Source of the DNA: a candidate division WOR-3 bacterium | GTDB taxonomy: Bacteria; Hydrothermota; Tepidihabitantia; B3-TA06 | Length of the DNA: 64,000 bases | Reading direction: 5' to 3' | NCBI GenBank assembly: GCA_965649265.1 | Contig: CBFGKC010000009.1 | Location: 1 to 64,000 of the forward strand | Program-made: the position numbers and the translations under genes | Part shown: piece by piece, positions 1 through 64,000 of the stretch | How the letters are laid out: each line of letters begins with the position of its first letter | Numbering within the stretch: the stretch's first letter is position 1 | Notes under the pieces: model-generated | The model's database searches: none | What the model saw: only the letters and a program-made list of their open reading frames with translations | What the model was told of the DNA's origin: nothing

Positions 1-2400
1 TATCTTCCGAACTCCGCCTATCTCGTTTACGGCCCAGCCCTTAAAGCAAAGGAACTCCTGGCTCAGGGCTCAATTGACTGGTTCGGAGATTACCTTCCAC
101 AAGACAAGATTGACCCGGTTCTTCTCGATAAAACCGGTGAAACCCGCGTTGTAATTATGCTCTTCCCGCAAACCGATCTTTCCCAGGTTGCATACGCCCT
201 CGAAAACATGGGGGCCGAGATTCTGAGGACTAATGAGAATGAATGGAACGGCAAGATAATTGCAAGCATGAACACCCGGGACATCTTTAAGGCAGCTTCC
301 ATTGACGGTATTCGCTGGATCGAGCCCGATTATGAGGTTGTTCTTCTTAACAACCGCGCACAGTGGGTGGTACAAACCTGGAAGAACGAAAACCGTCACA
401 TATGGGATAAGGGATTGCACGGCGAAGGGGTTATAACCTCGACTTGCGACTCCGGAGTCAATACCAACCACGTCATGTTCAAGGACTCCACGGTAGATAT
501 CACGACGTGGGGCGATTATCCGACTCATCGAAAAGTTATTGCCTACAAGCCGACGAATACATCCGTCTCCTTCGGCGATGTCGGCGGAATGATAGGCTTT
601 CACGGCACGCATACGGCTTGTTCAGTTTGCGGAGACGACTCTTACTGGCAGAAAGGGTCTTCTTACGACGGAATGGCTCCCAAGGCAAAATTGTACTTCA
701 TGGACTTCGACGGTTCATACTCGGGAATCGCCATGGACTACCGCGATATTTTCAAGCTCCCGTATTACGGAAACACCGCAGGCAAGGCAAAGTTCATTTC
801 GAACAGCTGGGGGCAGGGAACAGGGTATACGACGCATTCATGGGAATCCGATCAGTTCATGTGGGAACATCCGGAGTTTCTGCTGCTCTTCTCCGCCGGA
901 AACGAATACACCGTTTTGCGTTCACCCGGAACGGCCAAAAACATGGTTACGGTCGGAGCGACAGGCAATGCCGAAAGCGCAAGTTACCCCGCCGACTTTT
1001 CAAGTGCCGGCCCTGCGCCTGATGGAAGAGTAAAACCCGATATAATGGCACCCGGTCAGAACATATTTTCGGCGGACGGCGGAGGAACCGAAGGATACAA
1101 GTCATTGGATGGCACAAGCATGGCTTGCCCTATCGTTGCAGGAGCCACCGCCCTGATAGTCCAGTATCTACGCGAAGGCTGGTATCCTACAGGAAATCCC
1201 GTTCCCGCAGACTCCATTGAGCCGTCTGCAGCCCTTCTTAAGGCAATGCTTTTGGCCTCAACCGAAACCGATTTTTACAACATGCCTATCCCCCATTCAA
1301 AAATCGGGTGGGGACGTGTGGATCTTGATTCAGTCCTCTATTTCGAAAACGATAAGCGCAAACTCTTCCTTATCGACGACGATCAGGGACTTTCAACAGG
1401 CGATTACGTAAGTTTTGAGATAGGAGTTGCCTCCGAATCATGGCCGCTGCGAGTGGCGCTTGTCTGGACCGACGCACCACCCGAGCTCTCGGCCTCGACT
1501 CAACTTGTAAATAATCTTGACCTTGAGGTTATTTCTCCCACCGGCAAGATCTACCTTGGAAACAACTTCGAGAATAATTATTCCATAACCGGCGGCGCGG
1601 CGGACACAAGGAACGTCGTCGAGATGGTTCGCATGCAAAAACCATCTGCCGGAACGTGGTCGGTCCGCATCAAGGCCCAGGAGATCCCCGACGGGCCTCA
1701 ACCTTACGCCCTCGTGGTCACGGGAAACATGGAGTATCACAATGTAAATCTGGCGTCCTCGGGAATGTGGATAGACGATTCACAGTCTCCTGCACCCAAC
1801 GGCGGACTCGATCCCGGGGAATCGGTAATCCTTCACCCCCAAATCGTAAATAACGGGGATTACAGCGCGGAAAACGTTCAGGGGACTTTAACGACAACCG
1901 AAAAAGCAATCACAATTTCGGAAGATGAGGCGACGTACGGAACCATTGAAGCGCAGGCAAAATCTTACGGTTCGGGCTTCAGCATTAAGGCATCCAGCAC
2001 CCTTTCAGCAAATAAGGAAGTCCCGTTCACTCTTGAAGTCGAGGCAAATGACGGCGGATACATCGGAATCCTTGAATACCCGGTGATTATCTCACTCGGT
2101 GTGGATGAGAATGAACCAAAACCCGTGCTCTCCCTGGAAATCTCACGCACTCTGTATAAGAGCGACGTAGACGTAAAACTTATCCTGCCCAAATCCGGCC
2201 CAGTACGTCTGGACATGTTCGATAACACAGGCCGACTGGTCAAGACATTACTCGACGAAGCAAACGTGACAGCCGGAACAAAACAATACAATTTCTCCAC
2301 TAACGATGCTTCAGGACATCCATTATCCAGCGGAGTATATTTCTTCCGCTTGAAAACAACCGACAAGGAGTTATTATGCAAGGGTTTAAAACTAAATTAA
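1..2400 (+). CDS. S8 subtilisin-family serine protease (KP-43-like) with C-terminal jelly-roll and FlgD-Ig/T9SS-like domain; 5' end lies outside the window
   Basis: Frame is open from base 1 (YLPNSAYLV...). Catalytic motifs CDSG, HGTHTA and GTSMACP are present, plus the SWG and AGN motifs and a C-terminal ...LSSGVYFFRL tail. Confidence 0.92.
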   Translation, partial: YLPNSAYLVYGPALKAKELLAQGSIDWFGDYLPQDKIDPVLLDKTGETRVVIMLFPQTDLSQVAYALENMGAEILRTNENEWNGKIIASMNTRDIFKAASIDGIRWIEPDYEVVLLNNRAQWVVQTWKNENRHIWDKGLHGEGVITSTCDSGVNTNHVMFKDSTVDITTWGDYPTHRKVIAYKPTNTSVSFGDVGGMIGFHGTHTACSVCGDDSYWQKGSSYDGMAPKAKLYFMDFDGSYSGIAMDYRDIFKLPYYGNTAGKAKFISNSWGQGTGYTTHSWESDQFMWEHPEFLLLFSAGNEYTVLRSPGTAKNMVTVGATGNAESASYPADFSSAGPAPDGRVKPDIMAPGQNIFSADGGGTEGYKSLDGTSMACPIVAGATALIVQYLREGWYPTGNPVPADSIEPSAALLKAMLLASTETDFYNMPIPHSKIGWGRVDLDSVLYFENDKRKLFLIDDDQGLSTGDYVSFEIGVASESWPLRVALVWTDAPPELSASTQLVNNLDLEVISPTGKIYLGNNFENNYSITGGAADTRNVVEMVRMQKPSAGTWSVRIKAQEIPDGPQPYALVVTGNMEYHNVNLASSGMWIDDSQSPAPNGGLDPGESVILHPQIVNNGDYSAENVQGTLTTTEKAITISEDEATYGTIEAQAKSYGSGFSIKASSTLSANKEVPFTLEVEANDGGYIGILEYPVIISLGVDENEPKPVLSLEISRTLYKSDVDVKLILPKSGPVRLDMFDNTGRLVKTLLDEANVTAGTKQYNFSTNDASGHPLSSGVYFFRLKTTDKELLCKGLKLN

Positions 2401-4772
2401 CGTCTGCTTTAAATATTAAACCCGTCGGGTTCCTGTTGTTCCTGTTCCTTCCTTTTGGATTCACGGCGGCCCAGACACTTTATCCTGACGCCCGGATCGA
2501 GGAAACTTCAACACTCATTTGCAGCGACCCGACCGTGATACATCTGCCTTGCGGAATAGAACTGGACACTCGCGCACCCGAAGTTAAGTTGCCTTCTGCG
2601 CTGACACTTTCAAATCCTCAAGAGGGTCTTGGAACCTATATAGTTCAGTTCGACGGACCCATATATGAAGAGGAACGCGCCGCTCTCGAACAAGCGGGAA
2701 CAGTCATTGACGGCTACATTCCGAACTATGCTTATATAGTAAGAATGAATGAAGAAACAAGAGAACAGGCTTCGAGGCTTCCTTTTGTTATCTGGATAGG
2801 CGACTACCAGCCCGGCTTCAAACTCTGCCGGGATATACACCTCGAAGAAACCACACCGCAGGAGATGGATATTATCCTTTACCCCGGAATCGGCGTAGAG
2901 TCGTTTAGAGCATGCGTTGAAAGCGCGGGTGGACAAATGATAGGCGGCCAAGCCGGCGAGTGGGAAACCGTCGTTCGCGCCGTTGTCGCTCCCGATCGTT
3001 TGACCTCGGTTCTCTGTGATTCAAGGGTAAAATGGATAGAACCCTATTACCAATCTTATTTTTACAACGGCAGCGCCCAGTGGGTCATTCAAACCAACAA
3101 ACTCAACGACAGACGTATATGGGATATGGGACTCAAGGGGGAGGGGCAAATCATCAATATCCTCGATTCCGGTGTCCGCACCACTCACAATTTCTTCCGT
3201 GATCCCAACGTCGCCATAAACGATTTCGGCGATTATCCCACCCATCGCAAGATCATTTCATATCAGAAAACAGGCGCGACACAGCCGACTTTCGGGGATG
3301 ACCTCTCTATAGGCCACGGAACACATACATCAGGCTCCGCTCTTGGCAATGACGAGCCCGTCGGAGGCACAAGCACCAATACAGGCATGGCACCGGAAGC
3401 CAAGTTGTATTTTCTTGACGGCGGATCAAGCAGCTACCCCGGGGTGGTATTTATCGGTTTCGACCTTGAATCGAATCTCACGCGAGCGTATTCGGGCGGC
3501 GCACGCATAAGCTCCCACTCATGGGGAAATCAAACAACAAGAGCCTACAACTCATACTGTCAACAAGCCGACAGGGCAATGTGGAACCATGACGATTTCC
3601 TCGTAGTGGTCTCGGCAGGCAATCTTGACCAGGGCCAGTACACAGGCTCACCTGGTAATGCCAAGGACGTAATATGCGTGGGCGCTTGTCAGAATGGAGC
3701 CTTTGCGAAAATGTTCGCAAGCGACATCAGTTCATCCGGTCCTTCAGGTGACGGGCGCATTCGTCCTGATCTTCTCGCGCCCGGTAAGGATATTATGTCG
3801 GCGTCGAGTACGGCAGATGCGGCGGAAAAAACCATGAGCGGTACGAGCATGTCCTGCCCAATCATCGCAGGAAGCGTGGCCCTGGTCCGCCAGTACTTTA
3901 CCGAAGGATGGTATCCGACGGGAACACCGACCGCTTCAAATAAAACCACCCCTTCGGGAGCGCTTCTCAAGGCGATGATGATAAACTCCGTAGAGACCGA
4001 TTACTTCGGCAGACCTGTCCCGGATACCCTTGTAGGCTGGGGCCGACCCAAATTAGATAACGTCCTCTATTTCCCGAACGACTCCCTCAAGCTTTGGCTC
4101 GTAGATTATTCGGCAGGTCTTCAGACCGGCAAGGAATACGTCAAGGAAATTACGCTGGTGGCAAACAAAAAACCTCTTCGCGTAACTCTTGTCTGGACCG
4201 ATTATCCCGCGCAATCAAATGCATCCCCCGCCCTTGTTAACGATTTAAATCTCGAGGTTACGTCACCAACAGGAAAGATATATATGGGCAATAACTTTGC
4301 CAACAAGGTCTCCGTGACCGGAGGCAGCTTTGATTCCAAAAATCCCGTAGAAAACGTTTTTCTTACCTCGCCTGAAATAGGGAAATGGACGGTTAAAGTA
4401 AAAGCCAATAACGTACCCTCCGGTCCTCAAAAATTCGCGCTCGTCATTACCTCGGACGCGAACTCCGGTGTCGAAGAAACCGAAACCATTCCACAAAACA
4501 ACGCTCTTGTGATCACTGAACAATTTCCGGACCGGACATTCTCAGTCGGATTTTATATGCCGCAAAACGGCTTCGCTCGAATCGAGATGTTTGACGCCTC
4601 GGGTCGCCTGGTTAAATCTCTCCTGAGAGACGGGGGGCTTTCGAGCGGTAACAAGAAATACATTTTCGATACGAATGACAGGACTGGACGAAAGCTGCCT
4701 AAAGGAGTATACTTCATAAAGGTTGAAACTCCTTTTATCAGGCAGACTGCAAAACTGCTGGTTTTGAACTGA
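2376..4772 (+). CDS. S8 serine protease with signal peptide, propeptide, jelly-roll and FlgD/T9SS-like C-terminal domain
   Basis: LDSG, HGTHTS and GTSMSCP motifs; hydrophobic N-terminus; LPKGVYFIKV tail; paralog of its neighbours. Confidence 0.92.
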   Translation: MQGFKTKLTSALNIKPVGFLLFLFLPFGFTAAQTLYPDARIEETSTLICSDPTVIHLPCGIELDTRAPEVKLPSALTLSNPQEGLGTYIVQFDGPIYEEERAALEQAGTVIDGYIPNYAYIVRMNEETREQASRLPFVIWIGDYQPGFKLCRDIHLEETTPQEMDIILYPGIGVESFRACVESAGGQMIGGQAGEWETVVRAVVAPDRLTSVLCDSRVKWIEPYYQSYFYNGSAQWVIQTNKLNDRRIWDMGLKGEGQIINILDSGVRTTHNFFRDPNVAINDFGDYPTHRKIISYQKTGATQPTFGDDLSIGHGTHTSGSALGNDEPVGGTSTNTGMAPEAKLYFLDGGSSSYPGVVFIGFDLESNLTRAYSGGARISSHSWGNQTTRAYNSYCQQADRAMWNHDDFLVVVSAGNLDQGQYTGSPGNAKDVICVGACQNGAFAKMFASDISSSGPSGDGRIRPDLLAPGKDIMSASSTADAAEKTMSGTSMSCPIIAGSVALVRQYFTEGWYPTGTPTASNKTTPSGALLKAMMINSVETDYFGRPVPDTLVGWGRPKLDNVLYFPNDSLKLWLVDYSAGLQTGKEYVKEITLVANKKPLRVTLVWTDYPAQSNASPALVNDLNLEVTSPTGKIYMGNNFANKVSVTGGSFDSKNPVENVFLTSPEIGKWTVKVKANNVPSGPQKFALVITSDANSGVEETETIPQNNALVITEQFPDRTFSVGFYMPQNGFARIEMFDASGRLVKSLLRDGGLSSGNKKYIFDTNDRTGRKLPKGVYFIKVETPFIRQTAKLLVLN

Positions 4773-4856
4773 CGAAACGCATGACCGCGTTTCTACAAGA
4801 ATGACAAGGCGAATGATATTCGCCTTGAATAACAAACTAAGCCTAGGAGGAAGCAA

Positions 4857-7800
4857 ATGAAGCAGTTGTTTGCTGCTTTAGTGTTGCCGTTTATGCTCTT
4901 GGCGGCAGAGGAACCGCTTATCAACGGACAAGTCGTTCCCGCGGCAACGTATCTTTACGAAAATCCCTCGACTATTTATCTCCCCTGCGGGATAAATCTC
5001 GATACGAAAAAAGCGCAAGACAATCTCCCATCCAACCTGATGCTTTCTAAAGAACAGGAAGGAACAGGGACTTATCTCGTTCACTTTGACGGTCCGATAT
5101 ACTCCCACGAGCGCGAAGCTCTTGTGCAGCAGGGCGTCATCATTGAAGATTACCTTCCCAACTATGCCTATATAGTTAGAATGGATAAATCAGTTCTTTC
5201 AAAGGTTTCCACTCTCCCGGGCGTTGACTGGGTAGGCGCATACCAGCCGGGTTACAAGATCTGCTCCGAATTGAATCTCTCAAGCAAAATCCCGGAAAAG
5301 CTGGTGGTGATTCTTTATCCGGGTACTGACGCCGAATCCATTCGCAGAACGGTCGAATCACTTGGCGGAACCATGCTCGAATGGCAGGCCACAAAGTGGT
5401 CAACAACCGTTTACGTGAATCTGGCTCCCGAAAAGGTTGGGGCGTTAGTCCAATTGCAGGAAATCAAATGGATAGAGCCTTTCCACCAGATGTACATCCT
5501 TAACGGCCAGGCTCAATGGGTAATTCAAACCTGGGAAAGCGGAAACAGGAAAATCTGGGACAAGGGACTCAAGGGTCAGGGTCAGATACTAGCCAATCTT
5601 GATTCCGGCGTTCGCACGTCTCACAACTTTTTCAGGGATCCGTCGGTTTCGATTACCACATGGGGCGACTATCCCACCCACCGAAAGATAATTGCTTACA
5701 AAAAACCTTTCGTGGAAGAAGGCGATGTTGCCGCCACTTTTGGTGACGAGAACGGACACGGCACTCACACGGCAGGTTCGGTGACCGGAAACGATAAACC
5801 TGTGAGCGGTTCAAGCGTCAATATAGGAATGGCTCCCGAATCCAAGTTTTACGTGCTCGACGGCGGCGGCGGCGGAACAGGAATCGCACACGCGGTAAGT
5901 CTTGAATACAGCTTGACCCTTGCTTATTTTGGAAACAGTGCTGGCGGTGCGCGCATCATCTCAAACTCATGGGGTAACCAGGCAACTAAACTTTATGATG
6001 CGAGCTGTAAAGAATCGGACCAGACCATGTGGGATTACCCCGACTATCTGGTTTGTTTTGCCGCCGGTAATACCGATCAGGCTCAGAACACGGGCTCTCC
6101 CGGTAATGCTAAAAACGTGCTTTGCGTCGGCGCATGCATGAACGGAGCTTCGGCATCAATCGCATCCTCTGTAAGTTCCATGGGACCTCCAGCTGACGGC
6201 AGAGTCAGACCTGACATCGTTACCCCAGGTCAAAACGTCACGTCCGCATATTTCGCTTCGGATGACGGGGAAATTTCTTTCGACGGCACAAGCATGGCAA
6301 CCCCTATCGCCGCAGGCAATGCAGGATTGATCAGACAGTATTTCACCGAAGGATGGTATCCGAGCGGAGCTCCGCAGAACTCGCAAAAATTCACGCCCTC
6401 GGCTGCGCTTCTCAAGGCGATGATGATCAACTCCGTAGAGAAGGACTATTCGGTAAACCCTGTCCCCTCAATGAAGGTTGGGTGGGGAAGACCGAATCTT
6501 GATAACGTCCTTTTCTTCACGGGCGACACCAGAAACCTGGCGATTATCGATTTCGACGAGGGTCTCGAAACAGGCTACCAGTTTCTCGGTGAAATATACG
6601 TTGAGAATTCGGACGAACCGCTGCGCATCACCGTAAACTGGACCGATTATCCAGGCGCGGAAAACGCCAATCCCGCCCTCGTAAACGATCTTAACTTGCA
6701 GGTGGAATCACCCAGCGGCAAGATCTACAAAGGAAACAATTTTTCAAGCAACGCCTCAGCCGAAGGCGGAAGCTTTGACACAAAGAATCCTACCGAAAAC
6801 GTATTCATTGACGCACCAGAAAAAGGTACGTGGACGATACACGTAATAGCCAACAACGTTCCACAAGGTCCCCAGCCTTTTGCCCTGGTGGTTAGCGCGG
6901 ATCTGGTTTCGCTTATCACTTCGGCCTCCATAAACGGCATCGTTGTGGACGACGACGGGCAATCAAACCCCGACGGAAATCTTGATCCCGGTGAGAACGT
7001 AACTCTGTACGTCGGAATAAAAAATGCCGGCAGCGGCGCTCTCTCTAACGTTCAAGCCACCCTCTCCTCAACCTCCTCCGGGATACAGATAACGGACAAC
7101 ACCGCCACCTACGGAACCATTAATCCCGATGCCACGGCAAACGGCGATGGATTCAAGGTGAACGTCCTCTCCTCGGCAACCATCGGCTCCTTCGCCGAGT
7201 TCACATTGACCTTGTCTTCTACCGAGCTTTCGGGTGATCTTGGAGCATTTGAATTGATGATAGGCACACCCAGGTACGACTGGGTCAACCACGACGTCGG
7301 CAACGTGAAATTAACCGTTACTCCTCAAGGCTCCATCGGCGCCACCTCTCCCCCGGGTACGACAGGAAGTCTCGGCGATGGTTTCCGTTACCCCAAAAAC
7401 GATCCTGACACATGGCTCTACTACTCATGTTTCGCCGCAGGCAACTCTTCGACATACATCAATGACCGCTTCTACGGCGACGATGCCAATTACACCAATG
7501 CCAAAGACTGGAAGGTCACAACGACGCCCGACGGCAGGGTAATTATAGGAAGACACGAGTATTCCGATCAGGACAGCAAAGCAATATATGACGATTCCGG
7601 CAATTCGAACAAGAAAGGCCTGAAGATTACCCAGTACGGTTACGCCTGGAAAGATAAAGATTATGTGGCTCTTAAATTCGTCCTCGAAAACACCAGCGGT
7701 TCAGCACTGAATAACATGTATGCAGGCGTCATTGCCGATTACGACATGGGCACACGTTCAGACTCAAATAAAGTCGGCACCGACCAATCACTCAATCTGG

Positions 7801-8447
7801 CATACGTAAAACAGGCCTCGACGGACAATCCTCACGTCGGCATAAAGTTACTAAAGGGCAACAAGGCCAACGTGAGTTGTCTTGAGAATCCCGTTTACGT
7901 TTACAGCGGTTCAACTCACGTGTGGGACGAAGCTACTTGCTTCAAATTCATAAAGGGCGACATCAGCGTCCCGAACTCCGCTACAATTACCGACTGGTCC
8001 GTAGTCACTTCTGCAGGTCCGTTTAATCTGGCTTCAGGCGGAACCGATACCGTTGCCTTTGCTTTTCTTGCAGGCGACAATCTTACCGACCTGAAAGCAA
8101 ACGCTACCGATGCACAGGCCACATGGGACGGCCTGGATTTCTTTGCGGTGACTGAAGGCCCGGAAGGTCCGGAACCACTTGATCTTACACTGACTCCTGG
8201 ACTCATAACCGGCCGAGGATCGATATGCTTCTCGATTCCCAAATCGGCTAACGTCCGCCTCGACGTTTTTGATCTTGCAGGACGTCACGTCAACACACTC
8301 GTGAACGGCAACCTGAATGCCGGCCAGCACGAGATATTCTGGAACGGCCGCGACGGCAAAGGAACCCAGATATCGAACGGCGTTTACTTCATAGTTCTCA
8401 ACACCCCGGACGGAACCGTAGTCGGCAAAACCGTGATTATCAAGTAA
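4857..8447 (+). CDS. Large S8 serine protease (1196 aa) with extra beta-rich domains and FlgD/T9SS-like C-terminal domain
   Basis: AGGAGG SD and signal peptide; LDSG, HGTHTA and GTSMATP motifs; ISNGVYFIVL tail. Confidence 0.93.
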   Translation: MKQLFAALVLPFMLLAAEEPLINGQVVPAATYLYENPSTIYLPCGINLDTKKAQDNLPSNLMLSKEQEGTGTYLVHFDGPIYSHEREALVQQGVIIEDYLPNYAYIVRMDKSVLSKVSTLPGVDWVGAYQPGYKICSELNLSSKIPEKLVVILYPGTDAESIRRTVESLGGTMLEWQATKWSTTVYVNLAPEKVGALVQLQEIKWIEPFHQMYILNGQAQWVIQTWESGNRKIWDKGLKGQGQILANLDSGVRTSHNFFRDPSVSITTWGDYPTHRKIIAYKKPFVEEGDVAATFGDENGHGTHTAGSVTGNDKPVSGSSVNIGMAPESKFYVLDGGGGGTGIAHAVSLEYSLTLAYFGNSAGGARIISNSWGNQATKLYDASCKESDQTMWDYPDYLVCFAAGNTDQAQNTGSPGNAKNVLCVGACMNGASASIASSVSSMGPPADGRVRPDIVTPGQNVTSAYFASDDGEISFDGTSMATPIAAGNAGLIRQYFTEGWYPSGAPQNSQKFTPSAALLKAMMINSVEKDYSVNPVPSMKVGWGRPNLDNVLFFTGDTRNLAIIDFDEGLETGYQFLGEIYVENSDEPLRITVNWTDYPGAENANPALVNDLNLQVESPSGKIYKGNNFSSNASAEGGSFDTKNPTENVFIDAPEKGTWTIHVIANNVPQGPQPFALVVSADLVSLITSASINGIVVDDDGQSNPDGNLDPGENVTLYVGIKNAGSGALSNVQATLSSTSSGIQITDNTATYGTINPDATANGDGFKVNVLSSATIGSFAEFTLTLSSTELSGDLGAFELMIGTPRYDWVNHDVGNVKLTVTPQGSIGATSPPGTTGSLGDGFRYPKNDPDTWLYYSCFAAGNSSTYINDRFYGDDANYTNAKDWKVTTTPDGRVIIGRHEYSDQDSKAIYDDSGNSNKKGLKITQYGYAWKDKDYVALKFVLENTSGSALNNMYAGVIADYDMGTRSDSNKVGTDQSLNLAYVKQASTDNPHVGIKLLKGNKANVSCLENPVYVYSGSTHVWDEATCFKFIKGDISVPNSATITDWSVVTSAGPFNLASGGTDTVAFAFLAGDNLTDLKANATDAQATWDGLDFFAVTEGPEGPEPLDLTLTPGLITGRGSICFSIPKSANVRLDVFDLAGRHVNTLVNGNLNAGQHEIFWNGRDGKGTQISNGVYFIVLNTPDGTVVGKTVIIK

Positions 8448-8468
8448 CACAAATGCAATTTTGACCTT

Positions 8469-8493
8469 GAGGGGGCCCCAGGCCCCCTCTTTT
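8469..8493 (+). terminator. Intrinsic terminator after the protease cluster
   Basis: GAGGGGGCC-CCA-GGCCCCCTC followed by TTTT. Confidence 0.75.
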
Positions 8494-8662
8494 ATTACAC
8501 GAAGGGATTGATAAAAGGCTCTCCCAATAAATGATCACCATTAATTTTCAAGATGCGGTGAAAAAAAACTCACAAATCTGGAATAAAGTCATTTCGTAAG
8601 AATAGTTGACGAATGCATCTTATTCAAATATACTTCGCGGTGAGTGCAAGAAAAAGGAAATC

Positions 8663-9580
8663 ATGCCGGCAAATTTAACACCGCAGTACAGGGAAGCCGA
8701 AGAGCGCTACCGCAGGGCTATAACCAACGAGGAAAAGCATGCCGCGCTCAAGGATATGATAGCGCTTCTGCCCAAACACAAGCACACCGAAAAGATGTTT
8801 GCAGACCTTAAGAAGAAGCTTTCTGTACTCGAACGTGAGATGAAATCCAAGCCCAAGTCCGTCTCTTCCCGCAGGGAAAAAATGTTTAACATACCCAAGC
8901 AGGGCGCAGGCCAGATTGCCCTTCTCGGCGCACCGAACACCGGCAAATCGTCTCTGTTCGTCGCCCTCACCGGTGCGGACTCGGTAATAGCCGAGTGGCC
9001 TTACTCCACTCAGCAGCCGATAGTCGGAATGATTCCTTTCGAGAACATTCAGTTTCAACTGGTGGACATGCCTCCGATGATCGATGAAAACACGGAACCT
9101 TGGCAGTGGGGAATCCTTCGCAATGCCGATCTTGTGCTTGCTCTTTTTGAGGCTTCATCTGCCAAAGATCAGATACCCCGAATCAAATTGGAACTCGAGC
9201 GTTACAGCCTCGATAAGATTCTCTGGGTCGCGGCCAAGATGGATCTGCTCGCGAACGGCATCATGCCCACCTACGAAGTAGGCTCGCTTTTCGTATCTGC
9301 AGATCAACTCATCGGTCTGGACGAACTGACACGCGCGATATTCACGAGTCTCAACATCATTCGAGTATATACGAAACAACCTGGAAAGGAAGCTGATTTT
9401 TCCGACCCTGTGATCCTCAAGCGCGGCTCGGTGCTTATCGATGCAGCCGTACACCTTCACAAGGATTTCGCCGAAAACCTTACCTTCGCAAGATTGTGGA
9501 ACAAGGAAAACGATGGGATAAGGGTTGCACGCGACTACTTGCTTGTGGACGGTGATGTGGTCGAGTTCCACACCCGTTAA
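8663..9580 (+). CDS. DRG/OBG-like GTP-binding protein with C-terminal TGS domain
   Basis: MPANLTPQY N-terminus, PKHKHTEK, GAPNTGKSS P-loop, DMPP and IIRVYTKQPG...DGDVVEFH TGS domain. Start moved to ATG 8663 (AAGGA SD; the upstream TTG is part of a -35 box). Confidence 0.88.
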   Translation: MPANLTPQYREAEERYRRAITNEEKHAALKDMIALLPKHKHTEKMFADLKKKLSVLEREMKSKPKSVSSRREKMFNIPKQGAGQIALLGAPNTGKSSLFVALTGADSVIAEWPYSTQQPIVGMIPFENIQFQLVDMPPMIDENTEPWQWGILRNADLVLALFEASSAKDQIPRIKLELERYSLDKILWVAAKMDLLANGIMPTYEVGSLFVSADQLIGLDELTRAIFTSLNIIRVYTKQPGKEADFSDPVILKRGSVLIDAAVHLHKDFAENLTFARLWNKENDGIRVARDYLLVDGDVVEFHTR

Positions 9581-9602
9581 GATTCGCCAGGACTCTCGCT
9601 CA

Positions 9603-10367
9603 TCAACCTTCTTGATTGAACGCTTTGAAAGAATCGAGCGTTTTCAGGTCTTCCGCGAGTTCATCCATATCCTCGTGAGCGGTAAGATCCAGATGAAGCG
9701 GCGTGACTGAGATATAGCCCTCGTCAATGGCCTCTGTATCCGATCCCTTGACCAGTATGCTCGACATCTCGCCTGAAAGTATAAGGTGACATTCGCCGTT
9801 TTCGTTTCTCGTCCGGCTTACCACATCCTTGTATACCCGTTTGCCAAGTCTAGTCACACGAACACCCTTGGGCTCGCAAGGCGGAATATTAACACTCGAG
9901 AAAACAGGACGTGACGAATTGAGAACCATCTTCGAAAACTCACGAATAAAAGCAAGTGCCGAATCGGTTATATTAAGACCGCGTTCTGTCGAAAAAGCAA
10001 GCGAGGGATAACGCAGGATTCGCCCCTCCATAGCCGCGGCAACGGTGCCCGAGTAAAGCACGTCGTCGGCAAGATTGTACCCCACGTTGATACCTGATAC
10101 AACAAGGTCTATCTTCGCATCCATTATGGAGTGGTGGGCTAGAAGTACGCAGTCGGTAGGGGTGCCAGCAATAGCGATGTGATTAGAATCCCTTTCGAAA
10201 ATACGAACCGGTTTTCCGATAGTCAAGCTGTGACTTGACCCTGACTGTTCCTCTAGAGGAGCGATCACGAAAAGCTCACCCAGGCCTTCAAGCATCCGCT
10301 CGAGAAGCTTTATTCCCGAAGCGTCGATTCCGTCATCGTTGGTCACGAGTATCCGTTTTGGAGACAT
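9603..10367 (-). CDS. surE: 5'/3'-nucleotidase SurE
   Basis: ILVTNDDG, SGSSHS, GTPTDC, VVSGIN and YSGTVAAAMEG motifs. True start is ATG 10367; the longer ORF reads through a repeat tract. Confidence 0.96.
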   Translation of the reverse strand: MSPKRILVTNDDGIDASGIKLLERMLEGLGELFVIAPLEEQSGSSHSLTIGKPVRIFERDSNHIAIAGTPTDCVLLAHHSIMDAKIDLVVSGINVGYNLADDVLYSGTVAAAMEGRILRYPSLAFSTERGLNITDSALAFIREFSKMVLNSSRPVFSSVNIPPCEPKGVRVTRLGKRVYKDVVSRTRNENGECHLILSGEMSSILVKGSDTEAIDEGYISVTPLHLDLTAHEDMDELAEDLKTLDSFKAFNQEG

Positions 10368-10372
10368 CCCGG

Positions 10373-10400
10373 ATTGTAGCAGCGATTCCACCAAGGTCAA
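10373..10400 (-). promoter_or_regulatory. Sigma70-type promoter of surE, apparently leaderless
   Basis: TTGACC-16 bp-TACAAT-5 nt-ATG, with no SD. Confidence 0.7.
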
Positions 10401-10475
10401 CCCACCCCGTAACACCCCGTAACACCCCGTAACACCCCGTAGCACCCCTAACACCAGTAACACCAGTAACACCCC
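10401..10475 (-). repeat. Family A tandem tract (GTGTTACGGG-type), 9-10 bp units
   Basis: CACCCCGTAA x3, CACCCCGTAG, CACCCCTAA, CACCAGTAA x2; abuts the surE -35 box. Confidence 0.95.
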
Positions 10476-10613
10476 ATTGCATGCAGTGACGCCTCCGAAA
10501 CACATTCAATAATGCATACCTATTTCCGCCGATTACTTCTGGTGCGATTCTTTAGTAATCTCCTTCTCCCTCATTGCAAGTGACGGAATGGATTCTGGAA
10601 GATACGGGGAAAA

Positions 10614-10742
10614 CTAAGGATGGTCTGAGGAGGGTCTGAGGAGGGTCTGAGGAGGGCGAGCGCCAGAGGCGCATGGGCGGAATCGTATTCCCGCAGAGGG
10701 GCTGAGGGAGGCTGAGGGGGGCTGAGGAGGGCTGAGGAGGGC
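10614..10742 (+). repeat. Family B composite: CTGAGGAGGG tracts flanking a 38-bp two-hairpin core (10658-10695)
   Basis: Four 11-mers on the left, core GAGCGCCAGAGGCGCATGGGCGGAATCGTATTCCCGCA, four 10-mers on the right. Confidence 0.92.
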
Positions 10743-10852
10743 AACACAGGATGTAGTATGTCGAACTCCGGTCGACGTTTGACGTTCTGGCTCGTCACTG
10801 TGTATCCAAAAAGAACAGGAAGTAGCCTAAGAGGCTTCCGGAAGGAGTTGGT

Positions 10853-10882
10853 GTGTTACGGGGAGGGCCGAGGAGGGCCGAG
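10853..10882 (+). repeat. Hybrid A/B mini-tract directly before a -35 box
   Basis: GTGTTACGGG-GAGGGCCGAGGAGGGCCGAG, then TTGACA at 10883. Confidence 0.75.
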
Positions 10883-10915
10883 TTGACAAGGAGGAGTTAA
10901 AAGATATGCTTCGCT

Positions 10916-11110
10916 ATGAATATTTGGGGAATAGTATTATCGACTGCGGCCATAGCATGTGGGTTGACTGGACTCGTATTCCTTTTCTGGGGATGGAACC
11001 GCCACAACAGGGGCGAAAAAGCCTCTCTTCAATTTTTGATAGCGGCGACAGGCGGCGTGATCTTCGCAGGTCTGCTCTACATCGGCGGCAGGCTGGGACT
11101 CTTATGGTAA
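10916..11110 (+). CDS. Small two-TM membrane protein (64 aa)
   Basis: Two hydrophobic segments; TTGACA-16-TATGCT-5 nt-ATG promoter; stop directly abuts the next ATG. Confidence 0.7.
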   Translation: MNIWGIVLSTAAIACGLTGLVFLFWGWNRHNRGEKASLQFLIAATGGVIFAGLLYIGGRLGLLW

Positions 11111-11845
11111 ATGAGTATACTGGCGATTTTAGCAATCATCCTCGTATCAGCTGCGTTTCTCGTTATCGGATTCGCAGTCTTCTTAGCCGCACGGGTACTA
11201 AGACGCTCTCCCTTGAATACCGGCAATGTAAGCGAAAATCTTTATACCATTCGAACAGGCAGCGTTAACTTCTTCATCTATAAGGACGCAGGAGATGCAG
11301 TTGCCTTTGACGCGGGATTTAACCTAAGTAAAGGCGAGTTCGAAAAAATTGAAATCGATCCGACCTCCATATCACACGTATTCCTCACTCATACCGACAT
11401 GGATCACACCGGCGGTCTCAGGCTTATGACAAACGCCAGCATTTACATCGGTAAAGACGAGGAGCAAATGGTCAATCGCACACGCAAGCGCATGTTCGGC
11501 CTTGCCTATAACCGTCTTCAATCAAAAGCTTACACCCTGCTTGAGGACGGGGAGGAGATAAGGGTCGGCAAGATAATAATCAAGACTTTCGCGACTCCTG
11601 GTCATACACCCGGCTCAACTACGTACCTGGTAAACGGCCGGATACTTATTGTCGGCGACGCATTCAAACTCCTCAAAGGTGAGGTTGGACAAGGCCCCCT
11701 CCATAAACTTTTCACCATGGATCAAAAAGAGTGGGAGGAATCATTAAGGAAACTGGCTCGTTTGAAAGAAATCGACATCGTGTGCACAGCACACACCGGA
11801 TGCAGCGGGGAATTCGGACGGGCAACGGCAAAGTGGCGGGATTAA
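11111..11845 (+). CDS. Membrane-anchored MBL-fold metallo-hydrolase (glyoxalase II-like)
   Basis: THTDMDHTGG, TPGHTPG, GDA and AH motifs; N-terminal TM helix. Confidence 0.88.
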   Translation: MSILAILAIILVSAAFLVIGFAVFLAARVLRRSPLNTGNVSENLYTIRTGSVNFFIYKDAGDAVAFDAGFNLSKGEFEKIEIDPTSISHVFLTHTDMDHTGGLRLMTNASIYIGKDEEQMVNRTRKRMFGLAYNRLQSKAYTLLEDGEEIRVGKIIIKTFATPGHTPGSTTYLVNGRILIVGDAFKLLKGEVGQGPLHKLFTMDQKEWEESLRKLARLKEIDIVCTAHTGCSGEFGRATAKWRD

Positions 11846-12756
11846 TTAGTTTGCTTTCGAAGCCACTGGACAATCTTTTCCAGGCTCCATACGACAACAT
11901 GGTAACCGTGCCCGCCGTCCTTGGTTTTAACAAGGGTTTTATCTGACGACTTCCAGTTATCGTAAATCTCAATATGTCCGGATTGTTCAATGATTTCATC
12001 CTTCTCGCCGTAAACAAGAAGCAGAGGCAGATCGAGGGTTCTTGCATTGACGATGCACCTGTTCATGATCCTCTTGGAAGCCGCCATGTAACGCATGCTG
12101 AACTTTTTGACAACGAGGCTGTCGTTCATCCTCGATGCCATCTCCTTCGCGTCCTCGGGATGCTCTATGAGTGACGAATCACCGACCATATCGACCATGA
12201 GAGCGCCTGGCGCGAAGATGTAGTAAAATGCGTACTTGACGTAATCCCCGAATCGGGGACCTGCTCCCTTGCTTTGTTTGTATATGAAAGCCGGGTTAAC
12301 GGCGATAAGACCGGCGTAACTTTGAGGACTGCGTGCGGCGATCTCGATTGCAAACGCGCCGCTCATGCTGTGCCCGAACAGAAAGAAAGGAACCCGGGGG
12401 TGCCATACGCGGAGAGTGTCGGTGAAATCACTGTAATCGGTCAGAAAGCGTTCTATATTCTCATCCCCCCTCCTTCCCTGTGAGAGTCCGGTTCCGCGAG
12501 GATGAAGAAAGTACACGCCGAAACCGTTGACAAGTAGGGAATCGATGAATTCGGTCTGCTTGCCGGAATCGAGCCCCGTGATTCCGGTAACGTAAATAAC
12601 AATACCGCAACAGGCATCAGGGAGATACTTCGAGTAATAGAGCGATAATCCGTCCCGGGCGGTAAAGTGTCCGGAGTTCGTATCGACCGCTAATGACGTA
12701 CCTGCATTTGAATCCGCACCCGCTATGCATAAGAGAAGGATTGTCGTGATTTGCAT
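11842..12756 (-). CDS. Alpha/beta hydrolase (lysophospholipase-like)
   Basis: RGTGLSQGRRG, GHSMSG nucleophile elbow, GEKDEII and GH motifs. Confidence 0.88.
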   Translation of the reverse strand: MQITTILLLCIAGADSNAGTSLAVDTNSGHFTARDGLSLYYSKYLPDACCGIVIYVTGITGLDSGKQTEFIDSLLVNGFGVYFLHPRGTGLSQGRRGDENIERFLTDYSDFTDTLRVWHPRVPFFLFGHSMSGAFAIEIAARSPQSYAGLIAVNPAFIYKQSKGAGPRFGDYVKYAFYYIFAPGALMVDMVGDSSLIEHPEDAKEMASRMNDSLVVKKFSMRYMAASKRIMNRCIVNARTLDLPLLLVYGEKDEIIEQSGHIEIYDNWKSSDKTLVKTKDGGHGYHVVVWSLEKIVQWLRKQTN

Positions 12757-12763
12757 ATAATGA

Positions 12764-12825
12764 ATTATAGATGTTTTATACGATAGGTCAACATTTCTTG
12801 ACTTTCCCCTCCCCCTCCGTATACT
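12764..12825. promoter_or_regulatory. Back-to-back divergent sigma70 promoters, both apparently leaderless
   Basis: Minus strand: TTGACC(12791-12786)-16-TATAAT-7 nt-ATG. Plus strand: TTGACT(12798)-16-TATACT-5 nt-ATG(12831). Confidence 0.72.
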
Positions 12826-12830
12826 TCCGC

Positions 12831-13775
12831 ATGCGTGACCCCCAAAAATTTGTTGACGAATCGATTGAACGGCTGCGGGCTGAAATCAAGGGAACCGCCA
12901 TCATCGCTTGCTCGGGCGGCGTGGACTCCACGACCGCGGCAGTGCTCGTAAACCGCGCCATCGGCGAGAGGCTTGTAACCGTATTTGTGGACACAGGTTA
13001 CATCCGCAAGGGTGAGGCCGAACACGTCCAGGCTCTGCTCACAAATATGGGATTGAATTTAAGATTTGTGGACGCTTCCAGCGAATTCTACAAGGCGCTG
13101 TGCGGAGTTACGGAACCTGAGAGGAAAAGGAAGATTATCGGCAGTATGTTCATAAAGGTTTTCGAGCGTGAGGCCGAGAAGGTTCAGGCCGATACATTGA
13201 TTCAGGGAACGATCGCTCCGGACTGGATAGAGTCGGGTGGACAACTGCGGGACGTCATCAAGTCACACCACAACGTGGGCGGGCTTCCAGAGGATATGAA
13301 GATGAAGCTGGTCGAGCCTCTGCGCGATCTTTACAAGGATGAGGTTCGCAAGGTCGCGCGGCACCTGGATCTGGATATCGCCGAGAAACAGCCGTTTCCC
13401 GGGCCGGGTCTTGCGGTAAGGGTTCTGGGCGAAGCAACGAAGGAGCGGACGGCTATCTTGAGGGAGGCATGTGCGATTGTGGAGGATGAGATTGAGCAGG
13501 CCGCATCCCGCGGTGAATGCGAGCTACCCTGGCAGTATTTCGCGGTTCTTCTGCCCGTGAAGAGCGTCGGCGTTCGCGGCGACGTAAGGGCCTACGGCGA
13601 AACAGTAGTCGTGCGTGCCGTTCAGAGCCTTGACGGAATGACGGCTTCGGCAAGCCCCCTCCCCTTCTCCCTTCTCGAACGCATCAGCGTGCGGATAACC
13701 AACTCGACGCAGGAAGTGGTACGGGTGGTCTACGATGTAACGCACAAACCACCCGGGACAATCGAGTGGGAGTGA
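12831..13775 (+). CDS. guaAB: GMP synthase subunit B (ATP pyrophosphatase subunit)
   Basis: SGGVDS PP-loop, IKSHHNVGGLP, PFPGPGLAVR and KPPGTIEWE motifs; no fused GATase domain. Confidence 0.95.
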   Translation: MRDPQKFVDESIERLRAEIKGTAIIACSGGVDSTTAAVLVNRAIGERLVTVFVDTGYIRKGEAEHVQALLTNMGLNLRFVDASSEFYKALCGVTEPERKRKIIGSMFIKVFEREAEKVQADTLIQGTIAPDWIESGGQLRDVIKSHHNVGGLPEDMKMKLVEPLRDLYKDEVRKVARHLDLDIAEKQPFPGPGLAVRVLGEATKERTAILREACAIVEDEIEQAASRGECELPWQYFAVLLPVKSVGVRGDVRAYGETVVVRAVQSLDGMTASASPLPFSLLERISVRITNSTQEVVRVVYDVTHKPPGTIEWE

Positions 13776-13779
13776 AGCG

Positions 13780-14361
13780 GTGAGCAAGGTGAGAATCGAC
13801 GTCGTAGACAACGGCGGTCAGTGGACTCACAGGGAATGGAGAATGCTCAGGGATCTGGATGTGGAGACGACAATCATCCCCAACACGACGCCTGTATCTG
13901 ACGTAACGGCGGATGCGCTCCTGCTCTCCGGTGGCGCGCCCCGAATCGGCACGGAGGTTCCAAAACTCGGCGTAACCGGAGATTACCTCGATAAGCTCGA
14001 GATTCCCGTTCTCGGCATATGTGTGGGACACCAGTTCATGGCCCTTCACTTCGGGGGCAAGGCGGGACCGGCGAAGGTGCCGGAGTACGGAAAGGCCGAG
14101 TTGATCGTCACCGAACCAGATGACCTTTTCAAGGGGCTTCCCGAAAGATTTACCGTATGGGAATCGCACAACGACGAGGTCTACGAGCCGCCTCGCGATT
14201 TTGTCGTCCTGGCGCATTCCAAGGATTGTGCGGTAGAGGCGATGAAGCACTCGACCAAACCGTTGTATGGTGTTCAGTTCCATCCCGAAGTGGAACATAC
14301 GGATTTTCACTACGAGATATTCGAGAATATCATCGAGATAGTCAAGGAATTCAAGAAGTAA
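13780..14361 (+). CDS. guaAA: GMP synthase subunit A (class I glutamine amidotransferase)
   Basis: DNGGQWTHR, LGICVGHQ (catalytic Cys), SHNDEV and QFHPEV motifs. Confidence 0.93.
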   Translation: MSKVRIDVVDNGGQWTHREWRMLRDLDVETTIIPNTTPVSDVTADALLLSGGAPRIGTEVPKLGVTGDYLDKLEIPVLGICVGHQFMALHFGGKAGPAKVPEYGKAELIVTEPDDLFKGLPERFTVWESHNDEVYEPPRDFVVLAHSKDCAVEAMKHSTKPLYGVQFHPEVEHTDFHYEIFENIIEIVKEFKK

Positions 14362-14523
14362 GTTCCGCTTCCAGCAACAAAAAAATTCGTCAAGCCCACA
14401 TCAACAAAGCATAACTCTTTCTCCGCGAATTATCTGCCTTGGTGCTTTGCTGTCAGACTTCCGGGTCAAAGAATTTCTTCGGGCTTCACCGAACGAACTG
14501 GATAGAGCAGGTTAAATGCTAAA

Positions 14524-15342
14524 TCAGTCAGTCTCCGGTATTGCACCGGGAATCGGTTCAGTCTTGCACGCGCTGAGACCCTCCTGGGGTTCGGGCAGTA
14601 ACAGGTATTCCTGATCGGCAAAAAGAATACCCCTTCCGATCGTCATTTCGTAAAGACGCAATGCAAGGTGATGAGGGTGAGTAAGGTAATACCAAAGCCA
14701 CTGCCCGAGAGGAGGAACCGGTATTTCGTTGTCCGAGCTTGAGACCTCGTTCAACAGATGCCTCATATCAAGCTTGTGATTCTGGAAGAACGCGCGGTTA
14801 ACATCGAAACCGGTACGGCGAAATAATTTGCGCGCCGCTCTTTTTGAGATATCCCTCTTGTGGTGAGGCATGGCCCAGTCCATAGTTACGACCGAAGGGA
14901 AACAGACAACGGCCGCGCCGGATGGCTTGAGAGCACGATGGATCCATCCCATGTAGGCGCCTGCATTCGCAACATGCTCAACCGTGGCAAGACTGACTAT
15001 CGCATCGAATTTCCCCAGACTGTCGAGAAATTCGTCGTTGTCAGCGTCACCGAGCATAAAGGAGGTCCTGTCATTTTTGTAATTCAAATCGGCATATTTA
15101 ATGGCCTCCGGATCCATATCGACTCCGACAACATCACCGATCTCCGAGAGTATCTCGGTACCGTAACCTGATCCACACGCAATATCAATTATTCTAAGAT
15201 CGTTTCTTTTAAAATGTTGCTTCAACCAATTTTTTGCCACGTTATATCTCGTAGTAAACACCTTGTACATCACCCCCTGGATGTTATGCATTCCGCAAGG
15301 ATCCATCTCCTTGGGATAGACACGCTCGCTTATTCCTGGCAT
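14524..15342 (-). CDS. Class I SAM-dependent methyltransferase
   Basis: IIDIACGSGYG, VGVD, ATVEHV and ALKPSG motifs. Confidence 0.9.
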   Translation of the reverse strand: MPGISERVYPKEMDPCGMHNIQGVMYKVFTTRYNVAKNWLKQHFKRNDLRIIDIACGSGYGTEILSEIGDVVGVDMDPEAIKYADLNYKNDRTSFMLGDADNDEFLDSLGKFDAIVSLATVEHVANAGAYMGWIHRALKPSGAAVVCFPSVVTMDWAMPHHKRDISKRAARKLFRRTGFDVNRAFFQNHKLDMRHLLNEVSSSDNEIPVPPLGQWLWYYLTHPHHLALRLYEMTIGRGILFADQEYLLLPEPQEGLSACKTEPIPGAIPETD

Positions 15343-16136
15343 AGTTCCCCCGTGGAATATACGTTAGATATTTGTTCCGCAGCTGTAACGCAAGGTTCGA
15401 GCAAGTACTGCTGGTGGGCTATAAGAACGCCACCGCCGATAGATATTTGATACAAGCGAAGGACCAAAAGTCGAAGGTCCGAGAGGTATATTTTAATCCA
15501 CTGGCTGAGAGGAGGGGTCGGCATTGCATTGTTGTATTTTGTCTCAAAGAGAACGTCCCGCATATCAAGTTTGTAATCCTGCCTGAATTTTTCAAGAATA
15601 CTGAAACCGGTTCTTTTAAAAAGTCTATTAGCTGCACTCCTGGAAATATCCCGCTTGTGGTGAGGAGCTGCCCAATCCATGGTTAATGTGGACGGGAAGG
15701 ATACGATAAAGGCACCTCCCGGTTTAAGAGACCGCTTCACCCACCCGAGATAAGCATGATGATCTTCGAGATGTTCAATTGTTTCTAGACTTACCACGGC
15801 ATCAAACATCCCCAGGTTGTTCAGAAAATCCTTGTTCTCGGCATTTCCGACCATAAAGGAGGTTTTTTCATTCTTGTAATGACGTTTTGCGTAGACTATG
15901 GCATCAGAATCGAAATCGACGCCCACGACCTCACCTGCCTGACAAAGAATCTCGGAACCAAAACCTGTACCGCAGCCGATGTCGAGAATCCTGGCCGGTT
16001 TTCCGTTAAAACGGCGTCTGAGCCAATTAGCCGCAACGTTGTAGCGCTGCAAATGATTCTTTAATGATATCCGTTGAATATCACTTGATACAACGTCCAT
16101 CTCCTTGGGGACGACTCTTTCGATATTCCAATCCAA
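15330..16136 (-). CDS. Class I SAM-dependent methyltransferase (paralog of the downstream gene)
   Basis: ILDIGCGTGFG, ETIEHL and LKPGG motifs; TTG start with AGGAGG SD. Confidence 0.9.
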   Translation of the reverse strand: MDWNIERVVPKEMDVVSSDIQRISLKNHLQRYNVAANWLRRRFNGKPARILDIGCGTGFGSEILCQAGEVVGVDFDSDAIVYAKRHYKNEKTSFMVGNAENKDFLNNLGMFDAVVSLETIEHLEDHHAYLGWVKRSLKPGGAFIVSFPSTLTMDWAAPHHKRDISRSAANRLFKRTGFSILEKFRQDYKLDMRDVLFETKYNNAMPTPPLSQWIKIYLSDLRLLVLRLYQISIGGGVLIAHQQYLLEPCVTAAEQISNVYSTGELCQE

Positions 16137-16310
16137 ACTTCCTCCTGAAAATTGAATTTATTCGTACTCTTCTGACGCCGCTTCAAGACTTAAACGCCAG
16201 ATATTACTTTCTCTAGTATAACTTTGCCTAACCGCATGTCAAGTAAACCACCCTAACAGTAAATTCACTTAACATTACAACCTCCACGGCCGAGTTCTTC
16301 AAGCTATAAG

Positions 16311-17159
16311 TTACGGCATCAAAGGAAGTTCGGGTACAATGCGTTTTCCTTTGGCTTCGGGTTTACCCGGCGAGTTGTCGTAGGCCTCCACCACATAGTA
16401 GATCACCGCAATGAATTGCTTGTCGAATGCGCCGTGGAAGTAAGAATGCACGAGATTCGCATACTTCACTTGAAGCTTCTCCTGTTCCGTAAGTTCAGGA
16501 TCATCCGGATGCATCAGGTGAGCGATCGCCTTGAACTCGTAGGATGGGATGTCGAGAAAAACCACGGCGCATGCGGGGTTGACCATTTGATTGAGAAATG
16601 TTCCCGTTTCAAATTCCGGAGTGGAATAGAGTTCAAGACTTACCTGGCAAGTCGGGTCAAAAAGAGAATCGCCCTGCATGTAGATCGAATCGAGCCGGTC
16701 AAGCTTGGCATTAAAATCGTCACCCATAGTAGACTCAAGAAGCTCGACCATCCGGGCAAGCTTTTCAGGTCTCGGCAGCCACCCCATGCCTTTCACTGCG
16801 TTGTTTAACTTGAAACGGCTGTCGTTGCGGGCAATGCCGTAAGATGCAACCATCCCGTTGTGCGGTCCCGAAAGCTCCGGCGGCTGGTGTTTGCGAAAAC
16901 GCTCAAGGGTTTCAAGCCGGGCTTGAAAGCTCCAGTCCATGAAGGATTTCGGGAGCTTTCTGATCTCAAAATCCTGCCACTTGCCGTCCACTTCGGCTCT
17001 GATCACCCCCTGATCGAGCTTTGAGCAGTCCACTTTATCCTGGTGAAATGTCTGGTTATTCCAAAGACTCAAGTTCGAATGCTCAAGGTCTTTTGCCCCG
17101 AGAACTATGGCAGGGGTAAAAACACAGACAAGAAAAAAGGTAATTGAAAGCCTCTTCAT
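16311..17159 (-). CDS. Secreted conserved protein, possibly split-barrel FMN-binding (PNPOx-like)
   Basis: Signal peptide; the LNNAVKG, TFLNQMVNPACAVVF and VVEAYDNSPG..GKRI pattern resembles PNPOx-like proteins (from recall). Confidence 0.55.
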   Translation of the reverse strand: MKRLSITFFLVCVFTPAIVLGAKDLEHSNLSLWNNQTFHQDKVDCSKLDQGVIRAEVDGKWQDFEIRKLPKSFMDWSFQARLETLERFRKHQPPELSGPHNGMVASYGIARNDSRFKLNNAVKGMGWLPRPEKLARMVELLESTMGDDFNAKLDRLDSIYMQGDSLFDPTCQVSLELYSTPEFETGTFLNQMVNPACAVVFLDIPSYEFKAIAHLMHPDDPELTEQEKLQVKYANLVHSYFHGAFDKQFIAVIYYVVEAYDNSPGKPEAKGKRIVPELPLMP

Positions 17160-19543
17160 CTTTTCTCCTTGGTTTTTTTAGATCCCTTTTCCTTTTTTTC
17201 GCTAAAAAGAATTTTCAGTGCCCCGTGAATCGTTTTGACGAAATGAAATTCGAGTCCCTTTCTTATGTGTTCGGGGATCTCTTCAAGATCTTTCTTGTTC
17301 TCCTCGGGAAGAAGAATGGTAGTGATGCCCGCCCTCTTGGCTCCAAGCACCTTCTCCTTTACTCCACCTATCGGAAGCACACGACCGGTCAACGTGATCT
17401 CGCCGGTCATGGCTATCCTTGGGTCTATCGCCTTTTTCGAAAAGAGTGAGTAAAGAGCCGAGGTCAACGCAAGACCTGCCGATGGGCCGTCCTTCGGAAT
17501 GGCTCCCGAAGGTATATGGATATGAAGATCGGTTTTTGCAAGATCAAGTTCATCCAGGGCAAGTTCCCTGTAATGGCTTCGCAGGAACGAAAGGGCAGCC
17601 TGCGCGGATTCCTTCATGACGTCGCCGAGGGAGCCCGTAAGAACCAGCCCCTTGGAACCGGGCATGCTGGTCGCTTCTATAAAGAGAATCTCCCCGCCGA
17701 CGGGCGTCCAGGCAAGACCGGTAGATACTCCGACAGTGCCTTCACGCGCCGCGATCTCGGCGTAGAACTTGCGCGGCCCGAGGTACGATGCGACCATTTT
17801 GGAATCCTGAACCTTGACTTTCCGCCTGTTGCCTTCGGCGTGGCGTCTGGCAATCTTGCGAATGACGGAGCCTATCTCGCGTTCAAGATTACGCACACCG
17901 GCCTCGCGAGTGTAGCCTTTGATTATCTCTATGATCGCCTCGTCGGTGAAATCGATGTCGGATGATTTGAGACCTGTCTGATCAAGCTGGCGGGGAAGCA
18001 GGTAGTTCCTTGCTATTTGGAGCTTCTCCTCGTCTATGTAGCCCGGAAGCTCGATTATCTCCATCCTGTCCCGGAGCGCCGGAATTATTGTCTGCATCAC
18101 GTTTCCGGTTGCTATGAACATCACCTTAGAGAGATCGAAGGGAACTTCGATGTAGTGATCGGAAAACGAGAAGTTCTGTTCGGGATCAAGCACTTCAAGC
18201 AATGCGGAGGAAGGGTCGCCGCGGAAATCGGCGCCGACCTTGTCAATTTCATCGAGCATGAATACGGGATTGTTGGAGCCTGCCGTTCTAAGACTCTGAA
18301 GGATTCGTCCCGGAAGCGCACCAACGTAGGTGCGGCGATGCCCCCTTATTTCCGCCTCATCGTGCACGCCGCCCAGGGAAAGGCGGACGAACTTGCGCCC
18401 CAGAGCGCGAGCAATGGAGCGACCAAGGGACGTTTTCCCCACCCCGGGGGGGCCTATAAAACAAAGAATGGGACCTTTTGAATCGGGTTTAAGCTTGCGA
18501 ACGGCAAGGTACTCGAGAAGCCTGTCTTTGACTTTTGCCAGATCGTAGTGATCCTCATCAAGTATTTTGCGGGCGCGTTTTATGTCGAGATTGTCATCGG
18601 TGGATTCCATCCAGGGAAGGGTCAGAAACCAATCAATGTATGTGCGGACGACCGTGTACTCCGCAGCCGCAGGAGGCATTATGCGCAGCCTGTCAAGCTC
18701 CTTGATGGCCGTCTGTTTAGCTTCTTCCGGCATCTTCTTTTCTTCGATTTTCGTCTTTAACTCTTCAATCTCGGCGGTTCTCTCGTCCGATTCCCCAAGT
18801 TCATCTCTTATCGCCTTCAGCTGCTCGCGCAGGAAATACTCTCTCTGTGATTTGTCAACTTCACCCTTCACTCGCTCGCGAATCTTGACCCCTAGTTCAA
18901 GTATTCCGATCTCCTTGGCCAGAAGCGTGTCCAGGCGTTTAAGCCTGTCTTTTGCCAAGAAAGTCTCGAGGAGGCTCTGCTTCTCGGCAACGTCAAAATT
19001 CACGTACGAGGCAACGAAGTCAGCAAGCTTGTCAGGCTCGCGAATGTTAAGGACTATCGACATGAGGTCCTCGGAAAGGTAAGGAACCATTGAAACAAGT
19101 CTCTGAAACGACCCCACTACGTTGCGCATGAGGGCTTCGGTGGAGGTATCTCGCTGGCCGCTTTCCCGGATTATCTTCACCCTTGCGGTAAGGTAAGGGT
19201 TTCTTTGAACGAAGCTCTCGACATGTCCGCGCTGCATGCCTTGAATGAATATACGCAAGGTATCGTCAGGGTATCGCCTCATCTTAAGAATCATTGAGAC
19301 GACGCCAACGCGGTAAAGATCATCGGGAGAAGGATTCTCAATTTCGGAGTTGCGCTGGGTAACGATGCAAACTATCTTGTGAGCTGCCAGGGTTTCGTCG
19401 ATAAGTTTCGTGATTGACGGATTGGATATGGCCAGGCCGGTGGCCAGGTTGGGAAAGATTACCCCGCCTTTGATGGGAAGAATGGGCAACACCTCAGGGA
19501 TAGTCGGGGTATCGTTAAAATCTAGCGTAGGTTCTTTTTGCAT
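17156..19543 (-). CDS. lon: ATP-dependent protease La
   Basis: GPPGVGKTS, HRRTYVGALPG, LDEIDK and PKDGPSAG motifs. Confidence 0.98.
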   Translation of the reverse strand: MQKEPTLDFNDTPTIPEVLPILPIKGGVIFPNLATGLAISNPSITKLIDETLAAHKIVCIVTQRNSEIENPSPDDLYRVGVVSMILKMRRYPDDTLRIFIQGMQRGHVESFVQRNPYLTARVKIIRESGQRDTSTEALMRNVVGSFQRLVSMVPYLSEDLMSIVLNIREPDKLADFVASYVNFDVAEKQSLLETFLAKDRLKRLDTLLAKEIGILELGVKIRERVKGEVDKSQREYFLREQLKAIRDELGESDERTAEIEELKTKIEEKKMPEEAKQTAIKELDRLRIMPPAAAEYTVVRTYIDWFLTLPWMESTDDNLDIKRARKILDEDHYDLAKVKDRLLEYLAVRKLKPDSKGPILCFIGPPGVGKTSLGRSIARALGRKFVRLSLGGVHDEAEIRGHRRTYVGALPGRILQSLRTAGSNNPVFMLDEIDKVGADFRGDPSSALLEVLDPEQNFSFSDHYIEVPFDLSKVMFIATGNVMQTIIPALRDRMEIIELPGYIDEEKLQIARNYLLPRQLDQTGLKSSDIDFTDEAIIEIIKGYTREAGVRNLEREIGSVIRKIARRHAEGNRRKVKVQDSKMVASYLGPRKFYAEIAAREGTVGVSTGLAWTPVGGEILFIEATSMPGSKGLVLTGSLGDVMKESAQAALSFLRSHYRELALDELDLAKTDLHIHIPSGAIPKDGPSAGLALTSALYSLFSKKAIDPRIAMTGEITLTGRVLPIGGVKEKVLGAKRAGITTILLPEENKKDLEEIPEHIRKGLEFHFVKTIHGALKILFSEKKEKGSKKTKEKR

Positions 19544-19552
19544 CTTGCACCT

Positions 19553-19933
19553 CTATTCAACAGGGATCTCTATTATGCGTGGTACATGCCTGGGTATTCT
19601 TATCTCGAGAATTCCGTCCTTGAGGCTCACGTTTGCCGAATCTGCATCTACCTCGCATGGAAGGTGGATTCTGCGCTCGAAAGAGCCATAGAATGATTCA
19701 AGCTTGTAAAAACGGATAGCGTTGCCGCATGAATCCGGCTCGCGTCTTATTCCTCTTATATCGACGAATCCTTTCTCTATTTTTACCTCGAGCATTTGAG
19801 TTGAAACACCCGGGACCTCGGCAAGCAAAAAGACCTCGTCCTTAGTCAGGAAAAGATCGACCCTAGGGTATGTCGCTTCCTCCCCGCGCTGCGCGGATTC
19901 GTCCAAGAGAAAGTATACTTGACCTTTTCTCAT
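19553..19933 (-). CDS. Hsp20/alpha-crystallin small heat shock protein
   Basis: PRVDL, AEVPGV, YGSFERRIHLP and LKDGILEIRIP motifs. Confidence 0.93.
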   Translation of the reverse strand: MRKGQVYFLLDESAQRGEEATYPRVDLFLTKDEVFLLAEVPGVSTQMLEVKIEKGFVDIRGIRREPDSCGNAIRFYKLESFYGSFERRIHLPCEVDADSANVSLKDGILEIRIPRHVPRIIEIPVE

Positions 19934-20736
19934 TCCTGAGTCTCCTCTGTCTCTTTTTTTGAAATTATTACCTTTGAGCCCGTGGATAAACCCAAAAGAT
20001 CGGCTGCGCTGTCCTGGTTAGCGCAAATCTCGTAATATCCCCAGCTGCCAAGCAGAACGCCCAGAACCTTCTGAGGAAGCTCAAAATAGATATTGACTCG
20101 TTCCAGTCTTTTTGAATTCGTTATAAAATCGTAACCACCGGGCGCGTGCTCAGGTCGCAGGTTGGTTACAAGATTCCCGAAACCGTCCACGTAGATAACC
20201 TCTCCTTCAAATCCCGTATTCACGGGAACGGGTTCGGGGATTTTTATCATTAATGGATTGTCGTAAGGCTTAAGAAAAGCAACCGAACCTTCACCCTTGA
20301 GTAGTTCGCCCGCCGCCGCCGCGTAGATGTCTCTTCCGTGAAAAGTCTTCGACGAAGAGTTAATGCCGGCGTTTTCAGGAAGGATTTCGAACACTTCACC
20401 ACGATGCTTTCTGGCGACTGCACCCAGAATCCCGTTATCCGGACCTATGAATATGTGGCCCTCGGCTCTTACGAGAAGGTGACGCCGGGCCGAGCCCACC
20501 TCGGGGTCAACTACGACAACGTGGACGGTACCTTCAGGAAAGCTTGCGAAATTGGCCTCGAGAACGAGCAGGGCGGCTCGTTTATCGAAACGAGGAATGT
20601 TGTGAGAGATGTCGATGATCGTCGTCCTGGGCGCACGGGTCAAAAGAACACCCTTCATTGCCGAGACGTAACCGTCGGCGAGCCCGAAATCCGTAAGAAG
20701 CGTCACAATGCTGGAGAGCGCAAACTTATTTTGCAT
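19930..20736 (-). CDS. SAM hydroxide adenosyltransferase / chlorinase-fluorinase family (DUF62)
   Basis: TLLTDFG, VVDPEVGS, PDNG, TFHGRDI and DGFGNLVTN motifs. Confidence 0.93.
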   Translation of the reverse strand: MQNKFALSSIVTLLTDFGLADGYVSAMKGVLLTRAPRTTIIDISHNIPRFDKRAALLVLEANFASFPEGTVHVVVVDPEVGSARRHLLVRAEGHIFIGPDNGILGAVARKHRGEVFEILPENAGINSSSKTFHGRDIYAAAAGELLKGEGSVAFLKPYDNPLMIKIPEPVPVNTGFEGEVIYVDGFGNLVTNLRPEHAPGGYDFITNSKRLERVNIYFELPQKVLGVLLGSWGYYEICANQDSAADLLGLSTGSKVIISKKETEETQE

Positions 20737-22276
20737 ACTCCACGTTCCTGACCTCCCTTATCACGACGACTTTTATGTATCCCGGGTATTGCAGTTCCGT
20801 CTGTATCTGGCGGGCTATCTTGTGGCTCATCTCTTCAACCTCGAGATCGGAAACGACCTCGGGCTGGACGAGCACGCGGAGCTCCCTGCCGGCCTGGATG
20901 GCGTATGCCTTTTCGACCCCATCAAAGCTCGTCGCAATGTTTTCAAGTCGTTCCAGTCTTTTGAGGTAAGCCTCCAAGGTCTCGCGGCGGGCTCCCGGCC
21001 TTGAACCCGATATGGCGTCGGCGGAGGCAACGAGGAAAGCGTAGGCGCTTTCCATAGGTACCTCCTCGTGATGCGAGGCCAGAGCGTTAACGACCACCGG
21101 GTCCTCACCATACTGGGAAACGATGCGTGCGCCGATATCCGCATGGGGTCCCTCAAGGTTGTTGTCCGCGACTTTTCCGATATCGTGAAGAAGCCCTGCC
21201 CTTACCGCAAGCTGGGTGTCGAGCTTGAGTTCGCTTGCCATGTTAAGACAAAGGTTGGCTACCTCCCTGGAATGCTGAAGAAGGTTCTGGCCGTAACTCG
21301 AACGATACTTCATCTTGCCTATGTAATTGAATAGTTCCTCGTTAAGTCCTATGAGACCCAACTCCGCGGCGGTCTCTTCACCCGTGGTTCTCACGTGTTC
21401 GATTATCTCTTTCTCGACCTCGTTGTATATTTCCTCGATTCTTGCCGGGTGAATCCGACCGTCGACTATCAATCTCTCTAGCGTAACCTTGGCCTTTTCT
21501 CTCCTCAATGGATCGAATGCGGAGATTATCACGGCTCCAGGCGTATCGTCCACAAGAACCTCGACGCCTGTGAGCGTCTCGAATGTCCTGATGTTGCGCC
21601 CCTCTCGTCCGATTATTCGTCCCTTGAGTTCCTCGGACGGGAGCTCGACGACGGATACGGTGGATTCAGTCCAGTGCGAGAGGGAAACCTTCTGAATCGC
21701 TTGTGCTATAATCTCCTTTGCCGAACGTTCAGCTTCCTGACGCGCGTGTTCCTTGATGTCCTTAATGAGCTGCAGTGCTTCCAGGTCGGCCTGCCTTCGC
21801 AAATTGGCGATGAGTTCGGCCTTTGCCTTCTCCTTGCTGATCAGGGATATGCTTTCGAGCCTGCGATTCTCTTCCTCGATCAGCTGGTCGTGTCGTTCCA
21901 TCTTGGTCTTGAGAATCTTCTCGAGGTTGGCAAGATATTTCTCGTTGCGAATGAGGGCGCTTTCCCGTTCGGTCAGGTAATGACTGCGGCGCTCGAGCAT
22001 CACCTCCCTGTCCGAAAGTTTCTTGCCCTGCTTGTCCAGTTCTTTTCGTTCGAGCGAGAACTGCTTTTCGAGCTTCTCTCTTGCTCGCAGCCAGCGTTCC
22101 TTTGCCTCGACGTCTGCGGCTTTAAGGAGATTCTCGACCTCCTTTTCCGCGTCCTTGATGATTTGTGTGGCCTTCACCTTCGTATTGGCAATCCGGCGCA
22201 CACTGAATAATTGAAATACAAAAAATCCTAAAAGGAAGGCCAAAACGGCCGTTCCGGCGACAATCGCTATAGTCAT
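20726..22276 (-). CDS. rny: Ribonuclease Y
   Basis: N-terminal TM, coiled coil, KGRIIGREGRNIR KH domain and LLHDIGK HD domain. Start ATG 22276 has a GGAGG SD. Confidence 0.97.
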   Translation of the reverse strand: MTIAIVAGTAVLAFLLGFFVFQLFSVRRIANTKVKATQIIKDAEKEVENLLKAADVEAKERWLRAREKLEKQFSLERKELDKQGKKLSDREVMLERRSHYLTERESALIRNEKYLANLEKILKTKMERHDQLIEEENRRLESISLISKEKAKAELIANLRRQADLEALQLIKDIKEHARQEAERSAKEIIAQAIQKVSLSHWTESTVSVVELPSEELKGRIIGREGRNIRTFETLTGVEVLVDDTPGAVIISAFDPLRREKAKVTLERLIVDGRIHPARIEEIYNEVEKEIIEHVRTTGEETAAELGLIGLNEELFNYIGKMKYRSSYGQNLLQHSREVANLCLNMASELKLDTQLAVRAGLLHDIGKVADNNLEGPHADIGARIVSQYGEDPVVVNALASHHEEVPMESAYAFLVASADAISGSRPGARRETLEAYLKRLERLENIATSFDGVEKAYAIQAGRELRVLVQPEVVSDLEVEEMSHKIARQIQTELQYPGYIKVVVIREVRNVEYAK

Positions 22277-22291
22277 CGCTCCTCCAGGCAT

Positions 22292-22459
22292 GCCCTCCGC
22301 CGTGCCGTGGATACGGGTGTCTTGAACCCAAGAATTATGGCAGGGTTTGGAAAACCGAATCCTGAAAAACGAAAACGATTCTCAACTCATCGGCTCCTGG
22401 CCCCTATCCTTGAGTGTTGGCTCAAGACAAAAACCGCCAGCACGCACACGGCAGGGGGC
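22292..22459 (-). ncRNA. ssrS: 6S RNA
   Basis: Lies between zapA and rny (conserved synteny). Ends pair (CCCTGCCGTGTGCGTG / CACGGCACGGCGGAGGG) and the inner stem GTCTTGAGCC / GGGTTCAAGAC is typical of 6S. Confidence 0.85.
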
Positions 22460-22725
22460 TAAATTACTTCTTCTATCTCCTGGATGAGACGCTGAGCCCT
22501 CTCGGTAGTCTCTTTTTCAAAAGAGGAGCGTTGCTCGTCAAGCTTATCTGCCAGATCAAGGGCCACAAGCAACGCGCAGCGAGTGAGGGAAATATTACCG
22601 AATTTCTCTTTCTTTTCCTTAATTAACTTGTCAATCCACGACGCAAGGCGATCCAGTTTCTCTCGCGATATATCGTGACGCACCTTTAACTCGTGGCCTG
22701 AAATTGTTATCTTGTCAACAGCCAT
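22459..22725 (-). CDS. zapA: Cell division protein ZapA
   Basis: ITISGHEL..., LASWIDKLI and ALLVALDLAD pattern; synteny with 6S RNA and rny. Confidence 0.85.
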   Translation of the reverse strand: MAVDKITISGHELKVRHDISREKLDRLASWIDKLIKEKKEKFGNISLTRCALLVALDLADKLDEQRSSFEKETTERAQRLIQEIEEVI

Positions 22726-22744
22726 AACTCAAGTCTCATCCAGA

Positions 22745-22912
22745 CTATTCCAGTCTTTCCAGTATCGCGGCGAGACGTTCGGATGCTTTCTCTCTCAGGC
22801 GTTCCAAATCGCCAATTTCTTCCTGCATCCTCGCTCGCTCTTTTTCCAGTTCCCGAACACGCTCGATAAGGGCTCGTACAAGTTTCTCCAGACGGTCCAG
22901 ATCAGCTTCCAT
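22745..22912 (-). CDS. Small coiled-coil ZapB-like protein (55 aa; not in the ORF track)
   Basis: Manual translation MEADLDRLEKLVRALIERVRELEKERARMQEEIGDLERLREKASERLAAILERLE; AAGGAG SD; lies between pheT and zapA. Confidence 0.8.
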   Translation of the reverse strand: MEADLDRLEKLVRALIERVRELEKERARMQEEIGDLERLREKASERLAAILERLE

Positions 22913-25262
22913 CTCCTTCTCTTCCTCTTACTACGGCGTCGAACTTGCGAACAAGGCTTCCGGCAAGCCTTGCGACAAGATCATCCAGTTCGTCTTTCGA
23001 CAGGTTCTCCTCCCGGGGCGCAAACCTCAGCCTCAGACCAAGGTTCCTTTTTCCCTCGGGGAGGGGGGGGCCGGAAAAGCTGTCGAACACGTCCACCTCG
23101 GGTGACAATGAACCCGTCTCCTCGCGGACAAATTGCATAATTTCCTGCGCATCGGTTTCCGCGGAAAGAAGCAAGGCTATATCACGTTCGGCGGGCAGAA
23201 ATCTTGAAAGCGGATTGTAAGCAAATGTCTGAGGCCTCTTGTCATAAAGGACGGAAAGCTCTATCTCCGCCAGATAAAGCTCCTTTGAAATGCCTTTGGA
23301 ATCGAGCATCTTACCCGAAACACGTCCGAATGAACCCGTGATTTCTTCAAAAAGCAAAACCTGGGCGGCCTCGGGTTCGAAATAACTTTTCTCGACTTTA
23401 ACGAACTTTAAATCGTCGAAACCCAGGTGAGCGTAAAGCATTTCTATAATTCCCTTCAGGTCAAAGAAATCCACATCCCTCTGCTGGATATCCCACGATA
23501 GAGGCTCGACCTTGCCCGCAAGAAGGACCCCTAAAACCAGCTTTTCCTTGATGCCTTCGGACGTTTTTGCGAAAACGTTTCCGATCTCGAACAAGGCAAG
23601 ATTCTCCTCTCCGAAACGAATATTGTTTCCTGCACAGGTAACCAGACCAGTCAGTAACGAAGGCCTCAAGACGTTCATCCTCTCGGAAAGCGGGTTTGAA
23701 ACCTCGACGGCGTCCGAAAGATTCTCCTCACGGAGTTCCTTGTCGGAAACGAGGCTCAGTGAAAAAACCTCCGTGAGGCCCTGACCCGAGAGAAACTTGC
23801 GGATATTGTTAGTGAACCTGGTCAAATCGTGTATCCTGCCGGGCGTTTCCGACTTGATCTTGAACCTTGAAGGCAGATCATCGTATCCCCTCAACCTGAG
23901 AACCTCCTCGATGAGATCCACGTCTTCAGTGACGTCGTTGCGGTGCGCCGGTATCTTTACCTGTATTGCGTTGCCGACCTTCTGGACGCCGAATCCGATG
24001 AGGCCGAGATTCTTTACGGCTTCTTCAAGCGAGATATCCATGTTCGCGTATGAGTCGAGCTTTGGTTTTTCGAGCTCAAGATTGCCCTTTTCCGCGGGAT
24101 TGCCCCACGCCAGTTCGCCCAGGACTGCTACATCGGGCGAGATATCGGCGAGAAGGTTCATGAATAGGAGAGCGGCATCACGCGTCACCGCGCCGTCCAC
24201 GCCTGCGGCAAAACGCTTGCTCGAATCGCTCTGCAAGGCGGTACGTCCTATACCCCACCTTGCGGACTGAGGAGTGAATTCAGCCGCCTCGAGGAAAAGT
24301 CTGTGTGTCGCGGGCGAGACCTCGGAATCCTCTCCCCCCATGATTCCTGCAAGCGCAAGCGGGTGGTTGTCATCCGCTATGAGCAGGCATTCGGATGTGA
24401 GCGGGTATTCCCTGTGATCGATCGCCGTAAATTTTTCGGCAGCCGCCGCCCTTTTGACCTTCACGACCGATCCGCCTATGCGAGAAGCATCGAAGGCATG
24501 CAGCGGCTGGCCCGTTACAAACATGACGTAATTGGAGAGATCTACCACATTGTTTACAGGTCTCGCCCCAAAGGAGTGAAGCCTCCATTTCAACCAGAAT
24601 GGGGATGGTGCCACGCGCACGGCGTCGATAACGAAACCGTAATACTGCCTGATATCATCCACTGCCTCTATGTGAAGCTTGTATTTGTGTTCCCTGGGTT
24701 GGAAATCAAGCGACGGCCCCGGCGGAGCGGAAAAAAACTCACCCATCATGGGCGACAACTCACGCGCAAGACCGTACAACGAATAGAGATCACCGCGGTT
24801 CGGTGTGATTTCAACATTAAGAACCGTGCTCTCGATTACATCAGGCAAGGCGACACCCGTAGGCGTACCCATCGGAAGAATCACCGGGATATCATCAACC
24901 AGACCAAGTTCCTTCTCGGTCATAATCAAGGCGGTAACACCCGTATCACCCTCGCGAGCCTTAAGCGTCTCTTCGAAAAAAGAGCTGCCTGGAAGGGCAA
25001 CCGCGACGACGCTCTCAGGAGCAACGTCTATATGCGAGTAAGCGTAATATCGCTCCTCCCCGCACTCGACAGTAAGCACGACGCCGTCATCGAGCGTCTG
25101 AGCCAAACCTGTGACCTGGGCCGTTTTTACCGCAGGGTCATAAGACAAAAGTTCTATTATCTCCTCAACCGGAAATCCGACCTTTTCAAGATAGTGCGCA
25201 ACCGCGTGAGCGGAAAAAGTCTTGCCGGTAACTTCCTCGAGCAATCGTAATGGTAATCTCAT
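22902..25262 (-). CDS. pheT: Phenylalanine-tRNA ligase beta subunit
   Basis: EITPNRGD, GQPLHAFD, DLIEEV, NPLSE and FEIGNVF motifs, plus a C-terminal FDX-ACB domain. Confidence 0.96.
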   Translation of the reverse strand: MRLPLRLLEEVTGKTFSAHAVAHYLEKVGFPVEEIIELLSYDPAVKTAQVTGLAQTLDDGVVLTVECGEERYYAYSHIDVAPESVVAVALPGSSFFEETLKAREGDTGVTALIMTEKELGLVDDIPVILPMGTPTGVALPDVIESTVLNVEITPNRGDLYSLYGLARELSPMMGEFFSAPPGPSLDFQPREHKYKLHIEAVDDIRQYYGFVIDAVRVAPSPFWLKWRLHSFGARPVNNVVDLSNYVMFVTGQPLHAFDASRIGGSVVKVKRAAAAEKFTAIDHREYPLTSECLLIADDNHPLALAGIMGGEDSEVSPATHRLFLEAAEFTPQSARWGIGRTALQSDSSKRFAAGVDGAVTRDAALLFMNLLADISPDVAVLGELAWGNPAEKGNLELEKPKLDSYANMDISLEEAVKNLGLIGFGVQKVGNAIQVKIPAHRNDVTEDVDLIEEVLRLRGYDDLPSRFKIKSETPGRIHDLTRFTNNIRKFLSGQGLTEVFSLSLVSDKELREENLSDAVEVSNPLSERMNVLRPSLLTGLVTCAGNNIRFGEENLALFEIGNVFAKTSEGIKEKLVLGVLLAGKVEPLSWDIQQRDVDFFDLKGIIEMLYAHLGFDDLKFVKVEKSYFEPEAAQVLLFEEITGSFGRVSGKMLDSKGISKELYLAEIELSVLYDKRPQTFAYNPLSRFLPAERDIALLLSAETDAQEIMQFVREETGSLSPEVDVFDSFSGPPLPEGKRNLGLRLRFAPREENLSKDELDDLVARLAGSLVRKFDAVVRGREGDGS

Positions 25263-25268
25263 ATCCTA

Positions 25269-25296
25269 AGTTTAGCAGAAATTTGGGGTTAGTCAA
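25269..25296 (-). promoter_or_regulatory. pheT promoter, apparently leaderless
   Basis: TTGACT-16-TAAACT-6 nt-ATG. Confidence 0.7.
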
Positions 25297-25597
25297 GAGC
25301 CAATCCTCTTGAAACGTAACGGACTTGAGGTTACTTCTGAGTTTTTTTCGATACTAACCTGCCTCGAAGTCTAAATCATGTTGCGCGAATAATGCTTCTA
25401 ATCATAAAAGAGACTATATACAATATCTCCATACGATTAGTGCTACAGAGATGAAGAATAAAATGTCGAGGATATCTGCAAAGAACAAACTCAACTTTTT
25501 TTGATGCGTAAGATATGAAGCAGAGAGAAGGAAGAAGATGAATGTGGTTCATAGGTATTATTACCTTGTGAGTAGTCTGTATACTACGAGGGGGATC

Positions 25598-25782
25598 GGG
25601 TACGTTACGGGCAGGAGGGGGTGTTACGAGTGTTACGGGGTGTTATTTCCTCTGATCTAAAGCTGCTGATGGAAATGACCTATGGGACGAGGACTCATCC
25701 CAATGGTCAGACCCTGCCCCGAAGGGGTACGGGGTGTTACGGGTTACGGGGGAGGTGTTACGGGTGTTACGGGTGTTACGGG
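25598..25782 (+). repeat. Family A composite: GTGTTACGG tracts flanking an 82-bp three-hairpin core (25646-25727)
   Basis: Core is 78/82 identical to 63481-63562; the last repeat unit contains the mnmA stop codon. Confidence 0.95.
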
Positions 25783-26921
25783 CACGATATTGTTCCGGCC
25801 AAAACTACCTTGTCATCATGGTAGATTACGGCAAGCTGGCCGGGCGTGATGGCCTCGAGTTTGTGGTCGAGAATGACCCTGTCTTCCTCGAGCCGGCAGG
25901 GGACGGAAGGCGTGGCATACCGGATCTTGCAATAGAGGGGGAGGGAGGATAAGTCGCGGTCGGTGAAGCGGTTAATGTTGACGATTCTGAAACAGGTCGA
26001 GCAAAGCGCGGAGCGCGGGCCGACAATCACGCGGTTTTTCTCGGGATCGAGCCGGACCACGAACAACGGCTCTCCTACAGCGATGCCGAGACCTTTGCGC
26101 TGACCGATGGTGTGGAACCAGATACCTTTGTGAAGACCCAGGAAATTGCCTTCAAGGTCGACTATTTCACCCTCTTTCTCGCCAAGATGTTTTTTGAGGA
26201 ACCCTTGCGTATTGCCGTCGGGTATGAAACATATGTCCTGGCTTTCGCGGTTGATGCATGGAAGTTTTTCTTCACGTGCTATCTTTTTGACCTCGATTTT
26301 AGTAAGTTCGCCTAACGGAAAGAGCAGCTTTGAAAGCCGCGACTTAGGGATAAGGGCAAGGAAGTACTCTTGTGATTTTCGATCGTCTTCGGCCTTTGCA
26401 AGGAAGTATTCACGGATTTCAGGAGAGGGTGGAGAGTTCTCTAAGTTATTTTCAGAAAAGACGTTCTCCTGGGGGCGAGAGATGGGTTCCCCTGGTAAAG
26501 GGTTGGGGTCCCCAAAGGAATACTCCGTATTTCTTTGGGGTGATATTTTTGCATAGTGACCGGTGGAGAGGAAATCGGCGCCGAAACGCTCGAAGGATTC
26601 CCAGAAAAGCCCGAAGCGGATGCGCTGATTGCAGACAGCACAGGGATTCGGCGTGCGGCCGTTCTTGTATTCGTCAATGAAGTAGCGGACGACTTCCTCT
26701 TCAAATTGCTTGCGCACGTCGATTATGGAGTGTGGAATGCCGAGTGTGCGGGAGACCTGAACCGCCGCCTCAATATCCTCCCGTGAACAGCACCGGCCGT
26801 CCTCGGACCACATACGCAAGGTAAACCCGTGTACTTCGAAGCCCTGTTCCTTGAGAATGAACGCGGCGACCGAGGAGTCTACCCCGCCGCTCATGCCAAG
26901 AAGGACTTTGCCTTTATTCAT
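25776..26921 (-). CDS. mnmA: tRNA 2-thiouridylase MnmA (Cys-rich type) with an internal insertion
   Basis: MSGGVDSS, RTPNPC, STGHYA, ESQDICF, HTIGQRKGLG and ITPGQ motifs. Confidence 0.96.
   Translation of the reverse strand: MNKGKVLLGMSGGVDSSVAAFILKEQGFEVHGFTLRMWSEDGRCCSREDIEAAVQVSRTLGIPHSIIDVRKQFEEEVVRYFIDEYKNGRTPNPCAVCNQRIRFGLFWESFERFGADFLSTGHYAKISPQRNTEYSFGDPNPLPGEPISRPQENVFSENNLENSPPSPEIREYFLAKAEDDRKSQEYFLALIPKSRLSKLLFPLGELTKIEVKKIAREEKLPCINRESQDICFIPDGNTQGFLKKHLGEKEGEIVDLEGNFLGLHKGIWFHTIGQRKGLGIAVGEPLFVVRLDPEKNRVIVGPRSALCSTCFRIVNINRFTDRDLSSLPLYCKIRYATPSVPCRLEEDRVILDHKLEAITPGQLAVIYHDDKVVLAGTISCP
26505..26542 (-). repeat. Family C REP-like palindrome inside mnmA
   Basis: CCCCAAAGGAATAC-TCC-GTATTTCTTTGGGG. 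On the minus strand it reads ACCCC...GGGGACCCC, as at 59050-59086. Confidence 0.8.
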
Positions 26922-26978
26922 TTCAGTCCAAGTATCTTGACAGGAATCTTATAGTAAGTCACATGATCATAAGACTTC

Positions 26979-27259
26979 TCTGAGAAATGTTCTGAGGGAG
27001 GTTCTGAGGGGGGCTCTGAGGGGGGCTCTGAGGGGGGCTCTGAGGGAGGCTCTGAGGGGGGCTCTGAGGAGGGCTCTGAGGAGGGCTCTGAGGAGGGCGA
27101 GCGTGCGCCAGGGGCGCATGGGCAGAATGGAATTCTGCAAGGAGTGGCCGGAGGCGCTGGACGCAAGCTTTGCTTCCGCCATCTCACTTTTGAATATCAA
27201 TGAGAGCGCCGGAAATGCAATTCCGCAGAAGAGAATACTGAGGGGTTGCTGAGGAGGGC
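26979..27259 (+). repeat. Family B composite: ten 12-bp TCTGAGG(A/G)(A/G)GGC units, a 41-bp two-hairpin core (27099-27139) and degenerate distal units
   Basis: Core is homologous to 10658-10695; the last unit CTGAGGAGGGC abuts the pepA stop codon. Confidence 0.93.
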
Positions 27260-28762
27260 TTAGCCTTCCCATAGCTCGGCAAAACGCAGAAGTGTACGAA
27301 CTCCGAAACCTGTGGCACCTTTCCTGTAGCATGAGTAGTTTTTGTCCACGAACTCTTTTGCGGCCATATCGATGTGCGTCCAGGGTTTATTCCCGGTAAA
27401 GTATTCGAGGAACTTGGCGGCGGTTATTGATCCCGCATGTGCACCGCCTACGTTTTTTATCTCGGCTGCCGTGCTTTCCAGGAGTTCTTTGTACTCATCA
27501 AACATGGGCATTGGCCAGAGTTTTTCGCCGGTGGATGAGGTGTTGTCAAGGAATATTTTTTTCATTTTTTCATCAGAGGTGAAAAGCCCGGCCACTTTTG
27601 TTCCCAGCGCGACAACTGACGCACCCGTAAGAGTTGCAATATCGATGAGGACGGCTGCACCGAGTTCGCAGGCGTAGGATAAAGCATCGGCCATAACGAG
27701 CCTGCCCTCTGCGTCCGTGGAGATTATCTCTACACTGGGTCCTTTGAAACTCTGGACAATATCGCCAGGATTCTGGGCCGCACCGTCGGGCTCGTTCATG
27801 GCGGCAGGAATGAGACCCATGACGTTTCGTTTTATGCCCAGCTTTGCCATGGCAATCAAGGCGCCTGCAACGGCAGCAGCGCCGGCCATATCGCCCTTCA
27901 TGCCTTCCATTCCCTGCGCGGCCTTGATGGAGATTCCGCCGGAGTCGAACATAACACCCTTTCCGATTATTGCCAGCCACGGCGCGCTCTTGCCCGCGCC
28001 GTTATGCATCAAAGACACGAGTCGCGGAGGATTTACGCTGCCCTTTGCGACGCCCCAGAAAAGATTCATACCTTTCTTCTGGATCCATTCTTCGTCGTAT
28101 ACCTCGACATTCGCGCCCGCCTCCTTTGCCGCTTTCGAGACGACCTCTGCAAACCCGACAGGAGTCATGACGTTGCTGGGTTCATTGACGAGATCGCGGG
28201 CGAAGTTTTGAGCCTGGGCCACGATCTCCGCTCGCCTGGCGCTCGACTCGAATGCAGCTATCTTAGCCTGGTCACGTTCGATGACTGTAAGGTTTTCCAG
28301 GCGGGGTTTTGCCTTCTCTTCGTCGGATTTGTACTTGTCGAATCTGTAGGAAGCCAGAATAGAACCAAGGATTGTGGCCTCTGCCGCGGCAGAAGGTTCG
28401 ACACCGCCAATGCCTGCGCCGTGCACTATCGTCATCGCCTTTTTCACGGATATTTTTTCAGCCGCCCAGACCGCTGAGGCCGCAGCGCGCCTGATTTCGT
28501 CGAAGGAAAACTTTTCTCGCTCGCCCAGCCCGACAACCAACACACGCTCGGCCTTTATCTTTCCGCAGGTGTGGAGAATCGCTGTTTCACCCAGCTTCCC
28601 GCTTATATCTCCGGCGGCGATGATTGCCGATATGGCCCCACCGAGCGCGGCGTCCACAGCTCCGGTCGCGCCTGCCGGGGTTTCGACCCCCTTGAAAAGA
28701 TTGACTATGAGAAGGGGCGTTGCTACCGAGGTAACGTCACCTTGCTTAACATCGACTTTCAT
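27260..28762 (-). CDS. pepA: Leucyl aminopeptidase (M17)
   Basis: GKGVMFDSGG, MKGDMAGAA, STDAEGRL and DIATLTGA motifs. Confidence 0.96.
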   Translation of the reverse strand: MKVDVKQGDVTSVATPLLIVNLFKGVETPAGATGAVDAALGGAISAIIAAGDISGKLGETAILHTCGKIKAERVLVVGLGEREKFSFDEIRRAAASAVWAAEKISVKKAMTIVHGAGIGGVEPSAAAEATILGSILASYRFDKYKSDEEKAKPRLENLTVIERDQAKIAAFESSARRAEIVAQAQNFARDLVNEPSNVMTPVGFAEVVSKAAKEAGANVEVYDEEWIQKKGMNLFWGVAKGSVNPPRLVSLMHNGAGKSAPWLAIIGKGVMFDSGGISIKAAQGMEGMKGDMAGAAAVAGALIAMAKLGIKRNVMGLIPAAMNEPDGAAQNPGDIVQSFKGPSVEIISTDAEGRLVMADALSYACELGAAVLIDIATLTGASVVALGTKVAGLFTSDEKMKKIFLDNTSSTGEKLWPMPMFDEYKELLESTAAEIKNVGGAHAGSITAAKFLEYFTGNKPWTHIDMAAKEFVDKNYSCYRKGATGFGVRTLLRFAELWEG

Positions 28763-29061
28763 GACTCCGGCTCCCTGATTTTGATTTGTTTGCTTGCGAG
28801 TATAGGCGCGAGGGGTAGAAAGTCAAATTGGAGAATTGTGACAAGTTACTCCGCAGGAATCAATGAAACGGCAAGGCAAATTCCATCTGCGGCCTTAATA
28901 ATCGTTTGTGCCGCCCTCCCCGCCCCCCCTCCCTCTTCATCAAAGAAAGGATCTGAACCAGGCTTGAGAGAATCCTGAAAAACGCGGCTTTACCGTACAC
29001 CTGTCCCGTTGACTTCGAGAAACATGTATGTATTTTTGTATGAAAGAACCAAGGAGGACGC

Positions 29062-29748
29062 ATGCAAGAACTCACGAACCCGCTTCCGCGCCGCACGCTT
29101 CAGGTTTCCGGAACCGCAGACGTGAAACTTTCACCAGACGTCTGTTACATGACCTTCACGGTCGAGACCGAACACAAGAACGCCGCAAAAGCCTACAAGG
29201 AGATGACCAGGCTCTCGAACCAGATTATCGCGAGGATAAAGGCCCTGGGCATTGACCAGGCCGACATCAAGAGCTTTCACTTCTCGATAATGCCCTATTA
29301 CAAGATGGTCGCGAACACCGCAAGGCAGGTAATCGACGGATACCGCATCTTCTATTACGTGATGGCGACGGTGAGGGATTTGGAGAAGGTCTCGGACGTG
29401 CTGGATACGGCCGTTGAGGCCGGCGCGACAGGCGTTGCGAGCATTAACTTCACCGTGGAGGATGTAAAGAAGCACACGGCGGACGCGCGCGTGCGCGCAC
29501 TTGCGGCTGCAAAGACGAAGGCCGAGAAAACGGCTGATGTCCTGGGCTTCCGGGTTGGAACACCCATCGCTGTCGGGGAGAACGAACCGGGCTCAAGGCC
29601 TTCGTATCCCTACTACGCACAGTCAATGCAGGCAGGCGTGGCCAGGGAGTACGCGGCAGCGCCCCAGGCATCCGGTGTCGCGCTCGAACCGGGCGAACAG
29701 AGCTTTTCGGTGACCGTACACATAACGTATGAGATTGAACCGAGATAG
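29062..29748 (+). CDS. SIMPL (DUF541) domain protein without a signal peptide
   Basis: VSGTADVKLSPD, VLDTAVEAGA and ALAAAKTKAE motifs; C-terminal VHITYEI. Confidence 0.9.
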   Translation: MQELTNPLPRRTLQVSGTADVKLSPDVCYMTFTVETEHKNAAKAYKEMTRLSNQIIARIKALGIDQADIKSFHFSIMPYYKMVANTARQVIDGYRIFYYVMATVRDLEKVSDVLDTAVEAGATGVASINFTVEDVKKHTADARVRALAAAKTKAEKTADVLGFRVGTPIAVGENEPGSRPSYPYYAQSMQAGVAREYAAAPQASGVALEPGEQSFSVTVHITYEIEPR

Positions 29749-29848
29749 AAACCTCGTGGATGCTTGACAATGTAATTCGAGAGTATATCATCTTTTATGG
29801 GCGAATGGCGAGACCGGCTTTGCGTATATTATACTCCTATCCCTAGAT

Positions 29849-29943
29849 TCCCTCACCCTCCCCTCTCCCGATGGGAGAGGGATAAATGCTGCCTCCTCCC
29901 TTCGGGACAAAGAGCCCACCGGTTGAAGGGTTGGGGATGAGGG
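29849..29943 (+). repeat. Palindromic CCCTCACCC/CCCTCTCCC-GGGAGAGGG element, copy 1 (17-bp insertion in the second hairpin)
   Basis: Direct repeat of 30867-30944. Confidence 0.9.
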
Positions 29944-30083
29944 TCCTGTCCTTGAAAAGGATTGCGAGCCTACCTGATACGCAGTGGCGTCAGAGATGCA
30001 ACGTCGGCCAATCGGCAAGGATTGCAGGCTTTGTGTAAGCTATACCTTTATCCATCTTGTTCACCAGTTCAAATTGAAATCTA

Positions 30084-30851
30084 ATGTCTATTAGCGATAA
30101 AACACGCAAGATTTTTTGGGGTCGTGCTGGAAATCGTTGTGCGATTTGCAAAAAAGAATTAGTTGTAGCCGCTACTTCTGATGATAACGAATCAATTATT
30201 GGCGACGAATGTCATATTATTTCCGGCAAGCCAGATGGTCCACGTTATGATCCATCATTCTCACCTAAAAAATCAGATAATCTTGAGAACTTAATTCTTC
30301 TATGTAAAGTTGACCATAAGATGGTAGACGATCAATATGAGACATACACCGTGCATATTCTTCGCCAAATGAAGAACAACCACGAGCTGTGGGTTTCTGA
30401 ACGGTTATCAGATTGGCAATGGCCAAAACAAGTGAGAATAAAAAGACTAAAGCAAAACATACCTGATTATCTTACGCGCCTAACGACAGGCAAAGAAATT
30501 CTGGAGATTTTAGAGCATGCGTGCCAAGTAGAGACAAATCCGTATGACGAATTGAAATCCGAGGAGGAGGCAGATTTGGTTGGTTATTTTTTCGGCTACA
30601 TTCAAGACTGTGACATCCTTGATTATATGGATTTGAACTTACAAGAACGCGTTCATATTGCATTTGAACTTACCAAAATACTTCAACAGCTTGACGATAA
30701 TGGCTTCTGGGTTTTTGGTGCCAGAGAGCTTCGTTTTCTTGAGGCCGACAAAAATGAACCCATGAAATGGCCTATTGCGATTATATGCGTATATCGTAAG
30801 GATAGTATGAGTGAACTTACAATTAGAAAAAATGGAAATCGTCTACAATGA
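30084..30851 (+). CDS. HNH endonuclease with an unknown C-terminal domain
   Basis: AGNRCAIC, ECHII...GPRY and ENLILLCKVDHKMVD motifs; AT-rich relative to its neighbours. Confidence 0.85.
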   Translation: MSISDKTRKIFWGRAGNRCAICKKELVVAATSDDNESIIGDECHIISGKPDGPRYDPSFSPKKSDNLENLILLCKVDHKMVDDQYETYTVHILRQMKNNHELWVSERLSDWQWPKQVRIKRLKQNIPDYLTRLTTGKEILEILEHACQVETNPYDELKSEEEADLVGYFFGYIQDCDILDYMDLNLQERVHIAFELTKILQQLDDNGFWVFGARELRFLEADKNEPMKWPIAIICVYRKDSMSELTIRKNGNRLQ

Positions 30852-30866
30852 GTCATACCTCTAAGG

Positions 30867-30944
30867 TCCCTCACCCTCCCCTCTCCCGAAGGGAGAGGGA
30901 TAAATATTACCTTCTCCCTTCGGGAGAAGGGTTGGGGATGAGGG
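30867..30944 (+). repeat. Palindromic element, copy 2
   Basis: CCCTCTCCC-GAA-GGGAGAGGG and CCTTCTCCC-TTC-GGGAGAAGG hairpins enclosed by CCCTCACCC...GGGGATGAGGG. Confidence 0.9.
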
Positions 30945-30962
30945 AGAAAAGAGGTTTTTGCT

Positions 30963-31385
30963 ATGCGTAAGCGTCCTCTTCCTCCTGAAATTCTTTCCAG
31001 ATGCAGAAAACTTCGAAAATCACAAACGTCCGCAGAATTAAAACTTTGGAGTTGTCTGAAAAACAGGCAAATATTCGGATTGAAATTCCGCAGGCAGCAT
31101 CCGATCGGTAAATTCCTCATTGATTTTTATTGCCACGAAGCCAGAATCGCAATAGAACTCGACGGCGGCGGTCACGCTGAGCCCCCACAAGCTAAACACG
31201 ATAATGAACGTACTAAATTCCTCGAGACAGAGGGAATCAAGGTTTTAAGATTCTGGAATACCGACGTATCAAAAAACCTAGAAGGAGTTGTCAAGGCCAT
31301 TGCCGACGCTGTTCCTTCATCATCACAGGCCTTGGCAGCCAGGATCCCTCACCAGGGAGACTGCGGGAAGGAAAAAACGCACTAG
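30963..31385 (+). CDS. DUF559 (Vsr-like) endonuclease domain protein
   Basis: LRKSQTSAELKLW, KFRRQHPIG, DFYC, IELDGGGH and VLRFWN motifs. Confidence 0.93.
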   Translation: MRKRPLPPEILSRCRKLRKSQTSAELKLWSCLKNRQIFGLKFRRQHPIGKFLIDFYCHEARIAIELDGGGHAEPPQAKHDNERTKFLETEGIKVLRFWNTDVSKNLEGVVKAIADAVPSSSQALAARIPHQGDCGKEKTH

Positions 31386-31451
31386 GCGTGCCGGGAATAA
31401 AAGGCATTTAGAATTGTAATACTCACAAACAGACGATTTTAGGAGGCTACA

Positions 31452-32174
31452 TTGAAGAAGCTTTACATACCGATCCTGGCTTTGTTAATGATACAAGGCT
31501 CGCTGTGGGCAGCTGATGACAGCCAGAAGCCCGAGCGCAGGATGCTCGTGGTCACCGGCACCGCGGACGTAACGGTGGCACCCGACATCTGCTACATCAG
31601 CTTTGCAGTCGAGACCAACAACCGCAAGGCAGGCGACGCCTACAAGGACAATGTGGAACTCATGAACCGCATCAACGCGGCAATCAAGGCGCAGGGCGTT
31701 GAGTCAAAGGACATGCAGACGACGAACTTCTCTATTGCGCCTAACTACCAGTACACGGAAAAGGGCAAGCGCATCTTTCTTGGCTACAGGGTCTACAATA
31801 CTCTTTATATTGGAGTACGCAATCTTTCGAAGGTGCCTGATGTCCTCGACGCGGCCATAGAGGCCGGCGCACTCGACGTCGGCGGTATAACCTTCACGGT
31901 CGAGGATTCCAAGAAATACACCGAGGAGGTACGCAAAGAGGCCCTTCGCAACGCTCGCAAAAAGGCCGAGGAGTCCGCGCAGATACTCGGATTCAAGCTG
32001 GGTACACCGATCACCGTGACTGAGGCTCAACCTTATGACAATTATGTTGGCTACTCCAAGGCAGCAGGGATGCTTGACGGCGCAATGGCCGAGGAGGCCC
32101 CGGCACCTGCAATAGAGGCCGGTCAACTGAAATTATCCAGGACAGTCTACGTGACATACGAAATTTTGCCTTAA
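31452..32174 (+). CDS. SIMPL (DUF541) domain protein, secreted
   Basis: Signal peptide, VTGTADVTVAPD motif, AGGAGG SD with TTG start. Confidence 0.92.
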   Translation: MKKLYIPILALLMIQGSLWAADDSQKPERRMLVVTGTADVTVAPDICYISFAVETNNRKAGDAYKDNVELMNRINAAIKAQGVESKDMQTTNFSIAPNYQYTEKGKRIFLGYRVYNTLYIGVRNLSKVPDVLDAAIEAGALDVGGITFTVEDSKKYTEEVRKEALRNARKKAEESAQILGFKLGTPITVTEAQPYDNYVGYSKAAGMLDGAMAEEAPAPAIEAGQLKLSRTVYVTYEILP

Positions 32175-32202
32175 AAAATTAACTTCTACCCTCCAGAGCG
32201 AC

Positions 32203-32250
32203 GGCGGGTGCGGCGAGCAAAGTTCTCCGTGTCCCGCCAGTCCTTTTTTT
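32203..32250 (+). terminator. Probable intrinsic terminator
   Basis: GGCGGG...CCCGCC imperfect long stem followed shortly by T7. Confidence 0.55.
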
Positions 32251-32545
32251 GTGTCCAAAACCACCCGACTTTACGTGCGAAAAAGAGAAGCAACCAGTAA
32301 AGCAAAGGCACGAGCAGAACGAACGCTAAGAATGCTAAATCTCGCAACTTAATAATCCCAATGCATGAATTATCGTCCGATTCCTGACGCGTGCAATTGA
32401 AACCTGGGTGCAATTAAAACAAAGAGAACGCAAAAGAAAGACTTATATCAACTCTGATTGAACTTTGTTTTTAAATATTGACAAAATTTGCTTTTTATTT
32501 AAACTATGGATCTTAAACCGTTTCTTAACTATCTAGGAGGAAATA

Positions 32546-32926
32546 ATGAACAAAAAAAATCTCATCTTAGTCGCTCTCTGTGTGCTCATTCTTGGCAGCA
32601 CCACGGCACTAACGGCCTCGGACTGGGCAGGCACCTTCTGGGGTGATGCAACAGGAACATGGTCTGGAACACTCTTTGAAGACACTGACCCGCCTTACTT
32701 CCGTGGAATCTGGGACGACGGCAACCAGCGTGGAGCGATGTACGGCGATGCCGAAGAAGTTCAAAACGGTGTTTTTGAAGTACACATCGGATACGCAGAA
32801 AACAACTTGGGAACCCTCATCGGTTACTGGAACGGAACATTTAACACCAACACCGACACCGCTTCAGGTGACTGGGCAAAAGTAGACATGAGCGCCATCG
32901 GCAGATGGGCCGGAACTATACAATAG
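32546..32926 (+). CDS. Small secreted Gly/Trp-rich beta protein of unknown function
   Basis: Own promoter (TTGACA 32478-16-TAAACT), AGGAGG SD, signal peptide, repeated GxW/WxG strands and own terminator. Confidence 0.8.
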   Translation: MNKKNLILVALCVLILGSTTALTASDWAGTFWGDATGTWSGTLFEDTDPPYFRGIWDDGNQRGAMYGDAEEVQNGVFEVHIGYAENNLGTLIGYWNGTFNTNTDTASGDWAKVDMSAIGRWAGTIQ

Positions 32927-32944
32927 AACATTTCACCTTTAAAT

Positions 32945-32972
32945 AAAAGAGGCGGTGCTTCCGCCTCTTTTT
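32945..32972 (+). terminator. Intrinsic terminator
   Basis: AAAAGAGGCGG-TGCTT-CCGCCTCTTTTT. Confidence 0.8.
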
Positions 32973-33093
32973 CTTTATCAAGCCAAATCCCTCAAAAAAC
33001 AAAGGATAAAGCAATAGAAGTGTTGACTTTAACGTCTAATCAAGTAAACTTCATGTTCAAATAGTTAATGGAAATGATCCTTAAGGAGGATTA

Positions 33094-33282
33094 ATGTCAA
33101 GAGTTTGCGAAGTATGCGGCAAAGGTGCCCTGAGGGGAAATCAGATATCACACTCTCATAAACTTTCAAGCCGCCGTTTTGAAGTAAACCTGCAGAGCGT
33201 AAAAGTTCGCAAAGGTTCAAAAGTCGAAACCATACTGGTCTGCGCCAAATGCCTCAAAGCAGGCAAGGTTGAACGCGTCTAA
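33094..33282 (+). CDS. rpmB: 50S ribosomal protein L28 (Zn-ribbon form)
   Basis: MSRVCEVCGK, GNQISHSH, RRFEVNLQ and VCAKCLK motifs. Confidence 0.97.
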   Translation: MSRVCEVCGKGALRGNQISHSHKLSSRRFEVNLQSVKVRKGSKVETILVCAKCLKAGKVERV

Positions 33283-33340
33283 GAGGGAACAACATGGGAG
33301 GAGAAATCGCCCGTAAACCCGGACTCGTAAGGAGGCCAAG

Positions 33341-34057
33341 ATGAAGAAGTTTTTTGCTTTAGCCCTTGGGATAGGTTTTTGCGTAACATCCCTTGCGGCT
33401 GCGGACGAGAATAAACCCACACGTACCATTGTCGTCACCGGTACGGCTGAGATAAGCGTCGCTCCTGACATATGCTATATGAGCTTTACCGTTGAAACAA
33501 AGGATAAGAGCGCCATCAAGGCTTACAACGAGAACAACGAGATTATGAACAAGGTTAACGCCGCCGTAAAAGCTCTCGGAATAGAAGCCAAGGATTTGAA
33601 CACGAGCGAGTTCTCAATAATACCCCAGTACTATTACGATGAGAAATCGAGCAAGAATTTGTTCGACGGTTATCTAGTCCACAATACATTGAACGTCAAA
33701 GTGCGCGAGTTGTCAAAAGTCGGCAAGATTCTTGATGCCGCCGTTAACTCGGGAGCGACGATGGTCCAGGGCGTCTCATTTACGGTCGAAAACCCCAAGA
33801 AATACAACGTCGAACTCCGCGAGCAGGCCATAAAGGCCGCCTATGCGAAAGCCTCACAGATGGCCACTCTTACAGGCTTAAAACTGGCTAAGCCCATTTC
33901 GATCTCCGAAGCCGAGCCTAATAATTACTACCAGTACTACGCCCAGGCTAACGTCATGTCCTCAATGTACCGTGACGGTGGCGAAAGTTCACCTTCGATA
34001 GAGGCGGGCGAATTCAAAGTAACCCATACCGTGTACATCACGTACGAAGTCGAGTAA
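33341..34057 (+). CDS. SIMPL (DUF541) domain protein, secreted
   Basis: Signal peptide; VTGTAEISVAPD and ILDAAVNSGA motifs. Confidence 0.92.
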   Translation: MKKFFALALGIGFCVTSLAAADENKPTRTIVVTGTAEISVAPDICYMSFTVETKDKSAIKAYNENNEIMNKVNAAVKALGIEAKDLNTSEFSIIPQYYYDEKSSKNLFDGYLVHNTLNVKVRELSKVGKILDAAVNSGATMVQGVSFTVENPKKYNVELREQAIKAAYAKASQMATLTGLKLAKPISISEAEPNNYYQYYAQANVMSSMYRDGGESSPSIEAGEFKVTHTVYITYEVE

Positions 34058-35010
34058 TGCCGAAGGTACTGATAACCGGTATAACTGGCTTTGCCGGAAG
34101 CCACCTTGCAGAGTATTTGTCCGGAAAGGGTCTTGACGTTTGGGGAATCCTCAGGTGGAGGTCGCGCACCGAAAACATTGACGGGTTCAAGGAAAAGCTT
34201 CATCTGATCGAAGGTGACATTCGTGATTCCTCCTCGATGACCTCTGTGATTGAGGACGTAAAACCTGACTGGATATTCCACCTTGCCGCGCAGAGCTATG
34301 TCCCTATGTCGTGGAAAGCGGCTGAGGAGACTCTTTCCACGAACATCATGGGCGAACTGAATATTTTTGAAGCGGTGAGACGGGCAGGCATTGATCCAGT
34401 GATTCAGATTGCAGGTTCCAGCGAAGAGTACGGACTCGTTCTCCCGGAAGAACTGCCAATCAAGGAAACGAATCCCCTGCGCCCCCTCTCCCCCTACGGC
34501 GTCTCAAAGGTGACGCAGGACATGCTCGCCTACCAGTACTTCAAAAGCTACGGTTTGAAGACGGTCAGAACAAGGGCCTTCAATCATACGGGACCAAGAA
34601 GGGGTGAGGTCTTTGTCACTTCGAATTTCGCAAGCCAGATTGCGAGAATCGAAAAAGGCCAGAGGGAACCTGTGATAAAAACCGGAAACCTCGAAGCGGT
34701 TCGGGATTTCACCGACGTGAGAGACGTGGTCAAGGCCTACACTCTATCACTAGAGAAGGGAGAGCCCGGTGAAGTCTACAACATATGTTCAAACAAGGGC
34801 ATAAAGGTCCACGAGATGCTCGACATCCTCCTTTCTTTTTCTACCGTCAAGATTAAAGTAGAGCAAGACCCTTCCCGCATGAGACCTTCGGACGTGGAGC
34901 TTCTCCTGGGTGACGCATCAAAATTCTCAAAACAAACCGGGTGGAAGCCAGAAATACCGCTCGAGCAAACCCTAAAAGACCTGCTCGAATACTGGCGCGC
35001 AAGGGTGTAG
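34057..35010 (+). CDS. GDP-mannose 4,6-dehydratase / RMD-like SDR
   Basis: GITGFAG, HLAAQSYV, SSEEYG, YGVSK and RAFNHTGPR motifs. Confidence 0.9.
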   Translation: MPKVLITGITGFAGSHLAEYLSGKGLDVWGILRWRSRTENIDGFKEKLHLIEGDIRDSSSMTSVIEDVKPDWIFHLAAQSYVPMSWKAAEETLSTNIMGELNIFEAVRRAGIDPVIQIAGSSEEYGLVLPEELPIKETNPLRPLSPYGVSKVTQDMLAYQYFKSYGLKTVRTRAFNHTGPRRGEVFVTSNFASQIARIEKGQREPVIKTGNLEAVRDFTDVRDVVKAYTLSLEKGEPGEVYNICSNKGIKVHEMLDILLSFSTVKIKVEQDPSRMRPSDVELLLGDASKFSKQTGWKPEIPLEQTLKDLLEYWRARV

Positions 35011-35033
35011 CAGATAAGGGCCCGTAACACATT

Positions 35034-35978
35034 GTGAGCATCATCCTCATAACCGGCGCATCCGGGTTTGTGGGAAAGCTCCTTGGTGAAGAAGAATCGG
35101 AGAGAGGGAATACCGTATTCGGCCTGCATCTTCCAGAGGAGACACCTGAATTGCCTTTCGAATCCCGCGGAATCGATTTACGTGACGGCGAAGGTATCAG
35201 AAATTTTGTTCAAGAGAAAAAACCCGAAAGAATTTATCATCTCGCCGCGCTTTCATCCGTAAGAGCATGCGAGGAACACCCGGTGGATTGTTTCGATTCA
35301 AACGTTACCGGCATCCTGAATCTTCTGGATTCCTTATCCGAATTACCGGTTAAACCGAGAGTACTCTTCACGTCCTCGTGCGAGGTTTACGGCAGTGTTC
35401 CTCCCTCCAGTCAACCTGTGGATGAAAACTACCCCCCCTCCCCCATCAACGTGTACGGGTTAAGCAAAGTTTTTGGAGAAAATATCTTCCATTTTTACTC
35501 AAAAAGGAACTCCTTACCCACCGTGATCAGCAGAGGCTTCAACCATACGGGGCCGGGTCAGGCGCAACACTTTGTATTCCCGCACGTGGCGAGAACCCTT
35601 GCACGCATTCAACTGGGAAAAGAGGAACCCGTGTTGAGTATGGGTAACCTTTCGGTAAGACGCGATTTCCTGGACGCAAGGGATGTGGTAAAAGCATACA
35701 TGACAATTATGGATAAATCCGAAGCCTGGAAGACCTACAATGTTACTTCGGCAAGATGCATATCGATCGGGGAAGGCGTCAACATGCTTGTTGAAATTTC
35801 AGGAATAAAGGTTAGAATAGTAACTGACGAGTCAAGGATGCGCTCTTACGATATACCGGAGCTTTCCGGCTCATCGGCTCTCCTTGAGAGTGAATTAGGC
35901 TGGCATGCCGAAAAAACGCTTGAAGAAACCTTCAAGGATATGCTCCTTTATTGGAGAAAAAAGGAAGGCGCATTATGA
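35034..35978 (+). CDS. GDP-sugar reductase/dehydratase (RMD-like SDR)
   Basis: GASGFVG, HLAALSSV, YGLSK and FNHTGPGQ motifs. Confidence 0.88.
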   Translation: MSIILITGASGFVGKLLGEEESERGNTVFGLHLPEETPELPFESRGIDLRDGEGIRNFVQEKKPERIYHLAALSSVRACEEHPVDCFDSNVTGILNLLDSLSELPVKPRVLFTSSCEVYGSVPPSSQPVDENYPPSPINVYGLSKVFGENIFHFYSKRNSLPTVISRGFNHTGPGQAQHFVFPHVARTLARIQLGKEEPVLSMGNLSVRRDFLDARDVVKAYMTIMDKSEAWKTYNVTSARCISIGEGVNMLVEISGIKVRIVTDESRMRSYDIPELSGSSALLESELGWHAEKTLEETFKDMLLYWRKKEGAL

Positions 35979-36922
35979 AGCTTTATGCTTTCGGAGTAAG
36001 GGGTAGCTTGCCGTCCCCCTCGACAAAGGATTTCAAGACCTCTGATTACGGCGGCAATACAACCTGCTACTATTTAGAGGTCGGTCCGTTCAGAATCATA
36101 TTCGACATGGGGTCAGGCGCAAGAGTCCTCGGCAACCATCTTGTCTCCCATGGAGTAATTGGAAAACCTTTCATTTTTCTCCTAACCCATTACCACTCCG
36201 ATCACACGCAGGGCATAGGATTTTTTGTACCTCTCTACATAAAATCGAACACATTTCACATCCACGGCTTCACGCCCGACGAACGAAGGGGCGCCGATCC
36301 ACTGCGCAACATAGTTCTCCAGTGTCTCGAGGAGCAGCAGTCAAGCCCCTACTTCCCGGTCCCTCACGTATCACTTCCCGCAACCAAGCACTATCACGCA
36401 CATGACAAGATGTTTTCAGAGGTTTTTTATTACGTTCATGAGAATGAATCCTACCGTTTTTTATCTGAAGGAGAATTCAAGGCCGCCTCGTTTGATTCGA
36501 AAGATACTGTCAAGATAACGACGATTCCTTTAAATCATCCCAATGGCTGCATAGGTTATAAAATAGATTACGAAGGAAAATCGACGGCCTTCTGTACGGA
36601 CACGGAACCATTTGCCTATGCGAACCAGAAGATAAACACCCTCGCCAAAGCCGTTGACATACTCATTCTGGACGGCCAATATGCAAAGGAACAACTCGCC
36701 GGGCCAACACAAGACTTCGGACACGGGACGCCCGAACTCTGCATAGAACAGGCCGCTACTACCGAAGCAAAGCTGCTTGTGATAACGCATTTTGATCCGG
36801 GGCAGGACGACGAAAAGCTATCCGCGATGGAAAAAGGCGCGAAGGATTATTTGAAATCCAGAAAATTCAAAAATCCCACAAGTGTCGAGTATGCCAGGGA
36901 AGGTCGTTGCTGGGAGCTCTAG
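35975..36922 (+). CDS. MBL-fold metallo-hydrolase (RNase Z / phosphodiesterase-like)
   Basis: GVRGSLP, YGGNTTC, THYHSDH, LNHP, TDTE and ITHFDP motifs; ATGA overlap at 35975. Confidence 0.88.
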   Translation: MKLYAFGVRGSLPSPSTKDFKTSDYGGNTTCYYLEVGPFRIIFDMGSGARVLGNHLVSHGVIGKPFIFLLTHYHSDHTQGIGFFVPLYIKSNTFHIHGFTPDERRGADPLRNIVLQCLEEQQSSPYFPVPHVSLPATKHYHAHDKMFSEVFYYVHENESYRFLSEGEFKAASFDSKDTVKITTIPLNHPNGCIGYKIDYEGKSTAFCTDTEPFAYANQKINTLAKAVDILILDGQYAKEQLAGPTQDFGHGTPELCIEQAATTEAKLLVITHFDPGQDDEKLSAMEKGAKDYLKSRKFKNPTSVEYAREGRCWEL

Positions 36923-36923
36923 T

Positions 36924-38039
36924 TTGAAAATTCTCGCCGTCAACTGGCAGGACTGGAAGGCTCCGCAGAAAGGTGGGGCGGAGTTCTATCTCAAAGAAAT
37001 CCTTGTACGGCTGGTAGGATACGGGCACAAGGTAACATTGCTTTGCTGTTCCTATCCAGGCGCAAAACACAGGGAAATAGTGGACGGGATCGAAGTGATA
37101 AGAACGGGTTCCCGCAACACGTTCAATTTTCACCTCTACGGCAGCCCCATAAGGAATTTCCTGAGATCTAATGATTTCGACGTAGTGCTCGATGACCTCA
37201 ACAAGATACCCTTCTACACCACTTTATGGGCAGGTTCGACGCCTGTGGTCGGTGTTGTAATGCACGTGTTCCGGCGCGAGATATTCAAGGAAACAAACTT
37301 CCTTGCAGGTAATTACGTCTACCGGTCGGAAAAGCTGATACCCCGGATTTACAGAAAAGGACTCTTCGGATGTCTTGGTGAATCGGGAAGGAAGGAATTA
37401 TCACAGATGGGTATGAACCCTGACCGGATACTCCCCCTGCTGGTCGGCGTCAATTCTACATTCAAACCGGGGATTGAGAAACGGGAAAGGCTCGTCGTTT
37501 CAGTGGGCCGACTGATGCGGTACAAATGTGTCGATCACATAATCTATGCAATTGCTTTATTGAGACAGCGGGGTATTGAGGCAAAATGCGAGATAGCCGG
37601 TGAAGGTCCCGATTACCCGCGACTCGATAAGCTGATCGAGACACTGGGGCTGAGGGAAAACGTAAAACTTCTGGGGTGGGTCTCACTTCCCGACGTAGCA
37701 AGGCTTTATCAACGCGCCAGCCTCGCCGTTCAGCCTTCAGCCAAGGAAGGCTGGGGATTCCTTGCGACCGATGCCGGGGCATGCGGGACGCCTGTAGTGG
37801 CGGCTCGAGTACCTGGTCTCGCGGATTCAGTAATAGACGGAAAGACAGGCTTTCTTTACAGACACGGAGATATTAAGGAGATGGCAGACTTTATGGGAAA
37901 ACTGCTCCAGGACGGAAACCTGAACAAGAAAATGGGAGAAGAAAACCGGCGATGGGCTTCAACACTCACTTGGGAAAAGGTAGCCAGGAGAGTGGAAGAC
38001 TTACTTCTCCAGGCTGTGAGAAAGGAAATTAATAAGTGA
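36924..38039 (+). CDS. Glycosyltransferase family 4
   Basis: GGAE, VGRL..YK, EGWG and GTPVVA motifs; likely TTG start at 36924. Confidence 0.92.
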   Translation: MKILAVNWQDWKAPQKGGAEFYLKEILVRLVGYGHKVTLLCCSYPGAKHREIVDGIEVIRTGSRNTFNFHLYGSPIRNFLRSNDFDVVLDDLNKIPFYTTLWAGSTPVVGVVMHVFRREIFKETNFLAGNYVYRSEKLIPRIYRKGLFGCLGESGRKELSQMGMNPDRILPLLVGVNSTFKPGIEKRERLVVSVGRLMRYKCVDHIIYAIALLRQRGIEAKCEIAGEGPDYPRLDKLIETLGLRENVKLLGWVSLPDVARLYQRASLAVQPSAKEGWGFLATDAGACGTPVVAARVPGLADSVIDGKTGFLYRHGDIKEMADFMGKLLQDGNLNKKMGEENRRWASTLTWEKVARRVEDLLLQAVRKEINK

Positions 38040-39016
38040 AAAAAAACACACGCGACATAATCTTCTTCTGGGCAAGAATCCTGATCGCCGTTACGTTCAT
38101 CGCTATAATAGTTTTGACCGTGGACTTGAAAAAGACCTGGGAAGACTTGAAGCACACCTCCCCCCTCTTCGTAGGTCTGGCAGTACTTGCGTACATGGCT
38201 TTTATTGCATGTCTCGCCCTGCGCTGGCTGATACTTTCAAAGGCGCGCAAACATCCGTATGGCTTTTTTTATCTTTACCGGAGTCTTGTCATTCACTTTC
38301 TATTCAACAACGTGCTCCCGACGACGATTGGCGGGGACGTCTACAGAATAATGGACACGGGCGGCCATGAAGGCAAGGGGGTTTCATTCTCGGTAGTCTG
38401 GACGGACAGGATGATTGGTTTTATAGGAGTATTCACCTTTGCTTTTCTTGCGAGTATTTTTTATTCGATCGTAAGCAAGAAATTCATCCTGCTCCTGATC
38501 TTTGGAGCCGCTTTCCTCTTTTCCGTTACACTTACCGCCGCCTTCCTTTCGAAAAGAATAAACGACTGGCTCTCAACCTGGCTGCCGAAATTCAAGATAT
38601 TCGGGTATCCACTTGGTGAAAAGGTTGCAGGGGCTTTTCGCTCAATAACCGACTACCGTAATCACAAGACCGCGCTTCTTGCCGCTGCCGCCGTCTCGTT
38701 AGGTGTCCAGATCAGCCTTGCTCTTGTCTGGTATCTGTTGTTCTTGTCGCTCGGCGGAAAGACCGATTTCGTAAACATAATGGTCACGATACCTGTGGTG
38801 AACACGCTCGCCATGTTCTCCGTCGGCGGCTGGGGTCTCCGCGAGCAAACCTTTGTCGAGATGCTTTCCACTTTCGCAGTATCCAGGACAACCGCTCTCG
38901 CAACCTCTATACTCTTTGACGCCGTAAACGTCTTTTTTGGAATCGTCGGCGGCATATTCCTTCTTTTCCGGAAGAAATCGATAAAGAAAAGCTCCGAGAA
39001 ACCTGCTAAGTCCTGA
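38036..39016 (+). CDS. Lysylphosphatidylglycerol synthase TM / flippase-like (UPF0104) membrane protein
   Basis: Multiple TM helices; FNNVLPTTIGGDVYR and GGWGLRE motifs. Confidence 0.88.
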   Translation: MKKNTRDIIFFWARILIAVTFIAIIVLTVDLKKTWEDLKHTSPLFVGLAVLAYMAFIACLALRWLILSKARKHPYGFFYLYRSLVIHFLFNNVLPTTIGGDVYRIMDTGGHEGKGVSFSVVWTDRMIGFIGVFTFAFLASIFYSIVSKKFILLLIFGAAFLFSVTLTAAFLSKRINDWLSTWLPKFKIFGYPLGEKVAGAFRSITDYRNHKTALLAAAAVSLGVQISLALVWYLLFLSLGGKTDFVNIMVTIPVVNTLAMFSVGGWGLREQTFVEMLSTFAVSRTTALATSILFDAVNVFFGIVGGIFLLFRKKSIKKSSEKPAKS

Positions 39017-39169
39017 TTTACCTCTTTCTGATTTCTACTTAAGATAATTCAAATTGAGGACTTGACACCAAAAAGTTCAAGCCTATAATCTCGAATCTTT
39101 TAGGAATCATTTAGGGGAAATGGCGATGCCAATACAATCTAACCGGTTATTACCGAAAGGAACACGACA

Positions 39170-40084
39170 ATGTACAAAGGCTACTGCATTCAAGACGGCC
39201 GAATCGTCGAAAGCCGTGATGAAAAAAGCACTGTCGTGGTTTACACGAACCCTGACGAGCGCGAGAGAAGATATCTGATAGATGAGCTTAAGCTCGACGA
39301 ACACACGCTCGGGTCCGTGGCTGACCCGGACGAGCTGCCTCGTCTTGAGTTCGAACCCGAACACCTGGCCATCATATTTAAACGACCTAAAAGCTATCTC
39401 GGCAAGGATCAGTTCTTTTTCAAGGTTTCATCAACAGGTATATATTTATTTAAAGATCGGCTGGTCGTAGTAACATACGACGAGACGCCTATATTCGAAG
39501 GTAAACATTTCACAAAGGTAAATTCCATAAGCGAGATTGTTTTAAAAATCATCTACCGATCCATAGTTCATTTCGTCGAACACCTTAAGATAATAAACAC
39601 TCTCTCGGAGGAGCTTGAGGGAAAAATAAACGCCTCGATGGGTAACAAGTACCTCATCAATCTCTTTACCCTTGAGAAAAGTCTTGTTTACTATCTCAAC
39701 GCCATCAATGCAAACGGGGTCGTCATTGAAAAACTTCGCACCAACTCCTCTAAGATTGGGCTCAACCAGTTCGAAATGGAATTCCTCGAAGATATCATGA
39801 TTGAGAACAACCAGTGCTACAAACAAGCCGAGATATACGCAAACATTCTCGCAGGGCTCATGGACGCAAGGGTTTCGATCGTAAGCAACAATCTCAACAT
39901 AATAATGAAAACCCTGACCATCATAACCGTAGCCATAATGGTTCCCACTTTCGTCGTAAGCGCATTCTCCATGAACGTACCCTTGCCTATAAAAGCCGGG
40001 CCATACGCGTACTGGATAGTCATGGGAATGGCTCTCGTTTCCGTGGGAGGAGTATTCCTTCTATGGAAGTTGAAAAAGTGGTAA
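39170..40084 (+). CDS. corA: CorA-family magnesium transporter
   Basis: DPDELPRLE and SNNLNIIMKTLT motifs, (G/S)MN signature FSMNV, two C-terminal TMs; promoter TTGACA(39062)-16-TATAAT. Confidence 0.92.
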   Translation: MYKGYCIQDGRIVESRDEKSTVVVYTNPDERERRYLIDELKLDEHTLGSVADPDELPRLEFEPEHLAIIFKRPKSYLGKDQFFFKVSSTGIYLFKDRLVVVTYDETPIFEGKHFTKVNSISEIVLKIIYRSIVHFVEHLKIINTLSEELEGKINASMGNKYLINLFTLEKSLVYYLNAINANGVVIEKLRTNSSKIGLNQFEMEFLEDIMIENNQCYKQAEIYANILAGLMDARVSIVSNNLNIIMKTLTIITVAIMVPTFVVSAFSMNVPLPIKAGPYAYWIVMGMALVSVGGVFLLWKLKKW

Positions 40085-40272
40085 TACTCAATCTACAGAC
40101 ACTTGTCAATCGTTAATAGCTAACTTCAACACCTGCAACGATTGGCGGAGCTTTAGATTTGAACGTCCAAAGTCACCATGATTTTTTCTACACGGTCGCC
40201 GCAGACTCCGGCAAGGTCCCAATTTGATGAATGAACACGCTCCTTTGCCGTAACTTTGAACAGGGAGAAGAA

Positions 40273-41166
40273 CTACTCAGGCAAATAGGCCTCGGGCGGC
40301 TTTGTCGCGCGGCGCACGAACCCCTCGTCCTTACGCCACTCCTTAGCTACCTTGATGTGAAGCTCAAGGTATACAGGTCTTGACGAGAGCGCTTCGATTT
40401 TCTGCCTTGCTTTTGTTCCAAGCCTTTTTATAGCCTCTCCCCCCTTGCCGAGAATGATTGGCCTTTGCGATTCGCGTTCCACGTAAAGGACCGCACGGAT
40501 GAAATCCTTTCTGCCCTCCTGCTCCCTGTACTCCTCGATTTCAACAAAAACAGCATAAGGAATCTCCTCCCCGTAAAGCTCGAAGAGAGATTCACGCACC
40601 GCCTCGGCGGCAAAGAAGCGCATCGGATAAGTTGTTGGTATCTCTTGAGGGAAGTACGGCTCGCCCTCAGGGGAAAGCGCAAAAAGGGTTTTCAGGAGTT
40701 CGGGAAGACCCTCCCCCTTCAATGCGGAAATGGGGTGAATATCCGAAAGACCAAGCTGGCGATAGCGGTCGATGAGGGGAAGAAGCTCCAGCTTGTCTTT
40801 GACCGTGTCGACCTTGTTAATCGCGAGGGCCACCATTTTCTTTATTGACCGGACGAAAATGGAAAACTCCTCGCCCGGTTCATAACCGGCTTCGACCATG
40901 ACGAGAATAATGTCCGCGTCCTCGAGGGCCGAATCTATTTGAGTGCGCATGAATTCGTAAATCGCTCCACTGCGCTGAACGAGCCCTGGGGTGTCCAGAA
41001 ATACAAGCTGACCCTCGGGAGTAGAAAGAATCCCCAGGATGTTCTGGGCGGTAGTCTGTGGTTTTGGTGATACCGCGGACAGCTTCATTCCGAGGTACGA
41101 GTTAAGAAGCGTTGATTTGCCTACGTTCGGCGGACCGACAATCGCGACATAAGCGGATTTATTCAA
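40273..41166 (-). CDS. era: GTPase Era
   Basis: GPPNVGKST, KPQTT, DTPG, NKVD and EEIPY motifs, plus a KH domain ILGKGG. Confidence 0.96.
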   Translation of the reverse strand: MNKSAYVAIVGPPNVGKSTLLNSYLGMKLSAVSPKPQTTAQNILGILSTPEGQLVFLDTPGLVQRSGAIYEFMRTQIDSALEDADIILVMVEAGYEPGEEFSIFVRSIKKMVALAINKVDTVKDKLELLPLIDRYRQLGLSDIHPISALKGEGLPELLKTLFALSPEGEPYFPQEIPTTYPMRFFAAEAVRESLFELYGEEIPYAVFVEIEEYREQEGRKDFIRAVLYVERESQRPIILGKGGEAIKRLGTKARQKIEALSSRPVYLELHIKVAKEWRKDEGFVRRATKPPEAYLPE

Positions 41167-44100
41167 GCTCTACCTCCATAAGATGAGCATCAGCGGTGAA
41201 CAAAATGAAGCACGAATGCACTGGCAACTTCCATATCTTTTTCGCAGCATCGGCGTAAAGCCTGAGCTGTTCTTTGTAAATTTCTTTCGCTTCGATACCT
41301 GAAGGAAACGACTTGTAATCGATTATATCCAGACCCTGGGGTGTAAGCAACACCCTGTCAATTCGACCTGAAACGACCTCGATACCCCGCCTCATGATAA
41401 ATGGGACTTCGCTTTCCGCATTCAACCGGGGCAGTATGAATCTCTCGAGGAGACCTGAATGGTCGAGACGCTCGATTTGGCTTTGGATTTTATTAACGTA
41501 GACGTCCGCCATCGACGGTGCCAAATTTAAAGAAAGCACTATCGAGTTCACAGACACGCGAATTGAATTCTTATCGGTTCGAACGGCGCCCTTGGAGACT
41601 CTGTCGAGAAGGATATGAAGTATTTCGCCGAAATGAATGAGGCCTTGAGCGGTTTCGTATTCTTTTTCCATTTCGTCACTGGCGGTAGTGAAAATCAACG
41701 GTTCAGTCGACCACTTGCGCTCAAGGTGAATGTCATGTTCCTCCCGATGATCTTCCGGGATATCGGTTTCCTGTTCCGTGAATACGTTGTCCCTTATTTC
41801 GAGTTTGATCCCTTTTAGAGACGCGGGTAGTTCCAAAACGTTGTCCAATTCACGCAAGCCCAACCCCTGAACCAGGTAATCAAGCCAGCCCGAAGCTTTA
41901 CCAGTCCAGGTCCCGGAGAGGAAAAGGGCGTCACGAGCGCGTGTCACGGCAACATAGAAAAGTCTCTTTTGTTCCTCGGCGATTTTAGCTTCCCACAGCA
42001 ACTTTTCAGGATGCTCTTTGTAGGAAGAATCGGAAAAGGTAAAAATGACTTTTTCCCCATCCTCTCTTCTTGAAAGCCCTTCGCTTCGCCTGGATGAATG
42101 CTCTTCAAGGCCTGCAAGAAAGACCACTTTGGAATCAAGGCCTTTCGAAGCATGGATCGTCATAAGCCTGACGGCATCCCGACCTTCGATGTTCACGTTG
42201 GCCTTGGGTTCGTCCTCACGCGTGCTCATTCTTTCCAGACGCTCCGCTATTCGATACATGGAAAGACCTTCCTCGTCAAAGTTTTCAAGAATTCTTAAGA
42301 ATTTGTGAATGTTTTCGTTCTGCTGTTCATCGGCAAACCATGACCAGAGAGCACGCTCATTGAAGATACTTTCAAAAAGAACGGCGGAAGGCTCCCTGTC
42401 AACCTTTGCAATTATTCTTTCGAACCACGAAACGGACTCGGCAAATTTTGACTCATGAATGCTGCACAGCTTGGCCCAGAGATTTGCTCCTTCTCTGAAA
42501 GCAACCTCGAGTATTTCATCTTCGGTAATACCCAATAAAGGCGAACGCATGATTCCGTACAATGAGAGGGAATCGGATTGATTTGCTAGAAACCGGACGA
42601 GCTGCCTGAGAAGTACGGATTCAGGAGTCGAGTAAAACCCCGTACCGCCCACTACCACAAAGGGTATTCGGCATTTGCGAAGCGCTTCCTCATAACTGGC
42701 AAGGTGTGTTCGTGCTCGGATCAGGATGGTAACATCTTCAAACCTGCACGGCCTTTCTGTTTCTTCGTTATCCGACTTCTCAAAAACAGGAAGCACTCCG
42801 ATTATTTCCGTTATTCTTTGGGCTATAGTCCGGGCTTCCGCATTCTTCTGCTCGTTCATAAGGGCGCCGGGTTCCATTCGAGTCAGCAGTATCTCAACAA
42901 CGCCTCTGGCTCCGGGGTTTCTGCGCGCGGTAAATTTCTCGTAAGGAGTTTTCCATGCTTCTTCTTCCTTGTGCATAAGCCTTGAAAACAACTCGTTAAC
43001 GAAATCGATTATCAAAGGAAGGCTCCTGTAGTTCTCCCGTAATACGACTTCTTCAAAACCGCCCCTCATCCACTCCCGCATCTCGAATCTTGCTTTTTCA
43101 AAAACCTCAACGTTTGCACCCCTGAAAAGGTACACCGACTGTTTAACGTCCCCTACAATAAAGAGTGTAGGGGTTTTACCTAGTTCACGCTTGGCACCCA
43201 TACCCGAACGCCACTCCTCGGTGAGTTTGGAAACTATAGCCCACTGCAGACCGTTTGTATCCTGGAATTCGTCAACCAGAATATGATCGGTTTGCTCGTC
43301 AAAACTCTGGAGAACGTTGGACCAGTTCGGCGAGTGATAGAGAACCTCATACAGTTTGTATTCCAGATCGCCGAAATCCAGCACCTTGTCCTTTCTCTTC
43401 CTTTCTTCGTATTTCTGGGCAAGATGGCGAAAAACCGTAATAAAACCCTCAGTTTCAACGGCAGAGCGCCAGCGCCAGAAAACGTCATAGAACCGGGCAA
43501 ATCCCTCGGCTTTCGCGGGAATCTCAGGTTTGCCCTTCGGAAAACGCTTTCTCAAAATGCCGTCTTTCGTAAGGAAACGCGACGAGGTTTTTTCCATGAC
43601 CGTGCGCAACACTTCCAGATGCTCTCGTTTTTTAGAAGGATCGGCCACCTTGTCGAACGCCGAGGCCTGCCAGAAATCCTCCCCCCAGGATTCCCTGAGA
43701 GTCTTCCAGGCAATCTCGTATTCTTCTGATATTGAGGATGTATCAATATCAAAAGCAAGATAACTCTGCGGTATCTGCAAGAAAAGGGAACGTATCCTCG
43801 TCCTGAGCCTTGTCCATCCTTCGACAAGAGTAAGATGACGTACCCAGAGAGAGGCGTCCGTCGAGCTTGCGCCAAGTTCCACGAGCCCTTCACGTATTAT
43901 TTCGTCGCGTATGAGATCGGCCTCTATGGCATCGAGAATCTTGAGGCTCGGCGATAAGTTTAACTCGAACGCAAAGCGCTCGAGAACCGAGAGCGCGAAC
44001 GAATGAACGGTGGAAATCCTGAAACGCGAGAGTTTTGGCTGTATTTCCGAATGCAAGGCAGGCAGGCGCTTTATAAGCAATTCAAGCACTCGTTCCTTCA

Positions 44101-44290
44101 TTTCGGCCGCCGCTTTTTCGGTAAAGGTTATAGCCAGTATTCTTTCGGGGGGGACCCCCTCCTCCAGAAGAGCAACGTAGCGTTCCGCAAGTTTCTGGGT
44201 CTTTCCCGAACCGGCGGGCGACGAAACGACAACACTTTTCTTCACGTCGAGATGGGTTGGATTCATGATCCTTCCTTTTAATTCGCCCAT
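41159..44290 (-). CDS. addA: AddA-like UvrD helicase/nuclease
   Basis: AGSGKT, ITFTEKAA, VDEFQDT, GDVKQSVY, TIHASKGL and YVAVTRA helicase motifs; C-terminal GRIDR...DYKS nuclease. Confidence 0.92.
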   Translation of the reverse strand: MGELKGRIMNPTHLDVKKSVVVSSPAGSGKTQKLAERYVALLEEGVPPERILAITFTEKAAAEMKERVLELLIKRLPALHSEIQPKLSRFRISTVHSFALSVLERFAFELNLSPSLKILDAIEADLIRDEIIREGLVELGASSTDASLWVRHLTLVEGWTRLRTRIRSLFLQIPQSYLAFDIDTSSISEEYEIAWKTLRESWGEDFWQASAFDKVADPSKKREHLEVLRTVMEKTSSRFLTKDGILRKRFPKGKPEIPAKAEGFARFYDVFWRWRSAVETEGFITVFRHLAQKYEERKRKDKVLDFGDLEYKLYEVLYHSPNWSNVLQSFDEQTDHILVDEFQDTNGLQWAIVSKLTEEWRSGMGAKRELGKTPTLFIVGDVKQSVYLFRGANVEVFEKARFEMREWMRGGFEEVVLRENYRSLPLIIDFVNELFSRLMHKEEEAWKTPYEKFTARRNPGARGVVEILLTRMEPGALMNEQKNAEARTIAQRITEIIGVLPVFEKSDNEETERPCRFEDVTILIRARTHLASYEEALRKCRIPFVVVGGTGFYSTPESVLLRQLVRFLANQSDSLSLYGIMRSPLLGITEDEILEVAFREGANLWAKLCSIHESKFAESVSWFERIIAKVDREPSAVLFESIFNERALWSWFADEQQNENIHKFLRILENFDEEGLSMYRIAERLERMSTREDEPKANVNIEGRDAVRLMTIHASKGLDSKVVFLAGLEEHSSRRSEGLSRREDGEKVIFTFSDSSYKEHPEKLLWEAKIAEEQKRLFYVAVTRARDALFLSGTWTGKASGWLDYLVQGLGLRELDNVLELPASLKGIKLEIRDNVFTEQETDIPEDHREEHDIHLERKWSTEPLIFTTASDEMEKEYETAQGLIHFGEILHILLDRVSKGAVRTDKNSIRVSVNSIVLSLNLAPSMADVYVNKIQSQIERLDHSGLLERFILPRLNAESEVPFIMRRGIEVVSGRIDRVLLTPQGLDIIDYKSFPSGIEAKEIYKEQLRLYADAAKKIWKLPVHSCFILFTADAHLMEVELE

Positions 44291-46965
44291 CAGCCGCAGA
44301 ATTCCTTATACTCGCAGAAAAAGCAGGTTGCCGGTTTCTTCTCCGGCAATCCGAAATTCCCTTCGCGGATTTTTTCCACCGAGTCTCTGGCGAAAGCAAG
44401 CGCCCTCTGTATCGAATCTTCCGGCTCCTCTACCTGCACGATCTCTGATCTGTTGAAATCGTAAAGACCGAATGAATGGATTTCCGCATTAGCGCTTTTC
44501 CTTATCATCTCACAATAAAGCGGAAGCTGCAGAGATTCCCCTTTTCCGAGTTTTGCCGCAAAGCCGGTTTCTTTGCCTGTTTTGTAATCCATGACCCTTG
44601 CCCCCTGACCCATCCAGTCTACCCTGTCTACCCTGCCGCGAAGGGTGAAATTTCCCTCTTCGAAGAAAAATCTTATATCCCGTTCGAGCCATTCGGAGAC
44701 AATCCGCCATCCCTTTTCCTGTCTGACCTCCTCCTCTTGCCGGAACCAGTCAATTCGCGACCCCAGCCAGTCCTCAATCCACAGTCTGACGAATGGATTC
44801 AATCTCATCCTGTCAAGTTCAAAAGCAAGGCCGGCGCAGAGTTTCTCTTCAAGGTCCTGGGCTTTTGGATTCTCTCTCATGAGCCTTTCCATTACCGAAT
44901 GCAGCACGTTTCCCAAAAGCCTGGCCTCAGGCTCCTCAGAGGGTTCCTCCGAAGGTTCAAGACCCAGAACGGTGGCCAGGAAGTATCTATAGGGACAGTT
45001 TCTGTAGACCTCAAGTAATGTAACTTTGAACGGATACTCTGATCCGAATTTTTTTCGAAGAAGGTAAAGCGATTCGGCGTTTTCGAATACAACGCCTTGC
45101 CTGGATTCCGAGCCGTGTGAAGGTCTGGACAAAAGGAATTCTTCTGTGGAGTATACAGTCCTGTTTTCTGCTAAAGAAGACTCGCCGCGTTCTACGAGAA
45201 AGACCGAGGAAAGCAAAGGCCTGTCGCCCTCCATGGATGGAGCGGACAGGTAAAGGGCCTCCCTTGGCATGAGTTCAAGTCTTCGAAACTCAAACCTCGA
45301 GTCGAGGAAAGAATGCTCTCTGGAGGGTATGGAAATCGATTCCTTTATTCGCTCGGGAAGCAGAAGGTCGCGCCTCGGGTATTTCGGGAACTCTCCGTCG
45401 ACAAGCCCGCCCAAAAACAGATAGCGCACGTCGAGCCATCGGCTTTCGACAACCGGCACAACTCGAATCCCGAGAGGTGAATATTCCTCATCGTCAAGTT
45501 GAACATCCCGCGACAGGAGCGACTCAAGGGTCTCCCTTGCAAACCGCGGAGTCAGTTGTTTTTCACCCGTAAGCTCGAGCACCCTTTGAAGTTTCACAAA
45601 GGCGTCCTCCAGACCTTTCCTTAGTTCCGGCGGCGCATCCCAGCCCAGCCATTCAAGAATATCGCGAAGCTTTCTTGTAAAGCCCTCTGCAGGCATTGGT
45701 TTTGAGAATGATTCCGCCTTCGACGCGAATTCAGCCACGAACGAGCGTATCTCTCTTGCCGTGTGTTCCCCATGAATCGCCATCTTGCGCGAAGGTTCGG
45801 AAAGAAACCAACTCTTCCACGACCCCGCTCCTGAAACGATACCCTCATCCCGTGATAGAACGTCAACCCAGTCTCTAACGCTTTTTGGAACTTTCGTGAA
45901 AAACGGGGCAAGAAGAAGAGCAACCACATCACGCCTGCGAAATTTGTTTTCAGGTAAGTACAAGATATCGATCGCAGCACGAATGGCTGGAAACGATCCC
46001 AGAGCCGGACGAAGCGATATGTTGGCTTTTAACCCGTACCTGGCAAAAACACGAGCCACAAGCGACCTGTAGATTCCCAGGGCAGGAAAAACTACCATTA
46101 TCTCATCTGGGGTTACCCCCGTTTCGGACAGGGTACAAATGTGACGGGCTATTGCCGCAACTTCATCCTCACGCGAACGGTACCGTTTCCAGCAGGACAA
46201 GGGATTCGGGGAAGCCAAAGGTGCCTGCATGACCTTTAACCCTGCCGAGACGAAAAAGTTCTGGGCCTTGAGCGCGAGCGGATCATCGGGAATTATTACT
46301 ACCACCTCAGGTATCTTTTCCACCAGTGCCTCGAGCAGTCTTTGCTCGGAGGTTCTGGGTTCAAAATAGCCTTCAACCAGAAGAAGTTTCTCGCCGAGGT
46401 TCCCGATGTAATTCATTGACTCCTCTAAAAGACGCTCGTGATCGATGAATCCCTCTTTTTCCATGTGCGCGTCGTATCTCCGCAGCAACCCGAGAGCCTC
46501 TTCGAGTCTTCTCTCCGTATCGATGTCATAAAGGACATCCCGGGCAAGCTTCGGTATTTGTTCCCAATCATCGGGATAGAAGCGGCAGAGTTCGGCGTAA
46601 AGCTCGGATAGAAGACCTACGTGCTCCTCCCTGAAGAACAAGCTTTTTGATTCACGAATGAGTTTGAGGAAAACGAATCGCCTGTCGCGTTCATCAACTA
46701 TCCCTTTGGACGACCAGAGCGAAACAAGATTTTCTGCAAGTAGTTGGAGGGTAACGCTTTCCGGTATTTTGGACGCCGATTCCTTGTAAAGAGAAAGAAT
46801 CTCGAACACGGCTGCCCTTGCCTTCCGCTTATTCGGCGTAAGGTAGAGAATCTCCTCGGGTTTGAATTTACTGGATATTTCCAACTCGGAGAGCAGTCGC
46901 CTTGTGAATCCCGGCGAACAGAGCGGTCGCATGGCAAGCAGGCGAAGAGGTGCTCGAGAAGACAT
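44290..46965 (-). CDS. addB: AddB-like inactive helicase with PD-(D/E)XK nuclease and Fe-S cysteines
   Basis: CPYRYF, GRVDRVD, DYKTG and CFFCEYKEFC motifs; coupled to addA; promoter TTGACT-16-TAAACT-6 nt-ATG 46965. Confidence 0.88.
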   Translation of the reverse strand: MSSRAPLRLLAMRPLCSPGFTRRLLSELEISSKFKPEEILYLTPNKRKARAAVFEILSLYKESASKIPESVTLQLLAENLVSLWSSKGIVDERDRRFVFLKLIRESKSLFFREEHVGLLSELYAELCRFYPDDWEQIPKLARDVLYDIDTERRLEEALGLLRRYDAHMEKEGFIDHERLLEESMNYIGNLGEKLLLVEGYFEPRTSEQRLLEALVEKIPEVVVIIPDDPLALKAQNFFVSAGLKVMQAPLASPNPLSCWKRYRSREDEVAAIARHICTLSETGVTPDEIMVVFPALGIYRSLVARVFARYGLKANISLRPALGSFPAIRAAIDILYLPENKFRRRDVVALLLAPFFTKVPKSVRDWVDVLSRDEGIVSGAGSWKSWFLSEPSRKMAIHGEHTAREIRSFVAEFASKAESFSKPMPAEGFTRKLRDILEWLGWDAPPELRKGLEDAFVKLQRVLELTGEKQLTPRFARETLESLLSRDVQLDDEEYSPLGIRVVPVVESRWLDVRYLFLGGLVDGEFPKYPRRDLLLPERIKESISIPSREHSFLDSRFEFRRLELMPREALYLSAPSMEGDRPLLSSVFLVERGESSLAENRTVYSTEEFLLSRPSHGSESRQGVVFENAESLYLLRKKFGSEYPFKVTLLEVYRNCPYRYFLATVLGLEPSEEPSEEPEARLLGNVLHSVMERLMRENPKAQDLEEKLCAGLAFELDRMRLNPFVRLWIEDWLGSRIDWFRQEEEVRQEKGWRIVSEWLERDIRFFFEEGNFTLRGRVDRVDWMGQGARVMDYKTGKETGFAAKLGKGESLQLPLYCEMIRKSANAEIHSFGLYDFNRSEIVQVEEPEDSIQRALAFARDSVEKIREGNFGLPEKKPATCFFCEYKEFCG

Positions 46966-47214
46966 CAACGCAGTTTAGCTGAAAGAGCGAACAAGTCAAT
47001 CAGATTGAGAAGGTGAGAGAATATGTTATCTTCATGAAGGAAGTCTGTCATCTCCAAATCAAATGGATAAACGACATCAATACTTTAGTTGTCTAATAAA
47101 CCACTCGCAGTATCGCGAGCGAAACGTCTTTATAATTTATTTATTCCAGGGTGTTTTAATACTCATGGACACCAATAGCTTGACTACTCATTCAGGCTGC
47201 GTATCATTCTATCC

Positions 47215-48705
47215 GTGAGAATCAGCATCCGCTACAAGATAGCAGGTCTGCTTGTAATCCTGGTATTTCTCTTGATGGGTGGTACAGGTTTTGCGATTAT
47301 TAGACTTGTGCGCCAGTCCTTCCTCGAGGAAATAAAACTGCGCGGTATAATTCTTGCCCGCAACGTGGCTTTTTCGGCGGAGGACCCCCTCATGGAAGCC
47401 GATGACTTGACGCTCGCGATACTCTCAAGGGATGCGTTGAAACACAAGGGAAGCGTTTACGCGTACATATTAAATCAGGACGGTGTCACGGCTTCGGCTC
47501 CGGCAAGAATGGAGCGTTCCAAGGGAATAGATTCGGCAAAAATATACTTCCAGGACAGCCTGTGGCGAAAAACCATTCCGGGATCGATAAAGATTCCCTC
47601 GGGGCAAGACTATGCGTCCAAAACGGTCTTCGACAAGGAGTGGGGCGAGATATACGAGGTTGCGGTTCCCGTCATGCTGGGAGGACAGAAGAAGATCGGC
47701 GAGGTGCACGTCGGAATAGATCTGACAAGCCTGCAGGAGGCATCACGAAACATTCAGATAGTGGTCGGGACGATCGCTTTAGTCGGCATCATCGTAGGCA
47801 TCCTGGGCGCATTCGGCCTGGCCTCATACCTTATCCGGCCTCTGAGGGCGCTAGTCTTCGGTGTGCACGAGATCGGCAGGGGAAACTTCGAATTCCGCAT
47901 CAAAAAGCAGTCGAATGACGAGATAGGTGATCTTACCATCGAGTTCAATAAGATGGCCAAGGATCTCAAGGACAAGGTGCTGATCGAGGACGCTTTCAAA
48001 CGTTACGTATCCCATCAGGTTGCCGACGAGATTCTCAAGGACCCGGACGTATTCGCAAAGTCATTGAAGGGAGAAAAGAGACCGGTGACCATCTTCTTCG
48101 GCGATATCCGCGGATTCACGACGATATCCGAGCAGTTACCACCGGAGGAGGTGGTTGCATTCCTGAACTTCTATCTCACGGAGATGACTACCATTATCTT
48201 CGCCAACGAGGGAACGATTGACAAGTTCATGGGCGATTGCATCATGGCCATCTTCGGCGCCCCTGTCAGGCACGATTCGGATGTGCTTCATGCGGTCAGG
48301 TCTGCGGTCGAGATTCAAAAGAAAGTCGAAGAGCTGAACAAACAGCGTATTTCAGAAGGAAAGCGCGATATCCATGTTGGCATAGGAATCAACTACGGCG
48401 AAGCCGTCGTTGGTAACATCGGTTCTACTCAACGATTGGAGTATACGGTAATCGGAGACAGCGTTAACACCGCGGCAAGACTTCAAACACTTGCAAAAGG
48501 CGGCGAGATAGTGGTCTCCGACAGCGTCTACGATCAGGTGAAGGATCAATTCGACTTCGTGGCCATGGATCCGGTAACCGTCAAGGGCAAATCGCAGGTC
48601 CTCAAGGTCTGGAAAATCAAGCTGCCCATATATACGAGCGCTGAATACCAGGCCACTCCGATGCCCAAGCAACAATCGAAGAAGAATCCCGAAGAACTTG
48701 ATTAG
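47215..48705 (+). CDS. Membrane-bound class III adenylate cyclase with extracytoplasmic sensor and HAMP domain
   Basis: Two TMs, DEIGDL HAMP, and FGDIRGFT, DKFMGD, GNIGS and GDSVNTAARL motifs. Confidence 0.93.
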   Translation: MRISIRYKIAGLLVILVFLLMGGTGFAIIRLVRQSFLEEIKLRGIILARNVAFSAEDPLMEADDLTLAILSRDALKHKGSVYAYILNQDGVTASAPARMERSKGIDSAKIYFQDSLWRKTIPGSIKIPSGQDYASKTVFDKEWGEIYEVAVPVMLGGQKKIGEVHVGIDLTSLQEASRNIQIVVGTIALVGIIVGILGAFGLASYLIRPLRALVFGVHEIGRGNFEFRIKKQSNDEIGDLTIEFNKMAKDLKDKVLIEDAFKRYVSHQVADEILKDPDVFAKSLKGEKRPVTIFFGDIRGFTTISEQLPPEEVVAFLNFYLTEMTTIIFANEGTIDKFMGDCIMAIFGAPVRHDSDVLHAVRSAVEIQKKVEELNKQRISEGKRDIHVGIGINYGEAVVGNIGSTQRLEYTVIGDSVNTAARLQTLAKGGEIVVSDSVYDQVKDQFDFVAMDPVTVKGKSQVLKVWKIKLPIYTSAEYQATPMPKQQSKKNPEELD

Positions 48706-48726
48706 AAGAAAAGGAGTTCCTTACAA

Positions 48727-49719
48727 ATGATTCGTCTAGGAGTAATAGGAGCAGGGTACTGGGGGCCGAATTTAATACGCAATTTTGCGGTCTTGAAAAA
48801 CGTTTCGCTTGAAAAAATCTCCGACCTCGATCAGACGGTCATCGACAAAATAAAGCCTGACTATCCCAATACGGCTTTTACGAAAGATGCAGCCGAGCTT
48901 TTTGATTCCGATCTCGACGCCATTTGCGTGGCAACGAGCGCGCCGACTCATTATGAACTCGCCAAAAAGGCGCTGGAGGCAGGAAAGCATGTCTTTTGCG
49001 AAAAACCCCTGACCCTCAAATCGAACCAGGCCAAAGAACTTGTGGAGCTTGCCGAAAAGAAAAATCGCAGACTCATGGTCGGCCACCTTATGCTCTATCA
49101 TCCCGCGGTGAGGAAGTTGAGAGAGCTCATAGAGCAGGGAAAACTCGGCGACGTTTTTTACGTCAACTCCATGAGGGTGAATCTGGGAATAGCGCGCTCG
49201 AACGAAAACGCGTTGTGGAGCCTTGCCCCTCACGATATCTCCATAATACTCTACCTTTTCGGTTCGAACCTGCCCGTGGGTGTCTCGGCTACAGGCAAGG
49301 ATTTCTTAACAAGGGGGGTGGAGGATATAGTTTTTGCGTCACTGTTTTTTAACGGCAATCAGATCGCTCACACAAGGGTTTCCTGGCTCGATCCTGAAAA
49401 GATTCGCAGGGTAAAGGTCACGGGCTCCCGCGGTATCGCAATCTTTGACGACGTCGGAAAGGATTCCGTAGTCCAGTTTCACGAAGACTGGATTGAGCCG
49501 AAAGGAAACGGTGTATTCACTAATCACAAGAGCAAAACACCAGAGATTTTTGAGCTTGAAAAAGTTGAGCCCCTTAAGTTGGAATGCGAGCACTTTGTAG
49601 AGTGCGTAATCCACGGAAAGAAACCTTTAACGGACGGCCAGAATGGCCTGAACGTTGTATCTATTCTGGAACGTGCCGAGGAATCTTTGAAAGAAAAAGG
49701 AGCATACAAGTCGCTATGA
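48727..49719 (+). CDS. Gfo/Idh/MocA oxidoreductase (WbpB-like sugar 3-dehydrogenase)
   Basis: GAGYWG, CEKP and LAPHD motifs; context with an acetyltransferase and an aminotransferase. Confidence 0.88.
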   Translation: MIRLGVIGAGYWGPNLIRNFAVLKNVSLEKISDLDQTVIDKIKPDYPNTAFTKDAAELFDSDLDAICVATSAPTHYELAKKALEAGKHVFCEKPLTLKSNQAKELVELAEKKNRRLMVGHLMLYHPAVRKLRELIEQGKLGDVFYVNSMRVNLGIARSNENALWSLAPHDISIILYLFGSNLPVGVSATGKDFLTRGVEDIVFASLFFNGNQIAHTRVSWLDPEKIRRVKVTGSRGIAIFDDVGKDSVVQFHEDWIEPKGNGVFTNHKSKTPEIFELEKVEPLKLECEHFVECVIHGKKPLTDGQNGLNVVSILERAEESLKEKGAYKSL

Positions 49720-50300
49720 ACGAGAAGAAATACTTCGTCCACCCGACCGCGATTGTGGACGAACCTTGCGATATCGGCGAAGGCACAAAGATATGGCACT
49801 TCAGCCATATATCTAGCGGAGCAAAGATAGGCGAACGTTGCAGTTTCGGGCAGAATGTTTACGTCGCCTCGAGGGTAGTCGTCGGGAACAACTGCAAGGT
49901 TCAGAACAACGTCAGCATTTACGATCTCGTGACGCTTGAGGACAACGTCTTCTGCGGACCGAGTTGCGTGTTCACCAACGATATGAACCCCCGCGCGGCC
50001 TATCCAAAGGGCGGCGTGTGGATACCTACACTGGTCAAGGAAGGAGCCTCGATAGGCGCCAACTCGACAATCGTTTGCGGCACGACCCTGGGTAAATGGT
50101 GCTTTATCGGCGCAGGCGCCGTTGTCGCAAAGGACGTGGTCGATTACGCGGTAATGGTCGGCGTCCCGGCAAAGCGAATCGGCTGGATGTGTGAGTGCGG
50201 CCAGCGCATGGATTTTGGTAATAAGGATACCTTTGTGTGTTCCGAACGCTGCAAGGGCACCTACAAACTCGAAGGCGACATCGTAAGGAGGATAAAGTGA
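49716..50300 (+). CDS. Hexapeptide-repeat N-acetyltransferase (WbpD-like)
   Basis: HPTAIVD, TKIWHFSH, QNNVSIY, VFTND and GWMCECG motifs; ATGA overlap at 49716. Confidence 0.9.
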   Translation: MNEKKYFVHPTAIVDEPCDIGEGTKIWHFSHISSGAKIGERCSFGQNVYVASRVVVGNNCKVQNNVSIYDLVTLEDNVFCGPSCVFTNDMNPRAAYPKGGVWIPTLVKEGASIGANSTIVCGTTLGKWCFIGAGAVVAKDVVDYAVMVGVPAKRIGWMCECGQRMDFGNKDTFVCSERCKGTYKLEGDIVRRIK

Positions 50301-51397
50301 AGGTTCCGGCAATAGACATGTGGGCTCATCACGAACCTCTGCTTCCTGAGTTCAAGGAAGCGCTCGAACGCGTCGTACGCGCAGGCGATTTCATCCTGGG
50401 TAAGGAGGAGAAGGAGTTCGAGGCCGAATGCGTGAAATACCTCGACGTCAAATACGCCATAGGAGTAGGCAACGGCACGGACGCGCTTGCCATATGCTTG
50501 CGAGCGCTCGATGTGGGGCCGGGAGATGAGGTAATAACCTCCCCCTTCACCTTCATCGCGACCGCTGAGGTGATTGTCGCCTTAGGAGCCAAGCCTGTTT
50601 TTGTTGACATTAATCCGGACACCTTCAATATCGATCCCGCAAAGATTGAGGCGGCCATTACAAAAAAGACGAAGGTCATTCTGCCTGTCCATCTTTACGG
50701 CCAGGCCGCCGAGATGGACTCGATTATCGAGATCGCAAGAAAACACGGCCTTAAGACACTGGAGGACGCAGCCCAGGCGTTCGGAACGACCTACAGAGGC
50801 AAGAAAGTGGCCGGACTCGGCGATTTGACCATCTTCTCGTTCTTTCCTACAAAGAACCTCGGCGCACTTGGCGACGGCGGACTCATCACGACGGCAGACG
50901 ACGGGTTATACGAGAAATGCCGCCTGATAAGGGTTCACGGGGCACCCAAGAAGTACTATCACACCCTTATCGGACAAAATTCAAGACTCGATACCTTGCA
51001 GGCCGCTTTTTTGAGGATAAAACTCAACCACATCGACCGCTACAACTCGACCAGAGCGAAAAACGCGGAAGCTTACAACAAGGAACTCGCGGACGTGGTC
51101 AAGGTGCCCGTGACTCACAAGGACTCGAACCACATCTATCACCAGTACACCGTTCGCACGCCTAAGCGCGACGCCCTGATAGAGTATCTCAAGCAGGCCG
51201 AGGTCGGCACCGGTGTGCACTACCCCTACCCGCTGCACCGCCAGCCCGTACTCGAGTATCTTGGACTCGCGGAAGGCTCGTTCCCGGAATCCGAGAAAGC
51301 GGCAAAAGAGGTCGTATCGCTTCCCTGCTACCCGGAGATGAGTGCCGATCAGCGCTCGTGGGTTATCGCCAAGATTCGGGAGTTTTTCGCAAAGTAG
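50297..51397 (+). CDS. DegT/DnrJ/EryC1/StrS aminotransferase (WbpE-like)
   Basis: NGTDAL, EDAAQA, SFFPTKNLG and NSRLDTLQAA motifs; GTGA overlap at 50297. Confidence 0.93.
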   Translation: MKVPAIDMWAHHEPLLPEFKEALERVVRAGDFILGKEEKEFEAECVKYLDVKYAIGVGNGTDALAICLRALDVGPGDEVITSPFTFIATAEVIVALGAKPVFVDINPDTFNIDPAKIEAAITKKTKVILPVHLYGQAAEMDSIIEIARKHGLKTLEDAAQAFGTTYRGKKVAGLGDLTIFSFFPTKNLGALGDGGLITTADDGLYEKCRLIRVHGAPKKYYHTLIGQNSRLDTLQAAFLRIKLNHIDRYNSTRAKNAEAYNKELADVVKVPVTHKDSNHIYHQYTVRTPKRDALIEYLKQAEVGTGVHYPYPLHRQPVLEYLGLAEGSFPESEKAAKEVVSLPCYPEMSADQRSWVIAKIREFFAK

Positions 51398-51400
51398 CCG

Positions 51401-52225
51401 ATGGCCTTCTGGTACGCCCGGGGGGGTCTCCCCCCTGCACGAGTGACGATTCTTGGCGTACCGCTGGAGCAAACGACCACCGGCGTGCCCGGCACGAGGC
51501 TGGGTCCGGACAGGATAAGGCAGTTCTCGGAGAATGTGGAAAGCTACAGCCCGTATTTCAGGAAAGATCTGGCTGATTATTCCGTTTCGGACGCGGGAAA
51601 CCTCGAGTTCGACTATCTGCCGACGATTGAAGAGAAGCTTGACCTGATTGGTGAAAGAATCACGGACAATCTCAAACAGAAAAGCAAGGTACTTATCGTA
51701 GGCGGCGAACACACGCTCACGCTCGGAGCTGTCCGGGCGATGGTTTCGCGATATCACGACCTTGCAATATTGCAGTTGGACGCACACGCGGACTTGAGAG
51801 AGATCGGCGAATCGGGATCCCTGACCGCGCACGACACCGTGATGCGGAGAGCTAAGGAGCTTCTTAGACCCGACTCCCTTGTGCAGACCGGCATTCGCTC
51901 CATGGCCAGAGACGAAGCGGCGCTTTCTGAATCGATGACTATGAATATGGCAGATGTCGAAGGCATACGCAAGAGGCTCGGCAAAAGACCCGTTTGGTTG
52001 ACGTTGGACCTTGACGTGCTCGATCCTTCTGTAATGCCCGCGGTCGGCACTCCTGAACCAATGGGTGCAAACTACAGGGAGGTTATCGAACTTCTCGTAG
52101 GACTCAATGAACTCAACTTCGTCGGCGCCGACATTGTCGAATTCAATCCCCTCGCGGCCGATTTCGCCGCGCCCGCGATTGTCGCGGCAAATCTGGTCCG
52201 GGAAGTCTGCTGTCTCCTGGCCTGA
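51401..52225 (+). CDS. speB: Agmatinase
   Basis: GGEH, LDAHADL, DLDVLDP, GTPEP and DIVEFNP motifs. Confidence 0.88.
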   Translation: MAFWYARGGLPPARVTILGVPLEQTTTGVPGTRLGPDRIRQFSENVESYSPYFRKDLADYSVSDAGNLEFDYLPTIEEKLDLIGERITDNLKQKSKVLIVGGEHTLTLGAVRAMVSRYHDLAILQLDAHADLREIGESGSLTAHDTVMRRAKELLRPDSLVQTGIRSMARDEAALSESMTMNMADVEGIRKRLGKRPVWLTLDLDVLDPSVMPAVGTPEPMGANYREVIELLVGLNELNFVGADIVEFNPLAADFAAPAIVAANLVREVCCLLA

Positions 52226-52366
52226 CCCGCCCCGGGGGACTAGATGACAAGTCAGAAGAGTGAATTCGATCCTTTAGACTCAGATAATCCAGCAGATAAA
52301 ATCAATCCAGATTGAAACCTACTCCTGTGAAATTGCGATCTTTTTGCCGCCAGGCAAAAAGGAGCA

Positions 52367-53887
52367 CTACTTTAGCTCCTCCAGCAGCCACTCGAGCTTG
52401 TCGTACATCTCTTCGGCCGAACCCTTGCCGGGTGCAAACCCGACGTGCGTGAAGCGGATGTTGCCCTTTTTATCCATGATGAACATGCTGGGCACGCCCG
52501 TGACCGCGTAAAGCTTACTGACCTCGGAAGAACCGACGAGACACGGATAGGTCCAGCCGTACTGGCTGAGTGTCAGGGAGATATCTTCGGACGTGTTGTT
52601 CCAGCTTTCGATTCCGTAGATGTATAGGTCGTTCTTGTGAGCCTGGTAGAAGCGCTCGATGACGGGCATAAGCTGGTAGCAGGGTCCACAGCCTATTCCC
52701 CAGAAATCGAGAAGCACCACCTTGCCGCGCAGACGCGAGAGTTTGACCGTGTCGCCTGTGATTGAAACGAGGGTGAAGTCCGGAGCAGGCGTTGATGTCG
52801 AAGCAAGGCTGTCCTTCATCACCTTTCGGCCGTTCTCCTTCATTCTCGAAAGAACTTCCTGCATTTTTTGATCGGAAAGGAGTGATTCGAATTCCTTCTG
52901 ATCAGTAAGATACCCGTATGCGGAAAAGCCGCTATCGGCCATCCTTGAGATTATGGCAAGAGCATTATTTGCATTCCCTTGCGAAGCTTCGAAACAAGCC
53001 CTGTCCAAAAGAACCGTTTCCTGACCACTTGCGCCCGCAAAGGCGTCCATCAAATCGAGATAATGCCGGGCGCTGTCCAACTCTCCTGCCTCACGAAAGG
53101 CCTTGTAGCATCTTTCAGCGCCCCACATTAGATCGTTCAGAACGCCCTCATTATCTTTTCTCATGGACGAAATTGACATCGACTGGAGTTCAGCGAGTTT
53201 TGCCTTGTCCTTTACCTGGTCGGAAAGACGCTCCGCGGCGAATGAGACATTCTGGACAGACAAGTAATGAGGAGCAAATTTGCACGCCTGTATCCCCGTT
53301 TCAACGAACTCATCCGGCTTCTTCGTGTAGTAATAGAGTATGGCAAGGTCGTAATAGGAATCAAAGAGTCCGGGATCTATCTCGATAGCCTTCTTGTAAG
53401 CCTTTTCGGCCTCATCGTAGCGTTCCAGGTCGGAGAGAGACGAGGCTTTCAGATAGTACCCCCAGTACGATTTGCCGTCACTCTTTATCGCCTTCTCGGC
53501 GAACTCGAGCCCCTTCTCCGGGTCGTTCAAAACCCTTGCATAGAGGTAGGCATAGCTTGCGGATTTCGGGTTTGCCTCGTAAAGCGACTTGTAATGGTTG
53601 ATAAGCGAGTCCCTTATCGGCTGCTTGTCGATTTTAAGCGTCCGGTCATTCAACTTTCCGGTTGTCAGATCCTGGAGCTGCTCCTCGAATCTGACTGATT
53701 CGGGATACTTCTCCCGGGCTTTGCCGATGATTGACTTTCCTGCCTGGATGAAATCGTCCCAGTCAAAATAGTCACTCGTCCACATAACCTGTTTGAGGTT
53801 CCATATGGATGCTATCACCTGCTTTTCGACCTCCAGCTGGGCCTGGGCGGGCGAAAGTACCGCAAAGAGTATGCTTGAGAGAATCAT
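52367..53887 (-). CDS. TPR-containing TlpA-like thiol:disulfide oxidoreductase, probably exported
   Basis: TPR helices, APDFTL, LDFWGIGCGPC (CxxC) and GVPS motifs; AGGAGG SD before 53890/53887. Confidence 0.85.
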   Translation of the reverse strand: MILSSILFAVLSPAQAQLEVEKQVIASIWNLKQVMWTSDYFDWDDFIQAGKSIIGKAREKYPESVRFEEQLQDLTTGKLNDRTLKIDKQPIRDSLINHYKSLYEANPKSASYAYLYARVLNDPEKGLEFAEKAIKSDGKSYWGYYLKASSLSDLERYDEAEKAYKKAIEIDPGLFDSYYDLAILYYYTKKPDEFVETGIQACKFAPHYLSVQNVSFAAERLSDQVKDKAKLAELQSMSISSMRKDNEGVLNDLMWGAERCYKAFREAGELDSARHYLDLMDAFAGASGQETVLLDRACFEASQGNANNALAIISRMADSGFSAYGYLTDQKEFESLLSDQKMQEVLSRMKENGRKVMKDSLASTSTPAPDFTLVSITGDTVKLSRLRGKVVLLDFWGIGCGPCYQLMPVIERFYQAHKNDLYIYGIESWNNTSEDISLTLSQYGWTYPCLVGSSEVSKLYAVTGVPSMFIMDKKGNIRFTHVGFAPGKGSAEEMYDKLEWLLEELK

Positions 53888-54025
53888 CACTCCTCCTTTC
53901 TCAAGGTTATTATTTAGTAAAAGGATGCGGAAGGATATACTCGAGTTGTACTTTGTCAACGTCCGAGTAACGCGCTGTAATTGAATAGGTTTCGATAACG
54001 GGCTTCGTGTTTTATTGGGGGTTTG

Positions 54026-54394
54026 TTATTCTTCGATAACGGCGATCGCGGTAGCGTACTCCTTGAGGTGGGAGATTGAAATATGCGCCTTCATTTTTCC
54101 CATGAACTCGGCAACCCTGCCCGAAATCTTGATCGTGGGACGGGAAAGTTCGTTATCTATTATCTCGACCTCGGTCCATTTAACCCCGCGCGAGTAGCCG
54201 GTTCCGAGCGCCTTGAGCACGGCCTCCTTTGCCGCCCAGCGCGCGGCAAGTCTTTCGGAAGGATCCTTGTGCTTCATGCAAAACTCTATCTCGCGTTCGG
54301 TGTAGACACCCTTCACAAACCTGGCCCCCAGCTTATGATAGGCTTTGCGTATCCGCTCGACCTCGATGATATCTATGCCTACTCCGAATATCAT
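54026..54394 (-). CDS. acpS: Holo-ACP synthase
   Basis: GVGIDI, AARWAAKEA..KALGTG and ISISH motifs. Confidence 0.96.
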   Translation of the reverse strand: MIFGVGIDIIEVERIRKAYHKLGARFVKGVYTEREIEFCMKHKDPSERLAARWAAKEAVLKALGTGYSRGVKWTEVEIIDNELSRPTIKISGRVAEFMGKMKAHISISHLKEYATAIAVIEE

Positions 54395-54451
54395 GGATGG
54401 ATAATAGAAGAGTGGACCCGTAAAGTCAAGGTGAACACGAGTACGTCAGGC

Positions 54452-57400
54452 TCAACGCTCGAGGTTTCTTAGATACACGATGAGCTTTTCGTTCGTCCCG
54501 CCCTCGCCGTCGTAAAACATATTGATTATGGGCACGTTGAACTCCTCCTGGACGCGCTTGAACAGGGCGGTCGTCTGGGTACCCGGCATGCACGTAAAGG
54601 GCGAGACGTTGACGACCAGAGACGCCTTGTTTTCGACCGCGAAAGCAACCGCTCTCCCAAGGGTCAGGACAGCCTCCGTTCCGCACTCAAAAGGCATGTA
54701 GCGTTCCGTATATTCCCTTATTTGATCGAGCGAGGGCTCGATGCGATCCGAAAGCAAGTCTGCAGCCCGGCGGTAGAACCTTTTCTCGCTTGAGTGCGTG
54801 ATGAGTCCGGTAACCTTGCCGGACAGGAAACTCCTGGCGTTCTTCTGTCTTCGGGCCCTCACTATCTGGGAATAGACTGAGTAGGAAAGGAATTCAGCCG
54901 CAGGGGTAAGCCAGACCTCCCCCCCCTCCTGTTCGATAGTTTCTAAAAGATCTTCGTTCGAGAAAGGATCGCACCGCACGTAAATCTCACCTACCACGCC
55001 TACAAGCGGTTTTCTTTCCCGGTGGTCGAGAGGTATTTCCCGGAATTCCCCGACAATCTTCCGGAATGTCTTTTCATGAGTACCTTCTTCAATGGCTTGC
55101 TCGAGAAGGGCTACGGCTTCGAAGAAAGTCTCTACGGTCTGGCCCGCGTTTTTTTCGTAAGGTTTTACCTTGCATCTCAGTTTCGTGAGGATATCGGAAT
55201 AAAGACTCGCTTTCCAGAGGTCGAGCCTCAGACTCTGGCTGAGCCCCGCGTATGAGTTGTACGACGATGGATTGATTATCGCCACTTGCTCGAATCCTTC
55301 GCGGTCGAGGATTATGCGGTGCAGGTTGACGTACTGGCCGAACCGGCAGGGCCCGTCCGATGAAGGCATGAAGAAAGCCTGCTTGCCGGGTTCCAGATTC
55401 TTTTCGCGGAGCGTTTTCACGAAGGTTCCTATGGTGACGACTGCGGGCATACACTCCTTGCCTGACGTCATGGATTTGCCGATATTCATGGCTGCCCAGT
55501 CGGGCGAAGGCAACACCTCCGCATCGAGCCCGTATTTCTTGAACACCGACGCGAAGAAGCGCGAGCCTACGGGGTGCATGGGAGGAACCCACACCTTGCG
55601 GTGGTCGTAATCCGGAATCGTTCTGCCCCAGGCTGGAAGCTCGAAAACTTTTCGAGGCCGGGGTTTGTACGATTCTATGGCTTCCCTGAACGCCTCGATG
55701 CGGGTAGTGTAACCGCCGGGGCTCGAGTGCTCGTCAACCTCGAGAATCATGAAAGGCTTGCCCTTCATGACCTGCTCGGCCAGCGTTACGAGACAAGAAT
55801 CCGGGCCGCAGGCAAAATGGGTAACGTATATGGGAAAAAGATCCGGATGCTCGCTGGCATACTTGAGCGCGTTCAATATGGTCTGACCGTAATCCCAGAA
55901 GATGCGGTGTTCCTGCCAGCGGATGTTTTCATCCACGGGAATGAAGTCCGCCGGAAAAACAGGCATATCGAGTACTCTCGATATCTCGAGGCCAAGGTTG
56001 GATGAAATCTTGGAATCGTAAAGGCTGTAAGGCCTTCCCACAAGCACAATGCCTTTGCCTTCGAGCAAGGAGAGAGCCTTCTCCCCCTCCTCCCTCAGAG
56101 CCTTGCTGAACAGGGCATGCGACTTCCAGCCGCTTTCCCACGCTCGCTTTACGTCAGCTCTGGAGCAGCCCGTTTTCGGGGCAAGGGATTCGTAAAGCTC
56201 CTTCAGGTTCTCCTCCTCGCTCCATGTCACGTCAATCAAGGGGGAGATTACTCTTTCGGAAGAATACCAGGGCGACGAAGAGGCAAGGGTGGGAAACATG
56301 TTAGCGTAAGGGCAAACATGGGAGTAGTACTCGCCCTTGTTCATAATCAGCATATGCGGCAGAAAGATGAAATCGGTGTTCATGCGCGACATTTTCTCGA
56401 TGTGCCCGTGAACGACCTTCACGGGCAGGCAGAAATCGGCAGAGGACATTCTCGTTCCTCTCTCGATGATGCTCTCATCCGTCGTGCCGGTGGTCTGAAC
56501 TCCCAGCCCGAGTTCGGCAAAAAACCCTCTCCAGAAAGGAAGATAGGTGTGGAAACCGAGGACCATGGGTATGCCGACCGTTCTTGTGAATTGTCCGTTC
56601 GAGAGCCCCTCTCCTGAAGAATTCCGAGAGCCGGTTCCGGGAGATTTTTGGAGGAGATTTCTACGAATCTCGAAAAGCCCGTAATTTGCATCCCTGCGCA
56701 CCGTTTTTGAATCAGGCTCCTTGCCGCACATGTATCCCCAGGAGGGCTTCTCTTCCACGCCCTCGATATCGGCAGACGTTATCGTGCAGTGATTGACACA
56801 GCAGGGACAATCACTGGATGACACCTCGATCTTGCGTTTATATAGATCGATGCCTCGAAACTTGGTTTTATCGAGCCTCTTTTCCATTGCAGCCAGAGCG
56901 GCGCCGTAGGCTCCGAGAACGTGGCAGTAGGGCGAAACGAGTATCTCTTTGCCGAGATAGTTTTCGAACGCGGCAACCAGACCTATGTTGCGGGCCGTTG
57001 CTCCCTGAAAGGTTATCTTACCCTGAATGGGACGGTTTTCGACGACTTTCGTGAGGTAGTTTTGCACAACCGAAAAGAGCACGGCGGCCATTGCCTCATC
57101 CCTCGAGAATCCTTTCTTAAGAAGCCTTTCGACATCCTCCTCCATGAAAACCGTGCAGCGGTCGGATGTGTACGGAGCCTTCTTTCCAAGCGCGCGAGGT
57201 CCGCTCTCGGCAAGCGAGATACCCAGCTTTGAGGCCTGCTCCTCGACGAAGGAACCGGTTCCTGCGGCGCAGACGTAGTTCAGGTTCGATTCCACAATGT
57301 TGCCGTCTTCCAGACGTATGTATTTCGAGTCCTGACCGCCTATCTCGAAAATGGTCTTGATGGCCGGATCAAGCTTGAGAGCCCCCCTGGCGTGGGCGGA

Positions 57401-58747
57401 TATCTCGTTGATTATCACGTCGGCGCCAATGACCAGCCCCGAGATCCTGCGGCCTGAGCCCGTCGTAGCCGCGCCCTTTATTTCCGGGTTTATCCGGTAC
57501 TTCAGGCAGAACGCCTCGACAGCCCTGAGAATAAGGGTAGTGGCGCCTGTCGGATCGCCCAGGGTCTTGCGATAAAAATCGGCCGTGATTTCACGCGAAG
57601 AGTCCACGAGCACAGCCTTCGTGCTGGTGGAACCAACGTCGAGGCCGAAAAAAAAGACGCAATCGAGAGGTTCCTTGACGACCCTCACCTCGGTCTGATT
57701 CTCATCGGTCCATGATTCCAGTGCGGCAAAGTCAGGGTACTTTGACAGCCTCAGCGCCAGCGCGGGTCTCACCGATCCTTCGCCATCACCGCTCGTTTTT
57801 TTATAGAGCCCGGCGGAAATCGAGGATGCGCTCTCCCCCTCCCCCCCGTTCCGGTTCTTTGATGCGCCGCCGAAATCCAGATCCCGTGAGTTCACCGCGG
57901 TGTTTGAAAGAAGCGCGGCTCCCACGGCCGATGCCAATCGAGCATCGGGAAGAACGTCTATTTCAACGCCAAGTGATCTTTGCAGCCATTCCATGACCCA
58001 GCGATTCCGGCCTACCCCCCCCGCAACCACCGTCTTACCGGAGAGCTTTCTCCCGCGCAGAAGCGTTTGAACGAGATTGGCGGCCATGCCGCGGCACAAA
58101 CCATTCCACATCTCTTCCTTTGAATACCCTTCCTGCTGGCGATGAATGAGATCGGTCTTTGCAAAAACCGCGCACCTGGCCGCGACCCGCGGCGGATTCT
58201 CGATGAACCTGAACCCCTCGATATCGGTGAAAGAAAGATCGAGCCGCTGTCTCTGCTGATCGAGAAATGAACCCGTTCCCGCTGCGCAAAGCGCGTTCTG
58301 GGCAAAATCCTTGAAGACGCCGTCGTTGAGTTCGATGAGTCTTGCCCCCTTGGCTCCGATATCTATGATGTTCATGGAATCGGGGGCGAATTCATTTGTA
58401 AAATGAATGAGAGCTTTTACCGAATCGGTCGAAGGAAACCCGAAAACCTTCTCAAGCAGTTGTGAATAAAAGCCCGTAAAGCCGGCGACTACCGATCCAT
58501 CCAGAAGCTCCGACAAAAAAAACTCTTCGATTTTCTTCAAAGGATCGCCGAAATGCGGCTTGTATAAAAAACGCTTTACATTGCCGCCGGCATCGGCAAG
58601 AATTATCTTCAGGTAGATGGAACCGGCATCTATGCCCACTTTCGGCAAATTATCAATAATATCTATGTCCTTCCTAAAGTTTGAACTGGATTTGCCGCTC
58701 CGGAGATCAGCTCCTTGATATCGAATCTTAAGCATTTTGGAAGGCAT
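54452..58747 (-). CDS. Fused acyl-CoA dehydratase activase (2x BadF/BcrA ATPase, DUF2229 and dehydratase-like domains); start uncertain
   Basis: GIDAGS, CAAGTGSF twice, GLDVGSTSTK, EIGGQDSK, CLPVK..HGH, FACGPD, GPCRFGQY and PFTCMP motifs. Confidence 0.9.
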   Translation of the reverse strand: MPSKMLKIRYQGADLRSGKSSSNFRKDIDIIDNLPKVGIDAGSIYLKIILADAGGNVKRFLYKPHFGDPLKKIEEFFLSELLDGSVVAGFTGFYSQLLEKVFGFPSTDSVKALIHFTNEFAPDSMNIIDIGAKGARLIELNDGVFKDFAQNALCAAGTGSFLDQQRQRLDLSFTDIEGFRFIENPPRVAARCAVFAKTDLIHRQQEGYSKEEMWNGLCRGMAANLVQTLLRGRKLSGKTVVAGGVGRNRWVMEWLQRSLGVEIDVLPDARLASAVGAALLSNTAVNSRDLDFGGASKNRNGGEGESASSISAGLYKKTSGDGEGSVRPALALRLSKYPDFAALESWTDENQTEVRVVKEPLDCVFFFGLDVGSTSTKAVLVDSSREITADFYRKTLGDPTGATTLILRAVEAFCLKYRINPEIKGAATTGSGRRISGLVIGADVIINEISAHARGALKLDPAIKTIFEIGGQDSKYIRLEDGNIVESNLNYVCAAGTGSFVEEQASKLGISLAESGPRALGKKAPYTSDRCTVFMEEDVERLLKKGFSRDEAMAAVLFSVVQNYLTKVVENRPIQGKITFQGATARNIGLVAAFENYLGKEILVSPYCHVLGAYGAALAAMEKRLDKTKFRGIDLYKRKIEVSSSDCPCCVNHCTITSADIEGVEEKPSWGYMCGKEPDSKTVRRDANYGLFEIRRNLLQKSPGTGSRNSSGEGLSNGQFTRTVGIPMVLGFHTYLPFWRGFFAELGLGVQTTGTTDESIIERGTRMSSADFCLPVKVVHGHIEKMSRMNTDFIFLPHMLIMNKGEYYSHVCPYANMFPTLASSSPWYSSERVISPLIDVTWSEEENLKELYESLAPKTGCSRADVKRAWESGWKSHALFSKALREEGEKALSLLEGKGIVLVGRPYSLYDSKISSNLGLEISRVLDMPVFPADFIPVDENIRWQEHRIFWDYGQTILNALKYASEHPDLFPIYVTHFACGPDSCLVTLAEQVMKGKPFMILEVDEHSSPGGYTTRIEAFREAIESYKPRPRKVFELPAWGRTIPDYDHRKVWVPPMHPVGSRFFASVFKKYGLDAEVLPSPDWAAMNIGKSMTSGKECMPAVVTIGTFVKTLREKNLEPGKQAFFMPSSDGPCRFGQYVNLHRIILDREGFEQVAIINPSSYNSYAGLSQSLRLDLWKASLYSDILTKLRCKVKPYEKNAGQTVETFFEAVALLEQAIEEGTHEKTFRKIVGEFREIPLDHRERKPLVGVVGEIYVRCDPFSNEDLLETIEQEGGEVWLTPAAEFLSYSVYSQIVRARRQKNARSFLSGKVTGLITHSSEKRFYRRAADLLSDRIEPSLDQIREYTERYMPFECGTEAVLTLGRAVAFAVENKASLVVNVSPFTCMPGTQTTALFKRVQEEFNVPIINMFYDGEGGTNEKLIVYLRNLER

Positions 58748-58960
58748 GTCAAACCGTTATCCGCAGGGATCGTCGAGTAACCGGTCAATTCCACCTTTCC
58801 AGGACATTTTCGAACCGCCATTTTTACATGGTGAGTGTTATTTTTGCAATAATGGAAATAAAAAAAACTCAGGTGACTTCATAGAAACCATTTTCACTGG
58901 AAATCAGGGAACGATTTTGACCGGCTTTTTTCTCAAAAAAACACCCGAAAAACCTCGATT

Positions 58961-59004
58961 TGTCCATCTTTTGACCATCTTCTGTCCAACTTATGTCCTA
59001 CTTA
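58961..59004. repeat. Four direct repeats with an exact 11-bp period
   Basis: TGTCCATCTT, TGACCATCTT, TGTCCAACTT and TGTCCTACTT start at 58961, 58972, 58983 and 58994. Confidence 0.75.
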
Positions 59005-59049
59005 GTTATCCACATTTTTGACGCGTTCGATTAATCCTGACCTCCTTTT

Positions 59050-59217
59050 ACCCCACAAAATCGCTCCACGATTTTGCGGGGACCCCGATTGCCGCAGGGG
59101 CGGCTGACCGTCCAGAGGACGGTTTGAAGTTTGCCCCTATTTTTTTGTCTTGAGGGCAAACTTCTGACGATGAAAGTCATTGCTCCCCGCAAAAATGCAA
59201 GACATTTCTATGGGGTG
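59050..59217. repeat. Hairpin mosaic bounded by two inverted family C palindromes
   Basis: Palindromes at 59051-59081 and 59185-59215; internal hairpins at 59091-59104, 59107-59123 and 59126-59164. Confidence 0.8.
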
Positions 59218-59290
59218 TCAAGATTGACAAAAACCTGCGGTGGAGTAAAATACTGTCTTGGAAAATTGTCGCTTTTCGAAATTCATGTAA

Positions 59291-59364
59291 GCCCCCGTAG
59301 CTCAGAAGGATAGAGCGACGGTTTCCTAAACCGTAGGCCGTGGGTTCGAATCCCTCCGGGGGTA
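59291..59364 (+). tRNA. tRNA-Arg(CCT), CCA not encoded
   Basis: GCCCCCG/CGGGGGT acceptor stem, TAGCTCAG D-arm, ACGGT-TTCCTAA-ACCGT anticodon arm and GGTTCGAATCC T-arm; promoter TTGACA(59224)-16-TAAAAT. Confidence 0.96.
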
Positions 59365-59381
59365 TTTAAGAAAGGAGTTAT

Positions 59382-60107
59382 ATGCCGAAACGATCTGTTT
59401 CTTATCGTACTGGACACAAGCACATCCACCAGGAAGATGCATTTACAAAAGCGGTAGGGAAGGTCTACGAATATTACACCAAGTCACCGCTTCAGGCAAT
59501 CTTAACCACTGTCGGTGCTATCGGCGTGGTGGTTTTAGGCACCATTTTCCTCGTCAGGATTCTTGGAGGCACACAAGCGGCTCCACCAAAAGAGGCTTCA
59601 CTCTCCTTGAGAACCGCTCAGATTCTATTACAACAGCAGAATGTAAAGGCATCTGAAGACAGCCTGCGGAATCTTATCAACCGTTATCCCAAAACCGTTC
59701 CGGGCAAAAAGGCGATTTATTATCTCGGTCAAGCCCTTTACTTCGAAGGAAGGTATCCTGAAGCAAGAGAACAATTTGCGAAATTTGAAAAAGCTTATCC
59801 TAACAAAAAATCCTTCCTTCTTGCATCTGCTCTTTACGGAGTGGCAAATTGTTATGAAGAAGAAGGAAAGCTTGAGGAAGCTGCGGCAACCTATCTCGAT
59901 CTTACGAAGAAGTACCCTAAATCCGGACTTAAGCCTCATGCTCTGCTGGGCGCAGGACGCTGTTACATTCTCGCAAAAAAATACGACAAAGCCCAACCCT
60001 TGCTTGAACAAATAACAAAGGACTACCCCAGAAGGGAATATCCAGTCATCTACGCAAAGGCAGAAAGTCAGCTTGGAGAAATTGAAGCCCTGAAGAATTT
60101 ATTTTAG
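59382..60107 (+). CDS. Membrane-anchored TPR protein (YfgM/CpoB/BamD-like)
   Basis: Single TM followed by TPRs with repeated KxYP motifs. Confidence 0.82.
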   Translation: MPKRSVSYRTGHKHIHQEDAFTKAVGKVYEYYTKSPLQAILTTVGAIGVVVLGTIFLVRILGGTQAAPPKEASLSLRTAQILLQQQNVKASEDSLRNLINRYPKTVPGKKAIYYLGQALYFEGRYPEAREQFAKFEKAYPNKKSFLLASALYGVANCYEEEGKLEEAAATYLDLTKKYPKSGLKPHALLGAGRCYILAKKYDKAQPLLEQITKDYPRREYPVIYAKAESQLGEIEALKNLF

Positions 60108-60616
60108 GGATTTTCGTTCGGCTTTACTTTGGGTTTTAGTGTCGTTTCCTCGAGTAGGGAAATGTAATCCATGCGTGCAGCTTCAAACGAGGCTTTAGCC
60201 AACTCGCGCTCATTAAGTGCAGGTTTGCTGGTATCTTTCCCGGCAATCAATTCGCGAACATAACGTTCCCCCTCCCCTATACCTGAAGAAAAGGCGAGGC
60301 GATATATTCCGAGAAGAGAGTTAGTAAGGGCAGAATCAAGTTCTATTCCCGAAGAATCACAAAAGGCTTCCATTGAATTTATGCCCGTAACACCCCAGGA
60401 ATTAAGAGCTTCAGACTCGACGTTTATCTCCGAGGATGTCAGTGTCCCGGCAAGGAAGCCTTCGGCGGCTTCCAGGGTAAAAATCATACCTTCTATGAAA
60501 CCCATCTCGTATGCGTGTTCTGCAAGAGCTTCACGAAGCTGCCTGTCCTTGCTGTTACAGGAAATTGTGGAAAGCGAAACCAGGAACGCGATAAAAATGA
60601 AGATTGTTTTTTTCAC
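60104..60616 (-). CDS. Hypothetical lipoprotein
   Basis: GTG start gives MKKTIFIFIAFLVSLSTISC (lipobox); promoter TTGACT-17-TATACT-5 nt-GTG. Confidence 0.75.
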   Translation of the reverse strand: MKKTIFIFIAFLVSLSTISCNSKDRQLREALAEHAYEMGFIEGMIFTLEAAEGFLAGTLTSSEINVESEALNSWGVTGINSMEAFCDSSGIELDSALTNSLLGIYRLAFSSGIGEGERYVRELIAGKDTSKPALNERELAKASFEAARMDYISLLEETTLKPKVKPNENP

Positions 60617-60650
60617 TTCCGAGTATAGAACCATAGCCGGAAAAAGTCAA

Positions 60651-60727
60651 CCCGTAACACCTCCCGTAACACCTCCCGTAACACAACCCGTAACACAACC
60701 CGTAACACAACCCCGCGCCCGTAACAC
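60651..60727 (-). repeat. Family A tandem tract, 12-bp units
   Basis: CCCGTAACACCT x2, CCCGTAACACAA x3 and one more CCCGTAACAC; abuts the -35 box at 60645-60650. Confidence 0.95.
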
Positions 60728-60975
60728 GCTGCAATAACCAACGTCTCGGCGAGCGTAATGAAACTTCTCGTACCCTTAAAGAGATGGGCCTGAGTGTGGA
60801 TTAAGGCTTTATTCCCGAAAGCGGTTTCCACCCCAGAGGATAACTCACCGGTGCTCAGCGCATGAAACATGAGCCGTGATCCATACCTTCAACATGCCTG
60901 CGAGCTTATCTTTTTTTGTTGCGACTCTCGAGCTGCATTACATTGACAGCGTTTGCGGCGAACGTATCATCTGCA

Positions 60976-61983
60976 ATGTTTAAAACTGTACGGCCCTTCA
61001 TCTTTTTAACGCTGCTTGCGGCTTGTTCAAGCGAAAAGTATCTCGAAGAAACCCGATTCCCGATGAGTACCTATTTCAAGATCAAGATATGGGGCTCTTC
61101 TGATGAGATGTTGAACAAGGCAATGGATGAGGCATTCAGGGAGGTGGATAGAATTGACAGTCTCACAAGCGCCTTCAGCCCCTCCAGCGCGGTATGGGTT
61201 TTGAATACGAAGGGGGAGGTGGTCTCGGCCGATCTTGCAGAACTCGCGACCAGGGCGCTTGAAATAAGCAGGGAAAGCGGTGGCTCTTTCGATCCGACGG
61301 TGCTCGGGCTGATGAATCTTTGGGGATTCAGGGACTCCACTCATTCCAGCTACAGGGTTCCATCAAAAGAAGAGATAGATTCAGCACTTAGTTACGTTGA
61401 TTACAGAAAGATCGCGGTATCCGGCGATACGGTAAGCCTGAGGCCGGTCGGCGAAGAAGCTTTGAGGATTAATAGAGGTTCCAAAGGGCTCCTCTGGGGC
61501 GTCGATCTCTCGGCGATTGCCGAAGGCTATGCGGTGGACAGGGTAATCAGGATACTCAAGGAAAATGGAGTATCAAGAGGCATTGTGGACGCAGGAGGCG
61601 ATATAGGCTGTTTCGGCGAGCGAAAGGGCGGATGGAGCATAGGGATAAGAAATCCCAGAGGTGAAGGACTGCTTGCCATCGTTCATGTTAAAGAGGGAGG
61701 CATAGGAACGTCTGGGGATTATGAGAACTTCTTCGAAAAGGACGGCCAAAGGTATCATCATCTGATGAACCCGGCAACGGGTTACCCCGCACGAGGAGCG
61801 GTATCGGCGACCATAATTGCACCTACCGCGACCGAGGCCGATGCATGGGCAAAGCCTTTATTCGTAATGGGTGAGAAGGGAATCTCATTCCTTGATTCGA
61901 TGGGTAGAATTCAAGGCATGCTGGTGATGAATGACGGTCGAATATTGACCACTAAAGGATTCCCGAAACTGGAAAAACCGTGA
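60976..61983 (+). CDS. apbE: FAD:protein FMN transferase ApbE (lipoprotein)
   Basis: LAAC lipobox; FDPTV, DLSAIAEGYAVD, DAGGDI, GTSGDYE and RYHHLMNP.TGYP motifs; start ATG 60976. Confidence 0.93.
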   Translation: MFKTVRPFIFLTLLAACSSEKYLEETRFPMSTYFKIKIWGSSDEMLNKAMDEAFREVDRIDSLTSAFSPSSAVWVLNTKGEVVSADLAELATRALEISRESGGSFDPTVLGLMNLWGFRDSTHSSYRVPSKEEIDSALSYVDYRKIAVSGDTVSLRPVGEEALRINRGSKGLLWGVDLSAIAEGYAVDRVIRILKENGVSRGIVDAGGDIGCFGERKGGWSIGIRNPRGEGLLAIVHVKEGGIGTSGDYENFFEKDGQRYHHLMNPATGYPARGAVSATIIAPTATEADAWAKPLFVMGEKGISFLDSMGRIQGMLVMNDGRILTTKGFPKLEKP

Positions 61984-62963
61984 AGGAAGCGCTCTATTAC
62001 GAAAAGCTGGAAGGCCAAAGAGTTCGCTGCAAGCTGTGCTTTCACGAATGCATACTTGCCCAGGGAGATGAAGGTTTCTGCCTCGCGAGACGAAATGAAG
62101 CAGGCGTCCTTGTGGCAGAGACCTACGGTGAACTCGTGGCCGCGCATCTTGATCCAATCGAAAAGAAGCCGCTTTATCATTTTCACCCCGGGGAGGAGAT
62201 ACTGTCGGTGGCCGCTTCGGGCTGCAATCTTGCCTGTCCCTTCTGTCAGAACGTTGAGATATCAAGAAAGCACACCGCATCCGAATTCGCGTCTCCGGCA
62301 AAGCTTGTGGAGACTGCAATGCGCAGCCGTTCAAAGGGCATTGCCTACACCTACACCGAGCCGCTTGTGTGGTTCGAATACGTGCTTGATACCTCAAAAG
62401 CGGCGCACAAGAAAGGCCTGTACAACGTTATTGTCTCTAACGGAACAATAAACGAGGAGCCTTTAGCCGGGCTTATCCCCCATCTCGATGCCGCAAACAT
62501 AGATCTCAAGGGCGACAGGGAGTTTTACCGCAAGGTTCTCAAAGGCGACAGGGATTCAACCATAAGGACGATAAGGATGCTCCACCAGGCGGGCGTCCAT
62601 GTCGAGGTGACGCTATTGCTGATTCCGGGCGGGAATGATTCCGAAGAGCAGGCCGAGGAGGAAATTTCCTTCATTGCGTCGGTGGACTGCAGAATCCCTT
62701 TCCACATTTCCAGATACTTCCCTCACAACGCTTACCCCTCTCCCCCTACGCCTGTGGAAACCATGGAAAGAGTATACTACAAAGCCAAGGAACGACTCAC
62801 CTATGTTTATCTCGGCAACGTTATGCTCGAACGCGGAAACGACACCTGCTGCCCTCACTGCCAGGCAGTGCTCGTGGAACGAGCCGGATATCGAATCAAG
62901 ACAACAGGGATAAAAGATTCGCGCTGCATCTCATGCGGCAGAAAAGTCGATTTCGTGCTGTGA
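61980..62963 (+). CDS. amrS: AmmeMemoRadiSam system radical SAM enzyme
   Basis: DPIEKKPLYHFHPG, GCNLACPFCQN, AYTYTEP and YVYLGNV motifs. Confidence 0.92.
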   Translation: MKEALYYEKLEGQRVRCKLCFHECILAQGDEGFCLARRNEAGVLVAETYGELVAAHLDPIEKKPLYHFHPGEEILSVAASGCNLACPFCQNVEISRKHTASEFASPAKLVETAMRSRSKGIAYTYTEPLVWFEYVLDTSKAAHKKGLYNVIVSNGTINEEPLAGLIPHLDAANIDLKGDREFYRKVLKGDRDSTIRTIRMLHQAGVHVEVTLLLIPGGNDSEEQAEEEISFIASVDCRIPFHISRYFPHNAYPSPPTPVETMERVYYKAKERLTYVYLGNVMLERGNDTCCPHCQAVLVERAGYRIKTTGIKDSRCISCGRKVDFVL

Positions 62964-63328
62964 ATCGCATTTTTAAGAGAGCCGACGTGATTCTAGCCGT
63001 CGTCATCGTTATGGCAGCAGGCGCAGTGTGGCTCACGACAAGCCTCCTCAACCACAAAGGTGAAGCCAGAACGATAAAGATCAGCTCTGCAAAAGATGAC
63101 TTCGAGATTCCGCTCTCGGATACCCTTCTTGAGATTCCTGGGGTGTTAGGACAAACCTCGATAAGGATCAAGGACGGCCAGGTATGGGTGGAGAAGGCCT
63201 CATGCCCTAATAAGGTGTGCGTGAGACAGGGAAAAATCTCAAAGCCGGGCGAGACGATAGTGTGTCTTCCGAACAGGGTAGTAATCACGATTGAAGGAGC
63301 GAAGAAAACCGATGCGGTCACGTACTGA
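62960..63328 (+). CDS. NusG domain II-containing protein
   Basis: KRADVIL + TM, ASCPNKVCV..G.I and IVCLPNRVVI motifs; GTGA overlap at 62960. Confidence 0.9.
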   Translation: MNRIFKRADVILAVVIVMAAGAVWLTTSLLNHKGEARTIKISSAKDDFEIPLSDTLLEIPGVLGQTSIRIKDGQVWVEKASCPNKVCVRQGKISKPGETIVCLPNRVVITIEGAKKTDAVTY

Positions 63329-63377
63329 GAAATGTGAAGGAAGAATGAATCCGGAAAGCGAAGATTGAGGACTGCAG

Positions 63378-64000
63378 TTGAACAAGAAGACACTTAAAGG
63401 GAAAAAAAGACGATACGTCACGAATTCGGAACAAAAAGTGGAAGAGACGGATGGAAGTGTTGCGGGTGTTGCGGGTGTTATTTCCTCTGATCTAAAGCTG
63501 CTGATGGAAATGACCTGTGGGATGAGGACTCATCCCAGGGGTCAGACCCTGCCCCGAAGGGGTATGGGTGTTACGGGGGGTGGAGGTGTTACGGGTGTTA
63601 CGGGTACGGGTGTTACGGGTACGGGTGTTACGGGTACGGGAGGCTTAACGCCGAGACAGAGAAACCTGGCGCTTCTGGCCGGTCTTTCTGTCGCGCTTTA
63701 CACTTTAGAGAATCTCATACCGCTACCGATTCCCTGGCTGAGGATAGGAATAGGCAACGTCGGCGTGCTGATGGCGCTTTATATGCTCGGTCCGCTGGAC
63801 GGCTTTTTCGTGTTATTGATCAAGATAGTGGTGGGTTCGCTTCTTTCGGGTAGATTTCTGGGGCCGTTCTTTATTTTCGCGCTCGGCGCTGGAATACCCT
63901 CGTACTGGATCATGGCGGGTGTTAAAAAACTTTTCGGACGCGTGTTCGGGCCTGTAGGCGTAAGTGTTGCAGGTGCATTGTTTCACAACATCTTCCAGCT
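63378..64000 (+). CDS. Gx transporter family (heptaprenyl-PP synthase component I-like) membrane protein; 3' end outside the window, start uncertain
   Basis: Manual translation from 63645: LTPRQRNLALLAGLSVALYTLENLIPLPIPWLRIGIGN...GVSVAGALFHNIFQ. Frame is open back to TTG 63378 (GAGGA SD). It is the usual partner of NusG II proteins. Confidence 0.8.
   Translation, partial: MNKKTLKGKKRRYVTNSEQKVEETDGSVAGVAGVISSDLKLLMEMTCGMRTHPRGQTLPRRGMGVTGGGGVTGVTGTGVTGTGVTGTGGLTPRQRNLALLAGLSVALYTLENLIPLPIPWLRIGIGNVGVLMALYMLGPLDGFFVLLIKIVVGSLLSGRFLGPFFIFALGAGIPSYWIMAGVKKLFGRVFGPVGVSVAGALFHNIFQ
63457..63640 (+). repeat. Family A composite: tracts of 9-15 bp units flanking the 82-bp three-hairpin core (63481-63562)
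   Basis: GTGTTGCGG x2, then the core, then GTGTTACGGG and (GTGTTACGGGTACGG) x3. Confidence 0.95.

Follow-up and report, generated by a model that had tools for sequence, protein, structure and literature searches.

The unit GTGTTACGG defines a real, dispersed repeat family, which is lineage-wide: it occurs in the source genome, that of a candidate division WOR-3 bacterium, and in at least four related MAGs. Its tracts are polar, they lie next to promoters and in frame within genes, and orthologous sites are found both filled and empty. The family is widespread, its copies lie at promoters, at gene ends and in frame, and it is linked to a hairpin; on these grounds, self-spreading DNA seems a better description of it than a group of regulatory sites. 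We propose that it consists of a small, non-autonomous repeat element with a head and a tail, and of solo tails, which would multiply as DNA and subsequently change by slippage; in our opinion, the chances for and against this proposal are about balanced.

Repeat tracts and hairpin cores in the window

The window, i.e. the whole stretch of 64,000 nucleotides that was analysed, contains 22 exact matches to GTGTTACGG on its two strands, compared to 0.22 expected, and none of 100 dinucleotide-preserving shuffles of the window reaches this number. The tandem arrays reported at four places in a preliminary description are borne out by this count and by TRF, which detects arrays at 10403-10475 (period 10, 7.6 copies), 25618-25645 and 25754-25782 (period 9), 60648-60713 (period 12, 5.5 copies), 63457-63479 (period 9) and 63590-63640 (period 15). 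Two of the places described as tandem tracts, 25598-25782 and 63457-63640, do consist of repeats but are not plain arrays, since each is made of a tract, a 96-nt unique core and a second tract (composites 1 and 2). The likeness to telomeres is weakened, uneven G-runs being its sole basis.

The G-rich strand of tract 1 (10401..10475, 10-nt units) is the minus strand; three perfect units adjoin a promoter, and the decayed units GTGTTACTG, GTGTTAGGG and GTGCTACGG are promoter-distal. The 12-nt units of tract 3 (60648..60727, minus) fall into two blocks of variants, GGGAGGTGTTAC twice and GGGTTGTGTTAC three times. In composite 1 (plus strand), a decayed left tract (25598..25645) and a right tract, or tail (25727..25782), surround the core; in composite 2 (also plus), the left tract (63457..63479) has the variant unit GTGTTGCGG and the tail (63566..63640) combines 9-nt units with a 15-nt higher-order unit that includes the truncated unit GTACGG. 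The solitary units claimed at 10853 and in the 35021-35030 spacer are present: the first (10853..10861, plus) is followed by two copies of GGAGGGCCGA, and the second (35022..35030, minus) lies in the 23-nt spacer between two GDP-sugar dehydratase/epimerase genes. A third one, which had been overlooked, is found at 60385..60393 (minus), in frame in a lipoprotein ORF, where it is read GVTG.

The two cores of the window (25638..25733 and 63473..63568, plus strand, 96 nt each; family D5) are 95% identical and are both predicted to fold as hairpins; the first has the unit-like ends GGGTGTTATTTCC (5') and TGCCCCGAAGGGGTACGGG (3'). A covariance model trained solely on eight cores from related genomes hits the first copy at 25635-25738 (26.5 bits) and also the second (28.5 bits), by matching their termini and terminal hairpin, whereas the interior differs. 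In hairpin 1, changes on both sides are seen at five of the seven pairs. The cores range from 60 to 96 nt and have conserved unit-like termini, 5' GGGTGTTAT.TCCT and 3' TGCCCCGNAGGGGTACGGG; by our reading, they have no terminal inverted repeats. A tract lies 3' of nine of the ten cores and three of the ten have no 5' tract, and there are 26 perfect units on the 3' side of the cores versus 6 on the 5' side. The core is found inside few genes (those of HdrA, of a PG-binding protein and of three unnamed proteins). The frame of the Hpre_diP_synt_I-domain gene (63438..63998, plus) is open through all of composite 2, which the stored protein P0011 (237 aa, from the contig of the window) reads as an N-terminal extension.

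Tracts in related genomes, in proteins and at promoters

A pattern of three units is found at no fewer than 68 loci, at least 37 of which come from four genomes other than the source, three Candidatus Stahlbacteria MAGs and one related MAG, whose G+C content is 41-54%; the flanks of these loci have no similarity to the window. Our census covers 60 tracts, those of the window and of 36 loci (L004, which overlaps L003, was left out). As the loci were selected for three perfect units, densities and unit purity are biased, unlike the direction of the polarity test. Genomes with only 64-83% nucleotide identity in orthologous blocks have the same unit, and solitary exact units are in excess (11 vs 0.85, 6 vs 0.65 and 3 vs 0.49 expected). 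The other tandem repeats in the census loci are each unique to their locus.

It is important to note that short-read MAG assemblies are error-prone at tandem repeats. An assembly artefact is nevertheless an unlikely source of the tracts, because four further MAGs, assembled independently, contain the family, which also occupies orthologous positions in three locus pairs (L001/L022, L003/L039 and L010/L015; four tracts). The tracts also preserve the reading frame within conserved proteins. That they are artefactual, or confined to the contig of the window, is hardly conceivable.

In 19 of the 60 tracts, the repeats are in frame within long ORFs, including those of RimO, a Mur ligase, FeoB and HdrA; according to Pfam, the tract falls within the Radical_SAM match of RimO and within Mur_ligase_M. 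The spacing of the units is divisible by 3 in 51 of 51 cases in genes versus 82 of 136 outside, where it ranges from 5 to 24 nt (Fisher p = 1e-9). In one protein, two tracts are translated in different frames, as VLR and VTG, and the 15-nt unit of RimO repeats adjacent codons. The family acts on DNA, not on peptides.

Tracts had been said to end at functional borders, and the sequence agrees. The promoter-like site of surE (10365..10400, minus), a consensus match only, adjoins tract 1: on the minus strand, the last unit is followed by 6 nt, TTGACC (10395-10400), 16 nt, TACAAT (10373-10378), 5 nt and ATG (10365-10367). This ORF has a SurE domain according to Pfam, and its predicted transcript looks leaderless. 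The promoter-like site of the lipoprotein gene (60614..60650, minus), again defined by consensus only, adjoins tract 3, the last unit being followed by 1 nt, TTGACT (60645-60650), 17 nt, TATACT (60622-60627), 5 nt and GTG (60614-60616). The stop codon TAA of mnmA (25776-25778, minus) lies within the final unit of the tail of composite 1; it is the C-rich strand of the unit that supplies TAA. Besides the in-frame tracts, another 19 of the 60 adjoin the stop end of a gene on the opposite strand.

With a promoter defined as TTGACA-16..18-TATAAT with at most three mismatches and no further than 25 nt from the tract, 17 of 60 tracts have one on the 3' side of the G-rich strand, versus 2 of 59 on the opposite side; random windows have one in 3.3% of cases. 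The -10 boxes concerned are 4-11 nt ahead of start codons. In the divergent spacer of L018, two tracts lie back to back, each toward its own promoter, and in L001 and L022, from two species, a tract is retained upstream of the same promoter.

These observations are what one would expect if the arrays were cis-regulatory, that is, upstream promoter elements acting as sites for an oriented DNA-binding protein or as quadruplex DNA on the non-template strand, with the other copies as by-products. At least four runs of three or more G are present in 42 of the 60 tracts, the window has 11 canonical quadruplex motifs compared to 1.2 in shuffles, and the G-rich heptamer arrays of Xanthomonas and Nostoc form quadruplexes in vitro (PMC4692102). 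However, the canonical motif (loops of 7 nt or less) fits only 22 of the 60 tracts, only about 10% of the strong promoters (11 of 126) have a tract although the loci were selected for holding one, and the polarity of the arrays persists within genes and at stop codons. In-frame copies within unrelated housekeeping proteins and copies at the stop ends of genes also argue against this explanation, as does the variable spacing outside genes, which is poor for cooperative binding. We consider this explanation unlikely. For the same reasons (in-frame tracts, spacing, most strong promoters having no tract), arrays of sites for a TGTTAC-binding protein, which had been suggested, are not retained as a general explanation.

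Polarity, turnover and origin of the tracts

The arrays are polar, with decayed units 5' and perfect units 3'. Decayed units with at most two mismatches number 40 on the 5' side of the perfect block versus 12 on its 3' side (25 versus 6 with at most one mismatch), and each of the five genomes and of the three position classes shows this direction.

The comparison of orthologous loci, which had been recommended to look for empty sites, gave both filled and empty states, in three present/absent comparisons for tracts and two for the core. L003 and L039 differ by a clean 75-nt indel consisting of core and tail and flanked by a 16-nt direct repeat, a configuration in which target-site duplication is indistinguishable from deletion between direct repeats. 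P0009 has the core; its ortholog in L012 has a tract only, retaining the 3' terminus of the core, read GTGVTG. The 36-nt tract of RimO is found in one genome and is absent in 20 of 20 other WOR-3-like orthologs; upstream of the tract-bearing gene, a tract-core-tract element of about 90-110 nt is absent in L034. Two of the three empty sites have a partial match to the unit (GTAACA, and GATTTAAGA, 5 of 9 positions); the third, L022 compared to L001, has none. A link to a mobile element, one of the earlier suggestions, is thus given substance by a hairpin core with conserved termini, which is nested in tracts and which some orthologous sites have and others lack.

The idea that each tract is made locally is supported as far as local reshaping of the arrays goes: periods and spacers are locus-specific, the unit make-up of orthologous arrays differs, and five HdrA orthologs have between 1 and 3 flanking GVT copies. 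It may be that the tracts are plain short tandem repeats, born from chance seeds of the unit by replication slippage aided by G-rich structure, with no mobile element or dedicated factor, the core being a passenger. The locus-specific periods take in flanking bases (as in the RimO unit), identical variants form adjacent blocks (tract 3, family D8), and the excess solitary units could be seeds. No core accompanies the tracts in 86 kb of CSMAG_1024 and in 59 kb of a second genome; therefore tracts do not need it in order to persist, and perhaps not to arise either. The tandem repeats of archaeal Borgs behave alike: partial copies flank them, and those within genes are in frame (PMC9879509). On the contrary, slippage does not explain that many loci of five genomes of differing G+C share a single unit of 9-10 nt, whereas the other tandem repeats of the same loci are each unique, nor does it explain the 5'-to-3' polarity and the conserved unit-like termini of the core. 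This makes slippage by itself a distinctly unlikely explanation.

A Pfam scan of 58 ORF translations of the window agrees with the earlier statement that it encodes no candidate enzyme, as it detects neither a reverse transcriptase nor a transposase or HUH domain. Nuclease-like matches are confined to DUF559 (30963-31385), an HNH_2 hit that is weak and falls short of its cut-off (30084-30851), and a helicase-nuclease pair of AddAB type (41159-46968). Likewise, no transposase, reverse transcriptase or HUH gene is present among 56 ORFs at the eight densest related loci. The repeats could also be written, in line with the earlier suggestion of iterative addition, by a lineage-conserved trans-acting enzyme (a reverse transcriptase with an RNA template, an HUH or other nickase) that is specific for one orientation of the unit and extends the G-rich strand at its 3' end with canonical units. 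This would agree with the polarity seen in all genomes and position classes and with the identity of the unit between diverged genomes, and the partial matches at empty sites could prime the addition. However, no such gene lies in the sequence examined, which is a small part of each genome, and the higher-order periods of 12-18 nt and the locus-specific spacers require local duplication regardless. We know of no biochemical precedent in bacteria, and we regard such an enzyme as quite improbable.

In the head-and-tail element that we propose, the full form would be a small non-coding element with the hairpin core as head and a 3' tail of GTGTTACGG units, both probably mobile together. Most loci would have the tail only, the head having been lost between flanking direct repeats or having never arrived. 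New copies may be seeded at sites that are already unit-like, and units and their spacers would then be gained or lost by slipped-strand or unequal exchange, hence the locus-specific period. Selection would retain only copies that do no harm, whether they lie past a terminator and ahead of the next -35 box, at a stop codon or in frame in loops and linkers of proteins, so that the family would be mostly selfish or neutral DNA. Purely selfish DNA would not be expected to adjoin promoters on one side only; the tracts without a core, the lack of inverted termini and the lack of a transposase, reverse transcriptase or HUH gene among the ORFs examined also count against the proposal. Copies next to -35 boxes may have become part of the upstream promoter DNA by co-option.

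Comparison with known repeat systems

The mycobacterial MIRU-VNTR are dispersed minisatellites at gene borders, which overlap stop and start codons; the location is similar, but their units are 40-100 bp long rather than 9-10 nt. SINE and LINE elements with 3' simple-repeat tails have a structured head followed by a short-unit run of variable length; many of their copies lack the head, and there is microhomology at the target. The arrangement of head and short-unit tail is the same here, but no reverse transcriptase or other enzyme is linked to the GTGTTACGG family.

As far as excerpts of the literature go, other systems share some of its features. Rickettsia palindromic elements (RPE) are likewise small non-coding repeats tolerated in frame in unrelated housekeeping genes, but they are palindromes of about 150 bp with no sequence relation to our tandem nonamers, and here the core enters few genes (PMC10969869). 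Correia and other promoter-bearing MITEs are also small, non-autonomous, mostly located just upstream of genes and contribute to promoters; Correia elements have terminal inverted repeats, a TA duplication and their own promoter boxes (PMC10969869), unlike the present family, in which no inverted termini are seen and neither the spacers nor the -10 boxes are constant from locus to locus, so that at most the -35 neighbourhood is shared. Borg repeats are pervasive, fast-evolving, perfect tandem repeats, both intergenic and genic, and the genic ones keep the frame and add low-complexity peptide; each region has its own unit of independent origin, whereas here one unit is used across loci and several genomes (PMC9879509).

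The preliminary description called the system undescribed. This holds for the unit and for repeats in this Stahlbacteria-like lineage, of which our literature search found no description, but not for the kind, which is already known from Xanthomonas and Nostoc. Rehm et al. (2015) described dispersed heptamers, GGGAATC in Xanthomonas and GGGGA(C/T)T in Nostoc, whose function and origin are unknown according to these authors (PMC4692102). In the excerpts of that paper, the heptamers have in common with our family short G-tract units arranged head to tail at many loci, near gene starts and stops, a copy number and sequence that vary at the same locus between related species, and the potential to form quadruplexes. 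They differ by their unit length and lineage, by a preference for four units, which is not seen in our 60 tracts, and by the G-rich strand upstream of genes, which is antisense in Xanthomonas and Nostoc and sense here. The heptamers are under-represented in coding DNA, whereas about a third of our sampled tracts are in frame in genes, and the same excerpts yield no counterpart of the hairpin core and of the array polarity (PMC4692102). The GTGTTACGG family is a variant within the known dispersed G-rich repeat families.

The unit in the window and in related genomes

Over the 64 kb of the window there are 22 exact copies of the unit GTGTTACGG, where 0.22 would be expected, and none of 100 dinucleotide-preserving shuffles of the window approaches this count. 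The arrays reported in the preliminary description are recovered by Tandem Repeats Finder, at 10403–10475 (period 10), 25618–25645 and 25754–25782 (period 9), 60648–60713 (period 12), 63457–63479 (period 9) and 63590–63640 (period 15). Solitary units are present at 10853 and 35022, as described before, and one more, which had been overlooked, lies at 60385. The two longest tracts do contain the units attributed to them, but they are not plain arrays: at 25598–25782 and 63457–63640, we found composites in which a 96-nt segment lies between units. The sequence also bears out the tract borders claimed for the −35 boxes of surE and of the lipoprotein gene and for the mnmA stop codon, the promoters being consensus matches. 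On the minus strand, the surE promoter-like site (10365–10400) reads tract, 6 nt, TTGACC, 16 nt, TACAAT, 5 nt, ATG, and that of the lipoprotein gene (60614–60650) reads tract, 1 nt, TTGACT, 17 nt, TATACT, 5 nt, GTG; the TAA of mnmA (25776–25778, minus strand) is within the final unit of its tract.

Other features of the window are recorded here in their own right. At 10862–10882, GGAGGGCCGA is present twice, with the solitary unit at 10853 immediately before and TTGACA immediately after. A second G-rich tandem family (10617–10656, 10698–10742 and 26979–27098) has the unit CTGAGGRGGG plus 0–2 nt, in 10–12-nt units and up to 9 copies; a hairpin segment of about 45 nt, common to both loci, adjoins the tracts (10657–10697 and 27099–27140), a tract-plus-core design as in the GTGTTACGG family. 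The related loci among the matches listed showed no copy of this second family. Direct repeats at 29835–29945 and 30853–30945 (84–86% identity), with the hairpin CTCTCCC-N4-GGGAGAG and G-run motifs, flank an ORF (30084–30851) with a weak HNH_2 match (E = 0.0015, below the cut-off); a DUF559 endonuclease-like gene (30963–31385) lies downstream and the region sits among three SIMPL/DUF541 paralogs. The same hairpin motif occurs at 3 of the 68 related-pattern loci among the matches listed, L001 (twice), L039 and L055, all from Stahlbacteria. Three tandem subtilase (Peptidase_S8) paralogs occupy 157–8447, the third with a C-terminal FlgD Ig-like domain.

A scan of 185,579 species genomes (596 Gb) for three units with gaps of 0–6 nt gave at least 68 loci. 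Among the 68 matches listed, four related genomes supply 37: Candidatus Stahlbacteria E44_bin36 (13 loci), CSMAG_1024 (11) and CSMAG_461 (6), and an 'uncultured bacterium' MAG (7), so the family is not limited to a few loci of the window. Orthologous genes of the last MAG and of CSMAG_461 share 64–68% DNA identity, and the unit is constant across genomes with 41–54% G+C. None of the 68 loci among the matches listed has flanks in common with the window, nor did tblastn with 48 window proteins reveal a syntenic locus. The window therefore represents a further genome, whose place in this lineage is inferred from the repeats that it shares: the unit, the core described below and the hairpin CTCTCCC-N4-GGGAGAG.

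The other 31 of the 68 matches listed are scattered over many phyla. By a rough estimate this is about the number expected by chance in 596 Gb, and we excluded them from the family, as chance matches or separate families. Loci of one alphaproteobacterial genome (L033, L040, L060) and of Jannaschia (L037, L044) have three copies of an 11-nt unit, GTGTTACGGC(T/C), followed by a GTGGCAC-like sequence; this tandem unit is found at several intergenic loci per genome and may be a separate dispersed family. In Candidatus Cloacimonas (L042, L049, L057) and Bacteroidota (L002, L056), opposite-orientation copies (CCGTAAC / CGTAACA) precede the arrays, which are similar at the three Cloacimonas loci. In an Acidimicrobiales MAG (L014, 1680–1800), three copies of a 15-nt motif-bearing unit lie between two 37-nt repeats, placed like a spacer in a CRISPR array, as read from the sequence.

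Our census covers 36 related loci among the matches listed (L004, which overlaps L003, was left out) together with the window. Defining a tract as at least three unit-like matches, each within 25 nt of another, it contains 60 tracts; all related loci were selected for three perfect units, so that the sample is biased. A density of about one tract per 13–25 kb extrapolates, roughly, to at least 100 loci per genome. Isolated units were also seen. One solitary intragenic unit (L003 8563, L039 3997) does not differ at any base between two species, although the flanks have diverged, and a single unit can thus remain unexpanded. Single or double units at L001 1933, L022 1838, L067 390 and L001 4787 recur in matching positions, immediately ahead of a PGVYF motif; the proteins with this arrangement (L001, L022, L067) are C-terminal sorting-domain-like paralogs.

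Tracts in genes, at stop codons and beside promoters

The tracts had been described as stopping at promoters and stop codons. Counted over the sample of 60, with gene calls from ORF heuristics and promoters from consensus matches, this holds in part: 22 tracts have a co-oriented gene start downstream of their G-rich 3' end and 19 have the stop end of an opposite-strand gene there, but 19 others lie inside long ORFs instead. In 13 of the 19 tracts at stop ends, the ORF ends between −63 and +14 nt relative to the tract end, and its stop is often the TAA offered by the C-rich strand of the unit, as for mnmA in the window.

Pfam places the intragenic tracts in real proteins: an HdrA-like oxidoreductase, RimO, FeoB, a Mur ligase, a nitroreductase, RsmB and an LVIVD-repeat protein. 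The tract falls within the Radical_SAM match of RimO, within the Mur_ligase_M match of the Mur ligase and in the C-terminal tail of RsmB. Unit-to-unit spacings are multiples of three in 51 of 51 cases inside genes versus 82 of 136 outside (Fisher p = 1e-9). One protein holds two tracts read in different frames, as VLR and VTG repeats, which indicates that the copied entity is DNA, not peptide. Contingency (phase-variable) repeats, in which altered unit numbers shift the frame or the promoter spacing, were rejected, given that all 51 intragenic spacings keep the frame and that promoter-side tracts are outside the −35/−10 spacer.

A promoter was scored where a match to TTGACA-16..18-TATAAT, tolerating up to 3 mismatches over its 12 positions, started no more than 25 nt from the tract end. 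Such near-consensus promoters are found at the G-rich 3' end of 17 of the 60 tracts (36 matches listed plus the window), versus 2 of 59 on the other side (outward, opposite strand; binomial p = 7e-4) and 3.3% of random windows of the same loci. The −35 box usually follows directly on the last G-run, and the −10 boxes are 4–11 nt ahead of start codons. This short distance, seen at 10365–10400 and 60614–60650 in the window and at L031, L018 and L063, suggests that leaderless mRNAs are common in the lineage. About 11 of 126 strong promoters bear a tract, in loci that were selected for holding one. No conserved unit was found upstream of the 115 promoters with fewer than two unit-like matches upstream, and we therefore rejected GTGTTACGG as a general promoter-upstream motif; a unit-like TTACGGG occurs just before the −35 in 5 of these 115 (about 0.8 expected). 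The idea that the arrays are purely regulatory seems to us unlikely. A head-and-tail element does not by itself account for the one-sided adjacency: either the promoter-side copies have been taken into use as DNA upstream of the promoter, or the process that makes them favours that position.

A hairpin core, its empty sites and the polarity of the arrays

The 96-nt segment is present in two window copies (25638–25733 and 63473–63568) that are 95% identical and have GTGTTACGG units on either side. We call it the core. Both copies fold into hairpins on both strands, with z-scores of −0.7 to −2.7 that do not separate RNA and DNA roles. The gene at 63438, which encodes an Hpre_diP_synt_I domain, has a frame that is open across the entire second composite, and P0011, a stored protein of this contig (237 aa), reads this composite as an N-terminal extension.

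Among the related loci in the matches listed, an nhmmer profile identified eight cores, four each in E44_bin36 and CSMAG_461; the 86 kb of CSMAG_1024 and the 59 kb of the 'uncultured bacterium' MAG gave no core. Their consensus consists of GTGTTATGTCC, hairpin 1, ATAGTGAAAAT, hairpin 2 (GCCCC-loop-GGGGT) and ACGGG, and the pairing of hairpin 1 is maintained through both-sided changes at 5 of 7 pairs over the eight cores. A covariance model built from these eight alone aligns along its whole length with both window cores, scoring 28.5 and 26.5 bits (E = 5e-4 and 1.4e-3 in 360 kb), by means of both termini and the terminal hairpin, the interior of the window cores being a different, longer module. 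The core family thus has 10 copies of 60–96 nt among the listed loci and the window. A tract is present on the 3' side of 9 of the 10 cores and none on the 5' side of 3 of the 10, and 26 perfect units flank the cores 3', compared with 6 that flank them 5'. Because of this imbalance, the core resembles a head that carries units as its tail.

A known RNA family was rejected for the core: Rfam gathering scans returned only tRNA in the window and no match in L003, L032 and L065, and a scan of 25540–25840 at E ≤ 10 gave no match. An RPE-like presence of the core peptide in many unrelated proteins was rejected too, since the search gave eight matches only, from HdrA, a PG-binding protein and three other proteins; the peptide of the window core matched only the window's own protein.

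Comparing orthologous loci of related genomes, as had been proposed, did reveal empty sites, both for the core and for the tract of RimO; the comparisons are few and all concern related loci rather than the window's own tracts. In the same PG-binding protein, L003 (E44_bin36) and L039 (CSMAG_1024) differ by a clean 75-nt (25-codon) indel made of a core and a short tail. It is flanked by a 16-nt direct repeat of units, so a target-site duplication and a deletion between repeats fit equally. In the protein P0009, the core is exactly where the L012 ortholog holds a tract alone; this tract ends in the core's own 3' terminus, read GTGVTG, which suggests that the head was lost. Five HdrA orthologs all have the core, with one to three flanking GVT copies on either side. 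The RimO gene of CSMAG_461 contains a 36-nt tract with three 15-nt periods that take in neighbouring codons; it is absent from the L034 ortholog and from 20 of 20 other WOR-3-like orthologs, and a tract-core-tract element just upstream of the gene is also absent in L034. Of three empty sites, two show a partial match to the unit (GTAACA; GATTTAAGA, which agrees at 5 of 9 positions), and the third (L022 versus L001) shows none. At three further locus pairs, the tract is at the same place with a different unit make-up. A process that acts on DNA, with selection filtering its products, is evident from these findings taken together: tracts lie in frame inside genes, more than one frame is used, the frame is kept, and orthologous sites can be filled or empty.

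The arrays are polar. On the G-rich strand, 25 decayed units with at most one mismatch are on the 5' side of the perfect block versus 6 on the 3' side (40 versus 12 with at most two mismatches). By tract, 21 have 5' decay versus 7 with 3' decay, and comparing halves gives 23 versus 7 (Wilcoxon p = 5e-4). The direction is the same in every one of the five genomes and wherever the tracts lie, in genes (14:4), on the promoter side (13:2) or elsewhere (13:6). The pattern used to select the loci is symmetric and cannot generate it. We know of no counterpart among bacterial short tandem repeats; the polarity and the conserved ends of the core point to an oriented, sequence-specific process, which would be new for such repeats.

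The explanation that we favour, with a confidence close to even, is a small non-autonomous head-and-tail element, accompanied by solo tails. It would be seeded at sites already resembling a unit, and slipped-strand or unequal exchange would then alter the arrays; the polarity would follow from younger tails being placed on the 3' side of older ones. Plain slippage of chance seeds needs no element at all, but we regard it as quite improbable: a more specific process is favoured by the unit remaining constant across genomes with 41–54% G+C, by the conserved termini of the core, which resemble units, and by the polarity. Units could also be written directly by an enzyme, which we consider very unlikely. 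The preliminary description had stated that the window encodes no candidate enzyme, and indeed Pfam found no reverse transcriptase, transposase or HUH enzyme in its 58 ORFs. The enzyme gene that it proposed to look for beside the densest tracts did not turn up: the 56 ORFs of eight dense-tract loci include no reverse transcriptase or Y1 transposase, and gave only an Xer-like integrase fragment (L013:3–539).

A bolder proposal, which we hold to be quite unlikely, is an active, oriented and lineage-conserved system that writes or mobilises the repeat: a hypothetical enzyme would copy the head-and-tail element to unit-like sites, by target-primed reverse transcription or by HUH chemistry on single strands, and fresh canonical units would be added on the 3' side each time. 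Such a system would account for the polarity and the unit's constancy, for copies that have no head and for empty sites with unit-like seeds, and would be a bacterial counterpart of tailed retroposons.

WOR-3/Stahlbacteria are a little-studied phylum with few cultured members. If the favoured head-and-tail explanation is right, one short repeat at an estimated 100 loci or more per genome reshapes their intergenic regions, supplies stop codons and adds low-complexity loops to core enzymes, among them RimO, a Mur ligase, FeoB and HdrA. The tracts would be lineage markers and likely strain-typing loci, and they cause gene-calling errors, for example at the start of the gene at 63438.

Comparison with described repeats

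No description of the GTGTTACGG unit, of Stahlbacteria or WOR-3 repeats or of nonanucleotide repeats of this kind was found among the matches listed in the open-access literature. By eye, the unit does not seem to fit any of the following: −35 mimic, DnaA box, parS half-site, attC core of an integron, uptake sequence. CRISPR arrays, which have unique spacers of similar length, were rejected, the units here being contiguous or separated by 0–9 nt of G-rich filler. Telomere-like or RT-added repeats need a reverse transcriptase with a unit template, and the 58 + 56 ORFs contain none.

In REP/BIME sequences, the units are palindromes of 20–40 nt whose head is GTAG or CGTC, and they flank a RAYT (IS200-like) gene. 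We rejected this assignment: the unit here is not palindromic, and no Y1 transposase (RAYT) was found in the 58 + 56 ORFs. Mini-elements derived from IS200/IS605 have similar subterminal hairpins at both ends and insert 3' of a fixed tetra- or pentanucleotide, in genomes that encode TnpA. The two hairpins of the core differ in sequence; the unit contains TTAC, which the left junction of the core does not follow; no TnpA was seen in the sampled DNA (58 + 56 ORFs). Like a MITE, the core is small, non-coding, multi-copy and present or absent at orthologous sites, but MITEs have terminal inverted repeats and the ends of the core are, by eye, not complementary.

The in-frame copies are reminiscent of Rickettsia palindromic elements, and the promoter position is reminiscent of Correia elements (PMC10969869). 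Frame-keeping genic repeats recall the tandem repeats of Borgs, which are reported to have their own unit at each locus, unlike the single unit used across loci here (PMC9879509).

The kind of repeat is already known, and the closest described are G-rich heptamers dispersed in Xanthomonas and Nostoc. These heptamers form quadruplexes in vitro, lie close to the borders of genes and differ from one relative to the next, and no function is known for them (PMC4692102). In silico, 22 of our 60 tracts fit the canonical quadruplex G3+N1-7 x4 and 42 have at least four G-runs; the number of runs per tract spreads over 1–11, and four is not favoured. Under-representation in coding sequence, described for the heptamers, is not seen here, with 19 of 60 tracts in ORFs that Pfam or the preserved frame supports, a figure that is indicative only in a biased sample. 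The two types share a head-to-tail unit, of the 6–9-nt type with a G-tract, at many loci, far above chance (22 versus 0.22; 60 tracts), and the GTGTTACGG family differs in its unit, its lineage, its in-frame frequency, its strand relation to genes, its polarity and its nested core.

Follow-up and report, generated by a model that had tools for sequence, protein, structure and literature searches.

What kind of element is an 82-nt, three-hairpin cassette that occurs twice, at the same position of a G-rich tandem repeat (the A tract)? We addressed this in a 64-kb stretch of DNA, called the window here, from a bacterium that protein searches place in a WOR-3-like lineage. Both cores lie where the initial annotation had put them (Table 1). 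They are identical at 78 of 82 positions, and the four differences, at positions 37 (A/G), 43 (C/T), 58 (A/G) and 59 (T/G), are all confined to hairpin 2, between its TGACC and GGTCA arms. With either core as the query, blastn-short finds no copies in the window beyond these two. The cross match has an E value of 1e-33 and the next-best window matches span 9-16 nt with E >= 0.2, so the similarity is not due to chance. In both copies the core is bounded by GTGTTA-TTTCC... on the left and ...GGGG-TA(C/T)GGG on the right. Terminal inverted repeats are indeed lacking in either copy, as the ends TTTCCTCT... and ...CGAAGGGG are not mutually inverted. The longer composite described below likewise ends without inverted copies, its flanking tracts being direct repeats.

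Table 1. Positions of the cassette cores, A tracts and related features in the window, and modules in proteins of relatives.
Feature	Position	Strand	Remarks
Cassette core, copy 1	25646..25727 (82 nt)	+	hairpins 25645-25676, 25676-25709, 25717-25727
Cassette core, copy 2	63481..63562 (82 nt)	+	hairpins 63480-63511, 63511-63544, 63552-63562
Upstream A tract, copy 1	25621..25645	+	GTGTTACGAG GTGTTACGGG GTGTTA
Downstream A tract, copy 1	25728..25786	+	irregular GGAGG unit; last unit overlaps the mnmA stop codon (25776-25778)
Upstream A tract, copy 2	63457..63480	+	GTGTTGCGG x2, then GTGTTA
Downstream A tract, copy 2	63563..63644	+	9-nt and 6-nt units, GGAGG irregularity
Solo A tract without cassette	10403..10475	-	directly upstream of a promoter-like site for surE
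Solo A tract without cassette, 12-nt units	60648..60727	-	directly upstream of the promoter-like site of a lipoprotein gene
Ancestral Gx-transporter gene start (MRSRTE...)	63312..63368	+	overlaps the NusG_II end; in-frame TGA 63366-63368
P0162, DUF2752 protein tail			two cassettes
P0163/P0164/P0165, HdrA family			module in frame
P0166, labelled TA06	ends residue 157		module in frame, before PUA-like domain 159-190

Folding recovers all three hairpins on either strand, in agreement with the structure first described. On the plus strand, copy 1 has a predicted energy of -34.1 kcal/mol (z -1.8) and copy 2 one of -44.4 (z -4.5); on the minus strand, the values are -33.9 (z -3.2) and -34.3 (z -3.3), respectively. 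Stable predicted folds on both strands, with z down to -4.5, might suggest a structured non-coding RNA, either a small RNA gene or a cis-regulatory leader of three hairpins. On the minus strand the C/T difference at position 43 would be a G-U wobble and hairpin 3 would carry a UUCG-type loop; judging from gene order, copy 2 may also be part of an operon transcript. However, none of the four differences is compensatory, the core contains no promoter-like or terminator-like site, and its orientation relative to the neighbouring genes is opposite at the two loci, where these genes are unrelated. The Rfam scan of the window places no family at the cassette: only a tRNA (59291-59364) reaches its gathering score, and around either copy a search at E <= 10 gives nothing better than E 1.7 (10-17 bits). 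Relatives carry the module within coding sequence. The RNA option of the initial annotation is thus very unlikely, given the blank Rfam result, the opposite orientations and the in-frame position of the module within relatives' proteins.

The homology between the two loci continues past the cores. It spans 25621-25786 and 63457-63623, with 151 matches, 9 mismatches and 5 gaps, and includes an irregular GGAGG unit 3' of the cassette that is common to both copies within the aligned tracts. The unique DNA around the two composites is unrelated between the loci. The copied unit is a ~166-nt tract-cassette-tract composite, and the window holds two recent copies of one such unit. The number of tract units differs between copy 1 and copy 2, and degenerate units continue upstream of copy 1 back to about 25589. 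Both cores sit at the identical register of a GTGTTACGGG unit, so the previously reported sharing of the position in the repeat holds. Since the tract flanks are shared, the two copies are not independent witnesses of target choice or TA duplication; the "same position" and the "TA duplication" represent one event, because the flanking tract was copied together with the core. Of the proposed double insertion into pre-existing tracts with TA duplication, the TA flanks are confirmed, but two separate events are not, the tract having been co-copied.

The TA that flanks the 82-nt core left and right in each copy would fit an IS630/mariner-type MITE that duplicates its TA target. Such an origin is extremely improbable, as the terminal inverted repeats of that family are missing, the two junctions go back to one inherited event and a 2-nt match arises by chance in 1 of 16 cases. 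The 3' TA also fits a GGGTAC tract unit and may simply belong to the tract, because GGGTAC units stand alone in the tract of copy 2.

Copy 1 is intergenic and antisense to both of its neighbours, with the mnmA stop (25776, minus strand) on one side and the pheT start (25262, minus strand) on the other. Copy 2 is located between a NusG_II gene (62933-63328, plus strand) and the membrane domain of a Gx transporter on the same strand. Here, the annotated ORF P0123 reads through the cassette and the tract, and copy 2 lies within the N-terminal tail annotated for the transporter. The downstream tract translates as GVTG repeats in this protein, and an ATG at 63564 arises from a C/T difference adjoining the core. 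The composite is placed between the ancestral MRSRTE start and the conserved LTPRQRN (from 63645); the Gx orthologues P0136 and P0137 begin with MRSPTEL(S/T)PRQRN.

The same frame, VISSDLKLLMEMT.G.RTHP.GQTLPRRG.G, is open across the core in both copies. It could encode a functional peptide, favoured by selection in the tails of membrane proteins and the linkers of enzymes: the frame is also open in every relative found, KMPRRGTG is well conserved among the relatives' cassettes, and the annotated Gx protein includes the cassette. The search, however, was able to find that frame only. In this one open frame, each of the four nucleotide differences between the copies is non-synonymous, so there is no sign of selection on the peptide. 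At the end of mnmA, to which copy 1 is antisense, the sole ORF has 67 aa and overlaps the stop of that gene; the cassette is missing from 13 of 22 Gx orthologues, and the ORFs that read through it match no Pfam or NCBIfam family apart from the transporter domain. We consider a selected coding module highly improbable.

A family limited to these two copies would have spoken against a mobile element, but there are further members in relatives, known as protein translations. These cassettes were read from predicted proteins only, in one searched frame, and the DNA copies are the two in the window. When 8000 candidates were scored with a profile of the cassette peptides, 10 proteins reached E <= 0.01. 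Gx orthologues account for five of them, and the other five are non-orthologous proteins with GVTG-cassette-GVTG in frame at the protein level, placed in tails or linkers (Table 1). In P0164, the module (residues 326-364) lies between stretches alignable to solved HdrA (58-222 and 371-510). P0165 has one extra GVT unit compared to P0164, which indicates tract length variation. At the protein level, the cassettes of the WOR-3/TA06-labelled genomes are shorter and are always bracketed by tract-encoded GVTG in the same register. The window-type core is 8-10 codons longer, and the surplus falls in hairpin 1, in its loop and 3' arm; three hairpins are therefore not a family-wide feature.

At the Gx locus of relatives, 0, 1 or 2 cassettes occur among near-identical orthologues. 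The 22 orthologues (P0123-P0144) comprise five with one or two cassettes, three with a forward tract only, one with reverse-orientation units and 13 with neither tract nor cassette. Near-identical cores separated by branch lengths of 0-0.04 differ in this respect, P0124, P0126 and P0127 having the tract only and P0128 and P0134 the cassette. P0125, the sister of the window's Gx protein, has neither. The tract junction GTGG-LTPRQ is common to the window protein and P0124, which could reflect long vertical residence at the Gx locus instead of repeated insertion.

No transposase, reverse transcriptase or nuclease gene was identified in the 64-kb window with Pfam and NCBIfam, and the other searches did not point to a candidate transposase either. 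A strict two-anchor pattern found 28 loci in 185,579 species genomes, all of them chance matches, and the window-type cassette peptide had only 2 matches among 1.84 billion representative proteins, both unrelated repeat proteins. Plasmids and phages gave no match to the cassette. None of the papers searched joins WOR-3 to repetitive elements, and those naming WOR-3 together with a tandem repeat are on other subjects. A diversity-generating retroelement was rejected, as the differences (A/G, C/T, A/G, T/G) are not confined to adenines and the window contains no reverse transcriptase.

IS200/IS605-derived and REP/REPIN-RAYT elements have no terminal inverted repeats, carry hairpins at or near their ends and produce no secure target duplication, and the cassette is similar in all three respects. 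It could derive from such an HUH single-strand transposon (IS200/IS605-type palindrome-associated or REP/RAYT-type) that recognises subterminal hairpins and inserts beside GTTA or TTAC in the unit, with no duplication. Hairpin 1 begins at the junction and hairpin 3 ends 0-2 nt from it, and the junctions permit insertion of the core plus TA after GTGTTA without a duplication. The V-(M/I)-S and R-G-T-G residues present in all relatives' cassettes imply that the junction is common to them. Yet IS608 inserts 3' of TTAC, while the left junction of the cassette follows GTTA, and hairpin 1 seems to be missing from the shorter core of relatives. The direct tandem repeats always found on both sides of the core are foreign to that family, and the window ORFs include no Y1/HUH transposase, TnpB or RAYT gene (Pfam, NCBIfam). 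An HUH derivative is in our estimate quite unlikely. A REP/REPIN element proper was rejected: the core consists of three different hairpins and not of an inverted pair of one unit, and the window has no RAYT-like ORF.

Another possibility is that the G-rich tracts are the main feature, a simple repeat of the G-quadruplex type that is dispersed and plays a role near promoters. The cassette, with no insertion machinery of its own, would have arisen once within a tract, and the flanking units would serve as arms for the homologous recombination or gene conversion by which alone it spreads. The identical register and the flanking irregularities common to both copies fit this, as do the tract-only Gx orthologues and the solo tracts in the window, two of which abut strong promoter-like sites (10/12 matches each). 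The tracts also fit the G3N1-7 quadruplex motif, which occurs 11 times in the window (200 shuffles averaged 1.6 and never exceeded 5), and quadruplex-forming G-rich tandem repeats are found across intergenic DNA in Xanthomonas and Nostoc, according to the available text of the source (PMC4692102). The tracts would, however, need a dispersal mechanism of their own, because many independent origins of one specific 9-10-nt unit are impossible. In the HdrA-like and PUA-domain proteins, which are otherwise unrelated, tract and core occur together, and the arms of homology are short, the upstream one measuring about 25 nt. We regard this scenario as rather unlikely.

With moderate confidence, we interpret the cassette as the central part of a composite interspersed repeat that is lineage-specific and non-autonomous and is arranged as (GTGTTACGGG)n - hairpin core - (GTGTTACGGG)n. 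By analogy, the best reading is that it behaves like the Rickettsia palindromic elements and the pneumococcal BOX elements. A non-autonomous repeated element tied to GTGTTACGGG tracts, as the initial annotation had suggested, is supported by the lack of a mobility gene in the window and by the GVTG-bracketed cassettes elsewhere in relatives. An enzyme whose gene lies elsewhere in the genome would insert the composite as one unit, most likely recognising the hairpins or the decamer ends on single-stranded DNA. Recognition of single strands is favoured by the lack of both terminal inverted repeats and a secure target duplication. The arms formed by the tracts may subsequently lengthen and shorten through slippage, and recombination of the flanking direct repeats could remove the core, giving rise to solo tracts. 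The element probably has no dedicated cellular function. Its effects would be by-products: transcript hairpins and G-quadruplex-type runs, extra low-complexity residues and possibly the new start codon at 63564.

A bolder version, which we consider improbable, is a new type of mobile element. Its arms would be self-extending, quadruplex-prone decamer arrays. An enzyme would use its core for recognition or priming, insert the element and also lay down the GTGTTACGGG units. If so, many solo tracts, including those at the upstream edges of promoters, would be its footprints, and the element would play a large part in shaping the protein tails and intergenic DNA of WOR-3/TA06-type genomes.

The favoured composite repeat has practical consequences. 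It makes gene callers extend or invent N-termini, the annotation of the window's Gx transporter being an example, and its sites are hypervariable and useful for strain typing. The abundance of G-rich tracts beside promoter-like sites also makes it a testable question how quadruplex DNA relates to transcription in these organisms.

None of the named repeat families fits an architecture in which direct tandem decamer arms surround a hairpin core. The small dispersed repeats of Nostoc are cyanobacterial, mobile-looking inserts of 21-27 nt nested in heptamer tandem repeats. The cassette is similar in being a mobile-looking insert in a short tandem array, a likeness that we take as a lead only. The GGGNATC-type repeats of Xanthomonas and Nostoc, in the available description, are G-rich, dispersed and mostly intergenic, with a variable unit number and a motif of four G-runs (PMC4692102). 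The window tracts share the G-richness, dispersal, mostly intergenic location, variable unit number and four-G-run motif, but their units measure 9-12 nt compared to 7, and the accessible part of that source describes no hairpin cassette (PMC4692102).

The pneumococcal BOX element, boxA-(boxB)n-boxC, is modular, with a variable tandem module, predicted folding of the transcript, an open frame and length variation between strains, as outlined in the available portion of PMC3049150. The composite likewise combines a unique module with a tandem module of variable number, with one or two cores per locus. It also resembles BOX in its predicted folding as a transcript, its open frame and its variable length. 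In BOX, the same portion of the source places the 45-nt tandem module internally, describes the ends as inverted repeats and mentions reported target duplications (PMC3049150). In the composite, by contrast, the unique hairpin core is central and is flanked by direct tandem repeats with units of 9-12 nt; the BOX-like pairing of terminal inverted repeats with target duplication is not seen, the composite having no inverted ends.

Rickettsia palindromic elements are, in the available text of the source, non-autonomous, hairpin-forming sequences of about 100-150 bp with no known transposase, which are intergenic and, unusually often, in frame within unrelated protein genes, where they add a peptide (PMC10969869). 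The cassette resembles this description: it is short, non-autonomous and hairpin-forming, the hairpins being found in the two window copies, and protein predictions place it in frame in HdrA-like, PUA-domain, DUF2752 and Gx-transporter proteins. The Rickettsia elements lack the tandem decamer arrays that bracket the cassette, whose WOR-3/TA06-labelled host is unrelated to Rickettsia, and no sequence similarity was seen. The cassette would add an uncultivated WOR-3/TA06-labelled lineage to the few in which small palindromic repeats colonise protein genes in frame.

The two 82-nt cassette cores lie where the initial annotation had placed them, and pairwise comparison agrees with its count (78/82 identical). 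The four differences, at core positions 37, 43, 58 and 59, are confined to the part of hairpin 2 enclosed by its TGACC and GGTCA arms. A sensitive blastn search with either core finds only these two copies in the 64-kb window (cross match E 1e-33, next matches 9-16 nt). Folding of both copies recovers the three described hairpins, and does so on both strands. The energies for copy 1 and copy 2 are -34.1 and -44.4 kcal/mol on the + strand (z -1.8 and -4.5), and -33.9 and -34.3 kcal/mol on the - strand (z -3.2 and -3.3). The repeat is real and not an artefact.

The similarity extends into the flanking A tracts, which are tandem arrays of GTGTTACGGG-type units. When the two intergenic regions are aligned locally with gaps, 25621-25786 pairs with 63457-63623 (151 matches, 9 mismatches, 5 gaps). 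The aligned stretch includes two and a half units of the upstream tract and several units of the downstream one, among them an irregular GGAGG unit common to both copies. Judged by this alignment, copy 1 and copy 2 derive from one tract-cassette-tract composite of ~166 nt. The junctions are GTGTTA^TTTCC...GGGG^TA(C/T)GGG at both copies. The shared position within the tract unit and the TA on both sides, from which a target duplication had been proposed, are indeed present. As the flanking tracts are co-aligned, they constitute one observation rather than two. Furthermore, GGGTAC units occur on their own in the copy-2 tract, so the 3′ TA is readable as part of a tract unit. A TA target duplication is weakly supported. 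An IS630-type MITE, to which such a duplication would point, is unlikely: neither copy has terminal inverted repeats, as noted earlier, and membership of the IS630/mariner MITEs fails on this ground.

All four core differences are non-synonymous in the open frame, and none (0/4) is a compensatory change in a hairpin. With two sequences compared, this is weak evidence and seems to favour neither peptide nor RNA constraint. A selected peptide module, in which the encoded residues would be maintained for their own sake, is unlikely.

The features of the window are listed in the table.

Coordinates of the repeats and associated features in the window
Feature	Position	Strand	Setting
Copy 1, core	25646-25727		Between mnmA stop (25776) and pheT start (25262), both genes - strand
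Copy 2, core	63481-63562		Between NusG_II gene (62933-63328, +) and Gx-transporter membrane domain (Pfam Hpre_diP_synt_I, +); sense orientation
Solo A tract	10403-10475	-	Without cassette
Solo A tract	60648-60727	-	Without cassette
Promoter-like site	10373-10400	-	ACGGG-TTGACC-16-TACAAT, 10/12 matches
Promoter-like site	60622-60650	-	ACGGG-TTGACT-17-TATACT, 10/12 matches
Start codon ATG	10367		surE
Start codon GTG	60616		Lipoprotein
Lone intact GTGTTACGGG unit	60384-60393	-	Within lipoprotein coding sequence
Second tract-plus-cassette family	10617-10742		
Second tract-plus-cassette family	26979-27150		About 100 nt longer
76-nt repeat pair	29835-29943, 30853-30944		Adjoins paralogous genes and a DUF559 endonuclease-like ORF
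SIMPL/DUF541 matches (Pfam)	31452-32174, 33341-34057		Two of the paralogous genes
mnmA	25776-26921	-	
S8 subtilase genes	1-8447		Three tandem paralogues; third with C-terminal FlgD Ig-like domain

The gene content of the window is that of an ordinary chromosome and includes three S8 peptidases, surE, guaA, lon, RNase Y, pheT, mnmA, pepA, addAB and others. None of its scanned ORFs was recognised as a transposase, reverse transcriptase or HUH enzyme. The genes beside copy 1 are functionally unrelated to those beside copy 2. Because mnmA and pheT are both on the - strand, the G-rich strand of copy 1 is antisense to local transcription. Relative to the adjacent genes, the two copies therefore have opposite orientations. 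The mnmA stop codon is furnished by the last tract unit of copy 1.

The window contains 35 matches to GTGTTACGGG at one mismatch or fewer (2.3 expected), clustered in four tracts, two with a cassette and two solo. G3N1-7 motifs are likewise in excess (11, versus 1.6 in shuffles); a four-unit array, (GGGTGTTAC)4, is a candidate for quadruplex formation. Neither core contains a promoter-like or terminator-like site, and a terminator was dropped as a candidate since there is no T run. Each solo tract ends directly at a strong promoter-like site, and surE and the lipoprotein gene have their start codons 5 nt beyond the -10 hexamer, the arrangement of leaderless mRNAs. The lone unit in the lipoprotein gene encodes GVTG (...NSWGVTGINS...).

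Other repeats are present in the window. In the second tract-plus-cassette family, a hairpin-rich stretch common to both loci, GGCGAGCG..CGCCAG.GGCGCATGGGC.GAAT...ATTC, is bordered by G-rich tandem repeats of TCTGAGGAGGG / GGCTGAGG type; its layout is like that of the A-tract cassette, while its sequence is different. The members of the 76-nt pair are 84% identical, with abundant CCCTCTCCC/GGGAGAGGG hairpins and G runs.

The best non-self matches of MnmA have 89% and 76% identity, then about 60%, and the named ones are labelled candidate division WOR-3. This drop indicates a sparsely sampled lineage. A low-complexity internal insertion some 25-45 residues long (…PGEPISRPQENVFSENNLENSPPSPEIRE…) is present around residues 130-170 of MnmA in the window and in the 89% relative; the more distant homologues in the alignment lack it.

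The annotated Gx-transporter protein of the window (P0123, 237 aa) begins with GTG 63438; its frame runs through the upstream tract, the cassette and the downstream tract into the transporter. With the frame open through copy 2 as query, 39 proteins were obtained, of which 26 were read; the 13 left out (P0149-P0161) have at most 46% identity to the query. The shortest orthologues, P0136 and P0137, open with MRSPTEL(S/T)PRQRNLALLAG. The equivalent start in the window, at 63312 (MRSRTE), overlaps the end of NusG_II; 315 nt intervene after MRSRTE, and LTPRQRN resumes at 63645. Owing to an in-frame TGA at 63366, the gene needs either read-through or a later start, which could be the annotated GTG or an ATG at 63564 that arises from the C/T difference beside the cassette.

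The site between codons 6 and 7 of the Gx gene is a hot spot. Across the 22 orthologues (P0123-P0144), the tail before LL(A/G)GLS varies from 15 to 100 residues. Five tails bear cassettes: one each in P0123, P0128 and P0134, and two separated by GVTG, the peptide encoded by tract units, in P0139 and P0141. A forward tract only (GVTG repeats) is found in P0124, P0126 and P0127 (3/22), reverse-orientation units in P0130 (1/22), and neither tract nor cassette in the remaining 13. The P0130 tail reads RNTP...RNTP, the translation expected of a reversed unit, and the tract at this locus may thus run in either direction. In a maximum-likelihood phylogeny of their conserved domain, P0124, P0126, P0127, P0128 and P0134, tract-only and cassette-bearing proteins alike, differ hardly at all (branch lengths 0-0.04). 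Tract and cassette are both missing from P0125, the window's sister (94% identity, support 91/85). These near-identical orthologues with differing tails indicate that presence varies between very close relatives, by gain or loss.

In the peptide alignment, the relatives' core reads V(M/I)SETTGRKPQVIVKMPRRGTG and that of the window VISSDLKLLMEMT(C/Y)G(M/T)RTHP(R/N)GQTLPRRG(M/T)G. In the window, GTGTTA^T... and ...GGGG^TACGGG encode the residues that the relatives have at their junctions, V-(M/I)-S and R-G-T-G, and PRRG, encoding hairpin 3, is retained. The window core is 8-10 codons longer. Its extra residues, DLKLLMEM and TH, map to the loop and 3′ arm of hairpin 1, which therefore seems particular to the window-type core. 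In a codon-degenerate hairpin test, a test without power, none of 10 relatives' peptides had an optimal stem better than those of residue shuffles (68-194 of 200 equal or better). The window copies are 95% identical, yet their resemblance to the cores of the relatives at this locus is distant, which argues for recent copying or homogenisation within the window's genome.

A profile built from the cassette-peptide alignment (A3) was searched against longer proteins. Among 8000 scored candidates, 10 reached E <= 0.01, namely five Gx orthologues and five new proteins. P0162, a DUF2752 membrane protein (domain 128-165), carries GVTGVTGGTG, two tandem cassettes and VTGVTG in its N-terminal tail (residues 20-79). 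P0164, P0165 and the fragment P0163 belong to an HdrA-family enzyme labelled WOR-3. The P0164 module (residues 326-364), GGVTGVTG-VMSLRPERKLRVIVKMPRRGTG-VRGVTGVTG, is located between stretches alignable to solved HdrA (58-222 and 371-510 versus 5odc_A), and P0165 has one extra GVT unit. In P0166, labelled candidate division TA06, the module (residues 116-157) directly precedes a PUA-like domain (159-190).

At the protein level, in the one frame searched, the core is bracketed by tract-encoded residues in every case, suggesting that tract and core travel together. The main rival explanation takes the tracts as primary, with the core hitch-hiking by gene conversion between them. The window repeat belongs to a family with more than two copies. 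Its shorter members in related genomes, known from protein sequences, answer the earlier concern that only two copies might exist.

Searches for further copies were also performed. The two-anchor pattern TGGAAATGACC-N22-30-GGTCAGACC, specific to the window-type core, was scanned over genomes, one per species, in a collection evidently without the window's own genome. All 28 loci found, in unrelated taxa, match at the anchors only and none has a GTGTTACGGG unit, so we regard them as chance. The 201-nt composite has no blastn match in plasmids and phages. The relatives' cassette peptides give no further copies in the window by tblastn. With phmmer, the 35-aa window-type peptide matched two of 1.84 billion representative proteins, both unrelated and internally repetitive. 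Published mentions of the decamer appear, in the portions of text available, to be unrelated and primer-type.

The initial annotation had left a choice between a non-autonomous element and a structured RNA. A structured-RNA gene, for which the hairpins would be the evidence, is unlikely: Rfam at gathering scores yields a single match in the window, a tRNA, and no meaningful match turns up near either copy at E <= 10. A hammerhead-like core (CUGAUG...GAAA) was dropped because it has no stem II and no Rfam match. A DGR template/variable pair, an integron attC and a retron were considered and dropped.

The best-supported explanation is the other alternative, a lineage-specific, non-autonomous composite interspersed repeat. 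The comparisons show that the composite is copied whole, in either orientation relative to genes, with one or two cores per locus and a variable unit number, and that it is present in some and absent from other near-identical orthologues. At the protein level, in the one frame searched, it resides in frame within tails and linkers of unrelated proteins. An enzyme encoded elsewhere would insert the composite in one piece. Given the lack of inverted ends and of a secure duplication, our preferred guess is a hairpin-recognising single-strand enzyme. The tract arms would change by slippage, and recombination between the flanking direct repeats would remove the core and leave solo tracts.

A partner gene of an IS200/IS605 derivative or REP/RAYT type is absent from the 64 kb. 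We found no literature combining WOR-3 with repetitive elements, and publications on WOR-3 and 'tandem repeat' appear to concern other subjects. In behaviour, the repeat is closest to the Rickettsia palindromic elements, which are small, form hairpins, have no known transposase and often lie in frame within unrelated genes (PMC10969869). The tracts alone are similar to quadruplex-forming tandem repeats described in Xanthomonas and Nostoc (PMC4692102). Closest in architecture are the pneumococcal BOX elements, described as modular, with a tandem module of variable number, open frames and folding upon transcription (PMC3049150); however, BOX elements have inverted ends and their tandem module is internal. 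The window repeat is a small non-autonomous palindromic or modular repeat with an unusual layout.
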